Shown here: piece after piece, positions 1 to 64,000 of the stretch | Numbering within the stretch: position 1 is the first letter of the stretch | Layout of the letters: every line of letters starts with the position of its first letter | DNA from: a virus | Direction: 5' to 3' (one strand) | DNA length: 64,000 nt | IMG/VR virus record: IMGVR_UViG_3300025530_000001 | Coordinates: 1 to 64,000 of that record | The notes under the pieces: model-generated | What the model saw: only the letters and a program-made list of their open reading frames with translations | Database searches by the model: none | Told to the model about the DNA's origin: nothing | Translations under genes and position numbers: made by a program

Positions 1-74
1 AGCTCTGCACCGTAAAGGATTCGACGCTCATCACGTTCAACAATGATTCCAAACTTTTGAGTTGCATTTGGCAT
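1..74 (-). CDS. hypothetical protein, N-terminal fragment (gene runs off window start)
   Basis: ATG at 72-74 (minus) with GGAGG about 8 nt upstream. Frame stays open to position 1 (MPNATQKFGIIVERDERRILYGAE...). Absent from the ORF track because it is truncated. Confidence 0.4.
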   Translation of the reverse strand, partial: MPNATQKFGIIVERDERRILYGAE

Positions 75-109
75 CTGTATGACCTCCGTATGAGTTATGA
101 GTATTGAAT

Positions 110-559
110 TCAAAGATCTGAGCCAACCTGTAAAATTGATATCGCTTCAACTCGCTTCTGATCATCAAAGCCGGAAATCGGGCTGCAATGAACAAGGAAG
201 GGGAGGAGGTGACCCATATCTCTGTCATCATCGAGTATGACGAATGATTCTACTGGGTGCTTGAAGGCGTCGAGATATGATTGAATCTCAATTCCTCGAA
301 TTTCGCCATTCAGTACCGGCGTTTTCCCGATCAAATATTGATCCAAATCGTACCACGAGAATAGCTCTTTGAGCTGCTTCATGGTTCGACCTTTTCGCCA
401 GGTGGAGCTAATCACGATTCTGGCGCCTGTTATCTTTATCACTTCCCGGAGATTCCGCACTGCATAAGGGCAAAACTCTTGCAATTCATGCAGCCGGCTG
501 CGTTGAAAGAAGTTACGATGATTCATTACACCATCGATATCGAGGAAGATTAACTTCAT
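110..559 (-). CDS. HAD-superfamily phosphatase-like protein
   Basis: 149 aa. N-terminal FLDIDGV (DxDG motif I), SSTWR, and a C-terminal ILDDD acidic motif. AAGGAG RBS 8 nt upstream. Confidence 0.75.
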   Translation of the reverse strand: MKLIFLDIDGVMNHRNFFQRSRLHELQEFCPYAVRNLREVIKITGARIVISSTWRKGRTMKQLKELFSWYDLDQYLIGKTPVLNGEIRGIEIQSYLDAFKHPVESFVILDDDRDMGHLLPFLVHCSPISGFDDQKRVEAISILQVGSDL

Positions 560-562
560 GAG

Positions 563-1003
563 TTACGCTCCTTGTTTGATTGCTTGCTTAGCTAGACGAT
601 CGCACTCATTGTTGTATGGATCATTGGCATGGCCTTCGGTATAGAAGAACTTCACTTCATGCTGAGCTACCAACTCAAGTAGTCTTTCCCAAAGGTCCCG
701 ATTTTCCACCGGTTTGCGCTGAGAGTTCTTCCATCCATTGGCGATCCAGCGTTCTGTCCACTTGTGAACGAATGCATTGACGACAAACTTGGAGTCGCTC
801 TTTACAGTGACACGGCATTTTTCCTTTAAAGATTCCAATGCACGAATCACTGCCAGGAGTTCCATGCGATTATTGGTTGTGGTGCCGGGCTCGAAACCTG
901 AGATCACTTTCTTATGCTGTCCATAAAGCAAAATAGTAGCCCAACCTCCAGGACCAGGATTCCCCGAGCAAGCACCGTCAGTATAGATAATGACATCCTT
1001 CAT
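563..1003 (-). CDS. rnhA: ribonuclease HI
   Basis: 146 aa. YTDGACSGNPGPGGW, NNRMEL, SDSKF and GHANDPYNNECDRLA give the classic RNase H DEDD pattern. AAGGAG RBS. Confidence 0.9.
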   Translation of the reverse strand: MKDVIIYTDGACSGNPGPGGWATILLYGQHKKVISGFEPGTTTNNRMELLAVIRALESLKEKCRVTVKSDSKFVVNAFVHKWTERWIANGWKNSQRKPVENRDLWERLLELVAQHEVKFFYTEGHANDPYNNECDRLAKQAIKQGA

Positions 1004-1015
1004 CGAATCATCTCC

Positions 1016-1442
1016 TTAATTGATTGGTTTGGCTTGTGTCCAAAAGCCTTTCGCCGATTGAGACTCTATGTATTTTCGTTGCATCAAATTTGCGTACCCG
1101 AAGGGGCCGTACTTGATCATCTTCTCTTGACGATCCTCCAGGATCATGTCAACCAGCTTGTCGATCTTCCGGGGTGGGAGGTAATGCCGAATCATCCCCT
1201 TAACATCAATCTCCCGGCGATACTTTTGATAATTCATCATAACGTTATAACGGTACGAAAGATGCTTTTTTTCCAGAATGATCGCTGACCCGTATGGAAT
1301 GGCATACGCCATAGTCCACTTTGATATAAACACTATTGGTGGAATAAGCATCATACCGATGAAGCATGAATCCGCAGCTGAGGAGCATCGAAATGAGCTC
1401 ATCTACAGTCTGCTTGATGGTTTCTTTAGACAGGCAGCTCAC
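1016..1442 (-). CDS. hypothetical protein encoded in two overlapping frames joined at an A7 run (+1 shift, indel or pseudogene)
   Basis: Frame A (1245-1442, GTG start) ends ...VCHSIRVSDHSGKK. Frame B (1016-1402) continues ...KKHLSYRYNVMMNYQ... The junction is the A7 run (T7 on the plus strand, 1266-1272). Only the frame-A N-terminus and the frame-B C-terminus look protein-like. Confidence 0.5.
1266..1272 (-). other. A7 homopolymer at frame junction (slippage or indel site)
   Basis: Reads ggAAAAAAAgc on the minus strand. Removing one A fuses the two frames. Confidence 0.6.
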
Positions 1443-1971
1443 ATCCTTTCTCGTAATTCACAACACGAAGGAGGAGGTTGTGCTCCTTGGCGATATTGAT
1501 CATGTGCTGAGTACCTCTTGATTTGCCATCCCAAAAGCATACGCACGCACCGCCTGGGCCAGCTACCTCTGCCATTACGACATTCCGCCGATATCCAGCT
1601 GACTTGCCGTATCGATCCCAGTCAGCGGGACACTGATGGAGAAGAAACCCATGGTCCCTAGCATATTGTTCACCGAGCGAATCAGCTCCTCTGGCCATAC
1701 CAGAGATGATCACAACATGTTTTGGATCGATATTCTGCAGATAATAATCCATCCAACGGCAGAGCAGGGGATAATCCTGAAAATAACGTGTTCCAGCAAT
1801 GATCACTTTAAATGGAGTAGCAGAACCAATGTCACGAGTATCACAGATGCTTAGGGCGGATCCATCATGCTTATAAAAGAACCGAAGATCAGTTTCATCT
1901 TGACAGCTGGCTACAACCAATTCATTACTTGACGTATGATCCCTATATTGCACCAGTATCATGAAATGCAT
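1426..1971 (-). CDS. SLOG / DUF2493-like nucleotide-binding protein
   Basis: The C-terminal ~125 aa carry KVIIAGTR, ISGMARGADSLGEQYA, YGKSAGYRRN and CFWDGKSRGTQHMI. Start set at ATG 1969-1971 (AAGGA upstream). The start is uncertain because it overlaps a promoter palindrome. Confidence 0.7.
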   Translation of the reverse strand: MHFMILVQYRDHTSSNELVVASCQDETDLRFFYKHDGSALSICDTRDIGSATPFKVIIAGTRYFQDYPLLCRWMDYYLQNIDPKHVVIISGMARGADSLGEQYARDHGFLLHQCPADWDRYGKSAGYRRNVVMAEVAGPGGACVCFWDGKSRGTQHMINIAKEHNLLLRVVNYEKGCELPV

Positions 1972-1975
1972 TACA
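1962..1975. promoter_or_regulatory. palindromic operator/promoter motif copy 1 (TGAAATGCATTACA, 13/14)
   Basis: One mismatch to TGTAA-N4-TTACA. Minus-strand TATAAT at 1994-1999. Confidence 0.5.
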
Positions 1976-2161
1976 CCATCCTTTGATAAGCTTATTATAA
2001 TCAAAATGAGTGGATGGCGATAGCCCAAATAAGAAGAAAAAACATAAGGGAATATGCGAACAAAATGTTACAATAATGTGAACACGAAAAAAATATTTTT
2101 GAAAATCTATAAATTCCCTAGGTTTGTCGGTATATATTATATTATAGAGACACTAAAATCG

Positions 2162-2175
2162 TGTAACACATTACA
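2162..2175. promoter_or_regulatory. palindromic motif copy 2 (TGTAACACATTACA)
   Basis: Exact TGTAA-N4-TTACA in a 450-bp AT-rich intergenic region, with TATATT/TATTAT hexamers just upstream. Confidence 0.55.
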
Positions 2176-2379
2176 TCATGTAGTGTCATCAGAGACATGA
2201 TAATAAATACCAAATCTGTAAACGTAGCCGGTTCAAAAGTGGCCCCTCAGATCCAAGCAGATCTGAAATTTACAGGACCCTGAGAAAGCCACTCGTTGAA
2301 CTGATATCATCAAGTCCCTGATGAAAGTGCTCTATAATATAATCATCACTGGGGCGAGGTCTGTAAATGCAGACCTTTT
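2176..2379 (+). ncRNA. candidate small non-coding RNA antisense-oriented within the leftward gene block
   Basis: No ORF. Nested perfect stems: AGTGGC/GCCACT (2239-2294), TCAGATC/GATCTGA, TCATCA/TGATGA. Ends in a plus-strand terminator at 2357-2379. Confidence 0.25.
2357..2379 (+). terminator. rho-independent terminator (plus-strand orientation)
   Basis: AGGTCTG-taaatg-CAGACCT followed by TTTT. There is no U-run on the minus strand. Confidence 0.5.
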
Positions 2380-2478
2380 ACTAGGCATTGGTTGTTACGG
2401 CAGAATTATGGAACTTGAACGTTACGCATGAAAATTCATGTTCGTAATTTCTCAATACCCGAGGGGTACGTTTAAGTT

Positions 2479-2676
2479 TCACCGCCGCCAGCCTTCCAGG
2501 AATGCCGACTTGATAAAGATGAAAAGTACACGTGCAGCAATTCCAAGGCCAAATACAACCAGGCAAGCCACAACAAGACCAATCAAGAACTTAATAAGTG
2601 GCCATAGTATAACCAATGCTGTGCCAAGCAATACCACAGTGAAAAATCCTTTCGCTTGCTGGCGAAGTGTTCCCAT
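2479..2676 (-). CDS. small membrane protein (2 TM)
   Basis: Start moved to ATG 2674-2676 (GGAGG 7 nt upstream). Hydrophobic stretches FFTVVLLGTALVILWPLI and IGLVVACLVVFGLGIAA. Confidence 0.6.
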   Translation of the reverse strand: MGTLRQQAKGFFTVVLLGTALVILWPLIKFLIGLVVACLVVFGLGIAARVLFIFIKSAFLEGWRR

Positions 2677-2714
2677 GCAATAACCTCCGTTCACATAGAA
2701 TGGTTTAGACATGA

Positions 2715-3041
2715 TCAAGACGTTTTCGCCGTAGCCTCGTCATCAGTGAAGCCGTAAGGAAACTCTATAACAGAACTATCTTCATGCTTCAGATTGGGGT
2801 TTACCGCATTTGATATGTAACCTTTCTTGCGGAGCCAATTGACAGTTGCATCGAAATCCAGGATTTCAAACAACTTGGAGGTAAATTGAACTCCTCTCAC
2901 ATGGAGCCACGACCTACACTCCGGAGAATACCAGAACCCGGCTCGCTCAAGCAACAGGCGTTTGTAGAATATTTCACGGCGGGCTGCCGCATATTTTTGA
3001 ATCATGTGAATGGGCCAGCCCTTCATTGGACGTTTAGCCAT
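2715..3041 (-). CDS. hypothetical protein
   Basis: ORF with GAGGTG RBS upstream of ATG 3039-3041 (MAKRPMKG...). Confidence 0.6.
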   Translation of the reverse strand: MAKRPMKGWPIHMIQKYAAARREIFYKRLLLERAGFWYSPECRSWLHVRGVQFTSKLFEILDFDATVNWLRKKGYISNAVNPNLKHEDSSVIEFPYGFTDDEATAKTS

Positions 3042-3053
3042 CAAGTTCACCTC

Positions 3054-3314
3054 TTACACACGTTCTAGTTGATGAATTATACGATCATTGCTCCAGAACT
3101 TCTCTAGCTCGGGGAGGATTTCACGATACCATGTGCCACCAAAGCTAGTGTTCAAGCACATCGTACAGCAGTTGGGGCGCCGAGATGGATATAAAGTATA
3201 CCCAATCCCGGAACCCCACGGAAATTGATCCAGCCATGAATCAAAACGATCAAGCTCATCCTCAGTGACATTGATAATGATGACCTCATAACCTCTATAA
3301 GATTGAAAGGGCAT
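3054..3314 (-). CDS. hypothetical protein
   Basis: GGAGGTG RBS upstream of ATG 3312-3314 (MPFQSYRG...). Confidence 0.6.
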   Translation of the reverse strand: MPFQSYRGYEVIIINVTEDELDRFDSWLDQFPWGSGIGYTLYPSRRPNCCTMCLNTSFGGTWYREILPELEKFWSNDRIIHQLERV

Positions 3315-3389
3315 GACGTACACCTCCTATTCCAGTATGAGTTAATAAAATCGTGATGGAAACACAAATCCTCACGATGAATAGTCAAT

Positions 3390-3403
3390 TGTAACGCATT
3401 ACA
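3390..3403. promoter_or_regulatory. palindromic motif copy 3 (TGTAACGCATTACA)
   Basis: Exact motif. Minus-strand TATAAT at 3405-3410, immediately upstream. About 75 nt upstream of the 3314 start. Confidence 0.6.
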
Positions 3404-3422
3404 CATTATAAACTTGTGGAAA

Positions 3423-3890
3423 TCAAACAACAAGAGCTTGCACTCGCTCAACAAGCAGGCTGCGATCTTTCACATAGGACATCCACTTGTCTTTAATGGA
3501 TGCAAGGGGGCCTTCGTCGATGATTTTCACGCCACTATCGGTGACTACATGCACGGCGAAAAAGCCTCTTCCAGCAGGCTGCATAAAGAATTTTTTGATG
3601 ATCGGCACAGCTGCAGGTTCCTTTGCAACTTCCAGAGCAAGGGAGGAAGCTGGATCTTCTGCAGATGCAATGAGATCGGCAAATGCTTTGGTTAAAGCTT
3701 TGGAAGGCGACTTGAGAACAACTCTCATGCCGTCCAGATCGTTGGAAACAACAGCATCACGCAAGGACAATATCGTATCTGCATATTGAATCTGAACTCC
3801 CGGCATCGAGAGGGGTATGACATCTTCTTTCTTGCCAATTACCACTTGCTTATTGGCATGATTCACGATAAATGCATAAACTTTCTTCAT
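3423..3890 (-). CDS. hypothetical protein
   Basis: AAAGGAG RBS upstream. Start taken as the second ATG (MKKVYAFIV...). Confidence 0.6.
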   Translation of the reverse strand: MKKVYAFIVNHANKQVVIGKKEDVIPLSMPGVQIQYADTILSLRDAVVSNDLDGMRVVLKSPSKALTKAFADLIASAEDPASSLALEVAKEPAAVPIIKKFFMQPAGRGFFAVHVVTDSGVKIIDEGPLASIKDKWMSYVKDRSLLVERVQALVV

Positions 3891-3916
3891 AAGCATAAAT
3901 CTCCTTTCGTATGAAT

Positions 3917-3959
3917 GAAAAAGCCAATGCTCCAACTGGCCGGAACATTGGCTTTTTTT
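3917..3959. terminator. bidirectional rho-independent terminator
   Basis: AAAAAGCCAATG...CATTGGCTTTTTTT: an 8-bp stem flanked by an A-run and a T-run. Confidence 0.65.
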
Positions 3960-4050
3960 GTGCTGTTTCGGATCCTGATAGATCCATCATCAGGCAGGCT
4001 CAATCATGACAGGTTCATGAAAGTATCTCCCGCGACAGCAAGCACCTGAA

Positions 4051-4260
4051 TTAGAGCCAGGTGCGTGGTGTATACAAATCATGTTCAAGTGCATGTTGCG
4101 CTTCATCTTCAGTTGCGAAATACTCCTGGGAAAGCCGCCGGCCGGGAAGCCAGCAACCAAAGAAGGCATCATACACTTGAGTGCCGATATAATAACCGGC
4201 AAAAGAATGAAGCACTTTAACCTCAGATTCTGTACCATCTGGAATTTGCGTTTTATCCAT
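4051..4260 (-). CDS. hypothetical small protein (YDAF...EDEA motif)
   Basis: 69 aa with GAGGTG RBS 5 nt upstream. Preferred over the overlapping 128-aa ORF, which lacks an RBS. Confidence 0.55.
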   Translation of the reverse strand: MDKTQIPDGTESEVKVLHSFAGYYIGTQVYDAFFGCWLPGRRLSQEYFATEDEAQHALEHDLYTPRTWL

Positions 4261-4372
4261 GTGAACACCTCATCTCGGGTATTGTTTTCATCATGAATGG
4301 CGCCGATAGGCGCTTTATCAATTTGATGCAAAATAAAAGCAAGTAGAGTATTACACAAACAGAAGAGAAGAA

Positions 4373-4630
4373 TCAACTTGCAACACCTTGTGTGACGGCT
4401 CGATAACGGTGATACCCGAAGGGTGTGATCCGGATAACGAACTGTTCCGTTTCAAGATCACGATTTTTAAAGTGATGCATGGTTACATAGCCTTTATTGA
4501 TCAGAAGTGTCAACGCCTGCTTGTCTTTGATCAAGTGATAGGGTGCATCGTTATAACCTCGAACACGTTTATTCCATCTCTTGATCTTCAAGATCTGTTC
4601 AAAACACGCCAAAGCACGTTGGTTGTCCAT
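4373..4630 (-). CDS. hypothetical protein
   Basis: GGAGGTG RBS 6 nt upstream of ATG 4628-4630 (MDNQRALACF...). Confidence 0.6.
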   Translation of the reverse strand: MDNQRALACFEQILKIKRWNKRVRGYNDAPYHLIKDKQALTLLINKGYVTMHHFKNRDLETEQFVIRITPFGYHRYRAVTQGVAS

Positions 4631-4668
4631 CAGCAACACCTCCAGCGAATAGAGTAGGGGGCGGGTAA

Positions 4669-4699
4669 TAAAAAAGGTGCTCCTAAACCTGGAGCACCC
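4669..4699 (-). terminator. rho-independent terminator
   Basis: Minus strand reads GGGTGCTCC-aggttta-GGAGCACC followed by TTTTTTATT. Overlaps the stop of the GNAT gene. Confidence 0.65.
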
Positions 4700-5060
4700 A
4701 ATCAAAGCAAAGATCATCATTCGGGTACCGAAGGGTAAATCCTTTCTTGATACAGAAGGATCTACACTCCTCAGTAAGCACAGATTCCATGCAAATTTCC
4801 GGAATCCGATTCATCCGACAATAGGATAAGCACCAATCTAAAATTGCTGAACCGATGCCTTTACGCATATGATGATAACCCACATCGATCCTGGCAATCG
4901 TCAAACGGTGGCCGGGGGTCACGCGGATATAAAGATCCAGATGATCATTATAGAACAGGCCACTATTTACAAGTCCAGGTGTGTAATGCACTTCTTCTCC
5001 ATAAAGTTTGGAGAGGAGCTCAACAAGCGGCACATACCAGTCTGCAGGGATCCGCATCAT
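4683..5060 (-). CDS. GNAT-family N-acetyltransferase
   Basis: HHMRKGIGSAILDW matches the acetyl-CoA motif A (R/Q-x-x-G-x-G/A). Start at ATG 5058-5060 with GAGGTG RBS. Alternative start at 5090. Confidence 0.65.
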   Translation of the reverse strand: MMRIPADWYVPLVELLSKLYGEEVHYTPGLVNSGLFYNDHLDLYIRVTPGHRLTIARIDVGYHHMRKGIGSAILDWCLSYCRMNRIPEICMESVLTEECRSFCIKKGFTLRYPNDDLCFDWVLQV

Positions 5061-5076
5061 CTCTATCACCTCGGCA

Positions 5077-5280
5077 TTAATCATTGCCATAGATGCTTTT
5101 GATCTCATCAATAGTGAAATCAGGCATCGGCTTTCCTTCATAGTGCTCCAGGGCCTTCCACCAATAGTAGACCCGCTTCCACCGGGGACGGGAATAGATC
5201 TCAGCAACAGAATACTCCTTGCCTTTCACTTCACGCAAGTATTTCTGTATAAGACTGATCATTTCCTCTTCAAACCCCAT
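5077..5280 (-). CDS. hypothetical protein
   Basis: 67 aa with AAGGATGG RBS region upstream. Confidence 0.55.
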   Translation of the reverse strand: MGFEEEMISLIQKYLREVKGKEYSVAEIYSRPRWKRVYYWWKALEHYEGKPMPDFTIDEIKSIYGND

Positions 5281-5396
5281 GGAGCACCATCCTTATGAAT
5301 AGTATAAACATGTGATAGGTGATCACCGACATGCACCTTTATTTCACAGATGGTTCTGGTATTGTGCATGTCGTAATAAGTTTCAACCAGTTCCAT
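5259..5396 (-). CDS. small hypothetical protein (45 aa)
   Basis: Below the ORF-track cutoff: MELVETYYDMHNTRTICEIKVHVGDHLSHVYTIHKDGAPWGLKRK. Its N-terminus MELVETYY parallels MELVSNYL of the upstream gene. The ATG lies 1 nt after that gene's TGA. Confidence 0.4.
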   Translation of the reverse strand: MELVETYYDMHNTRTICEIKVHVGDHLSHVYTIHKDGAPWGLKRK

Positions 5397-5397
5397 A

Positions 5398-5586
5398 TCA
5401 CTCAATTACCTCCATTACAATTCCGGATGTCGTTGTGCTCATCTTTATGTGTTCCTTGTAATACTTTCCACAACGAATACATCGATACACATCAACGTAG
5501 CGATTGTCACTGGTGAAGCAAGACCTTATATGCTCCCAATCATGACAACATTGGTTGTTATTGAGGTAGTTGGACACTAACTCCAT
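5398..5586 (-). CDS. small Cys-rich (zinc-ribbon-like) protein
   Basis: 62 aa with CC-H...C...CIRCG pattern. AAGGTGG RBS. Confidence 0.55.
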   Translation of the reverse strand: MELVSNYLNNNQCCHDWEHIRSCFTSDNRYVDVYRCIRCGKYYKEHIKMSTTTSGIVMEVIE

Positions 5587-5735
5587 GAAAAATTCACCAC
5601 CTTATGCATTTACCTCCATGATGCGAGAATAAATTCTAAGGGTGGGGTAGGGGAAAGGAAATTAAATAGAGCTCCCCATACACACCAGTATAGAGAGCTC
5701 CTAGATTATCTGCAAATAGTCGATTAAAGAAATCA

Positions 5736-6005
5736 TCATGAAGCCACTTCTACAGCAGCATTCACATATCTGAATGCCCAAAGAATAGCTTCATCTCTGG
5801 CCTGACCATACGGCTTCATATCATGATCCTTAACAATATGAATACTGAACCCGTCATACATATCATCAAGTGAAGGATACATGACATAATTGTCCCATGG
5901 ATCCACTGGATCTTCCTCTCGGGCGATATACACTTCACGATTCGGGCTCTCAACCTTCCAAAGCTTCTTGTTGATAATCGTGACAGTCGCAGTCAAGTTA
6001 TTCAT
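5736..6005 (-). CDS. hypothetical small protein (YDGF...RDEA motif)
   Basis: GGAGG RBS 7 nt upstream of ATG 6003-6005. Confidence 0.6.
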   Translation of the reverse strand: MNNLTATVTIINKKLWKVESPNREVYIAREEDPVDPWDNYVMYPSLDDMYDGFSIHIVKDHDMKPYGQARDEAILWAFRYVNAAVEVAS

Positions 6006-6051
6006 GTCACAACCTCCAGGTATAGTATTCAAAGAGTAGGAAAGGGAAGCG

Positions 6052-6090
6052 GGGGAATAAAATAAAGGCCCTATATCATTATAGAGCCCC
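6052..6090 (-). terminator. rho-independent terminator
   Basis: Minus strand reads GGCTCTATA-atga-TATAGGGCC (9 bp, 1 mismatch) followed by TTTATTTTATT. Confidence 0.55.
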
Positions 6091-6125
6091 TATACATATA
6101 TAGCATATAGATAAACAATATAATG

Positions 6126-6479
6126 CTATAACAAAATCTCCGACCACTTGTCAAAGTCTTGAGACATACACCATTCATATGCTTCTTCATAAGTATCAGC
6201 ATCATATAGCATATGAAACCCGTCATATATAGGGTGGAACACCAAGTATGCTTTCTTATCAGCATATACCCCATAATTATTCTCAGAGATCTCAAAGCCA
6301 TTCACATACCTGACACCAATCTCTTTCTCCTTGCGGATCCGATATTCGCAATCAGGTAAGTGTCCATCTATACGACCATTGATCTCCTGAACCGATCGTT
6401 TGCAATGTACACATCGATAATACGGATTGCTATCACCAATAGGCTCTACTACATAATCACTAAAGTGCGTCATGATCAT
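6126..6479 (-). CDS. hypothetical protein with CxxC...C zinc-ribbon-like N-terminus and YDGF...YEEA C-terminus
   Basis: 117 aa with AGGAG RBS upstream. Confidence 0.6.
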   Translation of the reverse strand: MIMTHFSDYVVEPIGDSNPYYRCVHCKRSVQEINGRIDGHLPDCEYRIRKEKEIGVRYVNGFEISENNYGVYADKKAYLVFHPIYDGFHMLYDADTYEEAYEWCMSQDFDKWSEILL

Positions 6480-6516
6480 TCACTCTCCTATGTGTTTATC
6501 ATATACCAAACCATGG

Positions 6517-6753
6517 TCAAACGCTCAATATCGACTGGTAATTTTCACCCCAGGTTGACCATGAAATCGGCACGATCTTTGCCAATTCCATGACATCATC
6601 AAGCGTTTGTGTGATGGAGGATTGCAGCTCGCACACCCGCAAGGAGCACTGGGCACAGCGTGCAACAAGTCTTGCCGATTTGCCCCAGGTTATATATAGG
6701 AGCGGATCAGCAAGGCTTGTTCGCATCGTATAGGGCGCAATAATGCTAGTCAT
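6517..6753 (-). CDS. hypothetical protein
   Basis: 78 aa. ATGA start/stop overlap with the upstream gene suggests translational coupling. Confidence 0.45.
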   Translation of the reverse strand: MTSIIAPYTMRTSLADPLLYITWGKSARLVARCAQCSLRVCELQSSITQTLDDVMELAKIVPISWSTWGENYQSILSV

Positions 6754-7082
6754 GAGCCCTGATCAACATGAATGAGCATGTCATGAAGATAAGCATGATA
6801 TACATCGAGCTGATCATCCGACATCTGCACATCATTTCTGACGAGCGCCATCCATGGATGAGTGATAAGCACATCCGTCAAATTGCTCTGCACAATCAGT
6901 CTGGCAATATGATCATCCTTCAGGATGATGTCGATGTAATCATCGCCGATATCCAGCTGATAGTTGCCGAGGATCTGGAACAATGCATGGGTGACTTCGC
7001 CGATATGAGATGTTGGCAAGCGAAATACCAGATACTGCGCTTCGTCATCAATGCGGAGCTCCATCACTTCGTGTTTGGCCAT
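6750..7082 (-). CDS. hypothetical acidic protein
   Basis: AAAGGAG RBS 10 nt upstream of ATG 7080-7082 (MAKHEVMELRIDDE...). The upstream part of the 218-aa track ORF looks non-coding. Confidence 0.6.
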   Translation of the reverse strand: MAKHEVMELRIDDEAQYLVFRLPTSHIGEVTHALFQILGNYQLDIGDDYIDIILKDDHIARLIVQSNLTDVLITHPWMALVRNDVQMSDDQLDVYHAYLHDMLIHVDQGS

Positions 7083-7229
7083 AGTTAAACGTCTCCTTTC
7101 ATTACAGGGAAAATGTTTGACTGAAGAAATCATCAAGGAAGGAATGAAGAGAGGATGAAATGAAGTGTTTTCAATCTGGTCGTGAAGCTTGCTTCGCAGC
7201 GACCTGGGGATGGAGAGGATCAGAAAAAA

Positions 7230-7483
7230 CATGCGGCCGGAAGAGTAAATGAACAGCCCCTGTCGCATGGTAGGTTTTTTGCATGTGTGCTCGCCTGACG
7301 CAAGCATCATCCGAATGGAATGTGGCGATAGCCACAAGACGGAGTGGTGCAAACCCCGCAGGGTGGTGGAGATAGCTGCATGATGCAGACCCGAAGGGTG
7401 CGCCACGCCGGATGATGGGAGAGGCGAAGATATGCAAACCCGAAGGGTTCCTGCCTTCTATTGAGCAGACCATGCATGTTGTG
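7230..7483 (-). ncRNA. candidate structured RNA / structured 3' UTR with three tandem hairpin repeats
   Basis: GC-rich and lacks any RBS-supported ORF. Three direct repeats, TGCA(A/G)ACCC-[GAAG/CGCA]-GGGT, at about 7347-7365, 7383-7400 and 7432-7449. Further hairpins GTGGC/GCCAC and GCTTGC/GCGAGC. Ends at CATGCG...CGCATG flanked by A6/T6 (7224-7280). Confidence 0.35.
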
Positions 7484-7909
7484 TTAATCTATGGTCTTGA
7501 GAGCTGCTTTATACATGTCCAAGCATTCATCGATCGTGGGGCGATCTACAAATTGGGCAATGTAATGAGCGGCTCTTTTTGCGTTCATGCCAATGAGATT
7601 AAAGCAAAGAACGCACACAGGCTGCTTGAACAACCCATGTGCGTTCCCATAGCGGATGCCGACTGTGATCTTGAATACTCCCCAGCAATCGACATTGCCG
7701 ATTACCTGAGTCAGATCCTTTCGATCCAGTGATAACGTGAGATCCACTGGAACATCGTCGATGAAGCAATCCGTGCCTTTAAATCTATCCTCGTCGTGAG
7801 TGGCATATCGGATCTTGACTATCTCTTCAAGACGATAGATCATCTCGTCTTCAAAGACAAAGCCAGATCTGCGATCCTTGTTGATGTTGTTGTATACAGC
7901 ATTAAACAT
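7484..7909 (-). CDS. hypothetical protein
   Basis: 141 aa with AAAGGAGGTG RBS 7 nt upstream. Confidence 0.7.
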   Translation of the reverse strand: MFNAVYNNINKDRRSGFVFEDEMIYRLEEIVKIRYATHDEDRFKGTDCFIDDVPVDLTLSLDRKDLTQVIGNVDCWGVFKITVGIRYGNAHGLFKQPVCVLCFNLIGMNAKRAAHYIAQFVDRPTIDECLDMYKAALKTID

Positions 7910-8513
7910 GCTGCACCACCTCCTTTAGATATCCATGTTTCTTTGCATCCTTGATGAACATCTCCCAGCCCTTATCGGTCAGGCCTACCCAGAAGCCATA
8001 ATCAACTCCTGATACACGTCTGCCTTTATAGGTCCGGCTGCCACGAGATGTGTATCCACGGAGAACTCCAAGTTCAATCAGCTGATCAATATCGCTATGC
8101 CAGGCTGCATGCAACTTGAAGCTGTTGAAGAAGATCAGGTTCTTGCGATTGATCATCTTTTTGGAGTTCAAACCATACTTCTTGGCGATCTCCATGCCAA
8201 TCTCACGGAAGATGTAGCGGGTTCCGTTGTTCTCTTGCATGTACAAGAGGAACAATGGGTCGCCATCTTCTTCGAGCTTTTTGGCACGTGCCACACGTTC
8301 GCCGAACTCGTCATGAACAGAAACAAGCACGTACTCTGGATTGACCTTGAGTATATGGTCCATCCATTCCCGTGCTTGCCCGTATGACAGATCCCGATTT
8401 GTCGTGAGAACATGGTATGGCGGCCCCTTCTCCTGGAAGGTAACCGTAAATGTCCCGTGATCATCAGGCTTAATGATGACATGAACATGTATTACAGGGT
8501 ATTGGTAGTCCAT
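7902..8513 (-). CDS. hypothetical protein with C-terminal winged-helix-like region
   Basis: 203 aa with GAGGTG RBS. C-terminal LIELGVLRGYTS...YGFWVGLTDKGWEM resembles a MarR-type wHTH (weak). Confidence 0.6.
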   Translation of the reverse strand: MDYQYPVIHVHVIIKPDDHGTFTVTFQEKGPPYHVLTTNRDLSYGQAREWMDHILKVNPEYVLVSVHDEFGERVARAKKLEEDGDPLFLLYMQENNGTRYIFREIGMEIAKKYGLNSKKMINRKNLIFFNSFKLHAAWHSDIDQLIELGVLRGYTSRGSRTYKGRRVSGVDYGFWVGLTDKGWEMFIKDAKKHGYLKEVVQHV

Positions 8514-8587
8514 ACAATCACCTCATATCGATAGTGGTTTTGCATGGTCTGCCCAATACAAAGCAGGAACACCTTGGTGAATCACAA

Positions 8588-8623
8588 CCGTTGAATGATG
8601 AACTCTAATGAGGGGGCGAATGC
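8588..8623. repeat. left arm of long-range inverted repeat bracketing the RNAP gene
   Basis: CCGTTGAATGATGAACTCTAATGAGGGGGCGAATGC. 32 of 37 positions are complementary to 12476-12512. Confidence 0.8.
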
Positions 8624-8645
8624 CGCTCCCCGATTAGATGGCTAT

Positions 8646-11600
8646 TTAGATAGCCTGAACATCCGTGACTTTAACAGTCACAGTGTGCTTTCCGTTAAAG
8701 CTGCAGGAGTCAACAATTGCACGCAACTGCTTATGACCCGCTACGAACGGAAGAGCAGTATACAGAGCCCAGCCAGTCAACACCTCACGGCCGTTTACAG
8801 GAACGTAAACGTTGTAAAGGGTGTTGCGAGTACGTGGCGAAATCTCGGCCTTCACAATGATCTCCTTGTGCTCATTGATATAAGCAGCAAGCTTCTCGCC
8901 GTTGCGGCCGTTCTCCAGGGCAAATGCCATGGTGAATGCGCCACGCTCGAACTGATACGGATTCACAGTAGACTCCGCATTGCCCGATGCCAACGCAACA
9001 GCTTCAAGCAATTGACGCTTGAATACTGTCCAAGGAAGGCTCAGGCCACGAAGACGAGTCACTTCACCGTCTTCGTTCAGTTCTGGCTTGCGGTTCTGTG
9101 TATACGTCACGTAATATGCAACGTATCCGATGTGCTCTGGACGGTAGGCTGCTTCCAACGCTGTTGCTTGTCCTTGGAAATACTCAAGGATGTCTGACCA
9201 CTCAGCTCTGCGCAGCTCCTCGATTTCTTCAAACTTCTCAGCGTGCATATGTTCAGGCAAGTTTTGCATCACCCACTTCTTGCGCTCATTCTCAAGATCC
9301 GAGATTTCGGTGACAGCATCAATGTATTCGCCACGGATGGCTTTAACACGTTGCTCGATCAGCTCGAATGTTGCCGGATCAATCGAAATGGCGGCAGTCA
9401 GCTCGCCGAGAATGTTTGCTTGCTCATAGAAGCTGTGCTTCATCTTGCCGTCTTCAATCGAAAGACCATTTGCTTTCGCTTGGAGATCGGCAATGCGAGG
9501 ATCCAGATTCTCTTTCACCCAATCCTTGATGAAGTTATGCAACTTATCAAGTGTCGAGTGAGTCGAGACTCCATGTTTACCCTTGCGGGATGCCAGGAAT
9601 TGAGGAGTTCTCCATTTCCGCTTACCCGATTTTTCATCAAAGTACGATGCGAAATAAGGAGGGTTGGAGATAAACTCCAATTTAGCCGCCAGCTGTTCCT
9701 CATAGGCTCCACCGTGTTTTGCACGGTCGATCTCCCAGCCTTGCACCAGGCGGAGAAGGTCAATATATTCTTGATACTTGACCATCTCATGCTTCAGCAT
9801 GGCCAGTTGATTAGGAGTCCACTTGCACGGCTTGCCATGCTCATCGATCGATTCATCAATCATCTGACGAATCTTTCTGATGGCATTAGCGAGCTGAGTA
9901 GCCTTATTAGTCATGAAACCAATCTTGTTTGGATTCATAGTGAGAATCACATACTCGATTGAATATTCATGAATGGCTTGTACCAGCTCTTCAGTGTATT
10001 GATCATCACGGAAAACCACGGTATAATCAGAAGCCGAGACACAATCTGCACCGAACTCGAACTTGTCTGCTTCACCAGACTTGTTCATTGGGTAAGGGCA
10101 GCCGGTCTCAAAGCTTCTGATGGAGCCGTCGTCTTTGCGCTCAAAGTAGAGATCCAACACGGGAATGTAAGATTTGCTTTGAGCGGCCGTGACGATGGCT
10201 TCTTCCGTAATGGTCAAGCACGTATCGCCGTCGTTGTCAGCTCCACCCATAGCATACGTATTGTAATCATGCACGCTCATCACGCACAGATTACGGAACG
10301 CATGCATACGAGTTGCTGCGACATAATTGCTCGGCGCCACGCAATCAACCAGTCTTGCTTCACCATTGGTGATCGCAGGGTTGCGTGCCAAGACGACCTT
10401 ACGATCTACCATTGGTTTCAGAGAACGATCAAGCAAGAATACCTCATTCGCTCTCATGCCAATGTTTGCAGGCACGATGAGTTCCCCATCCTCGTTGCGC
10501 ATCCCGATTCTATGAGCTTCAAGAATCGCATATGGATCTTGCACCATAAAGCGATAATGCCCATCCACCGGGATCGTCGAGTTCACCCATTTGTTTACCT
10601 CTTGACGCAGCAATTCGATTGCCCATTGCTGCATCATTGCGTCTTTATGGACGAATGCATTCTCTCCACGACCAGCGTAAAGGAACGCACCAAAGGTAGT
10701 CACAATGGACTTCTTGAGGAGGTATTCTTTCTCGTCTTCATCGAGTCCGCTCATGTCGTTCAGAGCTGCGACACCTGCACGCTTCGCCAATGCTACAGGA
10801 TCATCCAGGTCCGCCAGCAAGGAGTTGAGATTCTTCTCAACAATTCCCTTCAGCACATCATAGCTCAATGGCAAGATATGCGAGAATTGATAAGGCAGAA
10901 TCGTCTTCTCCTTTGTTTGCGCCATGCTCTTATTGAACAAGGCAATGCGGAGTTGAGTGTCGAACTTATGGCAGATCGTGCGAAGATCGCCTTTCATCGC
11001 CGATTTCGTCACTACGATGTTTGCATCATAGTATTTGCGCAGGCCAGGTACGAATACCATAAGACCTTTAGCAAACGGCGTCAGGCGAATCTGCCATGCA
11101 TCAGAATCTTCACCGAATTCTGCAAGCAATGCTTGATAGATTTCCTCATCGCAGAAGATGAGTCCATCACCAGCCGGCAGTTTCAGCGGTACTTCCGATG
11201 CATCGAACGTGTGGAACGAGCCGGTATCCTTATCAAAGGCTTTGTACTTGCCACTGTTGACCATTGCGAATGCATCTTCAATGACTTCAATGGTGTACAA
11301 GCCGCCTTCGATGCGGTAGCCATGTGCTGTATTGCGATACTCTTTCCCGAAAGAAATCGTTTCGCTAGGCACTGTGCTCGTGCCGGCCAGACCAATACGC
11401 TTGAGGTACTTTGTAATATCGAGTACCCAAACAGATTGACCATGGACCACTTTCCGCTTAGCAAATGCCAGGAGATCCATGCCCAAAGCAGCAAATGCTT
11501 CTGGAACCGACATGAATTCCTCATCCAGAAATACTGCTTGCAGCAAACGAGACTGACTTGCAGTTTGCAGGAAGAAGACCGCATGTCTGAGCTCTCCTGT

Positions 11601-12419
11601 TTCCCGGTTCACATACCAGAAGCCTTCACGAAGAATTCGATTACGTGCTTCGATCTGTGCCAGAATTGCAGGATCATTCTCCTTGCCTTCCGGGATCTCA
11701 ATGTTCAGATCCACATAATGGACATGATCCATGATATCCACGACCCGCTCCACAATGATGTCTTTGCCCTTCGACTTGCGACGGAATGCGACAGTGACAT
11801 CACGTTGCGCTGCGAGTGTGTCGGAAAGCGCAGATTGAGATTGCGTGCGGTACGCTGTGTTCTTACCGGTATAGCCATAGTCTCCATAAATCAGAGACGA
11901 CTCAAACCGATCAGCTGCCTCGTTGAACTTGATGTTCTTCAAGGAGCCTGCAGCGACCAGCACCATGTTGCGCTTTGGACGCTGAAGCTTACGAGCAACC
12001 TTGTTGGTCAAGAGGAATTCCTCGAACCAATGAGCTTGCGCCGGATGAATGCCTGCATATTCCACAGGATTATGCAAGATATCCGAGATCGAGATACCTT
12101 CAGCGCATGCAGCCACTACCTTCTTGAAGTTGGTAGTGTTCTCATGGATACCTGGTGCTTTGCGGAGTTCTCGGATGATCGCCTGGTAAGTACGCAGCTC
12201 CTCGCCAGTCATGCGATCCAAACGCTTGGCTTCTTCGTAACGAGCAATTGCTGCACGAGTTGCCTTCTTCAGACCACGTTGGATTTCACGACGACGACGT
12301 GCTTCCTCACGAGCGATAGCGTATTTGATGAACGCTTCCTCGTTCTCCATGCAGAAGACTGGTACTTCATGACGTTGAGACTTGGACTCCAGAGTTTTAG
12401 CAAGTGTCTTATTATTCAT
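8646..12419 (-). CDS. single-chain two-barrel RNA polymerase candidate (YonO / eukaryotic-type RdRP-like)
   Basis: 1,257 aa with GGGAGG RBS 10 nt upstream of ATG 12417-12419. Motifs: FFLQTASQSR (11547-11576), AGDGLIF, WQIRLTPFAKGLMVFVP (11064-11096 core), VLARNPAITNGEARLV (about 10347-10394), GGADNDGD (DNDGD at 10224-10238). Confidence 0.7.
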   Translation of the reverse strand: MNNKTLAKTLESKSQRHEVPVFCMENEEAFIKYAIAREEARRRREIQRGLKKATRAAIARYEEAKRLDRMTGEELRTYQAIIRELRKAPGIHENTTNFKKVVAACAEGISISDILHNPVEYAGIHPAQAHWFEEFLLTNKVARKLQRPKRNMVLVAAGSLKNIKFNEAADRFESSLIYGDYGYTGKNTAYRTQSQSALSDTLAAQRDVTVAFRRKSKGKDIIVERVVDIMDHVHYVDLNIEIPEGKENDPAILAQIEARNRILREGFWYVNRETGELRHAVFFLQTASQSRLLQAVFLDEEFMSVPEAFAALGMDLLAFAKRKVVHGQSVWVLDITKYLKRIGLAGTSTVPSETISFGKEYRNTAHGYRIEGGLYTIEVIEDAFAMVNSGKYKAFDKDTGSFHTFDASEVPLKLPAGDGLIFCDEEIYQALLAEFGEDSDAWQIRLTPFAKGLMVFVPGLRKYYDANIVVTKSAMKGDLRTICHKFDTQLRIALFNKSMAQTKEKTILPYQFSHILPLSYDVLKGIVEKNLNSLLADLDDPVALAKRAGVAALNDMSGLDEDEKEYLLKKSIVTTFGAFLYAGRGENAFVHKDAMMQQWAIELLRQEVNKWVNSTIPVDGHYRFMVQDPYAILEAHRIGMRNEDGELIVPANIGMRANEVFLLDRSLKPMVDRKVVLARNPAITNGEARLVDCVAPSNYVAATRMHAFRNLCVMSVHDYNTYAMGGADNDGDTCLTITEEAIVTAAQSKSYIPVLDLYFERKDDGSIRSFETGCPYPMNKSGEADKFEFGADCVSASDYTVVFRDDQYTEELVQAIHEYSIEYVILTMNPNKIGFMTNKATQLANAIRKIRQMIDESIDEHGKPCKWTPNQLAMLKHEMVKYQEYIDLLRLVQGWEIDRAKHGGAYEEQLAAKLEFISNPPYFASYFDEKSGKRKWRTPQFLASRKGKHGVSTHSTLDKLHNFIKDWVKENLDPRIADLQAKANGLSIEDGKMKHSFYEQANILGELTAAISIDPATFELIEQRVKAIRGEYIDAVTEISDLENERKKWVMQNLPEHMHAEKFEEIEELRRAEWSDILEYFQGQATALEAAYRPEHIGYVAYYVTYTQNRKPELNEDGEVTRLRGLSLPWTVFKRQLLEAVALASGNAESTVNPYQFERGAFTMAFALENGRNGEKLAAYINEHKEIIVKAEISPRTRNTLYNVYVPVNGREVLTGWALYTALPFVAGHKQLRAIVDSCSFNGKHTVTVKVTDVQAI

Positions 12420-12475
12420 AGTGAATATTCCTCCCTGATTATTGTTTGGTGTGTGATGAATAGTCAGGGAAGCAA

Positions 12476-12512
12476 GCACTCGCCCGCCTCATTAGAGCTC
12501 GCCATTCAACGG
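12476..12512. repeat. right arm of long-range inverted repeat bracketing the RNAP gene
   Basis: GCACTCGCCCGCCTCATTAGAGCTCGCCATTCAACGG. Lies 57 nt upstream of the RNAP start codon. Confidence 0.8.
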
Positions 12513-12838
12513 ATACAACCCCTGGGAGTTTCCGACCTACAGGGGAGGTTCCACAATCCTTGGGTGTTCCCTATACCGGGGGAATGTGGACACTTACTAC
12601 CCGGTACAGGTGCCATGGATTGTTACGTAGACATTGAGCCCATAGCCCACCCAATGCATACGGCAAGTCTTCCGTGATTCACTGGCCATGTGAAGACTTG
12701 GCTTAAGCCATAGCCAGATAAGGTGACACTACTCACCCCCACATACGTCACCTAAATAGGTGGGGGAGGGGAAAGCCAGTAGTAGGGGTCTATCATTTCA
12801 CCCTATAACCAGCAATCCCATTGGATGCACCATAGCTG
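12513..12838 (-). ncRNA. candidate structured leader / ncRNA with three tandem H-type pseudoknot arrangements
   Basis: No ORF. Interleaved perfect stems: 12550-55/12585-90 with 12574-80/12600-06; 12664-72/12692-700 with 12682-86/12713-17; 12721-27/12747-53 with 12736-42/12760-66. Also hairpin 12519-24/12540-45. Confidence 0.35.
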
Positions 12839-13390
12839 TTAGGCTACAATGCATGCTGCGACCGCACCCCATGCAAAGGTTGCGATCTTAAACACCAGCC
12901 CTGCAAGCATCAAAGCAAGCATGCCAATGTAAACAAAGGCTGCTGGTGCAACTGCGCCAACAATGCCGGCCATAAGGGCTTTCTTGATAGCGCCGTTCTT
13001 CTTGCGATTCCGGATGTACTCCAGGATCGCTGCACTGACACCGCCAACGATGACTGATCCCACAAGAGAGCTAGTCATCATGGCAGCAGCTAATGCAGAA
13101 ACAGTTCCTACAGCAATTGATGCCTTGTCAGAATCTGCTTCTACTTTCGATTGCATCGCCTTGACAGGGTTGCTGCCGAGCTTCTCGTTGAAGAACCTTT
13201 GGAAGCGTCCAGTTGCAGCTGCTACTCCTTCCTTGGCAGTCTGTACAGACTCCTTGAAGGTTGCTCCTGCCATCGTTGCAGATCCAGCTTTGGTGGCCTG
13301 TGCAGTGCTGATACGGTACACAAGGCGACCAATGTTGCCGAGCACAAACACCTTCATGGTTTCTGCTGTGGATGCGAATTGGTTTTTCAT
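12839..13390 (-). CDS. membrane protein (Ala/Gly-rich, C-terminal TM helices)
   Basis: 183 aa with AAAGGAGAG RBS. TM-like stretches LVGSVIVGGVSAAIL, GIVGAVAPAAFVYIGMLALMLAGLVF and WGAVAACIVA. Confidence 0.7.
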   Translation of the reverse strand: MKNQFASTAETMKVFVLGNIGRLVYRISTAQATKAGSATMAGATFKESVQTAKEGVAAATGRFQRFFNEKLGSNPVKAMQSKVEADSDKASIAVGTVSALAAAMMTSSLVGSVIVGGVSAAILEYIRNRKKNGAIKKALMAGIVGAVAPAAFVYIGMLALMLAGLVFKIATFAWGAVAACIVA

Positions 13391-13498
13391 AGAAGATCTC
13401 TCCTTTGCCCTTTCGGGCTTGATAGTGTGACAGTTACGGCTTGTCAGGCCCCCAGGAGCTCCCCCTGAGTATTACACCGCCTATGGCTGCGGTAATCT

Positions 13499-13562
13499 CC
13501 CACTCTGCGTTTACCAGGGCTTGTGACCTGCACCATAAAGGTGGCCGCATTAAGAGAGGGGG
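13499..13562. repeat. conserved ~65-nt intercistronic element, copy 1
   Basis: CCCACTCTGCGTTTAC-CA-GGGCTTGTGACC-[CACC ataaa GGTG hairpin]-GCCGCATTA-purine tract. Starts 5 nt after the stop of the HExxH gene in the sense direction. Confidence 0.7.
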
Positions 13563-13567
13563 GAAAG

Positions 13568-14020
13568 TTATGCCCCCTGAATGATCTTGATTCTTCTCTT
13601 GATCTCCTTGTTCGGATAAACACTGTAGAGCTCTTGAAGCGCATGAATCATACGCCCCTTACCAACCTTGCTGACAGCATAGGCGTCTGCTTCAACTTCG
13701 TTGGCATACACCTTCCCAAAGAGGGAGGCCAGAATGCGACGGCGCAAAGAGGATCTGTGCTTCAGGACAAGATGAGCCTCTTCATGGTAAACAATTGCTT
13801 CCTGTGTCTCCGGGGAGAGCTTGAGGAAATCGTCATCCACTGCAATGAATTGCTCACCATTCGTCAGCTCAACAGCGACAGCGAACTTGAAACCATTTGC
13901 CATGACAAAATCCTTATCACGGACGACAAGTCGTTCACCAACCTGAACAAAAGAAGGGAACCAAATGTAGCGTTGCTGTAATCTCTTAATGGCCTTTCTC
14001 ATTTCGATGAATTTCTTCAT
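13568..14020 (-). CDS. HExxH zinc metallopeptidase (ImmA/IrrE-like size and motif)
   Basis: 150 aa with IVYHEEAHLVLKH motif. AAAGGAG RBS 9 nt upstream. Confidence 0.6.
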   Translation of the reverse strand: MKKFIEMRKAIKRLQQRYIWFPSFVQVGERLVVRDKDFVMANGFKFAVAVELTNGEQFIAVDDDFLKLSPETQEAIVYHEEAHLVLKHRSSLRRRILASLFGKVYANEVEADAYAVSKVGKGRMIHALQELYSVYPNKEIKRRIKIIQGA

Positions 14021-14050
14021 AGTGAATTGCTCCTTTCGATTTATTGTTTT

Positions 14051-14117
14051 CCCACTCTGCGTTTACACGGGCTTGTGACCGTTACCTATACAGGTAGCCG
14101 CATTAGGAAAGAAGGGA
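14051..14117. repeat. conserved ~65-nt intercistronic element, copy 2
   Basis: CCCACTCTGCGTTTAC-AC-GGGCTTGTGACC-[GTTACC tataca GGTAGC hairpin]-GCCGCATTA-purine tract. Starts 6 nt after the stop of the 14124 gene. Confidence 0.7.
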
Positions 14118-14123
14118 GCCAAG

Positions 14124-14339
14124 TTAGGAAACCTGGCTCTTTGAGTTGCCCTCAACGGCTCTCCATAGCACAATGGAATAGCCCTCAGCATCGTAGTCGA
14201 GAACTGCCTTCTCCTCCTTGATCTGGTTCTTGATTGTGGCAGGATGAAATCCTTGTCTCATCAGATCTCCAAATCGGATAGCCACACCTTTGGACTTTGC
14301 GTACTCGAACACCTTTGCCAACTGTTGTTTCTTGCTCAT
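14124..14339 (-). CDS. small winged-helix DNA-binding-like protein
   Basis: 71 aa from ATG 14337-14339 (AAGGAGG 9 nt upstream). LAKVFEYAKSKGVAIRFGDLMRQGFHPATIKNQI...GYSIV resembles the AbiEi-N/wHTH pattern (weak). Confidence 0.5.
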   Translation of the reverse strand: MSKKQQLAKVFEYAKSKGVAIRFGDLMRQGFHPATIKNQIKEEKAVLDYDAEGYSIVLWRAVEGNSKSQVS

Positions 14340-14353
14340 ACGAATCATCCTCC

Positions 14354-14629
14354 TTAGTTATTGATTGCTACTGGGATCTCAATGACAGTGCCAGCCATGA
14401 TGGATGCTCCACCAATACGTTGGGAAGCCATACGGACCAGAAGACGAACATCTCCTTCATAATCAGGATTGTAACGCCTTACAAGTGACCACAGTGTGTC
14501 ACCGGGCTCCACCACCACTGCTTCATAGGTGTATTGCACTGAGTTATCATTCGCCCCCAAGAGACATCCGGACGACAAAGCAACAACACCTGCGACAATT
14601 GCGGCAACAGCAAAACGACGGATCTTCAT
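14354..14629 (-). CDS. LysM-domain lipoprotein
   Basis: 91 aa from ATG 14627-14629 (AAAGGAG RBS). Signal peptide with lipobox LSSGC. LysM-like VVEPGDTLWSLVRRYN...IMAGTVIEIP. Confidence 0.7.
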   Translation of the reverse strand: MKIRRFAVAAIVAGVVALSSGCLLGANDNSVQYTYEAVVVEPGDTLWSLVRRYNPDYEGDVRLLVRMASQRIGGASIMAGTVIEIPVAINN

Positions 14630-14936
14630 GGTAATCTCCTTTCGATATGCACTTTCCTGGGTGAGTGCGAACCATATTTTTGGCACGACAGCCCCATGTC
14701 CAGGACCTGGAGCTATAAGGGGTGGGGCTCCGAACGTCGAGGACATCGGCGCTATAGATGCCTACTACCTCTCGCAATTTTTTTGAAAATTTTGCCCCAT
14801 ATAGGGCTTTCCATAGGTTTTGATTAATAGGGGTATCCTGAAAAATTTTTTTATAAAAATTTTCTGGCCATATAGGAACTTGGGGTAAACTAGGGATAAA
14901 ATAAAAAATAAAGAAGTTGACGAAGGGAGCCGTCAC
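14630..14936. promoter_or_regulatory. divergent control region between leftward and rightward gene blocks
   Basis: Strand switch. The left part is GC-rich with nested stems (AGCCCCA/TGGGGCT). The right part is AT-rich with A/T tracts (14840-14864) and CCATATAGG copies at 14797-14805 and 14868-14876. Confidence 0.5.
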
Positions 14937-15284
14937 ATGAGAAAAGAGATCGAGTTAAAAGATTGCCCGCAGGAATTACAAGATAAAGTCAACTGGATGA
15001 TGGCCAAATTAACAGAGCTCAAGATCCTATCGATTCAGCAATGGATAGCGACGCCATACATAGATAAATCAATCGAGGAATATAGGTACAACGTGTTTTA
15101 TGAGCATGGAACAATTGTTGGGGTAGTCAGTCAAAGAGTGGTTCCTAGCATGCCGATGTTCAGCGAATCAGAAGCATCAGATCGGTGTTTGACACATGGA
15201 GAACTGATTGAAATCGTCAAGCGAAGTGAAACAGCCAGGGATGCTGTCAAATTTGCCATGAAAAACGAAGGAGTTTCAGAATAG
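14937..15284 (+). CDS. hypothetical protein
   Basis: 115 aa with GAAGGGAG RBS 7 nt upstream. Confidence 0.7.
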   Translation: MRKEIELKDCPQELQDKVNWMMAKLTELKILSIQQWIATPYIDKSIEEYRYNVFYEHGTIVGVVSQRVVPSMPMFSESEASDRCLTHGELIEIVKRSETARDAVKFAMKNEGVSE

Positions 15285-15307
15285 TCACCCTATGGGGTGA
15301 TTTTTTA
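15285..15307 (+). terminator. rho-independent terminator
   Basis: TCACCC-tatg-GGGTGA followed by TTTTTTATT. Confidence 0.7.
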
Positions 15308-15344
15308 TTGCCCAAAATAAGAAATAGATTATATAATGGTATTG

Positions 15345-15358
15345 TGTAATGCGTTACA
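15345..15358. promoter_or_regulatory. palindromic motif copy 4 (TGTAATGCGTTACA)
   Basis: Exact motif. TATAAT at 15332-15337, 7 nt upstream. Confidence 0.65.
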
Positions 15359-15378
15359 CAATAGGCAGGTGATGGGTC

Positions 15379-15669
15379 GTGTTGCAAAGCAACATGAGTG
15401 TGCGTGGCAACCCATTATTTGTCGCAGCATCTAAACTGATTGGTTTTGGCAGCGCTGTTGGCAATACGACCACACGAGCGATGCAAAGGATCAAGGCAGA
15501 GAGGGCGGCGGCAAGGGCTGCAGCACAAACACCCAGGAGCTTTGCCTTCGAAGATGGGGACCTGACCTTTTCGATGTCTCAGCGAGAGCTCGATCGGATG
15601 AATAAAAGGCTGCAAAGAAGGAATGCTGCCGGCATGACCGATGCTGAGTTCATCGCCAAGTATCTATAA
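15379..15669 (+). CDS. hypothetical protein
   Basis: 96 aa. GTG start with AGGTGA RBS 6 nt upstream. Confidence 0.55.
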   Translation: MLQSNMSVRGNPLFVAASKLIGFGSAVGNTTTRAMQRIKAERAAARAAAQTPRSFAFEDGDLTFSMSQRELDRMNKRLQRRNAAGMTDAEFIAKYL

Positions 15670-15723
15670 GCAGGTCAGAAGAACCTGGCTCGCTATTACA
15701 TCAAGATAGAGAGGGATTAAGTA

Positions 15724-15951
15724 ATGGGAAGAGGAATACTACCAGTTTCGCATGAGCTGCTGGAACAATTGATTGGACTTAAGGATGGCATTAAAATTCT
15801 AGGAGTCAGAACTGATCCGTTTCGCAATATGGCAGAGATCTTGCTGGAGGGGCCAGAGGAATACAGTCTGCCACATGTAGCGCCTGGAGCAGAACCTCCA
15901 ATGGTCGAACCAGAGGCCGTCCTGCAGATGCATGAACGAGCTTCAGTGTAA
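15724..15951 (+). CDS. hypothetical protein
   Basis: 75 aa with GAGAGGGA RBS region. Confidence 0.55.
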   Translation: MGRGILPVSHELLEQLIGLKDGIKILGVRTDPFRNMAEILLEGPEEYSLPHVAPGAEPPMVEPEAVLQMHERASV

Positions 15952-16018
15952 ATCAGCAATGTTGATATAGGATCAATCCAAACACCAACTAGATTTAGCA
16001 TCACGGGGAGGAAACCAC

Positions 16019-16201
16019 ATGGAGCAAATTCTCATGAAGCTCGTTGAGCGAATCAAATACGAAGAGAGAGCTGCCAAGGAGCGATTGGAAAATAGTCCGA
16101 TGATGACGGACTACTGGATGGGCAGAAACAGTCTGGCGAGAGAACTCCTTAATCTGTATAGGACACTCAGTGACGATAAAATTGAAGTGAAGGAAGGTTG
16201 A
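16019..16201 (+). CDS. hypothetical protein
   Basis: 60 aa with GGGGAGG RBS 7 nt upstream. Confidence 0.6.
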   Translation: MEQILMKLVERIKYEERAAKERLENSPMMTDYWMGRNSLARELLNLYRTLSDDKIEVKEG

Positions 16202-16206
16202 TCTGA

Positions 16207-16521
16207 ATGGCTGTTTGGTATCGAGGGGGGGGCTGGATATACGATGACTTTACCAGGGAAGTGGTATACATAGAACCGCATGAGCGGGAAGAAGGAACGT
16301 TGATCGACAGGCAATATGTATCGATCGTCATCCCATTTGAACATGTTCAAGACTTGGTGCATCTTCTCGAACAGAAAGGACTGTTTGTTCCGAAGATGAC
16401 GAGAAAAACCAGGGATCCGGATCTAAAGATCATTCATCGTCTGATGGATATCATCGAGAAGCAGGTGGAACACAATGACAGAGCTTGCGGAAGCGTACAT
16501 ATGGAAGCTCAACGGAATTAA
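16207..16521 (+). CDS. hypothetical protein
   Basis: 104 aa with GAAGGAAGG RBS region. Confidence 0.6.
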   Translation: MAVWYRGGGWIYDDFTREVVYIEPHEREEGTLIDRQYVSIVIPFEHVQDLVHLLEQKGLFVPKMTRKTRDPDLKIIHRLMDIIEKQVEHNDRACGSVHMEAQRN

Positions 16522-16894
16522 CCACGTGAAAGACGGCGTGTACGTAGCATATGCAAAAGACAGTGATTTTGATCCTCTTGTTCATTTTTGGTGGAGCAAG
16601 TATCAAGGTGAACGAGTGTTGCTGTGCTTGCTGCCAGGAGAACGATTGGAGCACCTGGAGCGATTTGATTTCAGTATTGCTATGAGATTGATGCCTCAAG
16701 GCTATATAGTGGCCAGGATCGACTGGGAAAAAGAATATTTGACGATGGATAAGCATGGGATCTGGATTCACACTGCGGGCGAAGAGGAAAAAGCCATGTG
16801 GCAGCCGTGCATGGATGATCTCATGGCCACCGATTGGCAAGTGCTGCGGCCGGCGACTCTGAATATTAAAGAAGGTGACATGTCAGATGAATAG
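16475..16894 (+). CDS. DUF2829 (Tad2-like) domain protein
   Basis: 139 aa with AGGTGGA RBS. The C-terminal ~60 aa, FSIAMRLMPQGYIVARIDW...MWQPCMDDLMATDWQVL, match the DUF2829 pattern F..A....G..V.R..W ... W.....DLLA.DW.[IV]. Confidence 0.6.
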   Translation: MTELAEAYIWKLNGINHVKDGVYVAYAKDSDFDPLVHFWWSKYQGERVLLCLLPGERLEHLERFDFSIAMRLMPQGYIVARIDWEKEYLTMDKHGIWIHTAGEEEKAMWQPCMDDLMATDWQVLRPATLNIKEGDMSDE

Positions 16895-16916
16895 CCATGA
16901 AAAAGAAGACGGAAAA

Positions 16917-17000
16917 ATGGTATACGGTGTCATGTGGGCTCTTTGGATTGAGATTGTAGCAACCATCGTGATATTCGGCATCATCAAGCTCTGGGGGTAA
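16917..17000 (+). CDS. tiny hydrophobic peptide (27 aa)
   Basis: MVYGVMWALWIEIVATIVIFGIIKLWG is a single TM-like helix. Weak RBS. Below the ORF-track cutoff. Confidence 0.25.
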   Translation: MVYGVMWALWIEIVATIVIFGIIKLWG

Positions 17001-17170
17001 TGAGTATGTCATTGTGTTTGCGATGTGTAGAGTTTTCCAGGCGACCAGGCGAAGAGGAGAATAATTTCTGTTGTCACTACAAAGTGAAGCTGGGAGAGCT
17101 GAAGAAGGACTGCACTCACTTCTTTGACAGGAAGGACGCAACCAGCACGCCGAAACCGAAAGGAAATTGA
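17000..17170 (+). CDS. small Cys-rich protein (56 aa)
   Basis: MSMSLCLRCVEF...NNFCCHYKV...KKDCTHFF has a CxxC/CC/C-x-H pattern. TAATG overlap with the preceding peptide. Followed by a terminator. Confidence 0.35.
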   Translation: MSMSLCLRCVEFSRRPGEEENNFCCHYKVKLGELKKDCTHFFDRKDATSTPKPKGN

Positions 17171-17207
17171 AGAAAAATGGAGATATTTAAAGATTTAAAA
17201 AATTTTC

Positions 17208-17230
17208 GAAAAGAGCCTTCGGCTCTTTTA
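17208..17230 (+). terminator. rho-independent terminator (A-run/T-run, bidirectional shape)
   Basis: AAAAGAGCC-ttc-GGCTCTTTT. Confidence 0.7.
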
Positions 17231-17276
17231 ATAATAACGGGCCAATAAGCGCTGTAGCGCCCGATATTCATTCGAA

Positions 17277-17480
17277 ATGGCGCCATTTGCAAAACGAAAA
17301 TACATCTACACGGTGCTCGGGATAGGAAGACATTCAGAGTCGGGTGATCTGATGGTGGCATGCACATGTGACGAAGAAGGGCTGACCATTGTGCCGTTAA
17401 ATCGTTGGGCAAAGTGCTTTACGGAAATCAAGGCAGGTGAACTGCGTGGAGCTAGTCAACCTATATTTAGAAATGGCTAA
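17277..17480 (+). CDS. DUF1653-like small protein
   Basis: 67 aa. YIYTVLGIGRHSESGDLMVAC...PLNRWAKCF resembles the DUF1653 pattern Y.v...a.HSE....vvY...RP...F. No clear RBS. Confidence 0.45.
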   Translation: MAPFAKRKYIYTVLGIGRHSESGDLMVACTCDEEGLTIVPLNRWAKCFTEIKAGELRGASQPIFRNG

Positions 17481-18039
17481 AAGAAGGCGGCATCGAAGCG
17501 AAAACAGATTTCAGGTTTGGGATGATTTCATAAACTCTGAGGAGCGCTTCATCGCTGTGGTGGCAGGAAGAAGGACCGGAAAAACAACAGCTGCTATGAA
17601 AAGGGCGATCATGAACACGAAAAATACTTATTTGATCACAGACTGCATGCCAAGACAATTAGACGTGTTTATCCAAATAGCCAACGAAATGGGCATGGAA
17701 TACGAGATCGTAAGAAACTCACCACCTGGCTATGCTGAAGTGCGAGTAAATGATAAAAGCGTTCATTTGTGTTCACCACATTGGTTTAATAAATTTGCTC
17801 ATTTTTCTATGTTGCATGGAAATGAGATTATTTTGGATGAACCAGAAATGAACGTTGTATTATTTAATATGTTAGAACAAAATTCGCAATACCTTGAGAA
17901 TATCGCCGACGTAGTAATGGTTGGTAGTATTCAATATAATTCTCCCTCTGAATTCAAAAATTTTTATGAGCGATGCAGAAATGGCAAGGGATATAGCGCC
18001 AAAATCACACTCAAATCCGGAGTGTATCAGCAAGGCTGA
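17446..18039 (+). CDS. P-loop ATPase resembling a stand-alone terminase-type ATPase domain
   Basis: Walker A VVAGRRTGKTTAA and Walker B IILDEPE, followed by VMVGS. Start placed at GTG 17446 (AGGTGA 5 nt upstream). Track start is 17437. Confidence 0.6.
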   Translation: MELVNLYLEMAKRRRHRSENRFQVWDDFINSEERFIAVVAGRRTGKTTAAMKRAIMNTKNTYLITDCMPRQLDVFIQIANEMGMEYEIVRNSPPGYAEVRVNDKSVHLCSPHWFNKFAHFSMLHGNEIILDEPEMNVVLFNMLEQNSQYLENIADVVMVGSIQYNSPSEFKNFYERCRNGKGYSAKITLKSGVYQQG

Positions 18040-18078
18040 CTGTTTTCTGTCGGAGCAAGCACAAACATCAAATTATAT

Positions 18079-18092
18079 TGTAATGCATTACA
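18079..18092. promoter_or_regulatory. palindromic motif copy 5 (TGTAATGCATTACA)
   Basis: Exact motif occupying the -35 region of TATAAT 18101-18106, upstream of tRNA-Ser. Confidence 0.65.
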
Positions 18093-18210
18093 ATATATTA
18101 TATAATGGTTGTGGCGAGTCATGTTCTTCTCCTTTCTTTCGGAGAGTTCCTGGCATTTGTGCCCTTGTGTGGATTGGATCACCGATCGATGCAGGGGCAC
18201 TTGTTCGTAA

Positions 18211-18299
18211 GGATGGATACCGAAGTGGTCATAACGGGGCGGTCTTGAAAACCGTTAGGGTGCAAGCCCACGGGGGTTCGAATCCCTCTCCATCCGCCA
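18211..18299 (+). tRNA. trnS(UGA): tRNA-Ser (anticodon UGA), type II with long variable arm, CCA encoded
   Basis: Acceptor GGATGGA/TCCATCC. Anticodon stem GCGGT/ACCGT with loop CTTGAAA. Variable arm GGGTGCAAGCCC. T-arm GGGGG-TTCGAAT-CCCTC. Discriminator G plus CCA. Confidence 0.85.
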
Positions 18300-18311
18300 A
18301 CAAGAATCAAC

Positions 18312-18340
18312 CCAGCGATCAAGGAGTCGCTGGTTTTTTT
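18312..18340 (+). terminator. rho-independent terminator after tRNA
   Basis: CCAGCGA-tcaaggag-TCGCTGG followed by TTTTTTT. Confidence 0.8.
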
Positions 18341-18399
18341 ATGCTCGATAAGGAAAAGAGTTGAAATTTCATCCAACCTGGGGTAAAATAAGAACATAA

Positions 18400-18419
18400 A
18401 TAAGAACATATGTTCTTAT
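18400..18419. promoter_or_regulatory. perfect 20-bp palindrome containing a Gram-positive LexA (Cheo) box
   Basis: ATAAGAACATATGTTCTTAT. The core AGAACATATGTTCT fits GAAC-N4-GTTC. An extra direct half-site, ATAAGAACATA, lies at 18388-18398. Confidence 0.6.
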
Positions 18420-18438
18420 AAAATTTATCATTGGGGGA

Positions 18439-18467
18439 TTGATTAAAACGGTGTAATGCATTACAAT
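18439..18467 (+). promoter_or_regulatory. sigma-A-type promoter (TTGATT-17-TACAAT)
   Basis: -35 at 18439-18444 and -10 at 18462-18467. The spacer and -10 overlap palindrome copy 6. Confidence 0.6.
18452..18465. promoter_or_regulatory. palindromic motif copy 6 (TGTAATGCATTACA)
   Basis: Exact motif overlapping the -10 TACAAT. Confidence 0.65.
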
Positions 18468-18473
18468 ATTATT

Positions 18474-18574
18474 GTCACTCTCGAAAGTCACAGACGGTAG
18501 AGATCATGCTCATGCGAATCAATCAAACCACAGGATGCAAAAGAAGCGGGCCGGCACACCCGCTTCTTTTGTTT
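18474..18574 (+). ncRNA. candidate ~100-nt sRNA
   Basis: Bounded by promoter 18439-18467 and strong terminator 18539-18574. The only overlapping ORF (TTG start, no RBS) reads through the terminator. Confidence 0.4.
18539..18574 (+). terminator. rho-independent terminator
   Basis: AAGAAGCGGG-ccggcaca-CCCGCTTCTT (10 bp) followed by TTGTTT. Confidence 0.8.
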
Positions 18575-18634
18575 ATCTATCAAAAATTTATTTGGCAGAA
18601 TATGCTTGTATTACGAGATTGAATCTGATATATT

Positions 18635-18663
18635 TGTCATACAGTGTATGCAATTGTATGACA
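18635..18663. repeat. inverted repeat upstream of parM-like gene (operator / centromere-like candidate)
   Basis: TGTCATACA-N11-TGTATGACA. TTGTAT-like repeats nearby. 32 nt upstream of ATG 18695. Confidence 0.45.
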
Positions 18664-18694
18664 CTATAAATTAAGAGAGAGGAGATTTGTACAT

Positions 18695-19900
18695 ATGGCG
18701 AAAACAGAAAATGAGCTGAAACAGGTTCAGAAAGCTTCACGACGCCCGATCCTGGTCGCACTGGATTTGGGGTATGGATGGACAAAGATTCTGTCCAGCG
18801 CCGGAATTAACTTCACCTATCCTAGTATGGCTGTTCCAGGTGTTGCGAACACGAAGCTGTTCCGTTTGAGTGAGATCGATCGCCGCAAGATGATTGTGAC
18901 GGTTGATGGAGGCACCTGGCTGGTCGGCGACTACGCCAAGACGAAATCGGATGGAAGAACTACGAATCGCACAGAGGAACGGGATCGTGTGTCGGATCCA
19001 AAATCTCGTGTGCTGTATCGCACTGGTATTGCTCTCGGGGTTCCGGATGAAGAGGGCGAATACGATGTCATTATTGAAACCGGTGTGCCAAACGAAGAGT
19101 ATTTCTGGGCCGGCTACATGAAGCGGCTGGAAGATTTCCTCAGAGAATCCTTTGAAATCACATTCGATTTGGGTCAAGGGAAGTCGGTGACTAAGAAAAT
19201 CAACGTGGTTGATGTGCATATCATTCGCCAGCCTGAAGGAACGGTTCTGAATAGCCAATTCCAATTCAATCCGAATTACGGTGCAAATGAAAGCGAGCCA
19301 TTCCTCAATCAGATCGACGACACTGACAAGTTCTTTGGCGTCATTGATATTGGCCAGGGGACAACTGACTATGCACTGTTTGATGGCGTGTCGATTCGCA
19401 ACGACGAACGCTCATCCGGCTCTACGGAAGCAACCAATGCCGTGTATGATAAGCTGCGCACCAGCTTGTCGATTCGGTTCTCAGAAGAGGGCAGAACCTA
19501 CAAGCCCACAGACTCTGAACTTGACACCATGATTCGCACAAAGAGCCTGTGGTACGCACAGGACACCCATGATGTCTCCGAAGAAGTAAGCCGTGCAGTA
19601 TCAGAGGTGGCGGAGCTGCTGGTTGATGAGGTGACACGTTCGTGGAAGGATGACATCAATCGTCTCCAGTCCATTCTGATCACCGGCGGCGGAGCAGAAG
19701 CTTTCTATGACGCGCTCGTCGAGGCGTTTAAGTCTCGCAAAATTACCGGCCTTGTCAAGGCGAACTTCGCACAATACAGCAATGTGCTGGGCTTCTATCA
19801 AATGGGTGTTCTCCACCAGATCGACCTTGGCCTGGAAGTAGATTCGGCGTTTGAGTCCTATGTTAAGCCCCTGCTTGAAATGCTGGGAGAGGCAGAGTGA
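18695..19900 (+). CDS. actin-like segregation ATPase (ParM/Alp family)
   Basis: 401 aa. Phosphate-1 ALDLGYGWTK, phosphate-2 VIDIGQGTTDY, adenosine motif ILITGGGA. GAGAGGAG RBS. Confidence 0.8.
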   Translation: MAKTENELKQVQKASRRPILVALDLGYGWTKILSSAGINFTYPSMAVPGVANTKLFRLSEIDRRKMIVTVDGGTWLVGDYAKTKSDGRTTNRTEERDRVSDPKSRVLYRTGIALGVPDEEGEYDVIIETGVPNEEYFWAGYMKRLEDFLRESFEITFDLGQGKSVTKKINVVDVHIIRQPEGTVLNSQFQFNPNYGANESEPFLNQIDDTDKFFGVIDIGQGTTDYALFDGVSIRNDERSSGSTEATNAVYDKLRTSLSIRFSEEGRTYKPTDSELDTMIRTKSLWYAQDTHDVSEEVSRAVSEVAELLVDEVTRSWKDDINRLQSILITGGGAEAFYDALVEAFKSRKITGLVKANFAQYSNVLGFYQMGVLHQIDLGLEVDSAFESYVKPLLEMLGEAE

Positions 19901-19907
19901 TTCTGCG

Positions 19908-20099
19908 ATGCTTCTACAATCCAGAATCAATCAGGTACGTCAGAAAAAGATTCACGACTACTTTCAGAAGATTCCTGATGGCGAAAGAAGCAGGGAGCTG
20001 CGCCGACTACTGAATATTGCCATAGATATTGAGAATAAACGGAAAAAATCTAAGAAAATAGACACAAATGACGATGATTTGATTGAGCAACACTCCTGA
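19908..20099 (+). CDS. small ribbon-helix-helix-like adaptor candidate (ParR-like)
   Basis: 63 aa immediately downstream of the parM-like gene. Basic tail KRKKSKK. Weak RBS. Confidence 0.45.
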   Translation: MLLQSRINQVRQKKIHDYFQKIPDGERSRELRRLLNIAIDIENKRKKSKKIDTNDDDLIEQHS

Positions 20100-20118
20100 T
20101 GGAGTGTTGCTCTTTTTT
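20085..20118 (+). terminator. rho-independent terminator
   Basis: GAGCAACACTCC-tgat-GGAGTGTTGCTC (12 bp) followed by TTTTTTG. Confidence 0.85.
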
Positions 20119-20271
20119 GTTGATGGGGATCAAGTTTAAGTTAATCTAAGCTGTCATTGTAAAATTAAGATGTAGGGGTCTATGCACCGCCCTAACCAAC
20201 ACCAATGGGGATTTATGAGGGTAAGAGTGCGGACCTCTTATTCTTTAATTGCAGGAAGGGATGGAAGTCAA

Positions 20272-21036
20272 ATGAGTACGGGGCCCAAGACAGAAGCTGG
20301 TAAGCTAACAGTATCGCAAAATCTGAGCCCTACTGCCTGGACGTTGAATCCGGATGCTGTGGCTGCCATTGATGTAGCAAAGCGCATGAGAAGCACCAAG
20401 CATGGCCTTTATGCCAGCGTGCCTATTATTTGCAAAGGCCGGGCTTGTCCATATAGAGAAAACTGCATCCTGTACAAATCCGATATGGCGCCGGTGGAGG
20501 AAAAATGCCCGATCGAGATCGCTGCGATTGAGGATCTCTATGAGCGATACTGCCAGCATTTCAATATCAACCCGGATAATCCAAGTCCTAAAGACACCAT
20601 TGACTTGACGATGATCCGGGAGATGGTAGACATCGATGTCACCATTTTGCGATGCGACAACAAGATGGCCATTGATGCCGATTTTATTATCCAGAACGTA
20701 GTCGGCTTGACTGAAGATAGCGAGCCGATCACCAAATCCGAGCTTCACCCGGTGGTTGAATATAAGGAGAAGCTAAGAAGCCAAAAGTTCAAGATCCTGC
20801 AGCTCATGAACTCTACTCGCCGAGACAAAGAAGGCACGAAGATTCATGTAGAGGTGGATCCATCTGAGCGAGCAGCTCAAATGATTCAGATTCAGAGTGA
20901 ATTGGCACGGATTGAACAAGAAGAGGACGAGGCGGAAAGAAAATACTATGAGCGCATGAGAGGATCATCGACAATCATAGATGTGACGCCAATCGGTTTC
21001 GACGAGGAGGAAGGTGATCAGAATGGCTCCAACTAG
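20272..21036 (+). CDS. hypothetical protein; small-terminase candidate by position only
   Basis: 254 aa from ATG 20272. CKGRACPYRENC Cys cluster and C-terminal coiled-coil/acidic tail. Lies 1.3 kb upstream of TerL. Confidence 0.35.
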   Translation: MSTGPKTEAGKLTVSQNLSPTAWTLNPDAVAAIDVAKRMRSTKHGLYASVPIICKGRACPYRENCILYKSDMAPVEEKCPIEIAAIEDLYERYCQHFNINPDNPSPKDTIDLTMIREMVDIDVTILRCDNKMAIDADFIIQNVVGLTEDSEPITKSELHPVVEYKEKLRSQKFKILQLMNSTRRDKEGTKIHVEVDPSERAAQMIQIQSELARIEQEEDEAERKYYERMRGSSTIIDVTPIGFDEEEGDQNGSN

Positions 21037-21355
21037 GTTTTACGGCATGCTTCAGCAAACCGGGGTCCGATCCGTCAACAATTTATGGAGCGGGTATGAG
21101 TTGTCCAGCAAAGGAAAGAAGGCGGCATGGGGCGTTCTCGGGACGTATGCTGCTTACCGAGTGATCCGGAGCGGCAACGATGAGATCAGAAACGCAGTCG
21201 AGAACTACAATCTTGATCAAGGCGGCGTTCAATCTCTGCCATCAACAAGGGCAGATGGAATTGGATATACAGCTTCGCCAGGCGGATACAAAGACAGCAT
21301 GCTTCCTACCGGAGATCTCGTATTCGCTCTTCACAATTTGAGGCATGGAGGATGA
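21023..21355 (+). CDS. hypothetical protein
   Basis: AAGGTGA RBS 5 nt upstream of ATG 21023. Confidence 0.6.
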   Translation: MAPTRFYGMLQQTGVRSVNNLWSGYELSSKGKKAAWGVLGTYAAYRVIRSGNDEIRNAVENYNLDQGGVQSLPSTRADGIGYTASPGGYKDSMLPTGDLVFALHNLRHGG

Positions 21356-21361
21356 TGGGAC

Positions 21362-21829
21362 ATGCCAATTTCACCGCAATATGCATTACAAGCCAAAAAC
21401 CCGCAAAAAGCCAAAACCACCGCTGATGTTCAAGGAAAACAACCAAGGAGCATGAAGGGTGTGCTGGGCTCTGCCTTCGGGTATGGCATGATCGGCGTCG
21501 ATGCATACATGCGAGTAAAAAATGGTGAAAGCATGCTGCCAGCTGTCGGAAAGGCGCTGGTCACGAACGCTCTATGGGCCATGGCGCCTGGTGGTTGGGG
21601 CGCAGCTCTCGGGCTGGGATTCCTGGAGTCAGCACCGCAACTCGCCAATATTGTTGACGCCAAAGCGAGCATGCTTGGCGCAAAAGTTCAAATGTTTGGC
21701 GGTGGCTACACACAAAACGAAGGCCAAGAGTGGATGAAAAATGAAAGTATGATGAACATGGTTCAAGCCAGAAACACAGGTGCAGCAATAATGGCCAATC
21801 ATGCCCGTTCAGCGAGAAAGCTATATTGA
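21362..21829 (+). CDS. membrane protein (Gly-rich TM segments)
   Basis: 155 aa with GGAGGA RBS. Gly-rich stretches GVLGSAFGYGMIGV and MAPGGWGAALGLGFL. Confidence 0.6.
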   Translation: MPISPQYALQAKNPQKAKTTADVQGKQPRSMKGVLGSAFGYGMIGVDAYMRVKNGESMLPAVGKALVTNALWAMAPGGWGAALGLGFLESAPQLANIVDAKASMLGAKVQMFGGGYTQNEGQEWMKNESMMNMVQARNTGAAIMANHARSARKLY

Positions 21830-21842
21830 GGAGGTCATCATC

Positions 21843-22253
21843 ATGAATGAACCGTATTACAGGGTCAAGCGAGATAGTGTTTGGGATGGTGCGGCCACAG
21901 GAGCATTGGTCGGCGGGGTTGCAGTTTCCGGAGCTCAATTTGCTGCAGCTCGGGTCAGAAGATCCCAACTCAGCGACTACAGGAGACGCATGCGCGGAAT
22001 TGAAGACATTCGTGACAGAGAATTGCTAAGAGCTGCAAGTATGGCACAAAGGGGAGATACGCTTGGAGCAGTTACTCATGCAACCGGTGCTGCAAATATG
22101 TCTGAAACCGCCATGAATGCGCTCAGGAAAGACGTTAGGGCCAACAACATGTACGGCAAATTCTTTGGGACACGCCAAAGAAGATTGGCTACCTATGCCG
22201 CAGGCGTTCTTGGTATGGGATTGGCTGGCGCGGCCATTGATCGTATGAATTAA
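21843..22253 (+). CDS. glycine-zipper membrane protein, MNEPY paralog 1
   Basis: GAGGAGG RBS. MNEPYYRV...GAATGALVGGVAVSG...GVLGMGLAGAAI. Confidence 0.65.
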   Translation: MNEPYYRVKRDSVWDGAATGALVGGVAVSGAQFAAARVRRSQLSDYRRRMRGIEDIRDRELLRAASMAQRGDTLGAVTHATGAANMSETAMNALRKDVRANNMYGKFFGTRQRRLATYAAGVLGMGLAGAAIDRMN

Positions 22254-22315
22254 AACAAGCGAATACGATCCAGCTATTCTGTTGGTCTGCTGACGAGATT
22301 TCATAAAGTGTGGTG

Positions 22316-24076
22316 ATGCATGTGTCGTCAGCAGTTGTTCTTGATGACAATATTGATGAGATGGAGCGAGAGACCCGCTCCGACCCAATTAAATGGGCAT
22401 ATTGGAAGTTGAAAGACCCGAAAGGACGGCCATGGAAAGCCAGATGGTATCAGCGAAAGTTGATTCGAGATATCATGAATGGCGTAAGGCGTTTGGCCGT
22501 TCGAATGGGGCGACGTGTTGGAAAAACAGAAACGATGGTTGTCTTTTGCTTGTGGTATGCCTTTCATCACAAGAATGCCAGATTGATTATTGCCGCTCCA
22601 TATGAGAACCAGGTCCGATTGATCTTTATGCGATTGAATGAGATGATTTCGGATTGCGATGAGCTGAAAGAGTCTGTCGTGACGAACACGAAGAATCCGT
22701 TTATCATTTCATTCGGCAATGGATCCACGATAATGGGCTTCACTGTTGGAGCCACCCAGGGACAAGCTGGTGCATCCATTCGCGGTCAGCGTGCAGACTG
22801 GATCTTCATGGACGAAATTGACTACATGGATCGTGCCGGGATCGACGCCACGACAGCGATCGCCATGGAAGACCCGAACCGGATTGGGATCTGGTGCTCC
22901 TCAACACCTACCGGAAAGCGGGATTTCTTCTACGAAATTTGTACCAATCCTCATACCGGATATAAATCATATCACTATCCATCCATGGTAAACCCGGATT
23001 GGGATGAGCGCATGGAAGGCGAACTCCGAGCGACCATGACCGAGCAAGCATATATTCATGAGGTCCTGGCTGAATTCGGAGAAGAAACGGTCGGTGTCTT
23101 CAGCAAAGACGCAGTAGAACGAGCAAAGTCACAATTCTTGTACTCATATCGTGAATTAAACACCTGGGAGATCGAGCAGTACAGAAGAGCTGGCATGGCT
23201 GTGGATGACATCGTATATTACGGCCCTTATACTAAGAGTAGACCGGCTCCAAAGGCTATCCGGATAATCGGGGTAGACTGGGACAAATATGGAGCAGCCA
23301 CGCAAATTGTGGTCACAGAGTTTGATGAAGTCCACAAGAAATTCAGGGTTGCAACTCGATCCGAAATTCCAAGAGGACAGTTTACATTGGATAATGCAGT
23401 GCAACGGATTATTGAACTAAATGAGATCTATGATCCGAAATTTATCTATGTGGACCGTGGCTTTGGCGAATATCAGATCGAAATGTTGCACAAATATGGC
23501 CTGGAACATCCGGAATCCGGCCTGCGGCATAAGGTAAAACCGATTCACTTCAGCAATAAGATCGATATTCGGGATCCTGGAACCAACCAGATCGACAAGA
23601 AAGATGTCAAGGATTTCATGATCAATCAGACGGCAATTCTTCTTGATCGTGATCAAATTCTTCTTTCGCCATTTGACGACGAGATCTGGAAGCAAATGAT
23701 GAACTACTCTGTGGTTCGCATTACGCAAAATGGAAAACCTATCTACACCAGCGAAAACGAACATGCTCTGGATGCATTTATGTTGACGATCATGGGCTTC
23801 ACGCTGGAATTCCCGGATATTACGAAGATCCTTGAAGAAGCAAGGATTGCCAGGATCGCCAAGAAAGTAAAGAACACCAACGAGCAGAAGCTTGTTGAAA
23901 AGGTGTTTGGCGGCGATCGTGATGTATATGTGTCGGCCAAGAAGGTAGAGCGTGAGCCAAAGGATAATCCGAATTGGTATTTGCAAAGTGTTCCACTTGG
24001 ATACTCGAAACGCAAGTCCAATCCATGGGGAAGAGGGACAACAAGATCGAGGCCGCCAACCAGATTCAGGATCTAA
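22316..24076 (+). CDS. terL: terminase large subunit
   Basis: Walker A RMGRRVGKTE, Walker B DWIFMDEID, coupling CSSTPTG, and nuclease-domain acidic motifs IGVDWDKYG, YVDRGFGE and HALDAFM. Start uncertain (22310 GTG or 22316 ATG). Confidence 0.85.
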   Translation: MHVSSAVVLDDNIDEMERETRSDPIKWAYWKLKDPKGRPWKARWYQRKLIRDIMNGVRRLAVRMGRRVGKTETMVVFCLWYAFHHKNARLIIAAPYENQVRLIFMRLNEMISDCDELKESVVTNTKNPFIISFGNGSTIMGFTVGATQGQAGASIRGQRADWIFMDEIDYMDRAGIDATTAIAMEDPNRIGIWCSSTPTGKRDFFYEICTNPHTGYKSYHYPSMVNPDWDERMEGELRATMTEQAYIHEVLAEFGEETVGVFSKDAVERAKSQFLYSYRELNTWEIEQYRRAGMAVDDIVYYGPYTKSRPAPKAIRIIGVDWDKYGAATQIVVTEFDEVHKKFRVATRSEIPRGQFTLDNAVQRIIELNEIYDPKFIYVDRGFGEYQIEMLHKYGLEHPESGLRHKVKPIHFSNKIDIRDPGTNQIDKKDVKDFMINQTAILLDRDQILLSPFDDEIWKQMMNYSVVRITQNGKPIYTSENEHALDAFMLTIMGFTLEFPDITKILEEARIARIAKKVKNTNEQKLVEKVFGGDRDVYVSAKKVEREPKDNPNWYLQSVPLGYSKRKSNPWGRGTTRSRPPTRFRI

Positions 24077-24091
24077 GGAGGCGACTGGATA

Positions 24092-24298
24092 ATGAATGAG
24101 CCTTATCAAAGAGTCAGTGAACCACTGCCAAACACACGAAAAATGCTTACTGGGGCTATCGATGGGGCTCTAATAGGTGGATTACTGCTATCGCCAATGG
24201 CTTTGAGATCAGAACAGCCACGGCGAATATTGAGAGCAGGTCTTGTCGGTGGAGCCGCCGTGGCAGGCGCAATGATTGGATTAAAAAGCTATCACTGA
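24092..24298 (+). CDS. glycine-zipper membrane protein, MNEPY paralog 2
   Basis: 68 aa with AAGGAGG RBS. MNEPYQRV...GAIDGALIGGLLL...GLVGGAAVAGAMIG. Confidence 0.65.
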   Translation: MNEPYQRVSEPLPNTRKMLTGAIDGALIGGLLLSPMALRSEQPRRILRAGLVGGAAVAGAMIGLKSYH

Positions 24299-24478
24299 GA
24301 TGAGCAATTAGGAAACATTTCTGGAACGCCTGAAGTAATGCGTTGACCCTCATGCAATTTGCATGGGGTGGAAGGCAAATATCCCCTGTCCCCTTTTCTC
24401 GGCTCTAATCTCTTCCCTGGGGCGTCGGTATAACCGGCGCCTTTACATATAATCTTGAAGCCATCGGGGTGAAATTTT

Positions 24479-25741
24479 ATGGAAGATTTGTACGGTCAAC
24501 ATGGGATCGATACGGAATATGAACGAAAAAAGGTGGCCTATCGCCCCAACATCTATTTTCCGGATAAAGAGCGTTATGCCAGGATTAATCCTTCAATCGT
24601 CATCAAAATTGAGCGTGCCAAGGATTTTACGATTTCTCAATCGATTACGGATTATGATCAGTTGATTAGACGAATTGAAAATCTGATGTCTTACATCAAA
24701 GAAAAGAACACCAGCGAGACATTTAAGGCTTATTTCAAAGCAGCCGACGCCAAGGAATCTAAGGCTATGGAGGAGATTGAGTCACAGCTGAGTAGCTATA
24801 GAGGCTCACCTGATGCAGAGATCTATACGCTACTGACTCGAATGAAAAGCTCCCTTGAAGAACGAGTAATCTTTTTGGATCGCTATTATCGAAGCCAGAT
24901 TACAGACAATACCAATCTTGAAGATCTTCCTGAAATAGAAGCCGCTTCGATTGATGAGTGGGCAATGTTGGAGTCTAAGTTCATTCAGATCGAAGATAAA
25001 ATCAATGAAGTGTATAACAGCTCTTCACATGAAGAAGAGATCAATACCGAAATTGAACGGCAGATACACTTACTGGAGCAAGAACTAGCTGCGATCGAAA
25101 TGGCCAAGCAAACAAAAGAGGCTTTTCATACAACGTTGGCTGATACATCCTATGCGCACCGGAATCGCTATGTCATGTTCTCGTCCATTGTGGATCAGAT
25201 GGAAGAGCTCATCAAGTCGCCACAAAATCTGATAAAGGGGAATCTCAAGGACTTTATCATGCAGCTCTCGACATTGCAAGATACAGCTGCTGCAAAGTCC
25301 CACTTGATTCTTTCTTTCCGCGAACTGAAGCATCAGCATGCAGCTTTAAAAGGTCAATACATGATGATAGACGACAATAAGGAAACGTTTATCAGTAAAC
25401 AACAGTGGATGTATCAGCAGATGGAGGTCAAGACGAATCAGCCCCTGGTCAACTGGCTCTACAATCAAAGTGAAGACAGCATTGACGCTTTCCATTTATT
25501 TGCTGATATATTGGCTACATCCATTCAAAAGACGAGCGAAATATATTTGAACAGCAATGTGGAGTTGCTTCGATTTTATCAACAAGAGGCGGTTTTTTAT
25601 GAAGATCAGATGTCGCTGATTCGAAAAAAAGAGGAAATTCGAAGATTTCTTCGAATCATCGAGGATTTAGAAGAAGTGGGGTTGATCACGGAAGATTGGG
25701 CTGTGGAGTATTTAATGACCAAAGGCTATGCAGTTTCTTGA
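24479..25741 (+). CDS. hypothetical coiled-coil-rich acidic protein
   Basis: 420 aa with GGGGTGA RBS. Lies between TerL and the portal gene. Confidence 0.65.
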   Translation: MEDLYGQHGIDTEYERKKVAYRPNIYFPDKERYARINPSIVIKIERAKDFTISQSITDYDQLIRRIENLMSYIKEKNTSETFKAYFKAADAKESKAMEEIESQLSSYRGSPDAEIYTLLTRMKSSLEERVIFLDRYYRSQITDNTNLEDLPEIEAASIDEWAMLESKFIQIEDKINEVYNSSSHEEEINTEIERQIHLLEQELAAIEMAKQTKEAFHTTLADTSYAHRNRYVMFSSIVDQMEELIKSPQNLIKGNLKDFIMQLSTLQDTAAAKSHLILSFRELKHQHAALKGQYMMIDDNKETFISKQQWMYQQMEVKTNQPLVNWLYNQSEDSIDAFHLFADILATSIQKTSEIYLNSNVELLRFYQQEAVFYEDQMSLIRKKEEIRRFLRIIEDLEEVGLITEDWAVEYLMTKGYAVS

Positions 25742-25745
25742 GGTG

Positions 25746-25759
25746 TGTAATGCAATACA
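25746..25759. promoter_or_regulatory. palindromic motif copy 7 (TGTAATGCAATACA, 13/14)
   Basis: Occupies the -35 region of TATAAT 25769-25774, upstream of the portal gene. Confidence 0.55.
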
Positions 25760-25840
25760 AGCATCATGTATAATTGGTAATGATATAAAATGCAAAAAAT
25801 TAACCTTGCATTCCATTCGGAGCCGGGGAGGTGTGAGTTC

Positions 25841-28087
25841 TTGGCGAAACTATTCTATCAAGTCATGGCACGAATGGGACTCAAGAACGCACCATCGACC
25901 AGCTCGGGGGGTTCAAACAGCAAGGGCTCATCAAGTGGGATTGGATCCTTTACCCGCGATCCAAAGACCACCCAGGTCAGACGGATAGGCTATCAATTAA
26001 GCAGTTCCAGAGGCGGCGGGCGAGATGAATTCGAAGAATCGAAGGTAGACTTAAGCCTGATTGCGACAGCCATTGAAAAAGATTCTTATTTGATGCAAGC
26101 TGTCATGCGTTACAGAGAGCTCATTTTCAAGTCCGGATATGCGTTTGTAGGCAAGAATGAGCAATCGCTGGAGTACATCAGGATGCGGCTTGAAATGATG
26201 GCGATCGCAACACAAACACCGACTGAAGAACTGTTTAAGGGTATCGCCGATGATGTGGTCAGGTATGCTAATTGTTTTCTAGTCAAGGCAAGAGGCAAAT
26301 CCGGGCAGGGTCTAGCACCAGGTGTGGTGGCCAATCCGATGCCGCCGGCCAAATATCCGGTGGTTGGCTATTTTCGGTTGCCGCCGCAAACCATGTCCAT
26401 TCAGAGAGATGCGAACGGTAATATCACAAAGTATAGGCAGGAAGTAGAAGGCGGCGGAGACGCCTTGGAGTTCAGACCGGAAGACATTGTTCACATTACA
26501 GTGAATCGTCCTGTTGGAGAGGCATTCGGTATTCCGTGGATATCGCCTGTCATTGAAGACGTTCGACTCCTCCGGAAGGTAGAGGAAAACGCGGCACTTC
26601 TGTTGTATCGCCACATCTTCCCGCTCCTTGCTTACACCGTAGGTATTGCGGAGCCTGGATATGAATCCACGGATGAAGAAATCGCCAACCTCCAGTCGGT
26701 TATCGAGGATATGCCAACAGATGGCGCCATTGTTCTCCCTGAGCGCCACAAGATCCAAGCAGTCAATATTCAGACAATGGATGTCAGGCCGCTGATGGAT
26801 TACTTTGAGAACCGGGTGTTCACGGGAATGGGTATGTCCCAGGTAGATATGGGACGTGGCGATACTGCAAACAGAAATACCGCAGATGCCATGAGCGGAA
26901 TGAAAGCGGATCGCGTTAAAGGATGGCAACAACAGATTCAAGTGCAGATTGACAAGTTCATGATCGAAGAGATTCTCGTTGAGGGCGGATTCGATCCAAT
27001 GGTGAATCCCGATTTTGATGTCAACTTCATCTTTAACGAGATCGAACAAGAGATGCGGATCAAACAAGAGACGCATGAAATCTACAAATTTGAACACAAT
27101 CTGCAAACCTGGGAAGAAACTCGTAAGGCAATGGGAATGGATCCGGTGGTGGATGAATCCCGATTGTCCTACCAGATGATCGGCGCTTCGAAGACAGGAT
27201 CGTCTGCTGAGACGGATAATAAACAACAGCCGACCAATCAACATGGCACCAGGTCCGGGCCTAAGCGAAGTACGGAATACGTGAATGCGGAGGAATACTT
27301 CATGGATAAGTTTCCGGCAACAGGCTATTTCCGATACAAGGGGCCACTTGTCAAGAAGGCTACACGAAGTCCTGAGCCAGTTCAAGAATCCGTATCTGCC
27401 CGATATCCGAAGGATAAGATCGATGAATTGAGAGCCAGTGTTGATGCCATTTATACAGGCATCGAAGAAGATATATTGGGCGAAATCAGGCGATTGAAAG
27501 AGCGCAAGGCTTTTCCAATTACAGATATCAAATCAACCTTATCCTCGATATATTTCGGCAAAGAGAAGATGCTGCAACAAGTATTAAAAGCATCCAACGA
27601 TGCCATTCTGACCGGAGCTAAAGAAGCAATGAAGGATGCAGGTAGATCCAGACTGGTTGCAGTGAATACGAGCGCTGCGAGGCAGATGATTGCAGACTCT
27701 GCTACCCAGTCGTTTGATTACACCGAAAAGCTAATTTCCGACATACTTTCAGAAAAGCTCGATGGATTGGACAATCCATCAGAGGCAATGCTCCGTGTAA
27801 GAGGCGTTTTCCAGTCTCTAAAGCATCGCAATTCAGTAATTTGCCGATCAATGATTGCCAAAGCATTTAACTATGGTTATGTACTGGCCATGATTCGATA
27901 CGGAGAATCCGAGGTTTATACCGATTATGACGGTGCTTGTCCAACATGCCTGGAAAAATCACAGGAGCCAATCAAACTGAGTCGTCTTTCATCCATGGAT
28001 GAGATGACCATATATGAACATATTCCACCGTGGCATCCGAACTGCGATTGCTCACTGGTACTTGGCAAGGGAGGTGAATCGAAATGA
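25841..28087 (+). CDS. portal protein fused to a Mu F / SPP1 gp7-like minor head protein domain
   Basis: Position next to TerL and upstream of protease and MCP. Start moved to TTG 25841 (GGGGAGGTG 7 nt upstream) because track ATG 25790 lies only 16 nt from the -10. C-terminal ...YTDYDGACPTCLE...IPPWHPNCDCSL is the MuF-family signature. Confidence 0.7.
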   Translation: MAKLFYQVMARMGLKNAPSTSSGGSNSKGSSSGIGSFTRDPKTTQVRRIGYQLSSSRGGGRDEFEESKVDLSLIATAIEKDSYLMQAVMRYRELIFKSGYAFVGKNEQSLEYIRMRLEMMAIATQTPTEELFKGIADDVVRYANCFLVKARGKSGQGLAPGVVANPMPPAKYPVVGYFRLPPQTMSIQRDANGNITKYRQEVEGGGDALEFRPEDIVHITVNRPVGEAFGIPWISPVIEDVRLLRKVEENAALLLYRHIFPLLAYTVGIAEPGYESTDEEIANLQSVIEDMPTDGAIVLPERHKIQAVNIQTMDVRPLMDYFENRVFTGMGMSQVDMGRGDTANRNTADAMSGMKADRVKGWQQQIQVQIDKFMIEEILVEGGFDPMVNPDFDVNFIFNEIEQEMRIKQETHEIYKFEHNLQTWEETRKAMGMDPVVDESRLSYQMIGASKTGSSAETDNKQQPTNQHGTRSGPKRSTEYVNAEEYFMDKFPATGYFRYKGPLVKKATRSPEPVQESVSARYPKDKIDELRASVDAIYTGIEEDILGEIRRLKERKAFPITDIKSTLSSIYFGKEKMLQQVLKASNDAILTGAKEAMKDAGRSRLVAVNTSAARQMIADSATQSFDYTEKLISDILSEKLDGLDNPSEAMLRVRGVFQSLKHRNSVICRSMIAKAFNYGYVLAMIRYGESEVYTDYDGACPTCLEKSQEPIKLSRLSSMDEMTIYEHIPPWHPNCDCSLVLGKGGESK

Positions 28088-29547
28088 GGTACACGCTGCA
28101 AGAGCACAAAGAAAAGCGCCTTTTCCCGAAGGATGGTATTGATGAAAGGCTTGGTATGCCTGCCAAGATCACCCGTGAATCCGCCAAGATCTTGAATGAA
28201 TCCGCACAAGGCAAGAAGCGAAAGCTGATTGTCCAAATGGAAGCAATCCACGTGGGGCGAACCGCCAATTACACCTACTATACCAAAGAGGGGCTACAGG
28301 GAGGATTAGAGAGCTGGACAACTCCTCGGCCAAAGCCTGTGCTTACTCACCACAATCAGTATTCTGGCGAACCGATCGGCCGCATCCTGAAGGCTGAGTT
28401 TCATGATGTAACACCATCCGGAAAACCTGGATTGATGTTTACTGTTGAGATTACGGATCCAGATGCGATTGAAAAGGTAATTGACGGGCGTTACCAAACC
28501 GTATCAATTGGGGCAAGTACGGACAAGGTAACGTGCAATATCTGTGGTACAAACCGCATTGAGGAATGGTGTGATCACTATCCTGGCGAGAAGTACGAGG
28601 ATCAAACTTGCTACTTTATCATTGGCACTACGTATGGCCGTGAAGTTAGCTATGTCAATGTACCGGCTGACGAGTTTGCTGGCAACACATCCGTTACGGT
28701 GGTTGAAGGCGATGAAGGCGAAAGGAAAGAGTCCATTCACATGGATATCTTCCAGATTGCCGAAGGTCTATATCAAAACGCAAGCAACCCCTCGCTGAAC
28801 ATGTACGAGTCTGTAGGGCAGGATATCAAGTCGGCGATTGACAAGATCCTTGCCTTCGAAGAAAGGAGTCTCCCGAATATGGATAATCCGCAGCAAGTAG
28901 CGAATCCGGCGGAGGGCGAAAACCTGGATACCAATTCAGGCGCTGAAGCAACTCCGACTGCAAACCCAACTGAAGGTCAGCCTCCAGCGGAATCAGCCGG
29001 CGATCAGACACTTGAGATCCAGGCTGGCCAGGAGCAACAGCCTGCAGCTGCTAATGCATCTCCATCTGCACAGCCAATTCAAGAAAGTGTTCTTGATCTG
29101 AAGTCTCGTATTACACTTCTTGAAGGCCAAAACCAAGCGCTAATTCAAGAAAATGTCAGGTTGCAAACCGCATTGCAAGCCAAGGAAGGCGAGTACCAAG
29201 CCGCACTTCAAGAAAATGCGACTTTGCAATCCAAGATTCACCGAATGCTCGCCGAGAAGGTCGTAGATCTGAAACGATCGTTGGGCAAACCAGACGTGGT
29301 TGGCATCGACCGTGAAGAAGCCGTTGATGCGCATGTTGGGCGCTCTAAGGAGTCGCTGGAGAATACGCTGAACGATCTGATGGTTGAAATGAAACAATGG
29401 CGGCCTGAGCCGGGAAGTGTCAAGAATCCAGGCATCTCTGTAATTAGCGACACAGTGGAAGGCAATCAAGACAAGAAGCTGACCGTGGCTGACGGAATCA
29501 ATATGCTTTCCGAAATGCTCGGCGGAGCAAAGCGCAAAAAGCGCTAA
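28084..29547 (+). CDS. prohead protease - scaffold fusion candidate
   Basis: 487 aa with GGAGGTG RBS. The N-terminal half is protease-like (HVGRTAN..., RYQTVSIGAS). The C-terminal half has a P/A/Q-rich linker and a heptad coiled coil (LEGQNQALIQENVRLQTALQAKEGEYQAALQEN). Confidence 0.55.
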   Translation: MRYTLQEHKEKRLFPKDGIDERLGMPAKITRESAKILNESAQGKKRKLIVQMEAIHVGRTANYTYYTKEGLQGGLESWTTPRPKPVLTHHNQYSGEPIGRILKAEFHDVTPSGKPGLMFTVEITDPDAIEKVIDGRYQTVSIGASTDKVTCNICGTNRIEEWCDHYPGEKYEDQTCYFIIGTTYGREVSYVNVPADEFAGNTSVTVVEGDEGERKESIHMDIFQIAEGLYQNASNPSLNMYESVGQDIKSAIDKILAFEERSLPNMDNPQQVANPAEGENLDTNSGAEATPTANPTEGQPPAESAGDQTLEIQAGQEQQPAAANASPSAQPIQESVLDLKSRITLLEGQNQALIQENVRLQTALQAKEGEYQAALQENATLQSKIHRMLAEKVVDLKRSLGKPDVVGIDREEAVDAHVGRSKESLENTLNDLMVEMKQWRPEPGSVKNPGISVISDTVEGNQDKKLTVADGINMLSEMLGGAKRKKR

Positions 29548-29572
29548 AAACTAAGCTAAGGAGTGAGTAAAG

Positions 29573-30814
29573 ATGGCATTGTTTCGCGGTTACTCAAACC
29601 CGATCAGGGATCAGAAAGATCAATACTTCCGTTCAAACACCAAGCTGCAAGCTGGTACACACGACAGCCCAGGCGAGAAGTTTTTGGTTGACCCTCGCCT
29701 GAAGAGATTGTTCCGCTATCATTTCGGCGGAGACGGCTGGGTTGTCATTCCGAAGGGGCGTGTCGTTGCTCCGGCGACAGACGATGGTGGCATCTTCAGA
29801 AATGGCATGATCAAGGACTTCGACACCAATCAGTGGACGCCGGTTCTGACTCTGGCAAACGGCGGCAAGGATGTTGCCGAAGTCGGCAAGGATGGCAAGA
29901 GCTACACGCGCAAGGCCAACAAGCCAATCGGCGTGGCATACGGCAATCTCTACGAGCAGTTCGTTGACGGCTTCAACGGTATGCAGCCGACGGTCGAAAA
30001 CGAGATCTACATTGAGCTGCCGTATATTCCAAAGAAAGAAGATGCAGAAGAAATCGAATGGGGATCATTCTACGATGTCGATCCTTCTCGTCCGGCCAAG
30101 CCTGGCGATTATGTCATGTCTGATGAAAACGGCCGTGTCATTGTCGCTGACTTTGACAAGGTTCGCCAGAATATCGCAAACGCAACAACGCTGGACGAAC
30201 TGAAGGAAGCGCTGGCTGAGCTGAGCCGGCTGAGTGAGCAAACCATCGGCCAAATCTGGGCAATTGAAACGCCTATCAAGGATGGGGTTGCGCCTCAAGG
30301 ATGGCTGCAATGGGTTATGTGGAGCCAAGAAGATATGCGTCAAGACGACGCTCGCATCAACAACAGCGGCTTCCGTCCGGAAGACATTGGCGCCCAAGAC
30401 GGCTTCCCAGGATATCCGTATGAGAAGACCTACATGAACATGGATATCGCAACTGGAAAGTATCAGCCAAAGGGTATTCCTGGGCTGACCAACGGCGCCA
30501 ATATCGAGCTGACCTACACAGACGAAGTGATCGGCATGGTACAGCCGGGCCAAAGCGGTCGTCATGACTTCCGCCTGAAGCATCTGCCGGCCGTGGAAGG
30601 ATCTGTTGAAATCAAGGTTGGCGGAACGGTTGTCACTCCGGATTATGTCAATGCAGAGCTCGGCCTTGTGGTCGTAACGGTTGACAACACGAGCGGAACT
30701 TCTCCGGTTGCGGTAACGGCAACATACAAGGCGACCGGCCAACTGCCTGGTATCCCGACTGGTTGGGACTTCAAGGGATCTATCGGTGCAGTTCGCATCC
30801 TGCTTCAAAAATAA
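29573..30814 (+). CDS. head structural protein (decoration / auxiliary capsid candidate)
   Basis: 413 aa with AAGGAG RBS. Lies between the scaffold and MCP genes. No diagnostic motif recognised. Confidence 0.45.
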   Translation: MALFRGYSNPIRDQKDQYFRSNTKLQAGTHDSPGEKFLVDPRLKRLFRYHFGGDGWVVIPKGRVVAPATDDGGIFRNGMIKDFDTNQWTPVLTLANGGKDVAEVGKDGKSYTRKANKPIGVAYGNLYEQFVDGFNGMQPTVENEIYIELPYIPKKEDAEEIEWGSFYDVDPSRPAKPGDYVMSDENGRVIVADFDKVRQNIANATTLDELKEALAELSRLSEQTIGQIWAIETPIKDGVAPQGWLQWVMWSQEDMRQDDARINNSGFRPEDIGAQDGFPGYPYEKTYMNMDIATGKYQPKGIPGLTNGANIELTYTDEVIGMVQPGQSGRHDFRLKHLPAVEGSVEIKVGGTVVTPDYVNAELGLVVVTVDNTSGTSPVAVTATYKATGQLPGIPTGWDFKGSIGAVRILLQK

Positions 30815-30844
30815 TCTCTGACGATCCAAGGGAGGGCAAACAAT

Positions 30845-31930
30845 ATGCTTAATATTAACGAACAGCAACTTTCTGAAAGCTCGCTGAATGTGCTGAAGCG
30901 CATGAAGCGACAACTGGACCTCAATGAAGACTGGACTCAGATTCCGAAGTCTGAGCTGGTGACAGTGAAAGAAGCATTGACAACGCAAGACGCATCCATC
31001 CTGATCCCTCGTGTCGTTACGGGGCTGATGCGTGAAGCCGCTGAGCCGATGTATATCGGTAGCCAGCTGCTGCAAACGGTGCGACTGACCGAAGGTCGTT
31101 CTATCGAGTTCCCTTCGATCGGTGCGATGAGAGCGCATGACATCGGCGAATCGCAATCCTACCTCGAAGAAACGGTGGACTTCCAACTGCACCGTACTCA
31201 AGAGGTGAAGGTTGGTAAGTCCGGTATGGTCGTTCGTGTCACCGACGAAATGATCAACGACTCTCAATGGGATGTTATCGGCATCCTCGTGCGCAAGGCC
31301 GGCGAAGCTATGGCTCGCCTGAAAGAAGAGAAGATCTTCCTGCAATTTTCCAAGCACGGCCACATTGTATTCGACAACGATATCCGCGAGAAGTATCCAG
31401 ATGCGGGTACGCACGGCTATGACGAAAACGGTAATCTCAACAATACGATGAGCACTGAAGACCTCATCGATATGTTCATCGCCGTTATGGCCAATGGCTT
31501 TACGCCTTCCGACATCCTCATGCATCCGCTGACTTGGAGCGTCTTCTTCAAGAACGATCTGATGCAGTCACTGACGCACGCTGCGCTGGGCGGAAGCCAA
31601 GTCACGAATCTGACTATTACGCCAGAACAAGTTTCCGGCCGGATTCCATTTGCGATCAACATCCAATTCACGCCATTTGCTCCGTTCAACTACGAAAGCA
31701 AGAAGTTCGACATGTATGTGGTTGACCGGAACAATGTCGGTATTCTTCTGGTGAAGGATCCGCTGTCCACTGAACAGTTCGACGACCCGATGCGTGATAT
31801 CCAAACCATCAAAGTCAAGGAACGCTACGGTATCGGCATCCTGAACGAAGGCAAGGCTGTAGCGGTCGCTCGCAACCTCGCATTCGAGAAGAGCTACCCG
31901 GCTCCGGAACGCATTCGCATCGTATCGTAA
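30845..31930 (+). CDS. major capsid protein (HK97-fold type)
   Basis: 361 aa with GGGAGGG RBS. Size, position and overall HK97-like sequence character. Followed by a strong hairpin. Confidence 0.7.
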   Translation: MLNINEQQLSESSLNVLKRMKRQLDLNEDWTQIPKSELVTVKEALTTQDASILIPRVVTGLMREAAEPMYIGSQLLQTVRLTEGRSIEFPSIGAMRAHDIGESQSYLEETVDFQLHRTQEVKVGKSGMVVRVTDEMINDSQWDVIGILVRKAGEAMARLKEEKIFLQFSKHGHIVFDNDIREKYPDAGTHGYDENGNLNNTMSTEDLIDMFIAVMANGFTPSDILMHPLTWSVFFKNDLMQSLTHAALGGSQVTNLTITPEQVSGRIPFAINIQFTPFAPFNYESKKFDMYVVDRNNVGILLVKDPLSTEQFDDPMRDIQTIKVKERYGIGILNEGKAVAVARNLAFEKSYPAPERIRIVS

Positions 31931-31967
31931 TCCTCTCCGATAATCAGAATCTGATTCAAATTCAACC

Positions 31968-31993
31968 GGGCGAGCAGCAATAGCAGCTCGCCC
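31968..31993 (+). terminator. hairpin after MCP gene (weak terminator / mRNA stabiliser)
   Basis: GGGCGAGC-agcaatagca-GCTCGCCC. The downstream tract is only moderately T-rich. Confidence 0.4.
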
Positions 31994-32021
31994 TATCTAA
32001 ATAATAGGAGGTATTGGGAAA

Positions 32022-32528
32022 ATGCCTGCAATCAAAGTTGGCCTGGCGCCAAGAAAGACAAGCTATTTCGATCCTCTGACAGTCACCTATTTGACGCTGG
32101 AAAATCCAGTGAAGATCATTGAATATGATGACAATACGGATCTGTCCAAGATCACGCATGCTGTTTTCTGTCAACCTCCGGCTCTTGTGCTGTATGAGGG
32201 ATCAATCCCACAAAAGTTTGTGGACGCCTGGAAAAACAAATACAGCATCGTCGGAAAGGGTGCTCACCAGCGTGCAGACAAAGTGCTTTCCAAGTCGGCA
32301 GAACAGGTAACGTATCCGAACAACCAGCAAAATGACGAAGAAGTGTCTGCCATGAGCTTATCGGCTCCTGATTCGGATGCGGAATCTACAGATGAGCAAG
32401 CTGCAGACGTGCAGACTGCAGACCAAGATGTTGTAGCTGATGTCGAAACTGAAAAAGCGGCAGATACTGACGAAAAGGTTCAAGAACAGGAATCCGATGA
32501 GCCAAAGACCAGAAAGAGTAAGAAATAA
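32022..32528 (+). CDS. hypothetical head-module protein with acidic C-terminal tail
   Basis: 168 aa with AGGAGG RBS. Confidence 0.65.
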   Translation: MPAIKVGLAPRKTSYFDPLTVTYLTLENPVKIIEYDDNTDLSKITHAVFCQPPALVLYEGSIPQKFVDAWKNKYSIVGKGAHQRADKVLSKSAEQVTYPNNQQNDEEVSAMSLSAPDSDAESTDEQAADVQTADQDVVADVETEKAADTDEKVQEQESDEPKTRKSKK

Positions 32529-32551
32529 TAGCTGAAAAGGCAGGGATCGCT

Positions 32552-34564
32552 ATGCTGGAGTCTTTGAAGTCCAATCAAATTCGTGCAGTGCCAGCAGCCG
32601 TGCCTTTCCCTGTTTCGTTCAAAGAGCAGAACCAAGATCGACTTTTCAAGCAGGTTGCTTTTCCAGGAAAATCTGGCTCATATCGGATTCGCACCATAGG
32701 TGCCGATCTTCGCTCCGTATCAACGGTTTCGCAGAAATCGTTGAATACCGGATTAAGCGCAGATGGGCCGAGTGGCCAGTTATTCCGAGTCAAGGCATTT
32801 CTGAGCAAACCGGATACTGGGGTCAGTGAATCTTATTGGCTCACGATGAAGAATAGCTACTATGGCGGGGTTCAGGCTCACAATCAGTACCGTATGCGTG
32901 GCGTCTCGCTGGAGAAGTTGAAGAGCGACTGGGTGTATTCCGAAGCACGTGATGAAACCAATCACATCATCATTTATGAGCTCCTCTACGATTTGCTCAA
33001 TATCATCGATTATATCGAAGATGATAATATTGAAGCTTTCCTGTCATTGATCGCAAAAGAGGCGTATCGATCAGTCGTTCACAAGGAAAATGTAGTGCTC
33101 CTGCAAGGCGTGGAGCCAGACGAATCGGTGGAGTACAACATGCAGGATTCAATTGCTTCGTTGCTTTCAGGAGCAAAACGCTTGGATGAATCAGTCATGA
33201 CACATATCAAGAGCGCCTTTGAATATGTGGCAAGCAAGCTTCAGTATGCGTTCCGTGAGGACTTCCTGGCAAACAAGCAAGAATTCCTCGAATTGATGAG
33301 AGTCTATCGGATATACGAGAAGATACAACAAAGACCTTCGGATGTTGTGTCTGTAGTGCTTGAAATGTTCCTGGAGGAATATATCGATCGAATTGTTCAA
33401 TCTTCAAATCTTGAAGTGCTCTTCGAAAACGATGAAAATAAGGCGATTTATTTAGAAGGCCGCTATGAGTTGGATGTGAAAGCAGAACTATTGAAGGCAG
33501 CATTTGCTATAATGCCGCATGACAGTTTTGTTTTCCGCGCAAATGGTACGGTAAAATTGTTTACAGAGCCTGTGTCCAATGAGCAGTTCGATTATCGAGC
33601 AGCAGAGTCTGTTTGTGATACACTGGCGTTTGTGTCCAGTCAGATTAAAGAGACTCTTCAAATTGGCGCATCTGAAGAAATCTATCAATTCTTGAGGCTG
33701 CTGATTCAAGAAATCTACCTTCCGTATGCTCTTGTTGATCTGCGATCTGCATTGGTGTCTATCGATCTGGAGGACGCCAAAGATGAAAACGGAATTGATG
33801 ACCGGCTTGTCGAGTACGATCTCATTGAAGGAGATTATGTGTATCGATCTATGCTGCTCCGAGATATTCTTACGCAGCTGCTGGTCGGCGGCGACTCCAT
33901 AAAAAATGACATCGAAGCAGAATTCGTGGATCGGTTCATTGATCATTTCATTGATCAGCGACACGCACTTGTTAGCTATGAGCTTGCAGAGTATATGGTC
34001 CTGCTCTCTGAAATGGGCGAACGATTTATGATCAAGCACAGCGAGCTTTTTGAGCATCAAGACAGCATTGGCATAGAGGCTAAGGATTATTCCAGCATTC
34101 ATCCGGCATTGCAAGAAAGTTTGACGCATGCCATCGACGTAATGTTGGATAGTTCATTCGCTGTATCCTCAGATAGCCCCGTTCCTCATGATGAAGTCTT
34201 TGATGCGCATTACGCAGAGATCATAAAAAAACATCTTGATCTAAAATGTGCATTGATGGACTACTATTGCGTTTTAGCCCATACTGGCATTTTACTGTCC
34301 GCAGACTCTCCTATCCATGCTGGAGACGAGAAAGCGGTATTGGCAGATGATGGAGTTTTCACCGTCTACAAGCCACACTTAAAAGACACGAAGTTAATTA
34401 ACCCGCGCACGCATCGAGCGATTCATCTGCACACAGAGCTGAGTGATCGATACCGTCTTCCAGGCAAAGAGGAAGTTATGTACGCTCTTGGTGATGTCAC
34501 AAAGCAGGGATGGCCAATCGGTGTGTTTGTACTGGGAACCAATACTCTAAAAGGACAGGAGTGA
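32552..34564 (+). CDS. hypothetical virion-module protein
   Basis: 670-aa long ORF in the structural operon. Confidence 0.65.
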   Translation: MLESLKSNQIRAVPAAVPFPVSFKEQNQDRLFKQVAFPGKSGSYRIRTIGADLRSVSTVSQKSLNTGLSADGPSGQLFRVKAFLSKPDTGVSESYWLTMKNSYYGGVQAHNQYRMRGVSLEKLKSDWVYSEARDETNHIIIYELLYDLLNIIDYIEDDNIEAFLSLIAKEAYRSVVHKENVVLLQGVEPDESVEYNMQDSIASLLSGAKRLDESVMTHIKSAFEYVASKLQYAFREDFLANKQEFLELMRVYRIYEKIQQRPSDVVSVVLEMFLEEYIDRIVQSSNLEVLFENDENKAIYLEGRYELDVKAELLKAAFAIMPHDSFVFRANGTVKLFTEPVSNEQFDYRAAESVCDTLAFVSSQIKETLQIGASEEIYQFLRLLIQEIYLPYALVDLRSALVSIDLEDAKDENGIDDRLVEYDLIEGDYVYRSMLLRDILTQLLVGGDSIKNDIEAEFVDRFIDHFIDQRHALVSYELAEYMVLLSEMGERFMIKHSELFEHQDSIGIEAKDYSSIHPALQESLTHAIDVMLDSSFAVSSDSPVPHDEVFDAHYAEIIKKHLDLKCALMDYYCVLAHTGILLSADSPIHAGDEKAVLADDGVFTVYKPHLKDTKLINPRTHRAIHLHTELSDRYRLPGKEEVMYALGDVTKQGWPIGVFVLGTNTLKGQE

Positions 34565-34572
34565 ATTTTCCA

Positions 34573-36645
34573 ATGAATATGAAGGCAATCCAAAGGCTCC
34601 TAAACTTGCTTCCTGACGGCCCGAAGAAAGAGCAGCTTATGGCCAAGTTTGCAAAAGCGCAGGGTCAAGCAAAAGATGGTCTTCATGACGTGTTCGAGTT
34701 TGCTGCAAAAGGTCACATCAAGATCGAGCAAATCGACGAGAAGGGCAATGTGATGGGTGTGCTCGCAGACCAGGCCAACCTGGTCGTAGACGGAGCTGAG
34801 GAAATTCTTTTGCGTGCTTTCTCTGGCGATCCGGACCGCACTCTGTATAAGGTTCGCATTCCAAAGAGCGAAGATGGCACAAAGACTTTCCACATCGCAG
34901 TTGATGGTATCTCAGAGGTAGTGGATGGTGTCGATCAGCTCAAATATGCGCCAAACGTATACTGGAAGGCTGTCGAAGACGATGAGTTCGACATCTCTTA
35001 CGGCTACCGGCCTAAGACAGTGTATCTGAAAGAAGAAGCTTCCATGGAAGTCGGCAAGAAAGCATTCAAGATTTACCCGAAGCCGGTGTCTGGCGGCATT
35101 CCGATTACTTCGGAAATTTACAGTACGCAAACCAATCTGTTCATCGGCCTCGGAGACGGGGAAAATGCCCCAATTGCGTTGGATGATAGCCGTCTGAAGT
35201 ATACGGGCGATTGGACAGATGAGGATGGAGCAAAAGTGGCTGGGGCACCCAGCGATAGTGTGACCTTTGAAGAAAAGATCAGTAACTTCGCTGTAGAATT
35301 CGCCACTTCCGAGTCCGGGGCTCGTGCCGAAATCCTCGTGAACGATCTGGTGGTGGATACGGTTGAGACGTTCTCAGCAACACCTGGCATCAAGAAGGTC
35401 GAGTTCAAAGGCTATGATCACACTGCAACAACCAAGGTTCAAATTCGATTCAAAGATGCAGCTCCGTCCATTGAAGAGCCAAAGCTCGTGATTAAGAGCT
35501 TCCATTCCGATGCGCTGTCGAAAGACATGAACAAGCTGATTCACGAGTTTGAAAACTTCACGAACAACTTCGACACGGTGACCTCATATAACACAACGAA
35601 TGTCGCTCCGTTCTACACACAGCTTGAACATTATCCTGTTGATCCTGATTCGGTTGTGGTGGACTATGGAAGCACCGCATATGAGCGTGTCGGCTCCTTG
35701 GATGAAGTGACCGAAGGCAAATATTATCTGGACGCAAAGACTGGCAAACTGTACTTTAACAGAACACTCAGCGGCTTGCTGATCAAGTATCACACAACCG
35801 GCGAGCGTTACTTGCTGAAACCGCACACTGCATTTACGGCAACAACTGTAACACGCAGCATCAAAAACGAGGTGCCGGATGGTGCGATCGACGGAACCAA
35901 CACAAAATTCCAACTCTCGAAAGTTCCGGTAAATGTCGGCTCACTGAAACTGAGGCTGGTTGAGGAAGGCGGAAGCGACAGGGATCTCGTTGCTAACGTG
36001 GATTACACAATCAATGTAGCGACCGGTGAGGTCATCTTGACGAGTGCTCCGGTAGAGGGCCAGGCCCTGGTAGCTGAATATAAATCTGACGCTTCAGGAA
36101 GATTCATCGAGCTTCCGCATGCCATTGATTCTGTGAAGGTTCTCGATTTTGCGACGGGTGCCGAACTATCTCAGGCTGTAGATGAAGCAAGATTTGACAA
36201 AGGAATGTTCTTGATCGATGCGTCAAACAAGAAGAGAATCATTGTCAGCGATCAAGATGCTTCTGGGGCCAGCATTGTGAATTATGAAATCCTGTATCGA
36301 TCTTCGGAAGCTCCAGGATTTGAAACGGGGTATACACGTCAGGTGATTGAGAAGCCAAAGATTGGAATCGCCTATCCATGGTATCAGCTGGATAAAGGTT
36401 CTGTCAGCTTCATTGCAGAATTCCCAGAAGGTGTCCCGAACCATAACGTCACAATTCGTGAAATGATCCTGGCCAATGGCCCACGGAAAGATGACAACAT
36501 CGACGGGTTCAATGATTACCCGGTGGATGCATTCTCTATCGTTCGTGTCGGAGAGACTCGCAAAGAAGTGACAACCGGAATTCGAGTAACCTGGACGATC
36601 ACGCTGCTTAACAAAGACGGAAATCCGTTCTACGGCGGCTATTAA
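34573..36645 (+). CDS. virion structural protein, paralog A
   Basis: 690 aa from ATG 34573 (AGGAGTGA RBS). N- and C-terminal similarity to the next gene. Confidence 0.65.
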   Translation: MNMKAIQRLLNLLPDGPKKEQLMAKFAKAQGQAKDGLHDVFEFAAKGHIKIEQIDEKGNVMGVLADQANLVVDGAEEILLRAFSGDPDRTLYKVRIPKSEDGTKTFHIAVDGISEVVDGVDQLKYAPNVYWKAVEDDEFDISYGYRPKTVYLKEEASMEVGKKAFKIYPKPVSGGIPITSEIYSTQTNLFIGLGDGENAPIALDDSRLKYTGDWTDEDGAKVAGAPSDSVTFEEKISNFAVEFATSESGARAEILVNDLVVDTVETFSATPGIKKVEFKGYDHTATTKVQIRFKDAAPSIEEPKLVIKSFHSDALSKDMNKLIHEFENFTNNFDTVTSYNTTNVAPFYTQLEHYPVDPDSVVVDYGSTAYERVGSLDEVTEGKYYLDAKTGKLYFNRTLSGLLIKYHTTGERYLLKPHTAFTATTVTRSIKNEVPDGAIDGTNTKFQLSKVPVNVGSLKLRLVEEGGSDRDLVANVDYTINVATGEVILTSAPVEGQALVAEYKSDASGRFIELPHAIDSVKVLDFATGAELSQAVDEARFDKGMFLIDASNKKRIIVSDQDASGASIVNYEILYRSSEAPGFETGYTRQVIEKPKIGIAYPWYQLDKGSVSFIAEFPEGVPNHNVTIREMILANGPRKDDNIDGFNDYPVDAFSIVRVGETRKEVTTGIRVTWTITLLNKDGNPFYGGY

Positions 36646-36665
36646 GAATGGGGAGGTAATCGGCG

Positions 36666-38375
36666 ATGTTTGATCAAATGCAAGTGAACGCAAAGGGCCG
36701 GGTAAAGCTGGAGCTCTACAATGAGCATGGCACATTTTTCGTGAAGGAAAAGAAAAACCTGGTCGTCAACTCGGCGAACGAAATCATAGGAAAGGTGATG
36801 TCGGACCCGGCGAAAACCGTCCGGGCCCATCAAACCGACAGAGGCGACACAACAGTGGCCGCCAATGCGAATGGGCATTATGTGTTTGCGCTGTCCAAGC
36901 AGCGTGAAATGGATGGAGTCTACGAGGTTGACAAAGGCTCATCCAACACCAGCCTTGAGCTCATCATCCCGGATATCAAGCAAATCACTGAACTCAAGAA
37001 GGTAACAGTGAATGGTGTCGATCTGATTATTGATCAGGACGTATTCGTGAAGGATGCCGACGCCGGCAAACTGGTGTTCACCGAAGCTCCTCTGAATACG
37101 GTCAGGATCGAATTCCGCCATCTTGTGAATCCTTATGTGGAAATCGTCGCCGGCACGGAAGAGGTCAAGGTTGGTGGAGTAGTCTTCCAAAGAGGAGCAG
37201 CACCATCTGATGCAAATCGAACCTATGCTATCGATTATGCGACCGGCGTGGTTCTGTTCGAAAGTGCAAAAACAAAAGTTGATGTGAGCTACGACTTCAA
37301 GGTACGCTATGGCCTTGGATTTATGGGAATCGGCGGACTGCCAGAGGGCCACCCGCAAGGCAAACCGGTTGAGTTCAATAACAGCGACAAACTCAAAACC
37401 GGCATGAGCGGTGAGTATCAAGGCGCTCGCCAGCTGATCCAGTATCCGGCTGCGATCTCGAAAGGCAAAGCAGAGGTTCAAGTGCTGCCAACCAAACCGA
37501 TTCAATATGCAGAGAAAACATTTACTGCCACAGGCGACGGCGAAACCGACACGTTCGATGTTCAGAACCAGAATAAGGTTTTGAAAGTGGTCAGCGCCAA
37601 AGTCAATGGCGAGAGCACTGAAGCAACTCTGGTGAGCGCCGTTGATGGAACAGTGAAGATGGGGACTGTGCCTGAAGAAGGAGCCATCGTTGAAATCGTG
37701 TTCCAGGAGCAACTGGGAAATGATTATCTGACCTACTACCTGGCTGAAGGTCCTGTGTTGGAGCTGGTGTCAGTTCGACACGAATCGAACGATCATACAA
37801 TTACTGATTTCGTCGTGGAATCGAAAGGCTTGGCAATCGGCAAGGGCGATGTGTGGCTGCTGAATCCAACACAAGGCATTGTGCAGTTCAAAGAAAATCC
37901 ATCGGTCGGTGTAACGCCTGATACGCCGGGATTCTTGACCTTCGAATATCGCATCAATTCCGGCACCACAGTTCAGTTCGTTGCCGATTTCCCGAAGGGC
38001 GTGCCAGGACCGATGCTGGTGGAAGAAACTGAAGTGCTGCCGATTGCGGAGGGCGTATCGACGTATGTGCTGAAGCACACAGTCGCTAAAGACAACTCCG
38101 GCAACAATCTGGCTGAAGTAAGACGAAATGGAGCGCTTCTGGCCGAAGGAACACACTACACCATTGAAGGGTCACAAATCCGGTTCAACTCCAGCTATGC
38201 GCCAACAGATGTCATCGCTGTAAAGTACAGCTGGTACAATGAAACGCATGACATCTATCAAGTGGCCATGTTCACAGAGCAAGAAGGCGGAGAAATGTTC
38301 AATATCTCTGGCATTGGACCGGTAACAAAGGACAAGAATACCGGCATGCGGATCACTTGGTCTGTAACATTCTAA
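36666..38375 (+). CDS. virion structural protein, paralog B
   Basis: 569 aa with GGGGAGG RBS. Confidence 0.65.
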   Translation: MFDQMQVNAKGRVKLELYNEHGTFFVKEKKNLVVNSANEIIGKVMSDPAKTVRAHQTDRGDTTVAANANGHYVFALSKQREMDGVYEVDKGSSNTSLELIIPDIKQITELKKVTVNGVDLIIDQDVFVKDADAGKLVFTEAPLNTVRIEFRHLVNPYVEIVAGTEEVKVGGVVFQRGAAPSDANRTYAIDYATGVVLFESAKTKVDVSYDFKVRYGLGFMGIGGLPEGHPQGKPVEFNNSDKLKTGMSGEYQGARQLIQYPAAISKGKAEVQVLPTKPIQYAEKTFTATGDGETDTFDVQNQNKVLKVVSAKVNGESTEATLVSAVDGTVKMGTVPEEGAIVEIVFQEQLGNDYLTYYLAEGPVLELVSVRHESNDHTITDFVVESKGLAIGKGDVWLLNPTQGIVQFKENPSVGVTPDTPGFLTFEYRINSGTTVQFVADFPKGVPGPMLVEETEVLPIAEGVSTYVLKHTVAKDNSGNNLAEVRRNGALLAEGTHYTIEGSQIRFNSSYAPTDVIAVKYSWYNETHDIYQVAMFTEQEGGEMFNISGIGPVTKDKNTGMRITWSVTF

Positions 38376-38387
38376 TGAGGTGATTAT

Positions 38388-38900
38388 ATGGCAGCAACCA
38401 ACTACATGAAACGGATTGCTTTCCTGGACGGCCAAGTATTGCACGACTTTCATCTGAATACCATGCAGGCCAACATTTCAGAGGCAATCAAGCTCAAGAC
38501 GACTCAAGAGCGATATGACATGTTGTTGTTGGTGTCGCCATATAAATACTATTTTTCCGAGGCCTTTACGGATGATAGTTTCCGTGATCCATCGAGTACG
38601 GCGGAACGGAGTACGCTGACGTTCTCCATCAATTCCGACTCGTGGATCACGCCCCTCTTGGAATTGCCAGCCGCCACCGACGAGCTCTATATTCTGTCGA
38701 ACGTGGAGGAAGATCCGGAATACGGATCGTTTGTGAAATTCTACTACCGCCACAATACAAGTGGCGCGTGGACAGAAGTACAAACAGACAAAGCAATTTA
38801 CCTTGCGACTCCAAGTAAATTCGTGCAGCTCCGGGTGCAATGTGTGTACACAGGCACGGTTCGCCCGGTCTGTTACGATTTTGCACTCATGTGGAAGTAA
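38388..38900 (+). CDS. hypothetical structural-module protein
   Basis: 170 aa with GAGGTGA RBS. Confidence 0.6.
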   Translation: MAATNYMKRIAFLDGQVLHDFHLNTMQANISEAIKLKTTQERYDMLLLVSPYKYYFSEAFTDDSFRDPSSTAERSTLTFSINSDSWITPLLELPAATDELYILSNVEEDPEYGSFVKFYYRHNTSGAWTEVQTDKAIYLATPSKFVQLRVQCVYTGTVRPVCYDFALMWK

Positions 38901-38916
38901 GGAGGGGGGAGAAGAT

Positions 38917-39228
38917 ATGGCGCACGTTCAACAACACCCCCGCTTTTCTCATATTCGGATGAAAATCGGGGTTATGGCTGATTTCTCCGGATCACAGCAA
39001 GTTTTCCAGGAAGAGCCGACTGGCATTAAAGATGGTGTAAACAAAGTCTTTCGCCTCTCTCACGAGCCCATGAAGAACAGCGAGTGGGTCTTCAAAAGCG
39101 GCATGTATATGCGCAAAGGGCCTGACAAGGATTATGTAATTAACGGGAAAGACATTATCTTTTCAGAAGCGCCAGGACCCAATCATGTGATTGTCGTGAA
39201 TTACAAGTATGAGGGTGGTTCTTCATGA
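38917..39228 (+). CDS. hypothetical structural-module protein
   Basis: 103 aa from ATG 38917 (AAGGAGGGG RBS). Confidence 0.6.
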   Translation: MAHVQQHPRFSHIRMKIGVMADFSGSQQVFQEEPTGIKDGVNKVFRLSHEPMKNSEWVFKSGMYMRKGPDKDYVINGKDIIFSEAPGPNHVIVVNYKYEGGSS

Positions 39229-40130
39229 ACTTTGTTCTGAAGACCTCTCCTTCTCATACTGCGACGAATGTGCCTCTTGATGCCCGTCTTGAAGTACACT
39301 TCATGGTGGATATGAATATCAACACTCTGCTGGATAATGTCGTGCTGTTTAATGTTGATGATCAGCGAAGTGAACCGGTCGAATGCGAATATAAAAATCG
39401 CTACTTGCTGATTCAACCGAAGTCAAAGATGGAGCCATTAAGGCACTACCAAGTACAACTGGTCGGCGGAAATGACGGAATGATGGATATCACGGGCCGG
39501 CGAATGCCTGCTTCATACACCTTTGAGTTTTATACAGCTGATGTAAAAGGCATAAAGGCGCCGATACTCACGTCGCCTACGGATCAATCTGTAAGGACCA
39601 ACAAAAACGTTAAGTTCTCATGGGAAGCGGTAGAGGGCGCTTATTATTACGAATTGGAGATCTCCAAAAGTAACACGTTCGACGTGATTGAGTGGCCAAA
39701 GAGTCGAATACGCATATTCGAGCAAGAAATCATTCCGGATATCTCGTATGCAGCCGGCAATTACTATGCCAGGGTGCGATCCGTCAAAAACGATGGCACA
39801 CGAAGTGCTTATTCGGATCCTGTTCAGTTCTACTACAGCGAAGATAATGAAGAAATCGTTGAAGTCAAAGAACCGAAAACAGAGCATGGAAGCAATGAGC
39901 CATCATTAACAGCGCCCAATGCATCGGATCCATCACCAGTTGAAAGTTTGCAACAAATCTTATCCGAACAGGCCACAGAGCCCAGTGAGTTGAATGTAGT
40001 CAAGATGAGTCCTTCACCGGATTCGCTCCATCTGGCAGTTACCCAGGTGAAGGAAATTGTCCTTGAGTTTGACGAAGCCATTGACCCAGACTCTCTGGAA
40101 TGGATTTACGTGGTATCAGAAAGGAATTAA
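39225..40130 (+). CDS. Ig-like (SbsA/Big_5-type) plus FN3-like domain structural protein, ends inside a third Ig-like domain
   Basis: TSPSHTATNVPLDARLEVHF...YTFEFYT, FSWEAVEGAYYYELEIS...YYARVRS, and C-terminal SPSPDSLHLAVTQVKEIVLEFDEAIDPDSL. Confidence 0.65.
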   Translation: MNFVLKTSPSHTATNVPLDARLEVHFMVDMNINTLLDNVVLFNVDDQRSEPVECEYKNRYLLIQPKSKMEPLRHYQVQLVGGNDGMMDITGRRMPASYTFEFYTADVKGIKAPILTSPTDQSVRTNKNVKFSWEAVEGAYYYELEISKSNTFDVIEWPKSRIRIFEQEIIPDISYAAGNYYARVRSVKNDGTRSAYSDPVQFYYSEDNEEIVEVKEPKTEHGSNEPSLTAPNASDPSPVESLQQILSEQATEPSELNVVKMSPSPDSLHLAVTQVKEIVLEFDEAIDPDSLEWIYVVSERN

Positions 40131-40164
40131 ACTGCTTTCTCCTCCTCATATTATATAGATCAAG

Positions 40165-40184
40165 GCCCCTCGTTTATGAGGGGC
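40165..40184 (+). terminator. hairpin (possible terminator)
   Basis: GCCCCTC-gtttat-GAGGGGC with no strong T-run. Confidence 0.35.
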
Positions 40185-40212
40185 ATTACATATCTGAAAG
40201 GAGGGCATTGTA

Positions 40213-40506
40213 TTGAACTATATTAGAGAATTTACTAGAAATTCAACAATATTGCATGATTTATTGACTTATAATGAGTCGGACAATCCGATAGATGCTG
40301 AATTTCCACCTATGACAAAGCTCGGCTATTTTCACAATGATGGTGTTTTCGAGGATGGTCATGCTACACTGAAAACAGTAGGTTCAGGCAATAACTATGC
40401 CCTTTTTCAGATGCCAGAAAGGTTTCTTGAAGGCCATTGCATTGTCTACCAAGACACTGTTTCCGATGACCAAAGGTATTCTGCAACAAAGAGGACGGTG
40501 CATTAG
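40213..40506 (+). CDS. ORFan in AT-rich insert
   Basis: 97 aa. TTG start with AAGGAGGG RBS 7 nt upstream. Confidence 0.5.
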   Translation: MNYIREFTRNSTILHDLLTYNESDNPIDAEFPPMTKLGYFHNDGVFEDGHATLKTVGSGNNYALFQMPERFLEGHCIVYQDTVSDDQRYSATKRTVH

Positions 40507-40508
40507 CC

Positions 40509-41285
40509 ATGATACACTTGGAAGACAATTTCATTCCTCCTAAAGAATTCGGGATGAGTGGCGTCTCCGTGTCTCTTGATCCAGATAACCCCAAGAAGGT
40601 CATCATCAGGTTTTCGCAAGAATTAGAGCCTAACCATAATTATTTGGTTGTTGTCAATGAAAACCTTCGATCTGAATCTGGCAAGAGATTTTCTGAATCA
40701 CAAGTGCTGAGATTCTCAACGGAATATAGCCCGTTATATGCCAGTCCGCTCGAAGTACACAGCATTCTTCGGGGGCTATATTCTCAGTTTACGCTGTCAG
40801 AAATATATGTTGCATTGAGGAATGCTGGTCAAAAGGCGCATCAGCTGCAAGGGCTTGAGGTCGATCCATCTATTCCAGGCTTCGAGTTTTTAGCTGAAGA
40901 CGACTCGACTTATTTTCCTACCACAAAGTTTGTCGTTTACGAAGCAGCCAGAGCGCTACTGACCTCTCTGCTTATGAAGGTGTTGAGCGATAATGGGCTT
41001 GGCACAGACAGCAGCTCAAATGATCTTACGGCAGATTCTGTCACACTCGGTGATTTCTCGATCTCCGGATCCGGCGGAGGAGGCAATGCGACAGACGACA
41101 GCACAAATCCCACTTATCTCATCAAGGCAATCAACTCAACATTAGATGGAATCAAAGATGAATTGAAGTTCTGGCAAGATGCTATGATGGGCAGAAACAG
41201 ACGCGGATACGCATCTCCAGTTTCGGTAAGCTTCAGAACTGATGCGGGCAGCCCAGAAAGCAGGGATATAGATGACCAAGCGTAA
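40509..41285 (+). CDS. structural protein starting with the distal half of an Ig-like domain (neck/adaptor candidate)
   Basis: 258 aa with N-terminal GVSVSLDPDNPKKVIIRFSQELEPNHNYLVVVNENLRSESGKRF...LRFST. Confidence 0.6.
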   Translation: MIHLEDNFIPPKEFGMSGVSVSLDPDNPKKVIIRFSQELEPNHNYLVVVNENLRSESGKRFSESQVLRFSTEYSPLYASPLEVHSILRGLYSQFTLSEIYVALRNAGQKAHQLQGLEVDPSIPGFEFLAEDDSTYFPTTKFVVYEAARALLTSLLMKVLSDNGLGTDSSSNDLTADSVTLGDFSISGSGGGGNATDDSTNPTYLIKAINSTLDGIKDELKFWQDAMMGRNRRGYASPVSVSFRTDAGSPESRDIDDQA

Positions 41286-41760
41286 TCTAAGGGCTGAATT
41301 TTCAGCGGTGCTCAGGAAATATGGGCACTCAATCATCTTTGTCCATCAAGATAAGCGATTCCGATGCAAGTGTTATTCTGAGAGAAGTGGAGAAGGCAGG
41401 TCAGATTGCGGCACATGTTTTGGGACAACCTATAGGGTCAGCGTAGAAAAACGACTGACTAGGAGAAAGGTCAACACGGTTCCCGAAACACTTCCTGGAG
41501 TAAAAAAGGTTATGCCAGCTGGACACAGTGATTCGCTTGCTTATGTTTATTATCTGGAATATGACGTGGAACCCAAGGAGGGGGATTTGATCCTTGAGGT
41601 TGAATGGCAAGACAATGTTCCAGCACGCATTAAAGAGAAGCTTGTGGTCAGTGTGGCTGAACCTATGAGGCTTGTAGAGGGCCGAGTGGAGTTTTATCAG
41701 GTTTACGTTAGAACAGAGGCTAAAGGGGCGAATGATCATGCGGCCCTCACCCAGCATTGA
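41272..41760 (+). CDS. head-tail joining candidate with CxC...CxxC cluster
   Basis: 162 aa. Function assigned by position only. Confidence 0.5.
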   Translation: MTKRNLRAEFSAVLRKYGHSIIFVHQDKRFRCKCYSERSGEGRSDCGTCFGTTYRVSVEKRLTRRKVNTVPETLPGVKKVMPAGHSDSLAYVYYLEYDVEPKEGDLILEVEWQDNVPARIKEKLVVSVAEPMRLVEGRVEFYQVYVRTEAKGANDHAALTQH

Positions 41761-42766
41761 ATATATCCAGCTTCCGCACTTGTATTTCGGTGGCGGTATT
41801 GAGAGAGGAAAGCGTCTGGTGATCGCCGCCGAATCTACGCAAGGCGATTATTATAACCCGCTCCCGATCGGAGATGTTGAATATGCGAAGCATGTTTTCG
41901 GATCCGGACCCCTGATTGATCGTTATTCAGATGTCAGTCTGTTTGAAGAAGATGTTTATCTGATGAGGATAGAACGTAATGCGTTTCATGACGTTTTTAA
42001 ATGCCTTGCTCCTTTCCCTCTCGATCTTCTTTATGTGGATGGTCTTTATTTTGATCAACATTATGATGAGATCCAGGCATTCATCGACTTTGCAAAAGAA
42101 AAAGAGCATCAAGGGCAATTGATTCATGGGTTCATCAATATTAGTAAAGATGCTGACATCGATCAAGTTAAGGGTCAAATACGGCAATTAAGCATCATTA
42201 CGGAAGATGGGACTGAAGAGACAGGAAAATACCTGTCAGCTGTATTGAATCAATTCAAAAACCAAAGTGCTGCAGCTGTTTATGCAGGGCTGGTTGCATC
42301 GCTTGACGTTGGGAAAAGCCCGGTTAATAAGACCATTGATAATGTGGAGCTCAGCTACGAAGTCGATGACAAGATCAAAGAATATCGAGGAGCCGGCATT
42401 GTATGCTTTCGGCAATCATTCAAGAAGGGCGTCGTTTGTGCGTCAGCGCCTTGTGCGGTCGCCACAAAAGATAGTGTTCATAAGCAAATTTCTAACTTCC
42501 GGATCGCACAAGACATTATCAATGAAATTGCCATCATGCAACAAGCCTATGTCGGTCGCATCGGATTTAATCTGGTAGTTTCTGAGCTCGAAACGTTAAC
42601 GGAAGAACTGCTTTTGAATCGAGTCGGTTTGCAACAGATACGAAAATACGACTTTGAAATCACAGGGGATCCGATCAATGGCATCATCAATACCTCGATT
42701 GAAGTAGTGCCGATCTTTTCGATCCAGTCGATGACAGGATATGCACAAGTAAAGGTGAGATTATGA
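41732..42766 (+). CDS. neck / tail-proximal structural protein
   Basis: 344 aa. Function assigned by position only. Confidence 0.5.
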   Translation: MIMRPSPSIEYIQLPHLYFGGGIERGKRLVIAAESTQGDYYNPLPIGDVEYAKHVFGSGPLIDRYSDVSLFEEDVYLMRIERNAFHDVFKCLAPFPLDLLYVDGLYFDQHYDEIQAFIDFAKEKEHQGQLIHGFINISKDADIDQVKGQIRQLSIITEDGTEETGKYLSAVLNQFKNQSAAAVYAGLVASLDVGKSPVNKTIDNVELSYEVDDKIKEYRGAGIVCFRQSFKKGVVCASAPCAVATKDSVHKQISNFRIAQDIINEIAIMQQAYVGRIGFNLVVSELETLTEELLLNRVGLQQIRKYDFEITGDPINGIINTSIEVVPIFSIQSMTGYAQVKVRL

Positions 42767-43380
42767 AGCAAGAGATGAACGTGGAAATCATTCAAGATCC
42801 TTATGTCGATAACCGGCTGCGATCTAACAAACCAACCAACTATCTCGGTTTCATCGATGAACTCATCCGGCTTTGGAAGCTTGCCGGAAAAAGAGGGAGA
42901 TTTATTCGAGATACGCCGCTCAAAGATGTGATTCAGGATGATGACAACAACATCTTGCCGGTCATCACTTATCGCAAGCTGAGAAGGCAGTATACGCCCG
43001 AATTCAAGGAACGAAAGCCAAGGCATAGGGCTACCATTCGACACCCGGAACGACCTGATGAATGGATTGACCTGTTTGGCCAAATGTTCGACATCTGGGT
43101 TGAGTTTGATGTGTACGCCGCATCCGCTGAAGAGGCGGACGAAATAGCAGAAGAGCTTGATGATTTTCTGTTCATCTATAAAGGGTTCTTCAAAGCTCAC
43201 GGCGTTCACGAGATTATGTTTTATGCGCAGCTGCAAGACAAGGTGATCACGGACTACAAGTACCCAATTGCTTGTAGGCCGATCCAATACACAATGCGGT
43301 TTGAAAAAATAACCCCTCTGTTCCTGAATCAAATCAGACAGATGCTTGTTCAAGCCGAAGTTGTCCAGCCAAACGAATGA
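42763..43380 (+). CDS. tail completion / sheath-terminator candidate
   Basis: 205 aa with AAAGGTGA RBS. Lies immediately upstream of the sheath gene. Confidence 0.45.
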   Translation: MKQEMNVEIIQDPYVDNRLRSNKPTNYLGFIDELIRLWKLAGKRGRFIRDTPLKDVIQDDDNNILPVITYRKLRRQYTPEFKERKPRHRATIRHPERPDEWIDLFGQMFDIWVEFDVYAASAEEADEIAEELDDFLFIYKGFFKAHGVHEIMFYAQLQDKVITDYKYPIACRPIQYTMRFEKITPLFLNQIRQMLVQAEVVQPNE

Positions 43381-43402
43381 TTCACGAGGAGGATGAGTGA
43401 CA

Positions 43403-46168
43403 ATGGCAATTGATAACACTTCGAACCTGCCTGGGGTAAAGGTCACGTATGAAGACAATCAGCTGCATACGAGCAACCAGACCCAGGCAGCGACCACAAA
43501 GTCAATCCTGCTGATTGGTACAGCGGTTGACGGCCCAGTTGGTGAACCTGTTCGTGTTCGTGACCTGGGCATCAAGGCAACTGAAAAGCTGTTTGGCGGT
43601 ATGATTAACCGGAAGACCAAGCAGCCGAATCAGGCCAGCCTGATCCGCGGCATGCATGAAGCGATCAAGGTCGGAAACGACGACATTCGCCTGCTGCGTG
43701 TAGGCGGCAAACACGCCAAAACAGAGCTGAAAGCAAAGGATATCGCTCGCAACATGGAGCAATATCTGGGTGAAGCTGAGGGCAACACGGCATTTGTCGT
43801 GGAGATTCACGTTCCTGCCGGCGGAAAGTTCGTCGGTGTAAGCAAGGTCGAAGAAATCGACAAGGATGGAAACGTCAAGACGCTGGCAGCTAATTCCGTC
43901 ATCGATTATGTCGATACGACTTCCGGCAGCGAGAAGGTGTACTTCTATGCTGACAAGATTCGTCCTGGGCACAGCGTGAGAGTTCACTACGACTATGAAA
44001 CTCGCAACTATACGATGGTTCCGAAGCTCGAAGGCGGCGTACCGGATTACTCAGATCCAGACTACACGCTGACGCAGGATGCTTCCAACAACCGCTACTT
44101 CTATTCGGCTCGGAAGAACTGGTCTGATCGCCTTGAGTCCGGCCATATCCCGGTGGTTGTCGTCAAAAACAATGACACCGGTGATGTGTATACAATCGCA
44201 TCCACCAATCCGAACGGTGATTATATCTACAGGATTGGAAAAGGCCAAGTTTCAAATCCGCTTACCGATCCGATTTCCGCACAGGATTACAAGGATGGAG
44301 GCATTTTCTTCACCACGGCATACGACGATGAAGTAGCCAAAGGTGTATATCCGGCGCTGACAGGCAACATCACAGTTACGTGTGAGTACGCATGGTATAC
44401 GGCGTATGCGGAAACAGGCACAGAAACAAGCGTTGCTCCAGGTGTCGCTGTTGATTACAATCTCGACTACACACCAATTGCCAATGAGTTCAGCGTCTAC
44501 TATGTGTCTGGAACAGAGCGCGTGACGTTGACAGAGGGCGTCGATTACGGCGTATCGCTCACGGAACGAATCGTCACGATCAATGCCGGTGTGGCACCTG
44601 TTGGTGCACAACTTTATGCTTCCTATAAGACCTCTTCGTCTACGGTTCAAGACCCGTACATCGAGGTTCTGGGCAAATACCCCGGCTCTGTTTACGGCAG
44701 CCTGACGGATCTTTACGACAAGGGCACTCTGACTGGCGTAAAGGTTGAGGTGCAGGCGGATCCGGATGATCCGACCGGGATGGAGAAGATCATCATCTTC
44801 CACAAGCCAGAAGAGAAGCGTCTCTCTTACAAGGATGATTACCTGGTCTACAAGACCAAGAATCTGGCCAACATCAAGACCATTCGCCAGTTCGTGAACT
44901 ACGTCAACAACGACGCTTCTAACAATATCGTAACGCTTTACGCAGAAAATGATTATGGCAACGTGCCGATTCAAGGTCTGCTCGTTACTGAAGCGAAGTA
45001 TCTCGGCGAAGAAGAGCCAGGCAAGCTGAAAGAAGACATGACAAAGCCACTGGGAACACTGGATCGCTATCCGTGGCTCGGTGATGACGGTCTTGTCGAT
45101 GTCACCAATCCGTCTGATATGGACAGGTTGTATACACTGCTGGGCGGCCGATACGAGCTGGTCAACGGCGAATACAAGCTGGTAGAGCAAGGCATCTACA
45201 GCAAGCTGGAAAACTATGTTGTTGACGAAATTCAGCTCCTGGATGTGTACGCCAACACGCTGATTGATCCGCTGACTCCAGAGAAGAACTTTGCCACCCA
45301 GCTTGCGCAGCACTGCGCAACGGCTACTGCAAAGACATGGGAGACGATTGGCATCATCGGTGTCGCTCCGGCACTGAGCACCAAGCTGCTCGATGTTCAA
45401 GAGTACATCGACTTGCTGACGATTCCTGGTTTTCTGGATGGCGCAGGAAATGAAGCAAGGCGCAAGAAATATGAGGCCGCCGGCATTCGCACGGACTATG
45501 TAAATGAGCATTACCTCTACAACGAGGCAACTCACGAGTACGTGCTGAACGATGAAGGTGATCGTATCGACATTGGCCGCTACATCAGTGTGGTCTTTGG
45601 TCCGGAAGTCGGATTGTCCAGCGACAAGATTGGAAATTACGTGACTAGCGGCTCCACAGTATATGCGGCATTGATCTCTACGCTTTCACCGGAAGTGTCC
45701 ACGACTAATCGCCCGGTGTCTGTAATTCGTGGATTGCGCTATAACCTCTCTGAAGCGCAGCACAGCCAACTGATCGATGGACGCTATGTGACCTTTACGC
45801 AGCAAATCGACGAAAACGGGATCACCAAGTTTGTCGTCAAAGACGGCGTAACGGCAGCTCTTGCAAATTCCGATTACACTCGGCTGTCCACGCTTCGGAT
45901 TGTTCACACGGCGGTCCAGCTGGTGCGACGCAAAGCCACTCCTTTCATCGGTTTGCCGAATGGCCTGGCACAGCGTAATGCCCTGGCGGCAGAAATTCAG
46001 GCAGGTCTCGATAAGCTGAAGGAGAACGGATTGCTGCAGCGGTTTAAATTCACGATTTTCAGCTCCGTTCAAGATAAAGTGCTTGGCAATGCCTTCATCA
46101 CTCTTGAACTGGTGCCTGAATACGAGACCAGACAGTTCAACACGAGTGTTGTTCTGCGAGCTGCGTAA
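43403..46168 (+). CDS. contractile tail sheath protein
   Basis: 921 aa with GAGGAGGA RBS. N-terminal NLPGVKVTYED...SILLIGTAVDGP is typical of sheath proteins. Followed by tube genes. Confidence 0.75.
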   Translation: MAIDNTSNLPGVKVTYEDNQLHTSNQTQAATTKSILLIGTAVDGPVGEPVRVRDLGIKATEKLFGGMINRKTKQPNQASLIRGMHEAIKVGNDDIRLLRVGGKHAKTELKAKDIARNMEQYLGEAEGNTAFVVEIHVPAGGKFVGVSKVEEIDKDGNVKTLAANSVIDYVDTTSGSEKVYFYADKIRPGHSVRVHYDYETRNYTMVPKLEGGVPDYSDPDYTLTQDASNNRYFYSARKNWSDRLESGHIPVVVVKNNDTGDVYTIASTNPNGDYIYRIGKGQVSNPLTDPISAQDYKDGGIFFTTAYDDEVAKGVYPALTGNITVTCEYAWYTAYAETGTETSVAPGVAVDYNLDYTPIANEFSVYYVSGTERVTLTEGVDYGVSLTERIVTINAGVAPVGAQLYASYKTSSSTVQDPYIEVLGKYPGSVYGSLTDLYDKGTLTGVKVEVQADPDDPTGMEKIIIFHKPEEKRLSYKDDYLVYKTKNLANIKTIRQFVNYVNNDASNNIVTLYAENDYGNVPIQGLLVTEAKYLGEEEPGKLKEDMTKPLGTLDRYPWLGDDGLVDVTNPSDMDRLYTLLGGRYELVNGEYKLVEQGIYSKLENYVVDEIQLLDVYANTLIDPLTPEKNFATQLAQHCATATAKTWETIGIIGVAPALSTKLLDVQEYIDLLTIPGFLDGAGNEARRKKYEAAGIRTDYVNEHYLYNEATHEYVLNDEGDRIDIGRYISVVFGPEVGLSSDKIGNYVTSGSTVYAALISTLSPEVSTTNRPVSVIRGLRYNLSEAQHSQLIDGRYVTFTQQIDENGITKFVVKDGVTAALANSDYTRLSTLRIVHTAVQLVRRKATPFIGLPNGLAQRNALAAEIQAGLDKLKENGLLQRFKFTIFSSVQDKVLGNAFITLELVPEYETRQFNTSVVLRAA

Positions 46169-46182
46169 TCTCAGAAGTGGTG

Positions 46183-46207
46183 GGGGCCTGGATACAGGCC
46201 AGGCCCC
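46183..46207 (+). terminator. hairpin after sheath gene
   Basis: GGGGCCTGG-atacagg-CCAGGCCCC with a weak T tract. Confidence 0.4.
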
Positions 46208-46240
46208 TGTTATACATCAAAATAAAGGAGTGAAACACTC

Positions 46241-46969
46241 ATGACATTCGATCTTGAGCAATATACTCGCACGTTCAGCTCGTTCTCCGGAGCGGATATC
46301 GTGGCGACATTCAATGGCAGGATCATCGGCGAGCTGCAAGGCATTACGTATTCCATTGCTCGTGAAGTTGCTCCGGTATATACAATGGGATCCCCGGACC
46401 CTCGGTCTTTCAGCCGTGGCAAGCGGGGGATCTCCGGTAGCCTGATCTTCACACAATTCGATCGTGATGCGCTCCTCGAAGAAATGAAGAAGAGCTACAA
46501 TGGTGCGCCTGAGCTGATGACCTTCCAGCAATATCAATGGAACGTTGGCTCTAAAGAGAACCAAATCCTCAGCGGCTTGCAAGCCGCCAAGACCGGCGGC
46601 TATGGTATTGAAACCTGGGACGAGCAAATGACCAGGCTTGGTTACGGCGCCGTATCGGCTTCGAATGGGTTCAATGCAGACGCATTGACTGGATTCTATG
46701 TTCCGGAGTATGCTGACCAACTGATGCCATTCAACATCTCGATTACGATGGCGAACGAATTTGGCCAACGTGCCGGTATGGATATCTACGGCGTTCAAAT
46801 CCTGAACGAGGGATCAGGCTTTACCATCGATGATGTTGTGGCTTCCAAAGCCTACACATTCGTCGCTCGCAAGATCAAGGGTGTTGAGCGCAAAGCAAAT
46901 CTTCGCACGAGCGGCCAAAGCAGCGCCAACGCAGCAAGCGGAGATTCGTTCCAAGTGCTCTACGCCTAA
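46241..46969 (+). CDS. tail tube protein (tube-family paralog 1)
   Basis: 242 aa with AAAGGAG RBS. FSGADIVATFNGRIIGELQGITYS motif is shared with the next two genes. Confidence 0.65.
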   Translation: MTFDLEQYTRTFSSFSGADIVATFNGRIIGELQGITYSIAREVAPVYTMGSPDPRSFSRGKRGISGSLIFTQFDRDALLEEMKKSYNGAPELMTFQQYQWNVGSKENQILSGLQAAKTGGYGIETWDEQMTRLGYGAVSASNGFNADALTGFYVPEYADQLMPFNISITMANEFGQRAGMDIYGVQILNEGSGFTIDDVVASKAYTFVARKIKGVERKANLRTSGQSSANAASGDSFQVLYA

Positions 46970-46982
46970 TGAGATCTGGCAG

Positions 46983-47011
46983 AAAAGGCAGCTCACAAGG
47001 CTGCCTTTTTT
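46983..47011 (+). terminator. rho-independent terminator
   Basis: AAAAGGCAGC-tcacaag-GCTGCCTTTTTT. Confidence 0.7.
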
Positions 47012-47033
47012 ACATAAGAGAGGAGGAAGGCTT

Positions 47034-47525
47034 ATGGTTTATCAGAATCCGACTGATCCTGGCTATCATCATACATTTACCACATATTCAGGAGCCGATA
47101 TGGTTGCAACAATCAATGTTCCTGGAAAGGGTCCTGTTGTGTTTGGCAGCTTGTCTTCGATTGCCTACTCCATTTACCGTGCCAAATATCCCGTTCTTAC
47201 GCTTGGTCGTATCACACCGAAGGGATTCACCAGAGGGATTCGGCAAATTACCGGGGTCATGAGATTCATCGATTTTGATGAAACGATCGTTTATCGCTGT
47301 CTTGAAGAGATCAAGAACATGGGATACAAGATGCTCATGGATGAAATGCCAATGTTTGATGTCACCATCAGCATGGCCAATGAATTTGGCTCAAAAAGCA
47401 AAATCACCATCTATGGCATCACCACCTACACAGAAGGCAAAACCATGGATATCAATGAAGTGCGAACTGAAAATGTTTATGAGTTCTATGCGCTTGATGT
47501 CGATCCACTAACCAAGGCAAAGTGA
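47034..47525 (+). CDS. tube-family paralog 2
   Basis: 163 aa from ATG 47034 (GAGGAGGAAGG RBS). YSGADMVATINVPGKG motif. Confidence 0.6.
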   Translation: MVYQNPTDPGYHHTFTTYSGADMVATINVPGKGPVVFGSLSSIAYSIYRAKYPVLTLGRITPKGFTRGIRQITGVMRFIDFDETIVYRCLEEIKNMGYKMLMDEMPMFDVTISMANEFGSKSKITIYGITTYTEGKTMDINEVRTENVYEFYALDVDPLTKAK

Positions 47526-47535
47526 GGGGAAACAT

Positions 47536-48318
47536 ATGGCCTACAATCCGTATCGCATACGGCAGCCGGCACCGGTGGGAAACGTTTATCAACGCCCGAC
47601 TAATCGAGTGGAATATCAAATCTTCAGTGAAGATTACTTCTCGGGAGCTGACGTAAACATCTTCTTCGGAAATATTTGGGTGGATGAAGCACACGAATTG
47701 AGCTTTCAAATTGAAGAGCGCATTATGCCGATTTATGGATATAATTCATTCACATTTGATGCAGTTGCTCGGGGAAACCGGCTTGTACAAGGATACTTCA
47801 AGATTAATTTCAAATCGGTCGGTTATCTGAAGACCATTCTTGAAAATGCTATGGCTATTGAATACACCATTTTGAAGGCGCAGAGCGAAGGAAAACTGTC
47901 TCCGGCAGATTTCAATAAATATAAGCTTGAAGACATCTTGCAAATCGCAGGTAAATCAGGATTTGACCAAATCGCAGATGAATATGAAAAAGCTCTTTGG
48001 GGTGTAGAAGAAGACGCAAATTCCATTCTTTCATATGGGACCAGCACTTTCTTTCCATCCAGCCAATATGGGTTTGATATCAAGATCAACTATGGGGCGG
48101 TTTCTGAGGCCATGTCAACTTCACAGCGATATATCACAGCAAGCAAATACAATCAAAAGCCGAACCTGACAGTAGAGACAATCAATGGTGTTCAGCTATT
48201 TGGTATGAAAAAAGATGGCATTGCGACAGGAGAAGACGGAAGGCCGATCACAGAAACCTATAGCTTTATCGCCCGAGATATAAATGGGCCTTTATATATT
48301 CAGCAAAACCGTATATAA
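47536..48318 (+). CDS. tube-family paralog 3 (tube initiator/baseplate-tube candidate)
   Basis: 260 aa with GAGGGG RBS. FSGADVNIFFGNIWVDE motif. Confidence 0.6.
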   Translation: MAYNPYRIRQPAPVGNVYQRPTNRVEYQIFSEDYFSGADVNIFFGNIWVDEAHELSFQIEERIMPIYGYNSFTFDAVARGNRLVQGYFKINFKSVGYLKTILENAMAIEYTILKAQSEGKLSPADFNKYKLEDILQIAGKSGFDQIADEYEKALWGVEEDANSILSYGTSTFFPSSQYGFDIKINYGAVSEAMSTSQRYITASKYNQKPNLTVETINGVQLFGMKKDGIATGEDGRPITETYSFIARDINGPLYIQQNRI

Positions 48319-48325
48319 TTAACTG

Positions 48326-48339
48326 TGTAATGCATTACA
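48326..48339. promoter_or_regulatory. palindromic motif copy 8 (TGTAATGCATTACA)
   Basis: Exact motif, 6 nt downstream of TATAAT 48314-48319 and 15 nt upstream of ATG 48354. Confidence 0.65.
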
Positions 48340-48353
48340 AGGGAGGAAAGACG

Positions 48354-48773
48354 ATGAGCCAGCGTCAAGAAATAGATGCAACACAAGAAAAGGAAAGTCG
48401 GGTTGAAGTAGCATACGGGCTGACCCAAGAAGAGCTGGATGCGCCTGCGATTCCTGGTTTTGAAGAAGGGCCCACTCGGCTCGAAATTGAGCAATGGAAA
48501 GAGAAATACGGTTCAATCTACTTTACGCCATTTGATGATGAAATCTATATCTGGCGCATTTTGCAGCGACAAGAGTACAATGCGATCATTTCGGACCGGC
48601 AATTGACCGCATTGGACCGGGAAGAGATCTTCACAGAAAAATGCGTCCTGTATCCAAGGAATTACACCCGTGAAAAAATGAAAGAGGGCAAGGCCGGTGT
48701 TCCAACGCTGTTAAATGAAATGATCATGGACAAATCTGGCTTTATCGCACAAAGTGCCCCGATCAAATTATAA
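48354..48773 (+). CDS. tail assembly chaperone-like protein, paralog 1
   Basis: 139 aa from ATG 48354 (GGGAGG RBS). IEQWKEKYGSIYFTPFDDEIYIWRILQRQEYNAI parallels the next gene. Confidence 0.55.
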   Translation: MSQRQEIDATQEKESRVEVAYGLTQEELDAPAIPGFEEGPTRLEIEQWKEKYGSIYFTPFDDEIYIWRILQRQEYNAIISDRQLTALDREEIFTEKCVLYPRNYTREKMKEGKAGVPTLLNEMIMDKSGFIAQSAPIKL

Positions 48774-48782
48774 GGAGCCAAA

Positions 48783-48810
48783 AGCAGGGCATCTGACCCT
48801 GCTTAATTTA
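48783..48810 (+). terminator. rho-independent terminator
   Basis: AGCAGGG-catctga-CCCTGCT followed by TAATTTAT. Confidence 0.55.
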
Positions 48811-48830
48811 TATGTATGGAGAGATGATCC

Positions 48831-49634
48831 ATGGTCCCACATCATCAGATTCAACAGTGGAAGGCTCAATATGAAGAAGTCTATATGGTCACGATTCAGG
48901 ATCAGGTGTTTTATTATCGGCTGATCAATCGGGAAGAGTATGAAGACATTGTGGCGCAAGAACTCCCTTATGGGAAAATGCAAGAAGCGGTGTGCGAGGT
49001 GGCTGTTCTACATCCTGTAGACTTTGATTTCGAGACCGGAGGAGCGGGATATGCAGAAGCATTATGTGATTTGATTCTTGAGGCTTCTGGGTTCCTTGGT
49101 GGGCAAATCAAAGAATTGCTGGAAGAATACCGGAAAGATATGCAACTCTTCGATAACCAAGTGGATTGCATTATCCATGAGGTGTTTCCGGAATATAGGA
49201 TCGAAGAGATTCGACGGTGGAGCGCAAAGAAAACCATGTGGTATTTAGCCAGAGCGGAATATGTGCTGGAAAATCTACGTGGTGTCAAGCTGGTGGCAGT
49301 CGAGGCAAATGAGCAAACAAACCAGATGGACCAGCAACCTCCGCAGCCGGCGCCAGCTCCGAAGCAAATGATGAGTCCTCAAGAACGAGCAGAATCCTCA
49401 CCCCTTGCTACGTATCAACAGCCTGACGCCAAACCGCAAATGGATAAAAAGGCAGCAACACAGGCACCGCCAGCGGATGAAGCGGCTATGTTGGCCATGT
49501 TGCAACAGGCCATGATGAATCACCCAAGTGCCCAAGGAAATCGCCAAATCGCTCCGCCGACAACCAGTCTTGATTCCATGCCAGAACTTAGTTGGTTCCG
49601 AGCTGAAGAAGAATTAAAGGGAGAATTCGATTGA
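48831..49634 (+). CDS. tail assembly chaperone-like protein, paralog 2 with Q/P/A-rich extension
   Basis: 267 aa. IQQWKAQYEEVYMVTIQDQVFYYRLINREEYEDI. Confidence 0.55.
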   Translation: MVPHHQIQQWKAQYEEVYMVTIQDQVFYYRLINREEYEDIVAQELPYGKMQEAVCEVAVLHPVDFDFETGGAGYAEALCDLILEASGFLGGQIKELLEEYRKDMQLFDNQVDCIIHEVFPEYRIEEIRRWSAKKTMWYLARAEYVLENLRGVKLVAVEANEQTNQMDQQPPQPAPAPKQMMSPQERAESSPLATYQQPDAKPQMDKKAATQAPPADEAAMLAMLQQAMMNHPSAQGNRQIAPPTTSLDSMPELSWFRAEEELKGEFD

Positions 49635-49664
49635 CAACCATAGCTTACGAAGGAGTGAGTCACG

Positions 49665-52600
49665 ATGCCGGAAATGGAGAATGAATATTCTAGCTATCTG
49701 GATATGGATTCGAGGCCGATGTCTCGTTATCTTCGTTCCGATCGTGAGCGAGATGAGGATGCTCCACTTCTTCGTAAGATGATGGTAGGAACAGGAATTG
49801 CTGCAGGTGCGCTGGCTGTGGCCTATCGCACCGGTGGCATGCGCAAATTGGCTGGAGCCATCGAAGTGTATGGAAAAGGAATTGCACAAGCAGCAAAAGA
49901 GACGATGGACCAGGAGTCAGGTGGCCATCTTTTTCGTCTTTTTGGACATGCTGTTTCTGCACCGGCTGGTCGCAGGCTCTTTAACAAGGAGTTTGTTGAG
50001 CGAGCCAAACGTTCGATCGAGCAGAGAAAACGGGCTGTAGCCCAGTTTGGGGCCAATCGTGAATATGACATGCAACGTCTGATTCGACAATTGAATCGGA
50101 TGGTAGACAAGAAGGTTCCTTATCACATTGAAGAAGGAATCCGATTCAATCTGGTTATCGACGAGTTGCGAAAGAGCCATCACTTTTCGGAAGAGCAGGT
50201 CAATCAGGTTGCTCGTGCCTTTTTGAAGGCCAATCAGGAATCTAAGGGAAGCTTTTCACTGAAATATACTCACGATCGAGAAATCATTTTCCATCTCAAC
50301 AATGCCGGCATTGCTGATAAAGACACGGTTGAGAAGATCCTGGCAGCTCGCAAGAAGCATCGGATTATCCAAGATGAAAAAGCGCTTCAGGATATGAAGG
50401 AGCGCATCTCTCGTATGCAAGAGAGATTGACACGTCAAGCTTACAACGAGATGCAAGAGATGACTAGGAAGGATGGTTTCTTAAAGAGAGCAATCCGTGG
50501 CCACAGGCAAGCAACTGTGCAAGATGTGCTTGATATGCATCACGCTGGGCGCATTAAGCTTGATGAAGAAACCTACAAATCTTTGAACCGGATTATTCGT
50601 CAAAACCAGAAGTTTGGCGATGCGATATTCGATGAGCAACTGTATGTTAAGACACGAAATGGAAAAGCACATGATCTGATCGATTATAAGATCTTCAATG
50701 AAATGAAGTGGAAGATGGTGGACTATTGGGCAACCTCGTTGCCTGGTGGTCTGCTCCACCTGCGGGATTTTCTTAACATTCGGGAAGCCAGACTGAAATC
50801 GCCATTTGACATCATTGGTCGGGGATCTATTCAGCCAGGATTAAATGCGCAAATGGGCATTGCCAACAACGAGATGCTCAAAAGCGAAGTCGTCTATGTG
50901 AATGGCCGGTTTTATAACCTTTTTGATGGCGGGACAAGAGATACACCTCTTGAGCCTCTCAACAAAGGAAGACGAATGTATGGGATCTCCTCTCAGTTTG
51001 GCACCATCGGAAAGATCATGCAGCATACCAGCGGCATTGTTACTGGTGTCAAGGAGAATCAAAACTGGTTTGCTCGGACATTTGATCTCGGCAACCAAAG
51101 CAAAGAGTCGGGATTCCGATCTGTCTTATCCGGCATTACGAAATTCGGTAATCCAGAGTGGGGAAGAAATCTGATCTATGACGCCTTGAATCATGGCGTT
51201 GATTATGATGATTTCTTCAAAATCAAGAATTACTTTGAACGCTACACCAAAGGATTCAGCCCCAGAGTTCTAAATAACATTACGGATCATTTGCCGACGC
51301 ATTTGAGGCGTTTTATCCAGGACAATGAAATCAACTTCAGCCGGGAAGAAGACATGCTGAAGCTGTTTGAGTATTTAGCCAATCCGGATATGATGGTCAA
51401 TATCAATGGCGTAATGCAAAAGAACATCGCAGCCAACGGGGCATCCGAGGATCTGAAAAGGCTCTGGCGACAATATGAACGTGACAAGTATGAGTTCATG
51501 GCGAAGAAGCAGCCTGTTGGTGAAGCCAGCCTGCTTGGATTCGGAGAATACACGAACATCCAAACCAGCATGGATCAAGTGCGTCAGCAAATGGGTTTGG
51601 AAATCCTGCGTCAGATTTCAGAAGCCAACATGATGCACGGATCCACTCCGGTGTCATTCAAAGGCATCTTGAAAGACCTCCGGGAAGCCGGCAAAATCTC
51701 ATTGGAAGATATGCGTCAAGCAGAAGATCTGTATGCGCATTACCAATTCATGTCGTCAGGAAGGCACATCTACAGCAGCACTGATATCGCATTGGCTCAG
51801 ATCAATGGGTTGTTCAGAGGAACATCGGAACGGTCTCGGGAATTCCAGGAGCAGATTCAACGAATGGTGAGAAAGACCAATCCGATCTTCCAGCGTTTTT
51901 CTGGCATCCGACCTGTGAACCAGGTTGGGGATGATCTGATCTATGTCAATGAAGCCTTTGAAAATGGCTTCTTCCAGCAATTCACGTCGTTCAGAGGCGT
52001 TGCAGATCTGTTTAGGCAAGCCTTTGCCGGCAGACGGAACATGGAAGACTTCACAACATTGACGGCATATAACATGTATATTCCGTTCCGTCTGCAGGAT
52101 GCTTTAGGCAATGTGGGGCTTGGATTCTCCGATAGATCAATGGGGAACGCAGCCCAAATCTGGAGTTCGCTTCTGTTGAAACGCTTCTTGCCAGCGGTGG
52201 CCATTCCTACTTACGCTGAATACATCGATGACAAGACTGATCAATATTTCGGCACCAGCATCTCCGAGCGGTGGGAAATTTATAAGGCAACTCGTGAGTT
52301 AAGGCTTGCCGCAGAGCGGGATCCGAGCGACATTTACGGCATTTTGACTAATGCCAAAACATCTGATGAGCTGAAGCGGGAAATGTCGCTTCGTCCGGGG
52401 ATTGAACACTTTGGTGCCGGGCCTGAGCTTTATCTTCCGGGCATAGGCAAAGTAGGCGTTCTGAGAACCATTGGAAAGCTTCTGGGCGGAGGCGCACCGG
52501 TAGATGAAAAGGACACGTACACGGTTGAGGAGCTGCAGGATTACTACGCATATGGTGTGGATGAGGTGCGCCAGGGCCGCTGGTGGTTGTTTGGTTCCAA

Positions 52601-55600
52601 GAGTGCCTATCGTGGCGATCGCATCATCGAATTCCGTCCTAACTCCTATCGTTTGGCGCTTAGCGACTGGGAATATACGAGTGTCACCTCGACCATGCAA
52701 GAGCGCTGGGAACATACCTTGTTTCCGACGTTTGAGAACTGGTTCGGATTGAAGAATCTGATCCGAAGCAGAGAGGATCTCTACTGGTGGGAAATCAAGC
52801 ACTACTATGATCGTCCTTACTTGCTGACCGGCTCCATGTTCAATCCAAATACGCCATTCATCGGCGACATCGGCAATGCGACAATCGGGCAAATTTTCAA
52901 GCCGATCCGTCAAATGCATCCGGAATATTGGGGTGATCCGGTGCTCATGCAAGAGCAGGCGGATCAGTATGGGGCTCGTCCGACTGAGCCGATTATGACA
53001 AAAATCTCTCCTGCCGGGCGCATGGAGCATGTGGTTCCAGCAACGGTGCAAGATTATGGATCATCTATATTTCCGACGATTCCGGTCACTGGTGATCCAT
53101 ACGCAGTGACGCAAATCCGAAGCCTTGCACAAAGTGCAGGAATGCGCATGCCTCAATACTTTGTGACCAGGAATTTGAGCACAGACGGCTATTATACAGG
53201 AGACTTTGTGCTGCAAAAAACCAGGTCTGGCCAGGCCGTGTATGTTCCTGCAGATATTGGAGCAGCAGGATTCACGCCTGAGCAGCTGTTCGAAATGGGA
53301 GCTCCTGCTTCGCCATATATTGAAACCAAGCCGAGAGGATTGATGGAGCAGGAATATCCATATCGAAGTGAATTCAAATATCAAAAGCTCCTCAATCTGC
53401 AGGATCCACGAGATTTAAATTATCAGGCCAAGCAGTTCTTCGACAACGTTCGTGAAACACTCGGTATTTATAACTGGATTGGAGAAGAACTGACTGGATC
53501 TAAGCCTGAAAACAGAATGATCATTCAAAAAGCAGACTATGCGAACAACTTGTCGAACACCTTCTGGGAATCAAATCTCGGCTCGCTTGGCGGCGATTTT
53601 TCAGAAATCATGCGCCGTTTCCTTCGGAGAGATGACGGAAAGCAAGAACAATACAACCCGATCCGGAACACCATGCCTGATTGGCTGCCAGGCGGCAATT
53701 ACTTCATCAACTTCCAGGTGGGTGATCCGTACTCCAAGATTCCTCATGGCGAATATCGTCTTCCAGGTGAAGCTTATGAGCGATTGAATTATCTCCACCC
53801 GGACGAAACAGGCAGATATGGCGCATTCGATAAGTTTAAGATACTGGCAGATGTAGCGCCATGGAGCGAAGAGTATAAATTCTGGAAGGAATATGTCGAG
53901 GAAAACATTACGGATCCTGAGTTGAGGAAGCAAATTGCTGTAATCAAGGATCAAGTCGCTAGACGAAAAAGGAAATATGAGTTTACTCCATACCGTTTTG
54001 CAGATGCAGAAATCGAAAAACAGAAGGTTACTGTTACCAAGTTCCTGGACGATTACACCTTCTTGACAAAAGAATTTGGCGACACACCAATCCGCCTGGC
54101 AGGCATGCAGTATCAGGCCAATGCAGAGGGAGTGCTGCAAAGCTATATCAGTGTAGGAGATCGTATTACCATTGGCATCGATCCCAATCCGGCCAGACGG
54201 ATTTCGGATGACACTTACGGCACCATCCGGGCAGTTGTTTACCGAAACAACACGAATATTAACAGAGACATCCTGGAGCGGGGGCTGATGAAGGAGAACA
54301 AGAATGATTTCTCTGCAGTCGGTGTTCATGCTAGGTATACGCCTTCTGAGATCCGGTCCGGCGCTCGGTGGGAAAGACTAGCGCACGCAGATACGCCATT
54401 CAACACCAAGTTCCTTCCGGTTCGCACGGCACTCGAAGAGTACGAGCGGGATCAAATATATGGGAAGGACTGGGCGACCTGGGAAGGCTTCCTCATGAAA
54501 GACTATGGAATTCCGATTTACCATAGTGCCATCAAAGATAACCCCATTATGGCCGGCGCACAAATCGCCGGATGGGCCACAGTCTTGGCTTATCTGTTTT
54601 TGCCAAGAGGAAAAAGCGGACGCCATCACTGGTATTGGGGTTTAGCGGGGTTTGCAGCTGGTGCAGGAGGCAGCCTCTGGAGAATGGGCTATGAAGCTTC
54701 GACCGGAGAGGCTTGGATTCCTGAAAGGCGCCGTATCGAACATGACATCAATGAATACTTCGACATCCTGAAATACATGAAGTATACCGGACTCTACGAG
54801 CGAGCCAAAGAAGAGCTGCTTCAGCAAGGCATCGACATCGAAGCCATAGAGACCGAGCGAGAGCTCAAAGAGCAAATGACCAAGGAGCGTCGCAAGGAAC
54901 TTGAAGCAGAGCGAAGAAGGTTGTTTATTGAGCAGCCAGCAGGTTGGGAAGAGCGAAGGAGAGAGATCAATCAGGAGCTCAAGATTATCTCACAAAACAA
55001 GGATGAGCTTTTTCTCCCTGAAGCGGTTCTGCAAGCATTAAGTTATAAGGAAAAAGCAGAAACCACCTTGTATGCAGTAGATCCGTTTGGCGATCGCATG
55101 AAAGTCATGCAGGCCATGCCGCACAAGGATCGATGGTTCTTCAATGAATTTGCCAATGCAGAGGATTATGAAAAGGAACGTATCCTGGAGCTGGTGGCAC
55201 CTAATCAACGCCGCATATACAAGGCTCTGTGGGGCGGTGAGCTTGAGCCTCAAATCCCGCTGGAGGAATATTTCAAAAACCGATACTTGCCAGGCCCGGA
55301 TTGGATTGGATGGCGACCAGAAGTCAATCTGGATGACATTATGGTTAAAGCCGTTCAGGAATACGATCTTGACCTGAATGATTTCAACTTCTGGGATGAA
55401 GACGTGGCAGCCGGGCAGCTGGCGCCTGATCTGAATGAAGAAGGAAACGGCATATATGGATTCTCCGGATATAAGGATATGCGGAAAAACATTCGGGAGA
55501 TTCTGGAAGGGAAAGGTCTTCGGGACGTGTCGGTTACAGTTACACCATCAAGTAGTCAAGGCGCACGCATCGTAATGAATTACCAAGAAGATCGTAGTCG

Positions 55601-55646
55601 GGAGATCGACAACTACTTGCGGTACAATATGGAATACTTGATGTAG
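49665..55646 (+). CDS. giant tail-module protein (tape-measure candidate) with TM segments and an SNase-like OB-fold segment
   Basis: 1,993 aa with AAGGAG RBS. Follows the chaperone pair. TM-like stretches MMVGTGIAAGALAVAY, IMAGAQIAGWATVLAYLFL and WGLAGFAAGAGGSLW. SNase-like segment at 54027-54306. Confidence 0.6.
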   Translation: MPEMENEYSSYLDMDSRPMSRYLRSDRERDEDAPLLRKMMVGTGIAAGALAVAYRTGGMRKLAGAIEVYGKGIAQAAKETMDQESGGHLFRLFGHAVSAPAGRRLFNKEFVERAKRSIEQRKRAVAQFGANREYDMQRLIRQLNRMVDKKVPYHIEEGIRFNLVIDELRKSHHFSEEQVNQVARAFLKANQESKGSFSLKYTHDREIIFHLNNAGIADKDTVEKILAARKKHRIIQDEKALQDMKERISRMQERLTRQAYNEMQEMTRKDGFLKRAIRGHRQATVQDVLDMHHAGRIKLDEETYKSLNRIIRQNQKFGDAIFDEQLYVKTRNGKAHDLIDYKIFNEMKWKMVDYWATSLPGGLLHLRDFLNIREARLKSPFDIIGRGSIQPGLNAQMGIANNEMLKSEVVYVNGRFYNLFDGGTRDTPLEPLNKGRRMYGISSQFGTIGKIMQHTSGIVTGVKENQNWFARTFDLGNQSKESGFRSVLSGITKFGNPEWGRNLIYDALNHGVDYDDFFKIKNYFERYTKGFSPRVLNNITDHLPTHLRRFIQDNEINFSREEDMLKLFEYLANPDMMVNINGVMQKNIAANGASEDLKRLWRQYERDKYEFMAKKQPVGEASLLGFGEYTNIQTSMDQVRQQMGLEILRQISEANMMHGSTPVSFKGILKDLREAGKISLEDMRQAEDLYAHYQFMSSGRHIYSSTDIALAQINGLFRGTSERSREFQEQIQRMVRKTNPIFQRFSGIRPVNQVGDDLIYVNEAFENGFFQQFTSFRGVADLFRQAFAGRRNMEDFTTLTAYNMYIPFRLQDALGNVGLGFSDRSMGNAAQIWSSLLLKRFLPAVAIPTYAEYIDDKTDQYFGTSISERWEIYKATRELRLAAERDPSDIYGILTNAKTSDELKREMSLRPGIEHFGAGPELYLPGIGKVGVLRTIGKLLGGGAPVDEKDTYTVEELQDYYAYGVDEVRQGRWWLFGSKSAYRGDRIIEFRPNSYRLALSDWEYTSVTSTMQERWEHTLFPTFENWFGLKNLIRSREDLYWWEIKHYYDRPYLLTGSMFNPNTPFIGDIGNATIGQIFKPIRQMHPEYWGDPVLMQEQADQYGARPTEPIMTKISPAGRMEHVVPATVQDYGSSIFPTIPVTGDPYAVTQIRSLAQSAGMRMPQYFVTRNLSTDGYYTGDFVLQKTRSGQAVYVPADIGAAGFTPEQLFEMGAPASPYIETKPRGLMEQEYPYRSEFKYQKLLNLQDPRDLNYQAKQFFDNVRETLGIYNWIGEELTGSKPENRMIIQKADYANNLSNTFWESNLGSLGGDFSEIMRRFLRRDDGKQEQYNPIRNTMPDWLPGGNYFINFQVGDPYSKIPHGEYRLPGEAYERLNYLHPDETGRYGAFDKFKILADVAPWSEEYKFWKEYVEENITDPELRKQIAVIKDQVARRKRKYEFTPYRFADAEIEKQKVTVTKFLDDYTFLTKEFGDTPIRLAGMQYQANAEGVLQSYISVGDRITIGIDPNPARRISDDTYGTIRAVVYRNNTNINRDILERGLMKENKNDFSAVGVHARYTPSEIRSGARWERLAHADTPFNTKFLPVRTALEEYERDQIYGKDWATWEGFLMKDYGIPIYHSAIKDNPIMAGAQIAGWATVLAYLFLPRGKSGRHHWYWGLAGFAAGAGGSLWRMGYEASTGEAWIPERRRIEHDINEYFDILKYMKYTGLYERAKEELLQQGIDIEAIETERELKEQMTKERRKELEAERRRLFIEQPAGWEERRREINQELKIISQNKDELFLPEAVLQALSYKEKAETTLYAVDPFGDRMKVMQAMPHKDRWFFNEFANAEDYEKERILELVAPNQRRIYKALWGGELEPQIPLEEYFKNRYLPGPDWIGWRPEVNLDDIMVKAVQEYDLDLNDFNFWDEDVAAGQLAPDLNEEGNGIYGFSGYKDMRKNIREILEGKGLRDVSVTVTPSSSQGARIVMNYQEDRSREIDNYLRYNMEYLM

Positions 55647-55659
55647 GAGCGTGGCATAT

Positions 55660-58600
55660 ATGGCTGATCATGAATTGAATGCTAACCGGGCCATTAATGG
55701 AAATGCTGAATCAGAAAGCCGAGCGGCTGGAAAGAAGAAAAAGAAGGTAACCATAAGACAAAAAATCGAATCACTCTTGGGCGCCGGCGTGCAGTCGGCA
55801 CCCGTTCCTCCATCCAAACAGTTTGAGCTGGTATCAACCTTTGGCGTGTTGAATCGAGCGCCATTTGAAAAGGATCCAGATCGCTTGAATAAACTCCAGC
55901 CGACGATCAACCTGATTCATAAAGCGATGGCAGATGCAGAAGCGTTTCGCAACAAAGGAACCATCAAGTCGCAAGGATCTGTGATTTTCACCAACTTCAA
56001 CAGCCCTCACCAAATGGGAGGACAAAAGGAAATTGAAACACTCTTAAGGTTTGAGAGAACCAAGCAGAAAAACATATTCGCTTATGACGTTGAAACTTTT
56101 GGAGACATCAAAACAGGCGATGGCTTTCACATCGTGGAGATTGCATTTCAAGAACTGGAACGCACAAATAAAGATGCCTTTCGCTCCACGAACAATCGTC
56201 AGAGCCTGCTGATCAAGCCGACTGAATCTGCCCAGAAATACCTGAGACAACTTATCCGTCGATTTGAGGCTGACCCATATATCTTCAATACATTGGATAG
56301 TGCAGCACAGGTTTCTCTTGTTAACTTGATGCGATATTCAACGATCGGCGGAGAAGGAATCAGTGTTGCCAATCTGGATGAAGCCAATCTTTCTCACAAC
56401 TCAATCATCAACAGCGTGTATCGCAAGGTAGACAACTACATTAACGCGGAAAAACTGCTTACTCATAAAGATCTCTATCTTAAGCACATCAAGTCAGGCT
56501 TCCAAAACCTGATCAGCCTGGGAGAAAGGCATAGTGTTTCGAATGCCTTAGAGCGTCTCAGAAACTTCTATAATCCCATCGCTGATCAATACTTTGTTTC
56601 ATACAATGGCGTTGGCTTTGACATCAAAGCTTTCGAGTTGTTTGGAGCCAAAAACAATACGAAAATCGATTTGCCGCAGAAGCATATTGACTGGTATCGC
56701 TTGCTCACAACTGCATATCCAAGCTCCGGATATTTTCACTATAAAGTGCTTGGCAGACAGAATGGGCTTGGATTTGAGCAAGGCGCCTGGACCCTGAACG
56801 AAATGCGCAGGAGCTTGGGCATGGATACAAGCGAAGCCCACCTTGCAATGGCAGACGTTGACGACCGTGGCCTTGGTGGAGTATTTTCTGCAACGCATCG
56901 CAAAGTGTATAACGAAATCCTGAAGGCCAAACGAAGAGAGAAAAAATTGCAGAAAAGTGGCTCCTTGAATCGGCCGCCAGTTTTCACCTGGTCAAATAAT
57001 AGTGCCTTGAAAATTGGGCAAACCCTATTTTCACCATCTGGTGTCATGATTCATGGTGGCGGTGAATATGATTTTCAGGCCAGAATTGACGAAAATGGAA
57101 ATTTGACTGTTCTCAATCCGGAGTTCCAGAAAACGGTTTTGAATGCAAGAACCTTTTACAAGGTTGATGCCTTTATGGAGCTTAAGGACAATGCGGGGAA
57201 TATCATTGGCCACACATTGAGGTTATATGATGAGGATAACGATATATATACGTATATCAACCGCTACGGTCATTCCTCCATGGCTGACATCCAGACATAC
57301 GTTCAACAGAACCTCTATAACTGGGATGGCATCTCAAAGCAAGAGAGACTGGCAATTCGTGAAGAGCGTACTAGAGACAGGGCTCGCCGTGATTATGAGC
57401 GCCTGACCTCGCTGGCCGGCGCCGGAGCTGGTAAAACATATGGTTTTGAGGCTGCGAAACGGGCCTATGCAAATGTTGAAGTTTACGAGAAGCGGGTCAA
57501 GGGCGGCAAGAGAAAATACATTGAGCAAAGAGCCGCTGAACTCATGGAGGAAGAAGCTGAACGATTGGGCGTCACTGATCCAAAAGAACGTGAAGTCATC
57601 AGGCAGAAATATATTGGACAGTTGATGGCGAATCGAATAAGTCATGAAGAAATGCTCAAGGCCATGGATTTCAACAGCCAGGCTGTATATAAGAACGGAG
57701 TCTTCAAAGGATGGACAATTAAGCCAGAAGAGCAAGAATCGTTCTTCAGAATGGCACCGCGTTTGATGTCAGAACGGGAACGATTTCAGGAAGCTATGAA
57801 GATTATCGAGGAGCATTTCCCCATCGAGAGCATGAGTGGAGCTGAATTGGAGAAGGCTAAGCAGCGCCGCGACATGGCATTTCGCATTTACGCTCGCAGT
57901 GTGGATGGCGTGCTTGGAAGACACGTTGAAGAACATGCGCTTAAGGAATATGAGCGACATGGATACACCTTCATGTTCGATGGCAGGCAGCGAAGAATCA
58001 ATTTCCTCTCATTGGATAAAGCAGAGAAAAGTATCTGGTCAATTGTAAGGGAGGCGCCTGAAGGAGATCCACAGTTCCAGGTTCACCGCCTGTATCAATT
58101 GATCAATGCGTTGCAGGAGTCAGGGGCATTCAACAGAAAAATGGCCAACAGACTTATCAATAACATGTCCAATTTCAGTAGAGTCGGCGACATGGTGCAG
58201 AAGCTGGCATTAGAAATGATGAATAATGCCAATTATCTACAGGACACTGTTGTAATCAATTCCTTGAAGCCGAGGGATATGACCAGACTCACTGCAGACC
58301 TGAACATGGAACTGGCCAGAGCTGCCATTCAGAAAGTGCTTAATGCTGAGGGCAAGGTGCTTCCTGGTGGGATCGTCAAACTCGCACCAGAAATCGAGCA
58401 ACGTATTCAAGCGATTGAACCGGTGGATCATATTTCGGGGCTTAAAGCCAATAACCGGGATGCGATCGCTACGGTCATTAACGCTATACACAACACCCGC
58501 TATAACCTTCAGTATGAGCTGGCTCTGAACAAAGATCCAAATGCACCAGTGGCCAGGATTGTCGTGTTTCGACCTGAGCACTCAACGAGTGTAACAGAGG

Positions 58601-61600
58601 CTATTGAGTCCGGAAGGAAACATCCAAGGGCTGTTGAGATTGATCTTCCACTTATCAATTCGGAGGGCTACCAAATCTATGGCAAGCGAAACCTGATCGG
58701 CCACAGTGTTGCCATCCGAGAAAATGGAATGACCAAACTCATCTCAACTGCACAAATGGTTGGCATGCAATATGCCTATAACATAGAAAAGATCTTGAGC
58801 CCAATCATTGGCGAGGATCCGGACTATGAGCTGGCCAATTATCGAAGCAAAAGGTTCCTTGATGATGTACTGAAAAATGTAGCTGCTTCGTCAGACAATC
58901 CTCATGAGTTCAATGATGCTTTTGAAGCAAAAGGAGTTCTGAGTGACTTCGACAAGATGACTCATGTACGCTTGGCTCCTGCTTATATTCACGACATGAT
59001 TAAAGATATGACTCTTAAAGAACAGGAAGCCTTTCTGACTGACGATGCGTTCTATTGGACGCATGAAGATGGCCGAGCCACGAAAAAGGTAAAAACCTTC
59101 CTGACCATGGATCATGTGCGCAAAGATAGATTCAATATGTTAATGGGTATCATTGACTGGGCAAATTCGACAGAGTGGGAAGGAGAGAAGCCGGAGCTTT
59201 TTTTCAATGCTATCAAAGAGAACAATGCTGCAAGGGCGATTCTCTCCACACAAGACTTGGCAGAGAAGACCTTGTATGGTCGATTCATCAATCTGGCCCG
59301 TCCGAATATGATCCAGAGAAGAAATTTCTACAGCATCACAGAAGATGTCGCCCAAAAGTTGTCTCAAGTCAATGGATATGTGAACTTGGATCCAATTGTC
59401 GAAACGGAGTCCAATTGGAAGTTTCTTGATAAATACATGGCCAATACAAAAGAATATTCAGGCGTCAATGTGATGGTTGCCTATATGGATCCTGAAGAAG
59501 TCTATCGAAGAACAATGGCCATGATGAATGACGCGGAGGGACGAGAAATCCTCCGAGAAGAGGGAATTCTGGTTACCCGAAATGGCCAGGAAGTTATTGA
59601 TCCGGTTCGTCTCAAATCAACCTATGAAAACCTGTCAATTATTCAAAAAGATCTGATGAATGCTCTGGCATTCACTGATTCCAAGCGGTTTGACAAAGGA
59701 GAAGGCACATTCCAATGGCACAAAAAGTTTGTCTCCGATGCATCAAAACTCTACGGAGATTTTGCGGCGGATGGCACTGTAATGGAAGGTGCTATTGTGA
59801 AACCGGGAGATGTGATTGGCAGAAAATACGAAGATGGAGTATGGAAAGAGATCGTCTATGAAGAGAAGATAGAAGGCAGATTAAAAGGGACTGCCAATCA
59901 AATCTTTCAGGTGGAATATACGGATACGAACCCATTCAAGTTTTCGTTCGGCGGCGAGAAGGGTACTGACTTCAATGCAGCTGGTAAACGTTTTATGCAG
60001 CGATTGACTGGCAGTGATCAAGTTGTGGCCGTCATTGCACCAGACCCTGGCAAACGTAAATTCTACGGGATGCTCATGGAAGGTCAGGCAAAAATGATCT
60101 TGGATGAGCTGAATAGGCGAGGACAAGAAGCACGAGCTCAACTCGTAGAACAGCTCCAATTGAATCGTATTGGTATCATGCTTGAAAACGGCAGATTCGT
60201 GGATCGGAGTTATCTCATGGACAGTATTGATGTTGAAGCCTTCCATGAAATTGCTGATCAGCTCGGCGTTAAGTTTAAGACAGATGCTGATGTTCATGTG
60301 GGGATTTTGGAGATGCGCCTCATGCGCAATCCAAGATACTTCAAGACAGTGGACGAGACAGGGAGAGCGATCATCGGACGTGATGAAGCGGGCAATAAGA
60401 TTTATGCTCGTGGCGAACGTGATGGCGTTGCTTATGGTCACCGTGAGATGAATGTGCTTGAGCGCATTGGCGCAACTAAGACTTATGAGCATGTATTCAA
60501 TGAAATGCGCAGGCAAGGGCTAGAGACAGGCAAATGGGTTGATGCCCTCAACACTGACTATGCGATTATGGCACTGGCCGGCGATCCTGCAACTGAATCT
60601 TATAAAGATCGTGTAGTGAAGTCATATGACTTTAACCTCATGCCGGAGGTTGACCTGGATGACTTCACCATTAAGGGCACAATCCTGGATCATGAAGCCG
60701 TAGCTAGGCAACTGGGTGTTAGCACGGATGAGCTCGGGAAGTTTTTCTGGCTCGACTTGAATACTGAGGTTGACGTGGAGCTGGAAGGCAAGGGGAAAGG
60801 CACCACCAAGATCAGTCGTATTCCTGTGCCTGTCCTGAATCATTATTATGATGAGTCTGGCAAGATTCGATTGAGAGATTCACAGCAACTTATCGCCAAT
60901 ATCAATAACAGCCTGAAAATGAAGGCTCGTTCTGTTGGCAAAGGAGAAAGAGGTCCGAAGGGTCCAGATTATTGGGACAGACGGATCGCAGCTGATGTAA
61001 AGAATTATCTTGATCAATTAGTGATGGATGCCACCTCGTCAAAGGGGTTGTCGGGCGAAGGCGCCTTAAAGGTCAGACTCGGGACATCTGCTTCCGGCCT
61101 AATGAAAACCATAGATCCATTTGCTTCGCAGCACGTCGGAGATGAAGTCACCTGGATCTCGGTGCAGCAGGCAAAAGATATGGGCATCTATGAAAAGCTC
61201 ATCGGCGAAAACAACATCGGCACAGCCATGGAAGAAGAAATTCTGAATGACTGGACAAGGCAGCAGTATAAATACGCCGAAGTTACCCGCTTCCCGACAA
61301 AGAGTATCCATGCCAAGCAGTACACCCGTATAGTGATCGATCCGGGTCTGACAACAGGCAACATTGCCACTACTGCTTTCTCCGTGCTCAAGCTGGAGGG
61401 TGACAATGACGGTGACGAAAGCCATGTTGTGGTAATCGACAAAGACGAAGTTCAAAAAGAGTGGAAGCGTCTGGCGAACGAGCGTAAGGTGTACTATTCC
61501 GATGGTCAAGATTGGAAAGTGTTCCAGAATCAATGGGCAGCCGAACTCGCTGAAAAGAAAACGGAATTCGATCTGAAAGAGCTTGCCAAACGTGATTTCG

Positions 61601-62688
61601 GCAGCACTGTCGTTCAAGCGTTTGAACCCAATAGCGATTTCGAGCGGGCAAGTAAGCTGGATAAAACACAGGTTGGTAAAATCTCGAACCTGAATAGAGC
61701 CTTGCAGGATTACGCTGCTTATGTGTTCGGTCATGACTCCAAAGAATATCGCATCTTCTCCGAGTTCGGCAGTGAACTGGAACAGGTGGGGATCGACTCT
61801 GCGAAGGCCGGCGTTAATTATATCCCAGGGCAGCCGCATATTGCGGCCAAGTTCAGAAATGCTTTGCTCAGATATGACTGGAACACGGTTCGTGAAGTTG
61901 CGGATATCTACGGCGAAAAGATGGACAGAAACCTTCTTGAAGAGGTTATTTACTTACTGGATAAAACCAAGGGGTTAGGTGTTGGACTGAATGACCCTGC
62001 TTTTTCGGTTGGTTCCAGTACAGGTGTAAACCTTGCGGAACATGGCATTAAAGGTGTCTATGATGTCTTACACACAAGTCAAGTAAATTCTGTTCAATTC
62101 ACTCGATTGAAGCGACGCATGCTTCGAGATACACTTGGCGATGAAGTGCCAGCTCCGGAACCAGAAGTGAGAGGTGTTTACAAGGAGTCCATTCTGGATG
62201 CCTATGAAACCTTGGCCTCAGAACCCAAACCGCGTCGTCCATCTGCAGCAGAACAAATCTTGAATGATGCAACAGGCGGGTGGATTCCCGATGACATCTT
62301 CAGCGGCGAAAAAGGCCCACGAAATCAGCGTATAGCCTTGTTTGCAGGTCTAGCTTTAGCTGGCGTAATGGGTTACAATGTTCTTAGTAATACTTCGGCA
62401 CCGATTGCTCCCGCAGCTCCTCCGCCGCCTCCCGCAGGATCGGTAGGGCCTGTAGTTCCACAGCCGGCTCTTCCGCCTGTTCAGTATACTGCTCCGGCAA
62501 TGGGGGCCAAAATCGCAATCACGGCAAAAGGCGAGGGGTCGCAAAGAAGCAATATGCCCCCGTGGATTCAGGAAGGCATGCGAAGAAGCGGATTCCAGGG
62601 ACAAATGAATATGACTGTGAACTATTCAGATAACACCAGAAACCTTTCAAGGATCTGGTATCGAGATAAGGTCGAAGAATACATCTAG
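55660..62688 (+). CDS. giant multidomain protein: DEDDh 3'-5' exonuclease plus DxDGD two-barrel polymerase-like core plus C-terminal TM/Pro-rich region
   Basis: 2,342 aa from ATG 55660 (AGGAG 10 nt upstream). ExoI FAYDVETFG (D/E at 56086-56094), ExoII SYNGVGFD, ExoIII HLAMAD (56839-56856). VTRFPTKSIHAKQY...LEGDNDGDESHVVV (61282-61440; DNDGD at 61402-61416). Confidence 0.65.
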   Translation: MADHELNANRAINGNAESESRAAGKKKKKVTIRQKIESLLGAGVQSAPVPPSKQFELVSTFGVLNRAPFEKDPDRLNKLQPTINLIHKAMADAEAFRNKGTIKSQGSVIFTNFNSPHQMGGQKEIETLLRFERTKQKNIFAYDVETFGDIKTGDGFHIVEIAFQELERTNKDAFRSTNNRQSLLIKPTESAQKYLRQLIRRFEADPYIFNTLDSAAQVSLVNLMRYSTIGGEGISVANLDEANLSHNSIINSVYRKVDNYINAEKLLTHKDLYLKHIKSGFQNLISLGERHSVSNALERLRNFYNPIADQYFVSYNGVGFDIKAFELFGAKNNTKIDLPQKHIDWYRLLTTAYPSSGYFHYKVLGRQNGLGFEQGAWTLNEMRRSLGMDTSEAHLAMADVDDRGLGGVFSATHRKVYNEILKAKRREKKLQKSGSLNRPPVFTWSNNSALKIGQTLFSPSGVMIHGGGEYDFQARIDENGNLTVLNPEFQKTVLNARTFYKVDAFMELKDNAGNIIGHTLRLYDEDNDIYTYINRYGHSSMADIQTYVQQNLYNWDGISKQERLAIREERTRDRARRDYERLTSLAGAGAGKTYGFEAAKRAYANVEVYEKRVKGGKRKYIEQRAAELMEEEAERLGVTDPKEREVIRQKYIGQLMANRISHEEMLKAMDFNSQAVYKNGVFKGWTIKPEEQESFFRMAPRLMSERERFQEAMKIIEEHFPIESMSGAELEKAKQRRDMAFRIYARSVDGVLGRHVEEHALKEYERHGYTFMFDGRQRRINFLSLDKAEKSIWSIVREAPEGDPQFQVHRLYQLINALQESGAFNRKMANRLINNMSNFSRVGDMVQKLALEMMNNANYLQDTVVINSLKPRDMTRLTADLNMELARAAIQKVLNAEGKVLPGGIVKLAPEIEQRIQAIEPVDHISGLKANNRDAIATVINAIHNTRYNLQYELALNKDPNAPVARIVVFRPEHSTSVTEAIESGRKHPRAVEIDLPLINSEGYQIYGKRNLIGHSVAIRENGMTKLISTAQMVGMQYAYNIEKILSPIIGEDPDYELANYRSKRFLDDVLKNVAASSDNPHEFNDAFEAKGVLSDFDKMTHVRLAPAYIHDMIKDMTLKEQEAFLTDDAFYWTHEDGRATKKVKTFLTMDHVRKDRFNMLMGIIDWANSTEWEGEKPELFFNAIKENNAARAILSTQDLAEKTLYGRFINLARPNMIQRRNFYSITEDVAQKLSQVNGYVNLDPIVETESNWKFLDKYMANTKEYSGVNVMVAYMDPEEVYRRTMAMMNDAEGREILREEGILVTRNGQEVIDPVRLKSTYENLSIIQKDLMNALAFTDSKRFDKGEGTFQWHKKFVSDASKLYGDFAADGTVMEGAIVKPGDVIGRKYEDGVWKEIVYEEKIEGRLKGTANQIFQVEYTDTNPFKFSFGGEKGTDFNAAGKRFMQRLTGSDQVVAVIAPDPGKRKFYGMLMEGQAKMILDELNRRGQEARAQLVEQLQLNRIGIMLENGRFVDRSYLMDSIDVEAFHEIADQLGVKFKTDADVHVGILEMRLMRNPRYFKTVDETGRAIIGRDEAGNKIYARGERDGVAYGHREMNVLERIGATKTYEHVFNEMRRQGLETGKWVDALNTDYAIMALAGDPATESYKDRVVKSYDFNLMPEVDLDDFTIKGTILDHEAVARQLGVSTDELGKFFWLDLNTEVDVELEGKGKGTTKISRIPVPVLNHYYDESGKIRLRDSQQLIANINNSLKMKARSVGKGERGPKGPDYWDRRIAADVKNYLDQLVMDATSSKGLSGEGALKVRLGTSASGLMKTIDPFASQHVGDEVTWISVQQAKDMGIYEKLIGENNIGTAMEEEILNDWTRQQYKYAEVTRFPTKSIHAKQYTRIVIDPGLTTGNIATTAFSVLKLEGDNDGDESHVVVIDKDEVQKEWKRLANERKVYYSDGQDWKVFQNQWAAELAEKKTEFDLKELAKRDFGSTVVQAFEPNSDFERASKLDKTQVGKISNLNRALQDYAAYVFGHDSKEYRIFSEFGSELEQVGIDSAKAGVNYIPGQPHIAAKFRNALLRYDWNTVREVADIYGEKMDRNLLEEVIYLLDKTKGLGVGLNDPAFSVGSSTGVNLAEHGIKGVYDVLHTSQVNSVQFTRLKRRMLRDTLGDEVPAPEPEVRGVYKESILDAYETLASEPKPRRPSAAEQILNDATGGWIPDDIFSGEKGPRNQRIALFAGLALAGVMGYNVLSNTSAPIAPAAPPPPPAGSVGPVVPQPALPPVQYTAPAMGAKIAITAKGEGSQRSNMPPWIQEGMRRSGFQGQMNMTVNYSDNTRNLSRIWYRDKVEEYI

Positions 62689-62700
62689 GAGGTGTACTCA

Positions 62701-64000
62701 TGGCAGCTGGCCTTGGATATGATGATCGAGACCCCCTGCTCGGGAGTCTCAAACCCCATCATTTGCGCATCGGTGATGCGCAGTTTTTCGTTCCTCCTAC
62801 GGCGATTACCGTGACCAGGCGAATGAAAAATGAAACCATAAACATGATCAGAAGCCGAGGGAGCTTCATCAAAAACAGCGGATACTTTGATCTCATTATC
62901 GATATCGACTTGTTCTTCCCGGATAAACAATCGATCAACAATGAATTGAGGCCGCTGCTTGCTCAGGTCAAGAAATGCCCGTTTTTGCCAATTGAGAATG
63001 CGCACCTGAATGAAGTGTACGATATTCAAGCTGTAACGATCGCCGGCATCACTGTGTCTTCTGTAGAAGGATTCCCAAATTCTCTTATAGCAAGTTTACA
63101 GCTTTATGCGTTCAATCCGAATGTCTACATCTTCAATGAAAACGACAAAAGCTTTGATGAGATGTTCAATTGGCCGTTGTTTCGATGGTATTATCGAAGA
63201 AATCTGCAGCCAAGCAACGGCAGATTTACGTACTTCGAGCCCATGCTTCAGGAGCTGGGGAGTGAATTTACATTCCGAACCGCATTCGAAGGTGATTTGC
63301 AAGCACTTCGGGAATGGCGCATCCAGCGAGACAAGATCATCAGAGATTGGACGAAAGACAAAGCCAATAAAAGCGGTTTTGATATCGTCTATGAGTTATT
63401 TAACGGAACTCCATCTCTGCTGCCTGACGAAATTGACGAAGACCTTTTTAATGCCAAAATTGATGAGCATTACAAAAAAGCAATATTTGAATATGACATC
63501 ACGATGGAAGACTGGATCTTCGATGACCTGGTGCTTGAAGATATCAGCGTATCGTTTCAGAATGTGATTACATCGTTTCAGTTGCAGGAACATGAATCGC
63601 CAGCGCATCAATATCTAGGATCTCAAGACACCATCATTACCTGTCGGTTCAGGACGCACGATCGTGAGACGCTGGCCAACTTCGAGGGGATGATACGACG
63701 GGCCAATTATCTGGTTCGTGAGTATCACAAGGAAATCTCGAACGGGTTCCTGGAGTTTGACCACCCGCTTCTGCGATTGTTTGGTGTCAAATATGTAGTG
63801 GTGGATGACGTGGAATCCAAAACCGTGGAAGGTTTGCCTGGCGTATTCGATATTACCCTCTCACTGATTGCATACAACCGGGCACAGAAAAAATTCACGG
63901 AAACAAAACTGCTTAGTGGTGAAGCTGCTTGGGATATTAACGAGTATCAAGATGCCAGCCTGCTTGTTGCTCAGCCTATTCAATGGTTATTGGACAGGCC
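62701..64000 (+). CDS. tail/baseplate-module protein, 5' part (open to window end)
   Basis: ATG 62701 with AGGAGGTG 5 nt upstream. Frame open for at least 433 codons to position 64000 (MAAGLGYDDRDPLLGSLKPHHLRIGDAQFFVPP...). Absent from the ORF track because it lacks a stop. Confidence 0.6.

Follow-up and report, generated by a model that had tools for sequence, protein, structure and literature searches.

The 14-bp palindrome TGTAATGCATTACA is probably the operator of one dimeric repressor, which is encoded by a phage-plasmid and would silence a genome-wide regulon. It was analysed in a 64,000-nt stretch of DNA (the window), part of a ~197-kb temperate-type jumbo phage-plasmid of Bacillus type. 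A first-pass annotation had proposed a dimeric phage regulator that would control, among others, the tRNA, a short transcript and the portal and chaperone/tape-measure operons; this is the best-supported reading, and it is strengthened by finding the palindrome exactly conserved at orthologous promoters of diverged relatives. The control is most likely of an ordinary kind, by dispersed phage operators, while the example itself is undescribed.

Occurrence, anatomy and conservation of the palindrome

As shown in Table 1, the degenerate pattern TGTAANNNNTTACA (TGTAA-N4-TTACA) was found seven times in the window (at 2162, 3390, 14470, 15345, 18079, 18452 and 48326), compared with 0.05 on average, and never more than 1, in 100 dinucleotide shuffles. 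Allowing up to 2 mismatches to TGTAATGCATTACA added 1962 (TGAAATGCATTACA), 25746 (TGTAATGCAATACA) and 26101 (TGTCATGCGTTACA), and these 10 sites compare with 0.19 expected. The eight copies listed earlier were real, with correct coordinates, and all lie between genes or across a gene start; the list had missed two intragenic copies (14470 and 26101), and among its six "exact" copies only 18079, 18452 and 48326 match the full 14-mer, while 2162, 3390 and 15345 are exact for the degenerate pattern only. Non-coding DNA makes up 9.3% of the window but holds 8/10 copies (P = 2e-7 for at least 8/10), and the most frequent 10-mer of the window is the palindrome.

Table 1. Palindrome copies, -10 boxes and adjoining genes in the window
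Feature	Position	Strand	Context
Palindrome, 1 mismatch (TGTAATGCATTTCA on minus strand)	1962..1975	-	Overlaps start codon of YAcAr/DUF2493 (SLOG) gene 1426-1962
-10 TATAAT	1994..1999	-	18 nt upstream of palindrome 1962
Palindrome TGTAACACATTACA, half-sites intact	2162..2175	.	In 884-bp stretch without convincing ORF
Palindrome (TGTAATGCGTTACA on minus strand)	3390..3403	-	1 nt downstream of TATAAT; downstream gene 3054-3323
-10 TATAAT of 3390 promoter	3405..3410	-	
Palindrome TGTAACGCCTTACA, weak/uncertain	14470..14483	-	Within LysM lipoprotein gene, 121 nt upstream of ORF 14124-14348; no good -10
-10 TATAAT	15332..15337	+	After terminator-like hairpin; 7 nt upstream of palindrome 15345
Palindrome TGTAATGCGTTACA	15345..15358	+	~+1 to +14 of promoter for ORF 15379-15669
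Palindrome, exact	18079..18092	+	-35/spacer region of tRNA promoter (PAL-N8-TATAAT)
-10 TATAAT of tRNA promoter	18101..18106	+	
tRNA-Ser(UGA)	18211..18299	+	Downstream target of 18079 promoter
Palindrome, exact	18452..18465	+	Right half + AT = TACAAT -10-like box (18462-18467)
Palindrome TGTAATGCAATACA	25746..25759	+	Covers -35 to -22 of portal promoter
TG-extended -10 (catgTATAAT) of portal promoter	25769..25774	+	9 nt from palindrome 25746
Portal gene	25790..28087	+	phrog_9232 match, 1e-67; first in head operon downstream of 25746 promoter
2-mismatch copy, broken half-site (TGTCA)	26101..26114	.	Inside portal gene; probably due to chance (0.19 expected per window at up to 2 mismatches)
-10 TATAAT	48314..48319	+	6 nt upstream of palindrome 48326
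Palindrome, exact	48326..48339	+	~+1 to +14; RBS AGGGAGG directly behind; tail-chaperone start 48351

The half-sites were spaced by N4 only (window, 7 copies; P. rhizovicinus plasmid, 12), and a search of the same two sequences for spacings of N0-3 and N5-9 found none. Among 67 unique sites, single mismatches fell mostly at symmetric positions 1, 3 and 6, with hardly any at the central pair and none at positions 2 and 4, and the flanks were unconserved. Orphan half-sites were few, most of them in coding sequence. This spacing and the symmetric mismatch pattern suggested the anatomy of a dimer-type site, in which the two 5-bp half-sites (TGTAA and TTACA) with their fixed 4-bp spacer would be bound by one dimeric protein.

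The relatives, 200-260 kb in size, are plasmids of Bacillus, Paenibacillus and Virgibacillus. Throughout the clade the 14-mer stays identical although protein identity is 35-90%, and it was found at orthologous promoters (portal, tRNA array, tail chaperone, upstream of parM, YAcAr) of genomes whose portal proteins are 52-68% identical and whose RNA polymerases are 33-40% identical. The complete P. rhizovicinus plasmid carries 33 copies within 2 mismatches; at no more than 1 mismatch, 16/17 copies are intergenic or start-proximal in a genome that is ~8.5% intergenic, and the top intergenic-enriched 8-mers, poly(A) runs aside, derive from the palindrome. Individual copies could be paired as well. 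The counterpart of 1962 lies at P. rhizovicinus 114314, in front of a DUF2493 gene, and that of 15345 at 97082 (L074 12505); 18452 corresponds to sites in L002 (2261) and L074 (8322, P. rhizovicinus 92899), and 48326 to L030 3143 and to P. rhizovicinus 62776, where the next gene carries the annotation 'tail chaperonin'. The 18079 arrangement recurs upstream of the tRNA arrays in L001, L002, L100, B. licheniformis pSCDB14 and P. rhizovicinus, and PAL-N9-TATAAT is kept at the portal promoter in L001, L002, L033, L083 and L074.

For genomes scored as lacking the motif, 21-100 kb of each was scanned. No copy of TGTAATGCATTACA was found in 100 kb of phage 0305phi8-36. Since the palindrome is present in B. 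cereus pG9842_140 and none was found in the 41 kb examined of a B. thuringiensis pBtic235-type plasmid, the motif appears to follow the element and not the host.

Placement at promoters and the predicted regulon

The palindrome lies anywhere from the -35 region to ~+25, beside a sigma-A-type -10 box. A perfect TATAAT within 20 nt was found at 28 of the 47 family sites, compared with 3.3% of other intergenic positions. The offsets run from PAL-N4..N9-(-10) through (-10)-N0..N18-PAL, and the RBS and ATG often follow immediately. Both architectures described earlier were confirmed: some copies occupy the -35/spacer region and others come shortly after the -10. A -10-like hexamer does lie near each of the eight listed copies, the nearest ranging from overlapping (18452) to 18 nt away (1962). 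Such consensus -10 boxes suit repressed promoters rather than activator-dependent ones, and the variable position combined with N4-only spacing would fit a dimeric-repressor operator better than a polymerase element.

The surroundings of single copies differ. The direction of 2162 is ambiguous: the plus strand has TAAAAT 2 nt upstream of it, and the minus strand has TATAAT at distances of 15 and 20 nt. Copy 18079 has further -10-like boxes at 4 and 1 nt besides the TATAAT at 8 nt. Copy 18452 has a LexA-box promoter upstream and, downstream, a short low-coding transcript, a terminator-like hairpin and then a ParM-like gene. The tail-chaperone gene behind 48326 is followed by genes for tail proteins of 1993 and 2345 aa.

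Because each copy overlaps a promoter, occupancy by the dimer would obstruct host RNA polymerase at these sigma-A-type promoters with a strong -10, which is why we read the regulator as a repressor. Its regulon would include the tRNA array, the portal and head genes, the tail chaperone and tape-measure genes, the short transcript beside parM and a number of small genes, and in relatives it would extend to the lysis, nrd and dnaE operons. The regulon may be silent as a whole, most plausibly in the plasmid-prophage state, and then be released as a whole.

Candidate binding proteins

The most likely binder is a 170-205-aa winged-helix/coiled-coil protein, whose gene (P0047) lies in the window's own genome, ~25 kb left of the window. 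Its SEATVHRA recognition helix was invariant or nearly so in 38 homologs with a mean column identity of 31%, and the structure model showed a winged helix and a 73-residue helix. In PLSDB, the gene was found in exactly ten plasmids, among them 8/8 with a capsid protein 83-89% identical to that of the window, and the motif was present in all three of the ten that were scanned (P. rhizovicinus, pSCDB14 and pG9842_140). Locus L136 lacks the palindrome, and there the helix is altered to SSATVFRA. Degenerate palindromes lie just upstream of the candidate gene in five genomes and overlap its -10 in two, and a -10 inside a degenerate palindrome would point to negative autoregulation. The gene is located in a RecA-UDG early-type cluster rather than a classic divergent immunity module. 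A distant homolog in 0305phi8-36 carries the similar helix SNATVHRA, yet the 100 kb examined of that genome contained no palindrome.

The neighbouring gene encodes a small MerR-like protein. Both genes are clade-specific, lie outside the window and have matching distributions, and both are altered in parallel where the motif is missing; the MerR-like protein is a candidate alternative binder or partner. The binders suggested in the first-pass annotation (14124-14339, 7902-8513 and 4373-4630) fared poorly: the motif-bearing P. rhizovicinus plasmid encodes no homolog of any of them, and none has a Pfam DNA-binding hit. In the family of the 14124 ORF, the presumed recognition-helix segment is not conserved.

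PadR/LmrR structures were among the nearest folds to the candidate's winged helix, although the Foldseek E-value was ~0.01 and many other winged-helix families scored equally. PadR-family operators have the form ATGT-N8-ACAT, and the TGT-N8-ACA spacing matches the palindrome. Unlike in PadR operators, the flanking A and T are not conserved here, and a long coiled coil is not a PadR feature.

Alternative explanations and known systems

It is possible, though unlikely, that the same phage dimer is a dual regulator, which would repress at or downstream of the -10 and activate from the -35/spacer region (portal, tRNA) in the style of T4 MotA or MerR, as a temporal switch. The two position classes of the palindrome agree with this, and a MerR- or MotA-style activator is conceivable at copies in the -35/spacer of extended -10 promoters: the portal promoter has no -35 match and keeps N9 strictly in six genomes, and at the copy before parM the inferred start follows the palindrome centre by ~23 bp, a MerR-like geometry. 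However, promoters of the -35/spacer class (class A) have a consensus TG-extended -10 and should need no activator, their spacing differs (4, 7-9 nt) in a way not expected of a single fixed activating geometry, and the strict N9 may reflect shared ancestry only.

Rather doubtful is a role as promoter or specificity element of the phage single-subunit two-barrel (YonO/RdRP-like) RNA polymerase, direct or via a phage specificity factor; the adjacent TATAAT boxes would then be melting regions or independent host promoters. The window does encode such a protein (ORF 8646-12479, minus strand, 1277 aa, Pfam RdRP PF05183 hit), the palindrome stands in front of many operons, late ones included, and the promoters of YonO-like polymerases have not been described. 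A precedent exists in the related phage 0305phi8-36, whose repeated 21-bp motif was proposed as the target of its homologous polymerase (Hardies et al. 2007); we located there a palindromic hairpin adjoining a -10-like box, probably this motif. Nevertheless, an element with perfect symmetry has no means of orienting transcription, its placement against the -10, RBS and start codon shifts in distance and order by >40 bp, and its sequence is unchanged between motif-bearing genomes whose polymerases share only 33-40% identity. Moreover, the palindrome was not found in the parts examined of polymerase-encoding pBtic235-type plasmids (41 kb) and 0305phi8-36 (100 kb), and its core hairpin is unstable (-0.5 kcal/mol). 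The polymerase alternative offered in the first-pass annotation is disfavoured on these grounds of symmetry, variable placement and invariance.

We consider it very doubtful that the palindrome is the site of a conserved host (Bacillales) global regulator exploited by the phage-plasmids. All hosts are Bacillales, and the phage clearly uses host LexA, since a Cheo box lies at 18404-18415. The palindrome also resembles the CcpA cre box (TGTAAGCGCTTACA), the TnrA box (TGTNA-N7-TNACA) and the Zur box. Its central dinucleotide is GC, however, not the cre-defining CG, its spacing is unlike TnrA and Zur sites, and the motif tracks element clade rather than host group. About 33 copies per genome, as the most enriched intergenic words (poly(A) aside), would be unusual for a borrowed host site, and the palindrome co-varies with two phage-encoded candidate DNA-binding proteins. 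Finally, action in RNA, as an mRNA-stabilising 5' hairpin or RNase processing site, is scarcely credible: the inferred start falls at the first palindrome bases in several promoters, which would make the palindrome the mRNA 5' end, and a few copies have stem-extending flanks (15345, -6.8 kcal/mol; 18079, -6.2 kcal/mol), but the core hairpin reaches -0.5 kcal/mol, flank complementarity is not systematic, there is no covariation because the palindrome itself is invariant, and many copies lie upstream of the -10, thus outside the transcript from that promoter.

The proposed operator of a phage-encoded repressor has a close parallel in B. subtilis prophage SPbeta, which encodes a YonO-type RNA polymerase and carries SPBRE, a 15-bp element in about ten promoter regions; ChAP-seq and EMSA showed SPBRE to be the operator of the lysogeny-maintaining master repressor MrpR (YopR) (PMC10516654). 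Both are short conserved elements repeated at promoters of a large Bacillus element with a YonO-type polymerase. They differ in that the element here is a 14-bp perfect palindrome, the candidates predicted here are a winged-helix/coiled-coil or small MerR-like protein whereas MrpR has a tyrosine-recombinase fold, and SPbeta integrates into the chromosome whereas the element here is a plasmid.

Phage P1, in a Gram-negative host, is a plasmid prophage with a single C1 repressor, >12 dispersed promoter-overlapping operators and antirepressor control. The life style and the dispersed promoter-overlapping sites are alike, but C1 binds as a monomer to 17-bp operators, which are asymmetric, unlike the 14-mer. 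Mycobacteriophage L5 has ~30 intergenic copies of a 13-bp site, all bound by the repressor gp71; these operators and 'stoperators' are asymmetric and orientation-dependent, and many lie downstream of promoters and stop elongation, whereas the copies here have symmetry and keep close to -10 boxes. The 21-bp motif of 0305phi8-36, from a related lineage, is likewise a repeated palindrome that directly adjoins a -10-like box and RBS in numerous intergenic spaces (Hardies et al. 2007), but its sequence differs (N4-CGTTCGCACG-N4') and its outer stem covaries, pointing to a selected hairpin structure.

Copies of the palindrome and their placement

A scan of the window with the pattern TGTAANNNNTTACA gave seven copies of the palindrome TGTAA-N4-TTACA (2162, 3390, 14470, 15345, 18079, 18452 and 48326), compared with a mean of 0.05 in dinucleotide-preserving shuffles. 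When up to two mismatches from the full form TGTAATGCATTACA were allowed, ten sites were found in 64 kb against 0.19 expected, the additional ones lying at 1962, 25746 and 26101, and the most frequent 10-mer of the window was derived from the palindrome. The motif scan recovered all eight coordinates reported by the first-pass annotation, which had overlooked the two intragenic copies at 14470 and 26101. Eight of the ten copies fell in non-coding DNA, a fraction that makes up 9.3% of the window (P = 2e-7).

Across 67 unique sites, the conserved unit was just the 14 bp with flanks that were only AT-rich, and single mismatches mostly affected symmetric positions 1, 3 and 6 and almost never the central pair. 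The half-sites were separated by N4 exclusively, orphan half-sites stayed at background level, and the central tetranucleotide varied in more degenerate copies (TGCA, CGCA, TGCG, CACA). Of 47 sites, 28 had a perfect TATAAT no more than 20 nt away, compared with 3.3% of other intergenic positions. Two classes of arrangement were seen. In class 1 the -10 box sits 4-9 nt 3' of the palindrome, which thus lies over the -35/spacer region, and in class 2 it sits 0-18 nt 5' of the palindrome, which then covers the start site and is often followed immediately by an RBS and ATG. Relative to inferred start sites, palindrome positions ranged from the -35 region to about +25.

Features of the window and of related genomes (window positions unless another record is named)
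Feature	Position	Strand	Remarks
Leftward block	1-14746		small genes and the 1277-aa polymerase protein
Accessory genes	16475-16894, 110-559, 563-1003, 1426-1962		Tad2-like (anti-Thoeris) domain, HAD_SAK_2 RNA-repair-type HAD domain, RNase H, YAcAr/DUF2493 SLOG, in this order
YonO-type single-subunit two-barrel RNA polymerase	8646-12479	minus	1277 aa; Pfam RdRP match (PF05183)
Palindrome copy	14470		intragenic, within LysM lipoprotein gene
Palindrome copy	26101		intragenic, portal gene; broken half-site; probably chance
Rightward block	14937-62688		tRNA-Ser, ParM-like partition gene, large terminase, portal, protease-like, major capsid, very large tail proteins
LexA (Cheo) box GAACATATGTTC	18404-18415		only GAAC-N4-GTTC in the window
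Actin-like ParM/StbA partition ATPase	18695-19900
Small conserved ORF after ParM	19851-20099		55-82 aa in five genomes
CC(T)ATATAGG motif	14747-14936 (copies 14796, 14868); 6033-6125
CC(T)ATATAGG motif, relatives	B. licheniformis L130 7881; pBtic235-type L138 6553; L100 near 5119
196-aa MerR-like gene	L124 (extends the window leftward) 11705-12295	minus	region with 12296-12620 about 1.2-2.2 kb past the window's left end
agrB/agrD and winged-helix/coiled-coil regulator entry	NZ_CP048288.1 133872-134524 and 130704-131321
Degenerate palindromes, window genome			TGTAATACATTAAT and TATAATGTATTACA; TATAAT within the second
Degenerate palindromes, P. rhizovicinus			TGTAATACATTAGG and TATAGTGTATTACA
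Degenerate palindrome, pSCDB14			TGTAATGCATTACG
Degenerate palindrome, pG9842_140			TGTAGTACATTACA
Degenerate palindrome, Virgibacillus contig			TGTAATGTATTATA

The palindrome across a jumbo phage-plasmid family

The gene map, built from codon usage, resolved the window into two blocks, and its wider genome was a ~197-kb metagenomic contig (ENA ERZ795070 NODE_52). A near-identity search found no close DNA match among deposited phage records, and the terminase was closest to those of Moorella phage MTATph1 and 0305phi8-36-type Bacillus jumbo phages. Neither the portal protein nor a capsid profile gave a match when scanned against species-representative genomes; hosts came via PLSDB, where the capsid protein was 83-89% identical to proteins of 200-260-kb plasmids of Paenibacillus rhizovicinus, P. 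urinalis, Bacillus licheniformis, B. paralicheniformis, B. halotolerans and B. thuringiensis. Identity to the capsid of the pBtic235 group was 47%, and pBtic235 is a proven mitomycin-inducible plasmid prophage (PMC8026635; PMC9700832). Because capsid relatives lie on plasmids and pBtic235 is a proven plasmid prophage, the window is part of a jumbo phage-plasmid. From the PLSDB relatives, the ParM gene, the LexA box and the inducibility of pBtic235, we infer a temperate plasmid lifestyle, which is also supported by the ParM/StbA gene together with the small ORF behind it, which could encode a ParR-like adaptor.

An exact 14-mer scan of IMG/VR returned mostly lone chance matches, and about ten large contigs with several matches each, which were relatives of the window. 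The portal promoter was retained as PAL-N9-TATAAT (PAL, the palindrome), usually TG-extended, in six genomes despite diverged surrounding DNA, and the promoter of the tRNA arrays, which hold 1 to 10 tRNAs, as PAL-N7/8-TATAAT, also in six genomes. Palindromes were likewise matched at orthologous positions at the tail-chaperone, YAcAr and ORF-15379 promoters and upstream of parM. The complete P. rhizovicinus plasmid carried 33 copies with up to two mismatches, compared with roughly 0.7 expected when the shuffle figure of the window was scaled. At up to one mismatch, 16 of its 17 copies were intergenic or start-proximal in a genome that is about 8.5% intergenic, and palindrome-derived words topped its intergenic-enriched 8-mers after poly(A) runs. 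Further genes preceded by the palindrome in this plasmid were the endolysin gene, nrdIEF, an exonuclease-RemA-dnaE operon and a radical-SAM gene.

Further carriers of the palindrome were B. licheniformis pSCDB14, B. cereus pG9842_140 and a Virgibacillus contig. It was not found in 41 kb of a pBtic235-type plasmid, 100 kb of 0305phi8-36, 21 kb of MTATph1 or 20 kb of L136, a distant locus whose sole degenerate-pattern match was a coding copy with three mismatches. With one 14-bp word marking the controlled promoters, regulons can be predicted in any family member, and a regulatory code open to testing is at hand for these little-studied ~200-kb phage-plasmids, which range over Bacillus licheniformis, B. 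halotolerans, the B. cereus group, Paenibacillus and Virgibacillus.

A proposed operator and its competing readings

Judged by its architecture, the palindrome is probably an operator that represses. The symmetric 5-4-5 site, its fixed internal spacing and its variable placement over strong -10 promoters point to the operator of a dimeric repressor, and a dimer bound at any observed position would fall inside the footprint of host RNA polymerase, so that the polymerase would be excluded. Since tRNAs and genes for head, tail, lysis and replication all fall within the regulon, the regulator may be a master silencer acting in the plasmid-prophage state. A strong -10 box with such a portable 14-bp operator would also make a compact switch for Bacillus genetics.

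A possible release from silencing is hinted at by the LexA box, which lies directly 3' of a sigma-A-like promoter (TTGAAA-N17-TAAAAT) and about 40 nt before the palindrome at 18452. GAAC-N4-GTTC boxes were also found 5' of the orthologous palindromes in two related loci (L002 and L074), and pBtic235 has one LexA operator adjoining an antirepressor gene (PMC9700832). Taken together with the pBtic235 parallel, the box may allow an SOS trigger to release the silenced regulon. The short transcript after the box may be SOS-inducible, as a small RNA, a peptide or an antirepressor; an Rfam search matched tRNA only. Large elements could thus be silenced as plasmids and released, possibly via the LexA-controlled promoter beside one site.

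The palindromes would form a set of dispersed operators of a phage master regulator, and P1 C1 operators and L5 stoperators act in like manner. The closest described system was the SPBRE/MrpR operator set of SPbeta (PMC10516654). As expected of dispersed operators, one short sequence occurs at many promoters far above chance and overlaps core promoter elements, as placed from predicted start sites. MrpR has a tyrosine-recombinase-like fold, and there was no integrase-type Pfam match among the 44 window proteins scanned. A literature string search found no paper containing the 14-mer, and the set would be an undescribed example, with new candidate regulators, in an understudied jumbo phage-plasmid clade. 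Other known elements differed from it. A sigma-70-type -35 box is asymmetric and lies at a fixed 16-18-bp spacing upstream of the -10, whereas the palindrome is symmetric and lies on either side of the -10. MerR-type activators bind a dyad in the 19-20-bp spacer between -35 and -10, whereas the palindrome has no consistent -35; most copies lie outside a spacer, and only the copy upstream of parM has a roughly MerR-like geometry.

For the portal and tRNA promoters, where the palindrome stands 5' of TATAAT, a regulator with dual repressor and activator action is the alternative, and an unlikely one. It is improbable that the palindrome is read by the phage YonO-type RNA polymerase as a promoter element. 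The palindrome is symmetric and variably placed, it is invariant although the polymerase is just 33-40% identical to its homologs in related phage-plasmids, and scans of 41 kb and 100 kb of polymerase-encoding relatives gave no copy. The idea keeps its attraction only because promoters of YonO-type polymerases are still undefined and 0305phi8-36 has its own palindromic motif adjoining -10-like boxes. In a related and quite improbable version, the palindrome and a winged-helix/coiled-coil partner would form the promoter-recognition module of this polymerase rather than a repressor system, a dimeric factor on TGTAATGCATTACA beside an AT-rich melting box recruiting the polymerase; if true, the two-barrel polymerase class would gain a defined promoter and a specificity factor for the first time. 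Under the repressor reading, the host-dependent-looking promoters with -10 box and operator can be set apart from possible YonO-like polymerase promoters, which narrows the search.

There is little probability that a host regulator binds the site, since the palindrome tracks the element and not the host group, and its centre is wrong for CcpA: the cre site is TGWAANCGNTNWCA with a central CG step, whereas the palindrome has a TGCA centre with a G-C step at positions 7-8, and its central G was 99% conserved over 67 sites. Action as an RNA hairpin is the least credible reading, with many copies 5' of the -10 and a core stem (-0.5 kcal/mol as RNA, -1.1 kcal/mol as DNA) that is too weak and not systematically extended by the flanks; hairpin promoters of the N4 vRNAP type, to which the 0305phi8-36 motif possibly belongs, differ likewise in their stable stem, with selected pairing, and in their fixed position relative to the start site.

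Candidate binding proteins and accompanying motifs

Among 44 window ORFs (left arm, switch region and a few others), no HTH family was matched in Pfam. The three binders proposed in the first-pass annotation (14124-14339, 7902-8513 and 4373-4630) did not hold up, with no homologs in the palindrome-bearing P. rhizovicinus plasmid. In the window and three related loci, ORF 14124-14348 or its homolog lies 120-220 nt from a palindrome, and a homolog is also present in pSCDB14; an indexed protein search returned the ORF itself alone. It was rejected as a universal binder, being missing from the motif-bearing P. rhizovicinus plasmid and having an unconserved presumed recognition helix.

A better candidate came from pSCDB14, in which a one-mismatch palindrome lies 29 nt 5' of a 173-aa 'winged helix-turn-helix' gene. 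In PLSDB, members of its family are encoded by exactly ten plasmids, among them all eight with 83-89% capsid identity to the window, and the palindrome was present in the three of these ten that were scanned (P. rhizovicinus, pSCDB14 and pG9842_140). In the window's genome the member is P0047, encoded about 25 kb left of the window after RecA, UDG, a 76-aa MerR-like protein and a small MpsC-like ORF. Its P. rhizovicinus ortholog is annotated as 'iron-containing alcohol dehydrogenase' (NZ_CP048288.1), which looks like a misannotation. This plasmid also has agrB/agrD quorum-sensing genes.

In the AlphaFold model (pLDDT 84.8) the protein has a winged helix, a helix of 73 residues and a small beta domain. 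Among 38 homologs, whose mean column identity was 31%, the SEATVHRA helix and parts of the wing were invariant or nearly so. The closest solved folds were generic winged-helix regulators (PadR/LmrR, MarR, Fur and CodY). PadR-fold dimers bind an ATGT-N8-ACAT dyad; the TGT-N8-ACA spacing of the palindrome fits, whereas the outer A and T are unconserved, and the PadR match of the candidate fold was no better than MarR, Fur or CodY. Degenerate palindromes just 5' of the winged-helix gene in five genomes, which in the window's genome extend over its own -10, suggest that it may be negatively autoregulated.

The neighbouring MerR-like gene had the same distribution, and in the motif-less L136 the DNA-reading parts of both proteins were altered, so the two cannot be separated as binders. 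Two DNA-binding genes restricted to the clade share the distribution of the palindrome and vary along with it, which points to two small candidate regulators. Because the helix is almost invariant, only L136 is informative for helix-motif covariation across the winged-helix family, and loss of both there was the sole signal. A distant homolog, ORF230 of 0305phi8-36, has the helix SNATVHRA, yet no palindrome was found in the 100 kb scanned. On present comparisons, the winged-helix/coiled-coil protein is a tentative choice as palindrome binder, with the odds slightly against it.

Other candidates were set aside. The 126-aa HTH protein of P. rhizovicinus, PadR-like at first, proved to be a homolog of the replication terminator RTP with no palindrome nearby, and it also occurs in pBtic235-type plasmids without a palindrome in the 41 kb scanned. 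A RemA-like protein is conserved within a palindrome-controlled operon, which makes it a target and no obvious dyad binder. The divergent 196-aa MerR-like gene left of the window is preceded by a different, TATGTCATAT-type repeat and no palindrome. Its product has a coiled coil, and the gene is the early arm's only divergently oriented one. The 325-bp region fronting it (L124 12296-12620) holds dense C(C/G)CTATGTCATAT-type repeats, iterons or operators, and the arrangement is retained in P. rhizovicinus (116643-117658).

Several further motifs were seen. At 40183 an orphan half-site GCATTACA lies immediately 3' of a terminator-like hairpin GGCCCCTCGTTTATGAGGGGC and is kept at the orthologous position in P. 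rhizovicinus (70900); L136, without full palindromes, has the same hairpin with GCATTACATAT ahead of its radical-SAM gene. Next to the polymerase gene, the strand-switch region has a second palindromic motif, CC(T)ATATAGG, which adjoins A/T tracts of the AAAATTTTT type. This motif is kept even in pBtic235-type plasmids, where the main palindrome was not found in 41 kb, and could act as an origin or as a promoter, either early or specific to the polymerase. Leftward genes are separated in places by non-coding DNA of high GC content (12480-12838, 13391-13567 and 14021-14123), which gave no Rfam match; two of the three stretches share the repeat CCCACTCTGCGTTTAC..GGGCTTGTGACC, and all may be structured leaders or RNAs. 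In 0305phi8-36 (L121/L122; e.g. L122 14701, 31418 and 39536), a hairpin N4-CGTTCGCACG-N4' is repeated; read in gene sense, boxes resembling TTATGTA(T/A)AA follow it at 1-5 nt, together with an RBS. Hardies et al. 2007 probably described this hairpin as their '21-bp promoter motif', and the covariation of its outer stem suggests that structure is selected beyond sequence alone.

What the first reader, a model, noticed from the sequence alone, without database searches (positions are those of the whole stretch)
8588..12512. ~37-bp long-range inverted repeat brackets the RNAP ORF, with differences that are G-U compatible only in the sense transcript
Segment 8588-8623 begins 22 nt after the RNAP stop codon. 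Segment 12476-12512 lies 57 nt before the start codon. They are complementary at 32 of 37 positions. Of the four substitutions, three become G-U wobbles in the minus-strand (mRNA-sense) RNA but C-A mismatches in the antisense RNA. The remaining difference is a single bulged C. This pattern argues for selection on an RNA duplex that closes a 3.9-kb loop around the polymerase ORF. That resembles rRNA or phage RNase III processing stalks, and differs from transposon-type terminal inverted repeats.
Basis: seen in the sequence. Interest (0 to 1): 0.6.

Follow-up and report, generated by a model that had tools for sequence, protein, structure and literature searches.

The report
RNA stalk enclosing phage polymerase gene
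Two complementary stretches just outside a giant phage's RNA polymerase gene can pair in the mRNA into a ~50-bp helix that loops out the whole 3.8-kb gene; distant relatives keep the pairing through matched changes and a second such helix sits next door, so this looks like rRNA-style transcript processing applied to protein-coding genes.

Summary
The inverted repeat is real and far beyond chance. In mRNA sense it reads 32 Watson-Crick pairs, 3 G-U, 1 C-A and 1 bulged C. With G-U pairs allowed it extends to about 50 bp (12464-12519 with 8581-8633).

Four distant relatives (33-40% protein identity) bracket the homologous polymerase gene in the same way. One is a 229-kb Paenibacillus rhizovicinus 'plasmid'. 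Their arm sequences have diverged, but 10 arm positions changed on both sides while keeping the pair.

A second, previously unnoted 37-nt bracket (8541-8577 / 7440-7476) starts 10 nt after the first and encloses the next two genes. These two brackets are the strongest long-range complementarities in the 197-kb genome. Both are about 12 kcal/mol more stable in mRNA sense than in antisense.

The genome shows no extra arm copies, target duplication, serine/tyrosine recombinase or RNase III gene.

Best reading: tandem 5'-flank/3'-flank RNA stalks in a leftward polycistronic transcript, probably cut by host RNase III to release mRNAs with paired ends. Cleavage is inferred only.

Caveats:
- About ten relatives lack the bracket.
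- The sense-strand bias is absent in two of the relatives that have it.

The scan has noted similar gene-bracketing stalks on other DNA.

The parts
12464..12519 (-). It lies in the 5' untranslated region, 44-56 nt upstream of the polymerase start codon.
   Evidence: homologous arm in L003 and L010
8581..8633 (-). It begins 12-22 nt after the polymerase stop codon.
8646..12419 (-). 1257-aa polymerase ORF enclosed by stalk 1. It is a Pfam PF05183 'RdRP' family member with a GGADNDGD metal-binding motif, of the YonO-like two-barrel single-chain class.
8604..8638 (-). Local hairpin in the 3' untranslated region. It uses part of the 3' arm, so it competes with the long-range pairing. No U-run follows it.
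12513..12838 (-). ORF-free structured leader upstream of the 5' arm. Its hairpins are conserved in L003 and L010 with compensatory changes (15 of 58 predicted pairs).
8541..8577 (-). 5' arm of stalk 2. It starts 10 nt after the core 3' arm of stalk 1 and ends 27 nt before the start codon at 8513.
7440..7476 (-). 3' arm of stalk 2. It begins 7 nt after the stop codon at 7484-7486, and its end overlaps an ACCCUUCGGGU hairpin.
7484..8513 (-). Two ORFs enclosed by stalk 2: 203 aa (7902-8513) and 141 aa (7484-7909). Homologues of the 141-aa protein sit directly upstream of the polymerase gene in L005, L006 and L008.

Best explanation
The two arms are the DNA footprint of a long-range RNA helix (about 50 bp with a few wobbles, one mismatch and small bulges). 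The helix forms in the leftward, mRNA-sense transcript between the 5' untranslated region and the 3' untranslated region of the polymerase cistron, and loops out the entire 3.8-kb ORF.

Immediately downstream, a second helix of the same design loops out the next two genes. The transcript therefore carries tandem stalks, like the 16S and 23S stalks of an rRNA operon.

The most likely function is that the host's double-strand-specific RNase III cuts each stalk. This would free the polymerase message from its 326-nt leader and from the neighbouring cistrons. The remaining half-stems would keep its 5' and 3' ends base-paired and shield them from exonucleases.

Shown here: the complementarity, its uniqueness, its placement just outside the ORFs, its conservation by compensatory change, and its sense-strand bias in this lineage.

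Inferred: that one transcript carries both arms, that the helix forms in vivo across 3.9 kb, that RNase III cuts it, and that the result is stabilisation rather than decay.
For: - Uniqueness and strength: scores are 65 and 69 against shuffle maxima of 44-52. The duplex is -79.3 kcal/mol and the net gain over local folds is -32 kcal/mol.
- Conservation in relatives: the same bracket is the top long-range complementarity in L003, L010, L009 and L011. These are 33-40% identical in protein and form three separate lineages on the polymerase tree.
- Compensatory change: group A has 23 invariant pairs and 8 pairs changed on both sides; group B has 25 and 2. Between L003 and L010 no core substitution breaks a pair.
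- RNA sense: the sense duplex is more stable by about 12 kcal/mol in WIN, L003, L010 and stalk 2. Two G-U pairs are retained in all three group-A members.
- Position: the arms always lie outside the translated region, 41-110 nt before the start and 7-80 nt after the stop. The exception is L009, where a further small ORF is also enclosed.
- Second stalk: it is adjacent to the first and has the same geometry.
- Leader: it is a conserved structured RNA.
- Transcription context: no significant promoter or terminator was predicted between the arms, and all neighbouring genes are on the same strand.
- Enzyme source: the phage has no RNase III gene, so a host enzyme would act.
- Precedent (PMC11780869): B. 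subtilis RNase III cuts long-range intramolecular mRNA duplexes of 10-36 bp.
Against: - No RNA data exist for this phage, so the transcript, the helix and the cleavage are all untested.
- About ten other relatives of the polymerase gene show no bracket. The feature is therefore dispensable or repeatedly lost.
- In L009 and L011 the antisense duplex is as stable as the sense one or slightly more so. The strand argument therefore rests on one lineage plus stalk 2. The independent tally of wobble types (about 8 sense against 3 antisense) is not significant on its own.
- Concerted evolution of DNA repeats by gene conversion could also make both arms change together.
- In L009 and L011 a stable CCCUUCGGG hairpin lies between the stop codon and the 3' arm. 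If it terminates transcription, the 3' arm would be missing from most transcripts there.
- Forming a helix across 3.9 kb of translated RNA is kinetically demanding, and local hairpins compete with it.
Confidence: 0.55

Rival explanations
1. The same long-range RNA helix forms but acts without cleavage. It would hold the two ends of the polymerase mRNA together, to protect them or to tune translation, as described for icaR in Staphylococcus aureus and hbs in B. subtilis.
For: All the structural and covariation evidence applies equally. In WIN, L003 and L010 the inner end of the 5' arm is pyrimidine-rich (CCUCUCC / CUUCCC) and complementary both to the gene's ribosome-binding site and to a purine-rich stretch just after the stop codon.
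Against: The ribosome-binding site itself lies outside the helix. Its predicted accessibility changes little with or without the 3' flank: 0.18 to 0.33 in WIN and no change in the other four. A near-perfect duplex of about 50 bp is unlikely to escape RNase III in a Bacillota host (PMC11780869). The tandem arrangement fits cistron excision better.
Confidence: 0.2
2. The arms act in DNA. They could be two inverted binding or recombination sites, either an invertible polymerase-gene switch or protein-mediated looping. Alternatively they are repeats kept alike by gene conversion.
For: Inverted repeats flanking a whole gene, with a possible promoter outside, is the layout of an invertible-gene switch. 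Both arms changing together is also what conversion, or co-evolution with one binding protein, would give. L009 and L011 show no RNA-strand bias.
Against: - No serine or tyrosine recombinase was detected in the whole 197-kb genome.
- A second adjacent bracket with an unrelated sequence would need a second specificity.
- The gene has the same orientation as its neighbours in the loci checked (WIN, L010/L021 and the ORF after the gene in L009).
- Arm differences are mostly transitions that give G-U in mRNA sense. Two of them persist across WIN, L003 and L010 between co-varying positions, and conversion tracts should have erased them.
- The complementarity continues through bulges and G-U-only stretches, which DNA repeats do not need.
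Confidence: 0.12
3. The arms are terminal inverted repeats of a mobile cassette that delivered the polymerase gene.
For: A 37-nt imperfect inverted repeat tightly flanks a single large gene.
Against: - There is only one pair in the genome.
- There is no direct repeat at the outer edges (AATCACAA against ATACAACC).
- The interval between the arms holds nothing but the polymerase ORF.
- The arms have co-diverged with the gene in relatives at 33-40% protein identity, and the neighbouring leader is homologous too.
- DNA-motif scans of IMG/VR with either arm found only the known relatives plus unrelated gene starts.
Confidence: 0.03

Closest known systems
rRNA operon processing stalks (flanks of 16S and 23S rRNA pair and are cut by RNase III); established knowledge
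   Same: Complementary sequences kilobases apart enclose a whole functional unit. Several stalks stand in tandem on one transcript. The helices are tens of base pairs long and imperfect.
   Different: Here the enclosed units are translated protein-coding cistrons (3.8 kb and 1.0 kb) of a phage. No cleavage has been shown, and no boxA-like element was looked for.
RNase III sites of the phage T7/T3 early transcript, which cut it into monocistronic mRNAs including the gene 1 RNA polymerase message; established knowledge
   Same: A phage polycistronic transcript is cut into segments around its own RNA polymerase gene by the host RNase III, and the remaining stems stabilise the products.
   Different: T7 sites are local hairpins between cistrons. 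Here each cistron block is closed by pairing of its two distant flanks.
Long-range intramolecular RNase III targets in Bacillus subtilis mRNAs (Taggart et al. 2025, PMC11780869)
   Same: The host group is Bacillota. The targets are mRNA duplexes formed by distant segments, and duplex lengths overlap (10-36 bp there, 37-51 bp here).
   Different: This one spans 3.9 kb and encloses the complete ORF from outside.
5'-UTR/3'-UTR pairing of icaR mRNA in Staphylococcus aureus (PMC3868564)
   Same: The two untranslated regions of one mRNA pair in a Bacillota organism, with RNase III involved.
   Different: The icaR 3' UTR pairs with the ribosome-binding site to block translation. Here that site lies 25-90 nt outside the helix and its predicted accessibility is not consistently changed.
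Invertible DNA segments (invertons) and transposon terminal inverted repeats
   Same: Imperfect inverted repeats flank a gene-sized segment.
   Different: No recombinase, extra copies or target duplication were found. The arm differences are biased towards G-U in the mRNA sense, and the arms co-diverge with the enclosed gene.

Membership tests
RNase III processing stalk (long-range dsRNA substrate) | Two RNA segments able to form at least about two helical turns (20 bp or more) of mostly uninterrupted duplex | tested here: met
   About 51 bp at -79.3 kcal/mol for stalk 1 and about 40 bp at -62.5 kcal/mol for stalk 2; 38-49 bp in relatives
RNase III processing stalk (long-range dsRNA substrate) | Both arms present on one transcript | tested here: inconclusive
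   The arms share a strand with all neighbouring genes, and no above-chance terminator or promoter was predicted between them. The leader shows RNA-type covariation. No RNA data are available.
RNase III processing stalk (long-range dsRNA substrate) | Pairing maintained by compensatory change in relatives | tested here: met
   10 positions changed on both sides with the pair kept, across 5 loci. Absent in about ten other relatives.
RNase III processing stalk (long-range dsRNA substrate) | RNase III-dependent paired cuts leaving 2-nt 3' overhangs | not testable with these tools
   Needs end-mapping in wild-type and rnc-deficient hosts
RNase III processing stalk (long-range dsRNA substrate) | An RNase III available in the infected cell | tested here: inconclusive
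   The phage genome has no PF00636 or PF14622 match. The host is not identified. Relatives reside in Paenibacillus, Bacillus, Alicyclobacillus and Oceanobacillus, and the B. subtilis control genome carries the enzyme.
Transposon or MITE terminal inverted repeats | Multiple copies or other cargo, target-site duplication, transposase | tested here: not met
   One pair in the genome, no flanking direct repeat, and only the polymerase ORF inside. Arm motifs elsewhere in IMG/VR are unrelated gene starts. DDE transposase families were not searched genome-wide.
Invertible DNA segment (inverton) | A site-specific recombinase that acts on the repeats | tested here: not met
   No PF00239 or PF00589 match in the 197-kb genome
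Invertible DNA segment (inverton) | Both orientations present in a population | not testable with these tools
   Needs raw reads. The loci checked show one orientation relative to their neighbours.
icaR-type translational control by 3'-UTR pairing | The 3' UTR pairs with, or controls access to, the ribosome-binding site | tested here: not met
   The ribosome-binding site is outside the helix. Unpaired probability goes from 0.18 to 0.33 in WIN and is unchanged in L003, L010, L009 and L011.

The most novel reading that the evidence does not exclude
The paired 5' and 3' flanks may be more than a processing site. They could form a panhandle-like platform on the polymerase's own message that the encoded RdRP-family (PF05183) enzyme recognises, either to copy the message or to prime from it. 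That would make the stalk part of an RNA-templated step inside a DNA phage. Nothing here excludes this. Against it: the second stalk encloses non-polymerase genes, a 326-nt leader lies outside the helix, and the only characterised relative (YonO) is DNA-dependent.
Probability: 0.03. Interest if true: 0.9.

Novelty: new variant of a known kind. Interest (0 to 1): 0.55.

Why it matters
If the helix forms and is cut, it would be one of the longest-range functional mRNA base-pairings described for bacteria or phages: 3.9 kb, against about 0.5 kb mapped so far in B. subtilis. It would also show that the rRNA-operon design, with tandem stalks that excise units from a long transcript, is used for protein-coding cistrons. 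Here the excised unit would be the transcription enzyme of a little-studied group of ~200-kb phage-plasmids of Bacillota. The case is directly testable, because one carrier (Paenibacillus rhizovicinus 14171R-81, record NZ_CP048288) is a cultured strain. For annotation, such gene-bracketing inverted repeats should not be called transposon ends or invertible switches by default.

Tried and rejected
- RNAduplex on 450 x 1000-nt flanks gave whole-length pseudo-duplexes and timed out. I replaced it with G-U-aware local alignment and a diagonal scan.
- Translational switch. The pyrimidine-rich inner end of the 5' arm could alternate between the ribosome-binding site and a mimic after the stop codon. 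Predicted accessibility did not change consistently, so I dropped this as the main mechanism.
- Upstream ORF. The 5' arm holds ATG GCG AGC.. in WIN, L003 and L010. The frame ends after 13 codons in WIN, runs into the main ORF in L003 and lasts 37 codons in L010. No ribosome-binding site sits at a usable distance, and group B has no equivalent. Rejected.
- The + strand ORF 8595-9197, which starts in the 3' arm, is antisense to the polymerase ORF and I treated it as spurious.
- The local 3' hairpin as an intrinsic terminator: no U-run follows it.
- More relatives were sought without gain:
  - single-protein scans;
  - GenBank phages by DNA and by protein (none);
  - 401 Bacilli genomes (only the two already known);
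  - arm-motif scans of IMG/VR (only known loci plus chance hits);
  - metagenome and genome scans (no new bracket-bearing locus).
The contigs of the closest proteins (P0002, P0003, P0006) therefore could not be examined.
- Rfam found nothing in 7000-13000, even at E up to 1, so there is no known intron or riboswitch class around the gene.
- A PDB profile search with the polymerase family found nothing.
- The careful tree did not finish, so the tree I cite is the quick IQ-TREE one.
Full report
**Setting.** The window is the first 64 kb of a 197.4-kb IMG/VR virus record with direct terminal repeats. Genes from about 14.9 kb down to position 1 run leftward on the minus strand, and the rest run rightward. 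The ORF in question is 8646-12419(-). It has its ATG at 12419 behind a GGAGG and encodes 1257 aa. It matches Pfam PF05183, the 'RdRP' family (E 4e-13). It and its 13 homologues share an invariant GGADNDGD motif. That makes it a two-barrel single-chain polymerase of the YonO kind (PMC5467207), not a T7-type enzyme.

**The observation.** The arms are as described.
- In mRNA sense, the 37-nt arm at 12512-12476 pairs with the 36-nt arm at 8623-8588 through 32 Watson-Crick pairs, 3 G-U, 1 C-A and one bulged C.
- The antisense RNA would have 1 G-U and 3 A-C at the four substituted positions.
- The 3' arm starts 22 nt after the stop codon and the 5' arm ends 56 nt before the start. The ORF fills 3774 of the 3852 nt between them.
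- The repeat occurs only as this one pair in the whole genome.
- With G-U pairs and small bulges allowed, the helix grows to about 51 bp (12464-12519 with 8581-8633). It is -79.3 kcal/mol in sense and -67.4 in antisense, while shuffled arms average -28.5 with a best of -44.5.
- After paying for the local folds it replaces, the helix still gains about -32 kcal/mol.
- In a G-U-aware diagonal scan of all pairs up to 10 kb apart it scores 65 in mRNA sense and 52 in the other sense. Eight block shuffles of the window peaked at 44-52.

**A second stalk.** A 37-nt, 84% complementary pair lies at 8541-8577 and 7440-7476.
- Its 5' arm begins 10 nt after the core 3' arm of the first pair and ends 27 nt before the start codon at 8513.
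- Its 3' arm begins 7 nt after the stop codon at 7484-7486. It therefore encloses exactly the next two ORFs (203 and 141 aa).
- It scores 69 in mRNA sense against 59, with -62.5 against -50.4 kcal/mol.
- These two brackets are the two strongest long-range complementarities in the whole genome. The remaining 137 kb gives nothing above 60.

**Relatives.** No close relative exists in IMG/VR or GenBank phages. A protein search found 13 homologues at 33-43% identity, and profile-based scans fetched their loci. The same family occurs on 200-260-kb records filed as plasmids of Paenibacillus and Bacillus (loci), and on ~195-kb contigs of Alicyclobacillus and Oceanobacillus. These elements look like phage-plasmids of Bacillota.

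The single outstanding long-range complementarity brackets the polymerase gene in four of these loci: L003, L010 (which is Paenibacillus rhizovicinus NZ_CP048288), L009 and L011.
- The 5' arm lies 41-110 nt before the start.
- The 3' arm lies 7-80 nt after the stop, except in L009, where one further small ORF is also enclosed.
- Duplexes are 38-49 bp at -60 to -78 kcal/mol, with net gains of -40 to -43 kcal/mol.
- L004-L008, L012 and L022-L026 show nothing above background, even with 1-kb flanks.
- On a quick maximum-likelihood tree, the bracket-bearing loci form three lineages interleaved with bracket-less ones.
- The WIN, L003 and L010 arms are clearly homologous and their leaders align. An old feature with several losses is therefore the simplest history.

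**Covariation.** I aligned each 5' arm with the reverse complement of its 3' arm and tabulated the columns.
- WIN/L003/L010 have 23 invariant pairs, 8 pairs changed on both sides and still paired, and 1 changed on one side.
- L009/L011 have 25, 2 and 1.
- Examples: GAGGCGG in both arms of L003 becomes GAGACAG in both arms of L010; TTCATG becomes TGCATG; GGGACTC/GAGTCCC in L009 becomes GGGGCTC/GAGCCTC in L011.
- Between L003 and L010, no substitution in the core breaks a pair.
- The inner extension of the helix has entirely different sequences in WIN, L003 and L010, yet it remains complementary.

**RNA or DNA?** Several points favour an RNA helix in mRNA sense.
- The arms always sit just outside the translated region, where ribosomes would not unwind them.
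- In WIN, L003, L010 and stalk 2, the sense duplex is 10-13 kcal/mol more stable than the antisense one.
- The 5' GGCGAG / 3' UUCGUC segment keeps its two G-U pairs in all three group-A members, although positions on both sides of it co-vary. Gene-conversion tracts between DNA repeats should have erased those differences.
- The 326-nt ORF-free leader just upstream has hairpins conserved in L003 and L010, with compensatory changes in 15 of 58 predicted pairs. This stretch therefore behaves as structured RNA.

Against the RNA-sense argument:
- L009 and L011 show no sense bias.
- My count of lineage-independent wobbles, about 8 of the sense type against 3 of the antisense type, is only suggestive.

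**DNA-level rivals.**
- The genome has no serine or tyrosine recombinase.
- There are no further copies of the arms and no flanking direct repeat.
- Nothing lies between the arms except the polymerase ORF.
- Scanning IMG/VR with either arm motif returned only the known relatives and unrelated gene starts.
- Two adjacent brackets with unrelated sequences would require two recombination or binding specificities.

**Mechanism.** I propose that the leftward transcript carries tandem stalks that a host RNase III cuts. The phage has no RNase III of its own. Cutting would release the polymerase cistron, and separately the two-gene block, each with paired ends.

The basis is analogy plus one directly relevant data set. 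In B. subtilis, mapped RNase III sites lie in long-range intramolecular mRNA duplexes of 10-36 bp whose cut positions are up to 505 nt apart (PMC11780869). rRNA operon stalks and the T7 early-transcript sites are the classical parallels (established knowledge). Whether cleavage stabilises the message or starts its decay cannot be told from sequence.

A non-cleaving version (end-to-end pairing, as in icaR, PMC3868564) is the main rival. A simple ribosome-binding-site switch is not supported. No above-chance promoter or terminator is predicted between the arms, but no transcript data exist.

**Limits.**
- The comparative set is five bracket-bearing loci.
- The tree is the quick version.
- Nothing here measures RNA.

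**Earlier notes of the scan.** The scan's notes describe similar gene-bracketing helices on unrelated DNA. I did not test those.

Noticed in passing
window 7385-7450 (-); L003 6792, L010 6707, L011 6415, L009 7105, L007 6613, L012 6518, L022 6017, L006 6480, L004 6973: A CCCUUCGGG (UUCG-loop) hairpin lies downstream of the polymerase gene in ten relatives checked, and at the 3' arm of stalk 2 in the window, where it is repeated. It has no clear U-run. It could be a 3'-end or termination signal of these elements.
   Followed up: partly
window 7487-7909 (-); L005 2351-2698, L006 2554-2850, L008 2577-2870: Homologues of the 141-aa protein enclosed by stalk 2 (33-40% identity) lie directly upstream of, and abutting, the polymerase gene in three bracket-less relatives. 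It is a conserved neighbour and may be a polymerase partner. No Pfam family matched.
   Followed up: partly
window 12775-12812 (-); L003 about 2557-2595; L010 about 2565-2603: The leader begins with a nearly invariant hairpin element (GCTGGTTATAGGGTGAAATGATA.ACCCCTACTAC) that shows two compensatory pairs. A related element was noted earlier at 20172-20205. It could be a promoter, operator or RNA signal.
   Followed up: partly
L007 6605-6641 / 6903-6939: A 37-nt, 92% complementary inverted repeat encloses 261 nt just downstream of the polymerase gene in a relative that lacks the gene bracket. Both arms contain the CCCTTCGGG motif. L012 and L022 have only the first arm.
   Followed up: partly
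L007 about 2680-2700; L008 1064-1090 and 7369-7395; L012 and L022 upstream regions: A recurring CCCTATATAGGGAG-type motif lies upstream of the polymerase region in several relatives and resembles the TATAGGGAGA core of T7-type promoters. TATAGGG occurs 9 times in the window against about 3 expected.
   Followed up: no
own genome 153500-153529 / 153899-153928 (outside the window): A 30-nt complementarity 369 nt apart scores 60 in minus-strand sense. It is the third strongest in the genome. I did not examine it.
   Followed up: no
window 5493-5524 / 10352-10383: A 32-nt, 78% inverted repeat has one arm inside the polymerase ORF. It scores 55 only in plus-strand sense, just above the shuffle maxima (44-52), so it is probably chance.
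   Followed up: partly
plasmid records NZ_CP048288, NZ_CP118109, NZ_CP097261, NZ_CP114067, NZ_AP025341, NZ_CP035189 and others: Homologues of this polymerase sit on 200-260-kb records filed as plasmids of Paenibacillus and Bacillus, all annotated 'hypothetical protein'. No GenBank phage in the collection has one. This points to an unrecognised group of jumbo phage-plasmids.
   Followed up: partly

What the first reader, a model, noticed from the sequence alone, without database searches (positions are those of the whole stretch)
8646..12419. 1,257-aa single-chain polymerase with the complete eukaryotic-RdRP/YonO motif series, and a second DNDGD protein in the same genome
The protein shows five motifs in canonical order. 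FFLQTASQSR corresponds to RDR F-x-F-x-x-S-x-SQ-x-R. AGDGLIF corresponds to DG-x-G-x-I. WQIRLTPFAKGLMVFVP corresponds to FQIRYGGYKGVVAVDP. VLARNPAITNGEARLVDCV corresponds to V-x-x-NP-x-x-x-PGD-x-R-V. GGADNDGDTCLTI corresponds to SGGDLDGD; DNDGD is at 10224-10238. This is the signature of two-barrel single-subunit RNAPs such as SPbeta YonO. Both large proteins in this window (this one and 55660-62688) use the identical DNDGD variant. That suggests a two-polymerase transcription programme, one packaged and one expressed after infection, independent of host RNAP for at least part of the cycle.
Basis: partly seen in the sequence, partly recalled or inferred. Interest (0 to 1): 0.8.

Follow-up and report, generated by a model that had tools for sequence, protein, structure and literature searches.

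The report
Jumbo phage with two RNA polymerases
This ~197-kb Bacillus-type jumbo phage encodes a known kind of single-chain RNA polymerase related to eukaryotic RNAi polymerases. It also has a giant tail-module protein that carries a previously unannotated RNA-polymerase core and is probably delivered with the DNA.

Summary
ORF 8646-12419 (-) encodes a 1,257-aa protein with all five motifs. It passes Pfam RdRP (PF05183, E=4e-13). Its AlphaFold model (pLDDT 82) matches only QDE-1 in the PDB (E=2e-19).

It is not new in kind. It is the positional and sequence ortholog of gp99 of Bacillus phage 0305phi8-36 (HHalign 99.3%, E=2.5e-20). Gp99 was aligned to the RdRP motifs in 2007 and later classed as YonO-like.

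The second protein (55660-62688, 2,342 aa) is the more interesting part. It belongs to a family of about 75 giant proteins whose invariant residues are K-x6-K, R-x-P and D-x-D-G-D. A family profile hits only the largest subunits of multisubunit RNA polymerases in the PDB (best E=7e-8).

This protein sits in the tape-measure slot of the tail module. It shares its C-terminal module with the mass-spectrometry-verified virion protein gp146 of 0305phi8-36. It also has an N-terminal DEDDh exonuclease-like domain. Databases call its homologs "structural" or "hypothetical".

A virion plus non-virion polymerase cascade, as in Thermus phage P23-45, is the best-supported reading. It is inferred, not shown. 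The shared "DNDGD" is coincidental, because the two proteins belong to different polymerase clades.

The parts
8646..12419 (-). p1: 1,257-aa single-chain two-barrel RNA polymerase of the QDE-1/RdRP/YonO clade, ortholog of 0305phi8-36 gp99 (stop codon included)
   Evidence: Pfam PF05183 E=4.4e-13. AF2 pLDDT 81.8. Foldseek matches QDE-1 at E=2e-19. HHalign to gp99 gives 99.3%, E=2.5e-20.
12430..12435 (-). Shine-Dalgarno GGGAGG, 10 nt upstream of the p1 ATG
   Evidence: Read directly from the sequence.
11046..11096 (-). p1 barrel-A motif WQIRLTPFAKGLMVFVP (R445, K451: the basic pair)
   Evidence: Position. Invariant in 14 homologs.
11154..11174 (-). p1 AGDGLIF (D418, the barrel-A carboxylate; I equate it with QDE-1 D709 from the motif, not from a residue-level alignment)
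   Evidence: QDE-1 residues are taken from PMC2919709.
10209..10394 (-). p1 barrel-B catalytic segment: VLARNPAITNGEARLV ... GGADNDGDTCLTI (R679-N-P681; D728, D730, D732)
   Evidence: Aligned to RDR2 'VVVTKNPCLHPGDIRV...SGGDLDGD' and to YonO 'FDNDGDKALII'.
55660..62688 (+). p2: 2,342-aa giant tail-module protein with DEDDh exonuclease-like N-terminus, two-barrel RNA-polymerase core and tape-measure-type C-terminal module (an upstream GTG at 55651 is also in frame)
56077..56859 (+). p2 N-terminal DEDDh 3'-5' exonuclease-like domain (D143, E145, N316, D321, D344, H394, D399)
   Evidence: These residues are 93-100% conserved in 58 family members. p2 gets only sub-threshold Pfam hits (RNase_T, DNA_pol_B_exo2, RNase_H_2). 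Homolog P0026 is above the RNase_H_2 cutoff.
59938..59961 (+). p2 candidate barrel-A basic pair K1427 ... K1434 (PFKFSFGGEKGTD)
   Evidence: K1427 is 100% and K1434 98% conserved in 60 members. HHalign puts them on E. coli beta K1065/K1073, but the score is not above noise.
61288..61416 (+). p2 barrel-B catalytic segment: R1877-F-P1879-T ... G-D1915-N-D1917-G-D1919 (family consensus RYPTFH..AMQ ... NADSDGD)
   Evidence: R, P and the three D are 100% conserved. Aligned on beta' NRAPTLH...NADFDGD.
62332..62685 (+). p2 C-terminal module: hydrophobic helix (aa 2225-2243), proline-rich linker and conserved ~70-aa tail, shared with 0305phi8-36 gp146
   Evidence: Hydropathy scan. BLASTP of gp146 against family members and the alignment.
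49665..55646 (+). p3: 1,993-aa virion protein, homolog of 0305phi8-36 gp145, immediately upstream of p2
   Evidence: BLASTP E=1e-106 to ORF145. Synteny of sheath, tube and chaperone genes.

Best explanation
The window is part of a ~197-kb myovirus or phage-plasmid of the Bacillus phage 0305phi8-36 lineage. It encodes two unrelated single-chain two-barrel RNA polymerases.

p1 (8646-12419, -) is the ortholog of 0305phi8-36 gp99. It has a QDE-1/eukaryotic-RdRP-like fold, is made after infection, and most likely acts as a DNA-dependent transcriptase for a class of phage genes, as shown for YonO.

p2 (55660-62688, +) is a giant protein in the tape-measure slot of the tail module. Its C-terminal half holds a beta-like K-x6-K barrel and a beta'-like R-x-P...D-x-D-G-D barrel. 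Its N-terminus is a DEDDh exonuclease-like domain. Its C-terminus is the membrane-helix and tail module of the lineage's tape-measure protein.

The most likely mechanism has three steps. p2 is assembled into the tail. It is expelled into the cell envelope or cytoplasm with the DNA. It then transcribes the first genes that enter, independently of the host. This parallels the tape-measure-fused virion polymerase gp96 and the non-virion polymerase gp64 of Thermus phage P23-45.

Shown here: both proteins belong to the two-barrel polymerase superfamily, their gene positions, and their co-occurrence. Inferred: catalytic activity, packaging, template type and timing.
For: p1:
- Pfam RdRP 49.2 bits against a cutoff of 23.8.
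- The catalytic residues are invariant in 14 homologs.
- AF2 model has pLDDT 81.8 and pTM 0.73.
- The top 14 PDB fold matches are all QDE-1, E=2e-19 to 2e-17, target-normalised TM-score (TMt) 0.52-0.55.
- The viral fold matches are phage 'RNA dependent RNA polymerase' entries.
- HHalign to YonO gives E=4e-5 and to gp99 E=2.5e-20 over 690 columns.
- p1 is syntenic with gp99: same arm, with a SLOG/YpsA-like gene downstream.
- YonO is a proven DNA-dependent RNA polymerase (PMC5467207, abstract).

p2:
- 75 representative relatives were found, mostly 2,100-2,900 aa.
- K1427, R1877, P1879, D1915, D1917 and D1919 are 100% conserved; K1434 is 98% and E1323 is 92%. This matches the invariant set of two-barrel polymerases listed in PMC2919709.
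- The family profile hits 127 PDB sequences. The top 60 are all largest subunits of multisubunit RNA polymerases: Pol V 7e-8, ASFV RPB1 4e-7, phiKZ gp55 7e-7, Thermus beta' 4e-6.
- HHalign to E. coli beta' scores 53, against at most 29 for 60 shuffles and 85 real decoys. The next-best real targets are gp96, gp64 and gp99, in the D-x-D-G-D register.

Packaging:
- Gene order is sheath, tube, chaperones, p3 (= gp145), p2 (= the gp146 slot).
- gp146 is a mass-spectrometry-verified virion protein and shares the C-terminal module with the p2 family.
- Homologs in cultured phages are annotated 'structural protein' (KLEB27-3) and 'virion structural protein' (WH1).

Co-occurrence: all 8 plasmids with close p1 homologs also carry p2 homologs.

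Precedent: P23-45 gp96 and gp64 (PMC10770324).
Against: - There is no virion proteomics or transcription data for this phage.
- The p2 AF2 model is poor (pLDDT 50) and its fold search gave nothing significant (best E=0.16).
- The beta-like barrel of p2 rests on two invariant lysines only. The profile match to beta is not above noise.
- p2 has no significant similarity to gp96 (E=0.005-0.016).
- 0305phi8-36 has p1's ortholog but no p2-type core anywhere in its genome, so the lineage can live without it.
- TATAAT-like elements next to a 14-bp palindrome lie upstream of early-arm and structural genes, which suggests substantial host-polymerase transcription.
- A large globular polymerase passing through a contractile tail tube has no precedent that I know of.
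Confidence: 0.6

Rival explanations
1. Only p1 is a working transcriptase. p2 is essentially a tape-measure or ejection protein, and its polymerase-like core does something other than gene transcription. Candidates are priming, pulling DNA into the cell by transcription-like translocation, or making a short RNA during entry.
For: p2 sits in the tape-measure slot and shares its C-terminal module with gp146, which was assigned as tape measure. 0305phi8-36 lacks the core. The 2007 authors raised polymerase-mediated injection for this lineage.
Against: The full catalytic set is invariant across about 60 very divergent members. That implies selection for catalysis of the RNA-polymerase type. The best matches are transcriptases. 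The P23-45 tape-measure-fused enzyme does transcribe pre-early genes.
Confidence: 0.17
2. p1 acts on RNA templates as a true RNA-dependent RNA polymerase, like its eukaryotic relatives. It might make dsRNA or antisense RNA for regulation or anti-defence rather than transcribe DNA.
For: p1 is closer to the eukaryotic RdRP Pfam model than YonO is: YonO gets no Pfam hit while p1 gets E=4e-13. Its best fold match, QDE-1, has both activities (PMC9508822 abstract).
Against: The only characterised phage member, YonO, is DNA-dependent. A dsDNA phage has no known need for an RdRP, as argued for gp99 in 2007. The gene sits in the early arm, where 0305phi8-36 gp99 is read as a rapidly expressed monocistronic gene, as expected for a transcriptase.
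Confidence: 0.1
3. p2 is a two-barrel DNA polymerase or repair enzyme, analogous to PolD, with its own DEDDh proofreading exonuclease. It is not an RNA polymerase.
For: A DEDDh exonuclease with conserved catalytic residues is fused N-terminally. That arrangement is typical of DNA polymerases. PolD also has two DPBB barrels.
Against: All significant PDB hits are RNA-polymerase largest subunits and none is PolD DP2. The R-x-P-T-x-H...NAD-x-DGD signature is the beta' form. The location is in the tail module, not the replication module.
Confidence: 0.05
4. The motifs are chance resemblances and neither protein is a polymerase.
For: A bare D-x-D-G-D is expected about once per window by chance (my estimate). 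p1 and p2 are unrelated outside it.
Against: Pfam, fold and PDB-wide profile matches are all highly significant and fall in the correct register.
Confidence: 0.01

Closest known systems
Bacillus phage 0305phi8-36 gp99 (ORF099, 'hypothetical DNA-directed RNA polymerase, similar to Pfam05183')
   Same: It is homologous over about 690 columns (HHalign 99.3%, E=2.5e-20). It has a similar length (1,218 aa) and the same genome arm and neighbours. It has the same RdRP motif series, published in 2007.
   Different: Identity is only about 24%, which is undetectable by tblastn at database scale. Its motif is DTDGD instead of DNDGD. 0305phi8-36 has no p2-type second polymerase.
SPbeta YonO (single-chain DNA-dependent RNA polymerase)
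   Same: It is a single-chain two-barrel enzyme of a Bacillus phage with the same DNDGD. HHalign gives E=4e-5 over 201 columns.
   Different: YonO is 839 aa and lacks about 400 aa present in p1. It does not reach the Pfam RdRP model, whereas p1 does. BLAST similarity is limited to the motif.
QDE-1 / eukaryotic RNAi RNA-dependent RNA polymerases (PF05183)
   Same: p1 passes the Pfam gathering score. QDE-1 is its best and only significant PDB fold match. The motif order is shared with RDR2.
   Different: Identity is 11-14%. p1 is prokaryotic and viral. Its template is probably DNA. It has extra N- and C-terminal domains.
Thermus phage P23-45 gp96 (tape-measure-fused virion RNAP) and gp64 (non-virion RNAP)
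   Same: The logic matches: a two-barrel polymerase built into the tape-measure-slot protein plus a second, free single-chain polymerase in the early region.
   Different: There is no significant sequence similarity. In p2 the polymerase is in the C-terminal half, preceded by an exonuclease domain; in gp96 it is N-terminal. This phage has a contractile tail, whereas P23-45 is a siphovirus. The P23-45 pair are paralogs, whereas p1 and p2 belong to different clades.
Multisubunit RNAP beta' / Rpb1 (including phiKZ and AR9 jumbo-phage RNAPs)
   Same: The p2 family profile matches their catalytic barrel with NRxPTxH...NADFDGD in register, best E=7e-8.
   Different: p2 is a single chain that presumably carries both barrels. 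No other beta' or beta regions are detectable. No Pfam RNA_pol domains are called.
crAss-like phage phi14:2 gp66 and N4 vRNAP (giant virion-packaged polymerases)
   Same: They are giant (>2,000 aa) virion proteins with an internal polymerase, delivered with the DNA to transcribe early genes.
   Different: They belong to podoviruses. By my recollection they are packaged in the capsid rather than encoded in a tail tape-measure slot; I did not check this. gp66 groups structurally with QDE-1 and the N4 enzyme is T7-like (my knowledge), whereas p2 is beta'-like. I did not compare sequences with gp66 directly.

Membership tests
PF05183 RdRP / QDE-1-YonO clade of single-chain two-barrel polymerases (p1) | Scores above the curated Pfam gathering threshold | tested here: met
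   49.2 bits against 23.8, E=4.4e-13, covering aa 335-1008 and profile positions 120-579 of 582. Homologs P0009 and P0012 also pass.
PF05183 RdRP / QDE-1-YonO clade of single-chain two-barrel polymerases (p1) | Metal-binding D-x-D-G-D preceded by R-x-P in barrel B | tested here: met
   R679-N-P681 and D728-N-D730-G-D732 are invariant in 14 homologs and align to RDR2 and YonO.
PF05183 RdRP / QDE-1-YonO clade of single-chain two-barrel polymerases (p1) | Barrel A with a basic pair (QIR...KG) and an upstream carboxylate (DG.G.I) | tested here: met
   Q443, R445, K451, G452, D418 and G419 are invariant. The residue equivalences to QDE-1 are taken from the motif pattern, not from a residue-level structural alignment.
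PF05183 RdRP / QDE-1-YonO clade of single-chain two-barrel polymerases (p1) | QDE-1-like three-dimensional fold | tested here: met
   The AF2 model has pLDDT 81.8. Foldseek returns QDE-1 only, E=2e-19, probability 1.0, TMt 0.52-0.55. This is a predicted structure, not a solved one.
PF05183 RdRP / QDE-1-YonO clade of single-chain two-barrel polymerases (p1) | Template-dependent RNA synthesis, and which template (DNA or RNA) | not testable with these tools
   This needs biochemistry.
Two-barrel RNA polymerase superfamily, beta'-like barrel (p2) | Significant profile match to the catalytic DPBB of beta'/Rpb1, with R-x-P and D-x-D-x-D in register | tested here: met
   PDB-wide hmmsearch gives 127 hits. 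The top 60 are all largest RNAP subunits, best E=7.1e-8. HHalign to RpoC gives E=1.8e-6, far above shuffled and real decoys. The residues are 100% conserved.
Two-barrel RNA polymerase superfamily, beta-like barrel (p2) | Second barrel supplying two conserved lysines | tested here: inconclusive
   K1427 is 100% and K1434 98% conserved. HHalign places them on beta K1065/K1073, with NP...SRMNIGQ in register, but the score of 20.8 lies within the shuffle range.
Two-barrel RNA polymerase superfamily (p2) | Two double-psi beta-barrels seen in a structure | tested here: inconclusive
   The AF2 model from 6 sequences has pLDDT 50. The best Foldseek hit is E. coli beta at E=0.16.
Virion-delivered, tape-measure-associated RNA polymerase (P23-45 gp96 type) (p2) | Encoded in the tail module at the tape-measure position and carrying tape-measure-type membrane and C-terminal elements | tested here: met
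   Synteny with 0305phi8-36 ORF143-146. The hydrophobic helix, Pro-rich linker and tail domain are shared with gp146.
Virion-delivered, tape-measure-associated RNA polymerase (P23-45 gp96 type) (p2) | Physically present in virions | not testable with these tools
   The support is indirect only. gp146 was found in virions by mass spectrometry. Homologs are annotated 'structural protein' or 'virion structural protein' in KLEB27-3 and WH1, and the basis of those annotations is unknown.
Virion-delivered, tape-measure-associated RNA polymerase (P23-45 gp96 type) (p2) | Sequence homology to gp96 | tested here: not met
   HHalign E=0.005-0.2, limited to the D-x-D-G-D neighbourhood. p2 works like gp96 at most; it is not a member of gp96's family.
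DEDDh (DnaQ-like) 3'-5' exonuclease (p2 N-terminus) | ExoI D-x-E, ExoII N-x3-D and ExoIII H-x4-D residues, and a Pfam match | tested here: inconclusive
   D143, E145, N316, D321, H394 and D399 are 93-100% conserved in 58 members. p2 itself gets only sub-threshold Pfam hits. Homolog P0026 passes RNase_H_2 with 23.8 bits against 22.

The most novel reading that the evidence does not exclude
The p2 family is a previously unrecognised class of tail-delivered, single-chain, beta'-like RNA polymerase. It is built into the tape-measure-slot protein of contractile-tailed jumbo phages and phage-plasmids of Bacillota and is fused to a DEDDh exonuclease. It has about 75 representative clusters and includes cultured Bacillus phages KLEB27-3, WH1 and Edson. 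If this reading holds, tape-measure-borne virion polymerases arose independently of P23-45. The exonuclease could give a virion transcriptase a nuclease or proofreading partner.
Probability: 0.45. Interest if true: 0.75.

Novelty: new variant of a known kind. Interest (0 to 1): 0.6.

Why it matters
p1 by itself adds one more divergent member to a phage polymerase family known since 2003-2007. Its close fit to the eukaryotic RdRP model, closer than YonO's, is useful for the question of whether RNAi polymerases came from phages.

The value lies in p2. It suggests that a whole group of Bacillus and Paenibacillus jumbo phages and ~200-kb phage-plasmids carry an unannotated RNA polymerase inside a tail protein. 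If so, the P23-45 arrangement would not be a one-off, though the two enzymes show no sequence kinship. Cultured members of the group (KLEB27-3, WH1, Edson) make the idea directly testable. The family could also supply compact single-chain beta'-type polymerases, with an attached exonuclease, for structural and evolutionary work on the origin of RNA polymerases.

Tried and rejected
- Direct sequence searches of p1 and p2 against PDB sequences gave nothing. The p1 family profile gave only sub-significant RDR2 hits.
- tblastn of p1 against 50,697 phage records gave no match, even for the core at E<=1. gp99 was found only through the annotation, and the homology was then confirmed by profile comparison.
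- HHalign of the p1 family against the p2 family aligned only the 12-residue motif.
- With the shallow 5-sequence p2 profile, HHalign against gp96, gp64, YonO, RpoC and RpoB was not significant. Significance appeared only after the family was deepened to 60 sequences.
- The AF2 model of p2 aa 1001-2200 was too poor to use.
- I first guessed that ORF201 of 0305phi8-36 was the YonO-like gene. It has no D-x-D-x-D and no profile match.
- ORF146 of 0305phi8-36 is not an RNAP-bearing homolog. It has no D-x-D-G-D and no core HMM hit, and only the C-terminal module is shared.
- A full-length alignment of 58 giant proteins failed in the tool, so I used local MAFFT on core regions.
I repeated it without that sequence.
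- Literature searches for NCgl1702, for KLEB27-3 and for Bacillus phages with a tape-measure-associated virion RNA polymerase found no description of the p2 family. Subscription journals are not covered.

Full report
**1. Observation**

The ORF lies on the minus strand. The ORF listing reports 8646..12479 from a GTG. The ATG at 12419 has a GGGAGG ten bases upstream and yields 1,257 aa. That product is identical to database protein P0001, which comes from a 197.4-kb metagenomic contig.

DNDGD is at nt 10224-10238. The second protein (55660-62688, 2,342 aa) carries DNDGD at nt 61402-61416. These are the only two D-x-D-G-D pentapeptides in any frame of the window.

By my own composition estimate, one such pentapeptide per 64 kb of six-frame translation is expected by chance. 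The motif alone proves little, so everything below rests on context and on profile or structure comparisons.

**2. The window**

The window is phage DNA. It encodes:
- a large terminase (22310-24076)
- a portal protein (25790-28087)
- a protease/scaffold protein
- a major capsid protein (30845-31930)
- two sheath genes, tail-tube paralogs and a split tail chaperone

The portal's nearest relatives are Moorella phage MTATph1 and Bacillus phages WH1, Edson, KLEB27-3 and 0305phi8-36. Gene order matches 0305phi8-36 gene for gene.

A ParM/Alp7A-like actin gene (18695-19900) is present. The closest homologs of p1 and p2 lie on 200-260-kb Bacillus and Paenibacillus plasmids. Both points indicate a phage-plasmid lifestyle.

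**3. p1**

- Pfam RdRP (PF05183) is matched at E=4.4e-13, 49 bits against a cutoff of 23.8, over aa 335-1008.
- Fourteen homologs of 30-43% identity keep every catalytic residue invariant.
- An AlphaFold2 model of aa 58-1257 has pLDDT 81.8 and pTM 0.73.
- Its only significant PDB matches are 14 chains of QDE-1, the Neurospora and Thielavia RNAi polymerase: E=2e-19 to 2e-17, probability 1.0, target-normalised TM-score (TMt) 0.52-0.55.
- In the viral structure library the matches are phage proteins named RNA-dependent RNA polymerase, plus A7KVB1, a 1,218-aa entry.
- The family profile aligns to YonO over 201 columns including DNDGD (E=4e-5). YonO itself does not reach the Pfam model. At the sequence-profile level p1 is therefore nearer the eukaryotic enzymes than YonO is.

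**4. p1 is not new in kind**

0305phi8-36 ORF099 (gp99, 1,218 aa) is annotated 'hypothetical DNA-directed RNA polymerase; similar to RNA-directed RNA polymerase family, Pfam05183'.

The p1 family profile aligns to it over 690 columns at 99.3% probability, E=2.5e-20. Both genes sit in the same arm, upstream of a SLOG/YpsA-like gene.

Hardies et al. 2007 already aligned gp99 to the diagnostic RdRP motifs and proposed that it is a DNA-directed enzyme on a rapidly expressed monocistronic transcript (PMC2147016). Later reviews class it as YonO-like (PMC2919709 and PMC7824862). YonO was shown to be a DNA-dependent RNA polymerase (PMC5467207).

p1 is thus a very divergent new member, about 24% identical to gp99 and invisible to tblastn, of a known kind.

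**5. p2 is a polymerase too, of a different clade**

p2 and p1 share nothing detectable beyond the 12-residue motif. Pfam, PHROGs and direct PDB searches say nothing about the polymerase part of p2.

A profile of aa 1201-2150, searched against 1.84 billion representative proteins, found 75 relatives. Most are 2,100-2,900 aa. In 60 long members the following are conserved:
- 100%: K1427, R1877, P1879, D1915, D1917, D1919, G2006, K2049
- 98%: K1434
- 92%: E1323

Two basic residues, R-x-P, three aspartates and an upstream carboxylate are the invariant set of two-barrel polymerases (PMC2919709). The local consensus 'RYPTFH..AMQ...(N)ADSDGD' mirrors beta' 'NRAPTLHRLGIQ...NADFDGD'. Some members even read ADFDGDQ.

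With the 60-sequence profile, HHalign matches E. coli beta' residues 323-471 at E=7e-6 in the right register.

As a control, I ran a sub-profile against 85 real decoy ORFs and 60 shuffled beta' sequences. The sub-profile scored 53 on beta'. No shuffle or unrelated protein exceeded 23. The next-best real targets were the known two-barrel polymerases gp96, gp64 and gp99, at scores of 29, 22 and 21.

Independently, an 18-sequence profile searched against every PDB sequence returned 127 hits. The top 60 are all largest subunits of multisubunit RNA polymerases:
- plant Pol V, E=7e-8
- African swine fever virus RPB1, E=4e-7
- phiKZ gp55, E=7e-7
- Thermus beta', E=4e-6
- E. coli beta', E=1e-4

The beta-like barrel is less secure. 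K1427/K1434 align on beta K1065/K1073, with the NP...SRMNIGQ segment in register, but the score is within noise. The AlphaFold model of p2 was too shallow to help (pLDDT 50).

**6. Where p2 sits and what else it carries**

p2 follows the sheath, tube and chaperone genes and p3. p3 is the homolog of 0305phi8-36 gp145 (BLASTP 1e-106). p2 therefore occupies the slot of ORF146, the lineage's assigned tape-measure protein and a mass-spectrometry-verified virion component.

ORF146 has no polymerase core, and no other 0305phi8-36 ORF has one. Its last ~170 residues are nevertheless homologous to the C-termini of p2-family members. The shared module is a hydrophobic helix, a proline-rich linker and a conserved ~70-aa tail ending N-x-N-x-N..D-[DN]-x...W.

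The N-terminus of the p2 family has DEDDh exonuclease residues conserved at 93-100%. Pfam support there is weak.

Family members occur in three cultured phages: KLEB27-3 gp034 (core HMM E=5e-101), WH1 gp095 and Edson. They are annotated 'structural protein', 'virion structural protein' and 'hypothetical protein'. None is annotated as a polymerase.

All eight plasmids that carry close p1 homologs also carry p2 homologs.

**7. Mechanism**

The best-supported model is a two-step programme like that of Thermus phage P23-45. There a tape-measure-fused virion polymerase (gp96) transcribes pre-early genes, including the gene for a second, non-virion polymerase (gp64) (PMC10770324).

In this phage p2 would be the tail-borne enzyme and p1 the enzyme made after entry.
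- Shown: superfamily membership of both proteins, gene positions, the shared C-terminal module, and co-occurrence.
- Inferred: catalysis, packaging, template and timing.

Several observations argue for caution:
- 0305phi8-36 manages without a p2-type core.
- TATAAT-like elements followed by the palindrome TGTAATGCATTACA precede genes in both arms (10 copies against 0.19 expected). This suggests host-polymerase promoters under a phage regulator.
- Passage of such a protein through a contractile tail has no precedent that I know of.

Unlike the P23-45 pair, p1 and p2 are not paralogs. One is QDE-1/YonO-like and the other is beta'-like.

**8. Verdict**

p1 is a new member of a known kind, published for this lineage in 2007. 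p2 appears to be an unannotated, tail-associated beta'-like polymerase family with an attached exonuclease. That is a new variant of the virion-polymerase theme, and it is testable in cultured Bacillus phages. I found no description of it in the searchable literature, which excludes most subscription journals.

Noticed in passing
window 1962, 2162, 3390, 14470, 15345, 18079, 18452, 25746, 26101, 48326 (14 nt each): The 14-bp palindrome TGTAATGCATTACA occurs 10 times at up to 2 mismatches, against 0.19 expected. Several copies lie 1-8 nt downstream of a TATAAT-like hexamer and just upstream of gene starts, for example the portal and chaperone genes. It looks like an operator or a transcript-start element of a phage regulon.
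   Followed up: partly
window 13498-13528 and 14050-14080 (minus-strand sense), extending about 25 nt further upstream: Two copies of a ~55-nt conserved element (TTAATGCGGCyACCTkTATrGT..GGTCACAAGCCCkkGTAAACGCAGAGTGGGA) lie upstream of two small leftward genes next to p1. It is a candidate phage-polymerase promoter or a small RNA.
   Followed up: partly
window 12420-12838: There is a ~420-nt G+C-rich stretch without an ORF between p1 and the next leftward gene. It could be a long leader or a non-coding RNA upstream of the polymerase gene.
   Followed up: no
window 56077-56859 (p2 aa ~140-400): A DEDDh (DnaQ-like) exonuclease motif set is fused to the N-terminus of the giant polymerase-bearing protein and is conserved in 58 family members. 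I know of no other RNA polymerase with such a domain attached. NCBI names one homolog 'ribonuclease H-like domain-containing protein'.
   Followed up: partly
window 18695-19900 (+): This gene encodes a ParM/Alp7A-type actin-like segregation protein (ALP_N E=5e-21). The closest homologs of p1 and p2 lie on 200-260-kb Bacillus and Paenibacillus plasmids. Together these points suggest the element can be maintained as a plasmid prophage.
   Followed up: partly
L003 6624-14237 (0305phi8-36 ORF146) compared with window 62332-62685: The assigned tape-measure protein of 0305phi8-36 shares only its C-terminal helix, Pro-rich linker and tail module with the p2 family and lacks the polymerase core. The slot has therefore gained or lost an entire polymerase within the lineage.
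   Followed up: yes
window 1426-2028 (-): This gene encodes a YspA/cpYpsA-related SLOG-domain protein (E=6e-16) downstream of p1. It mirrors ORF097 (DUF1273, YpsA-like) downstream of gp99 in 0305phi8-36, and SPbeta yoqJ is also YpsA-like. The association with the polymerase arm is conserved.
   Followed up: no
window 46241-48318 (+): There are three consecutive tail-tube paralogs (phrog_9206, mislabelled 'major head protein') and two sheath genes (41732-42766 and 43397-46168). The same duplications occur in 0305phi8-36.
   Followed up: no
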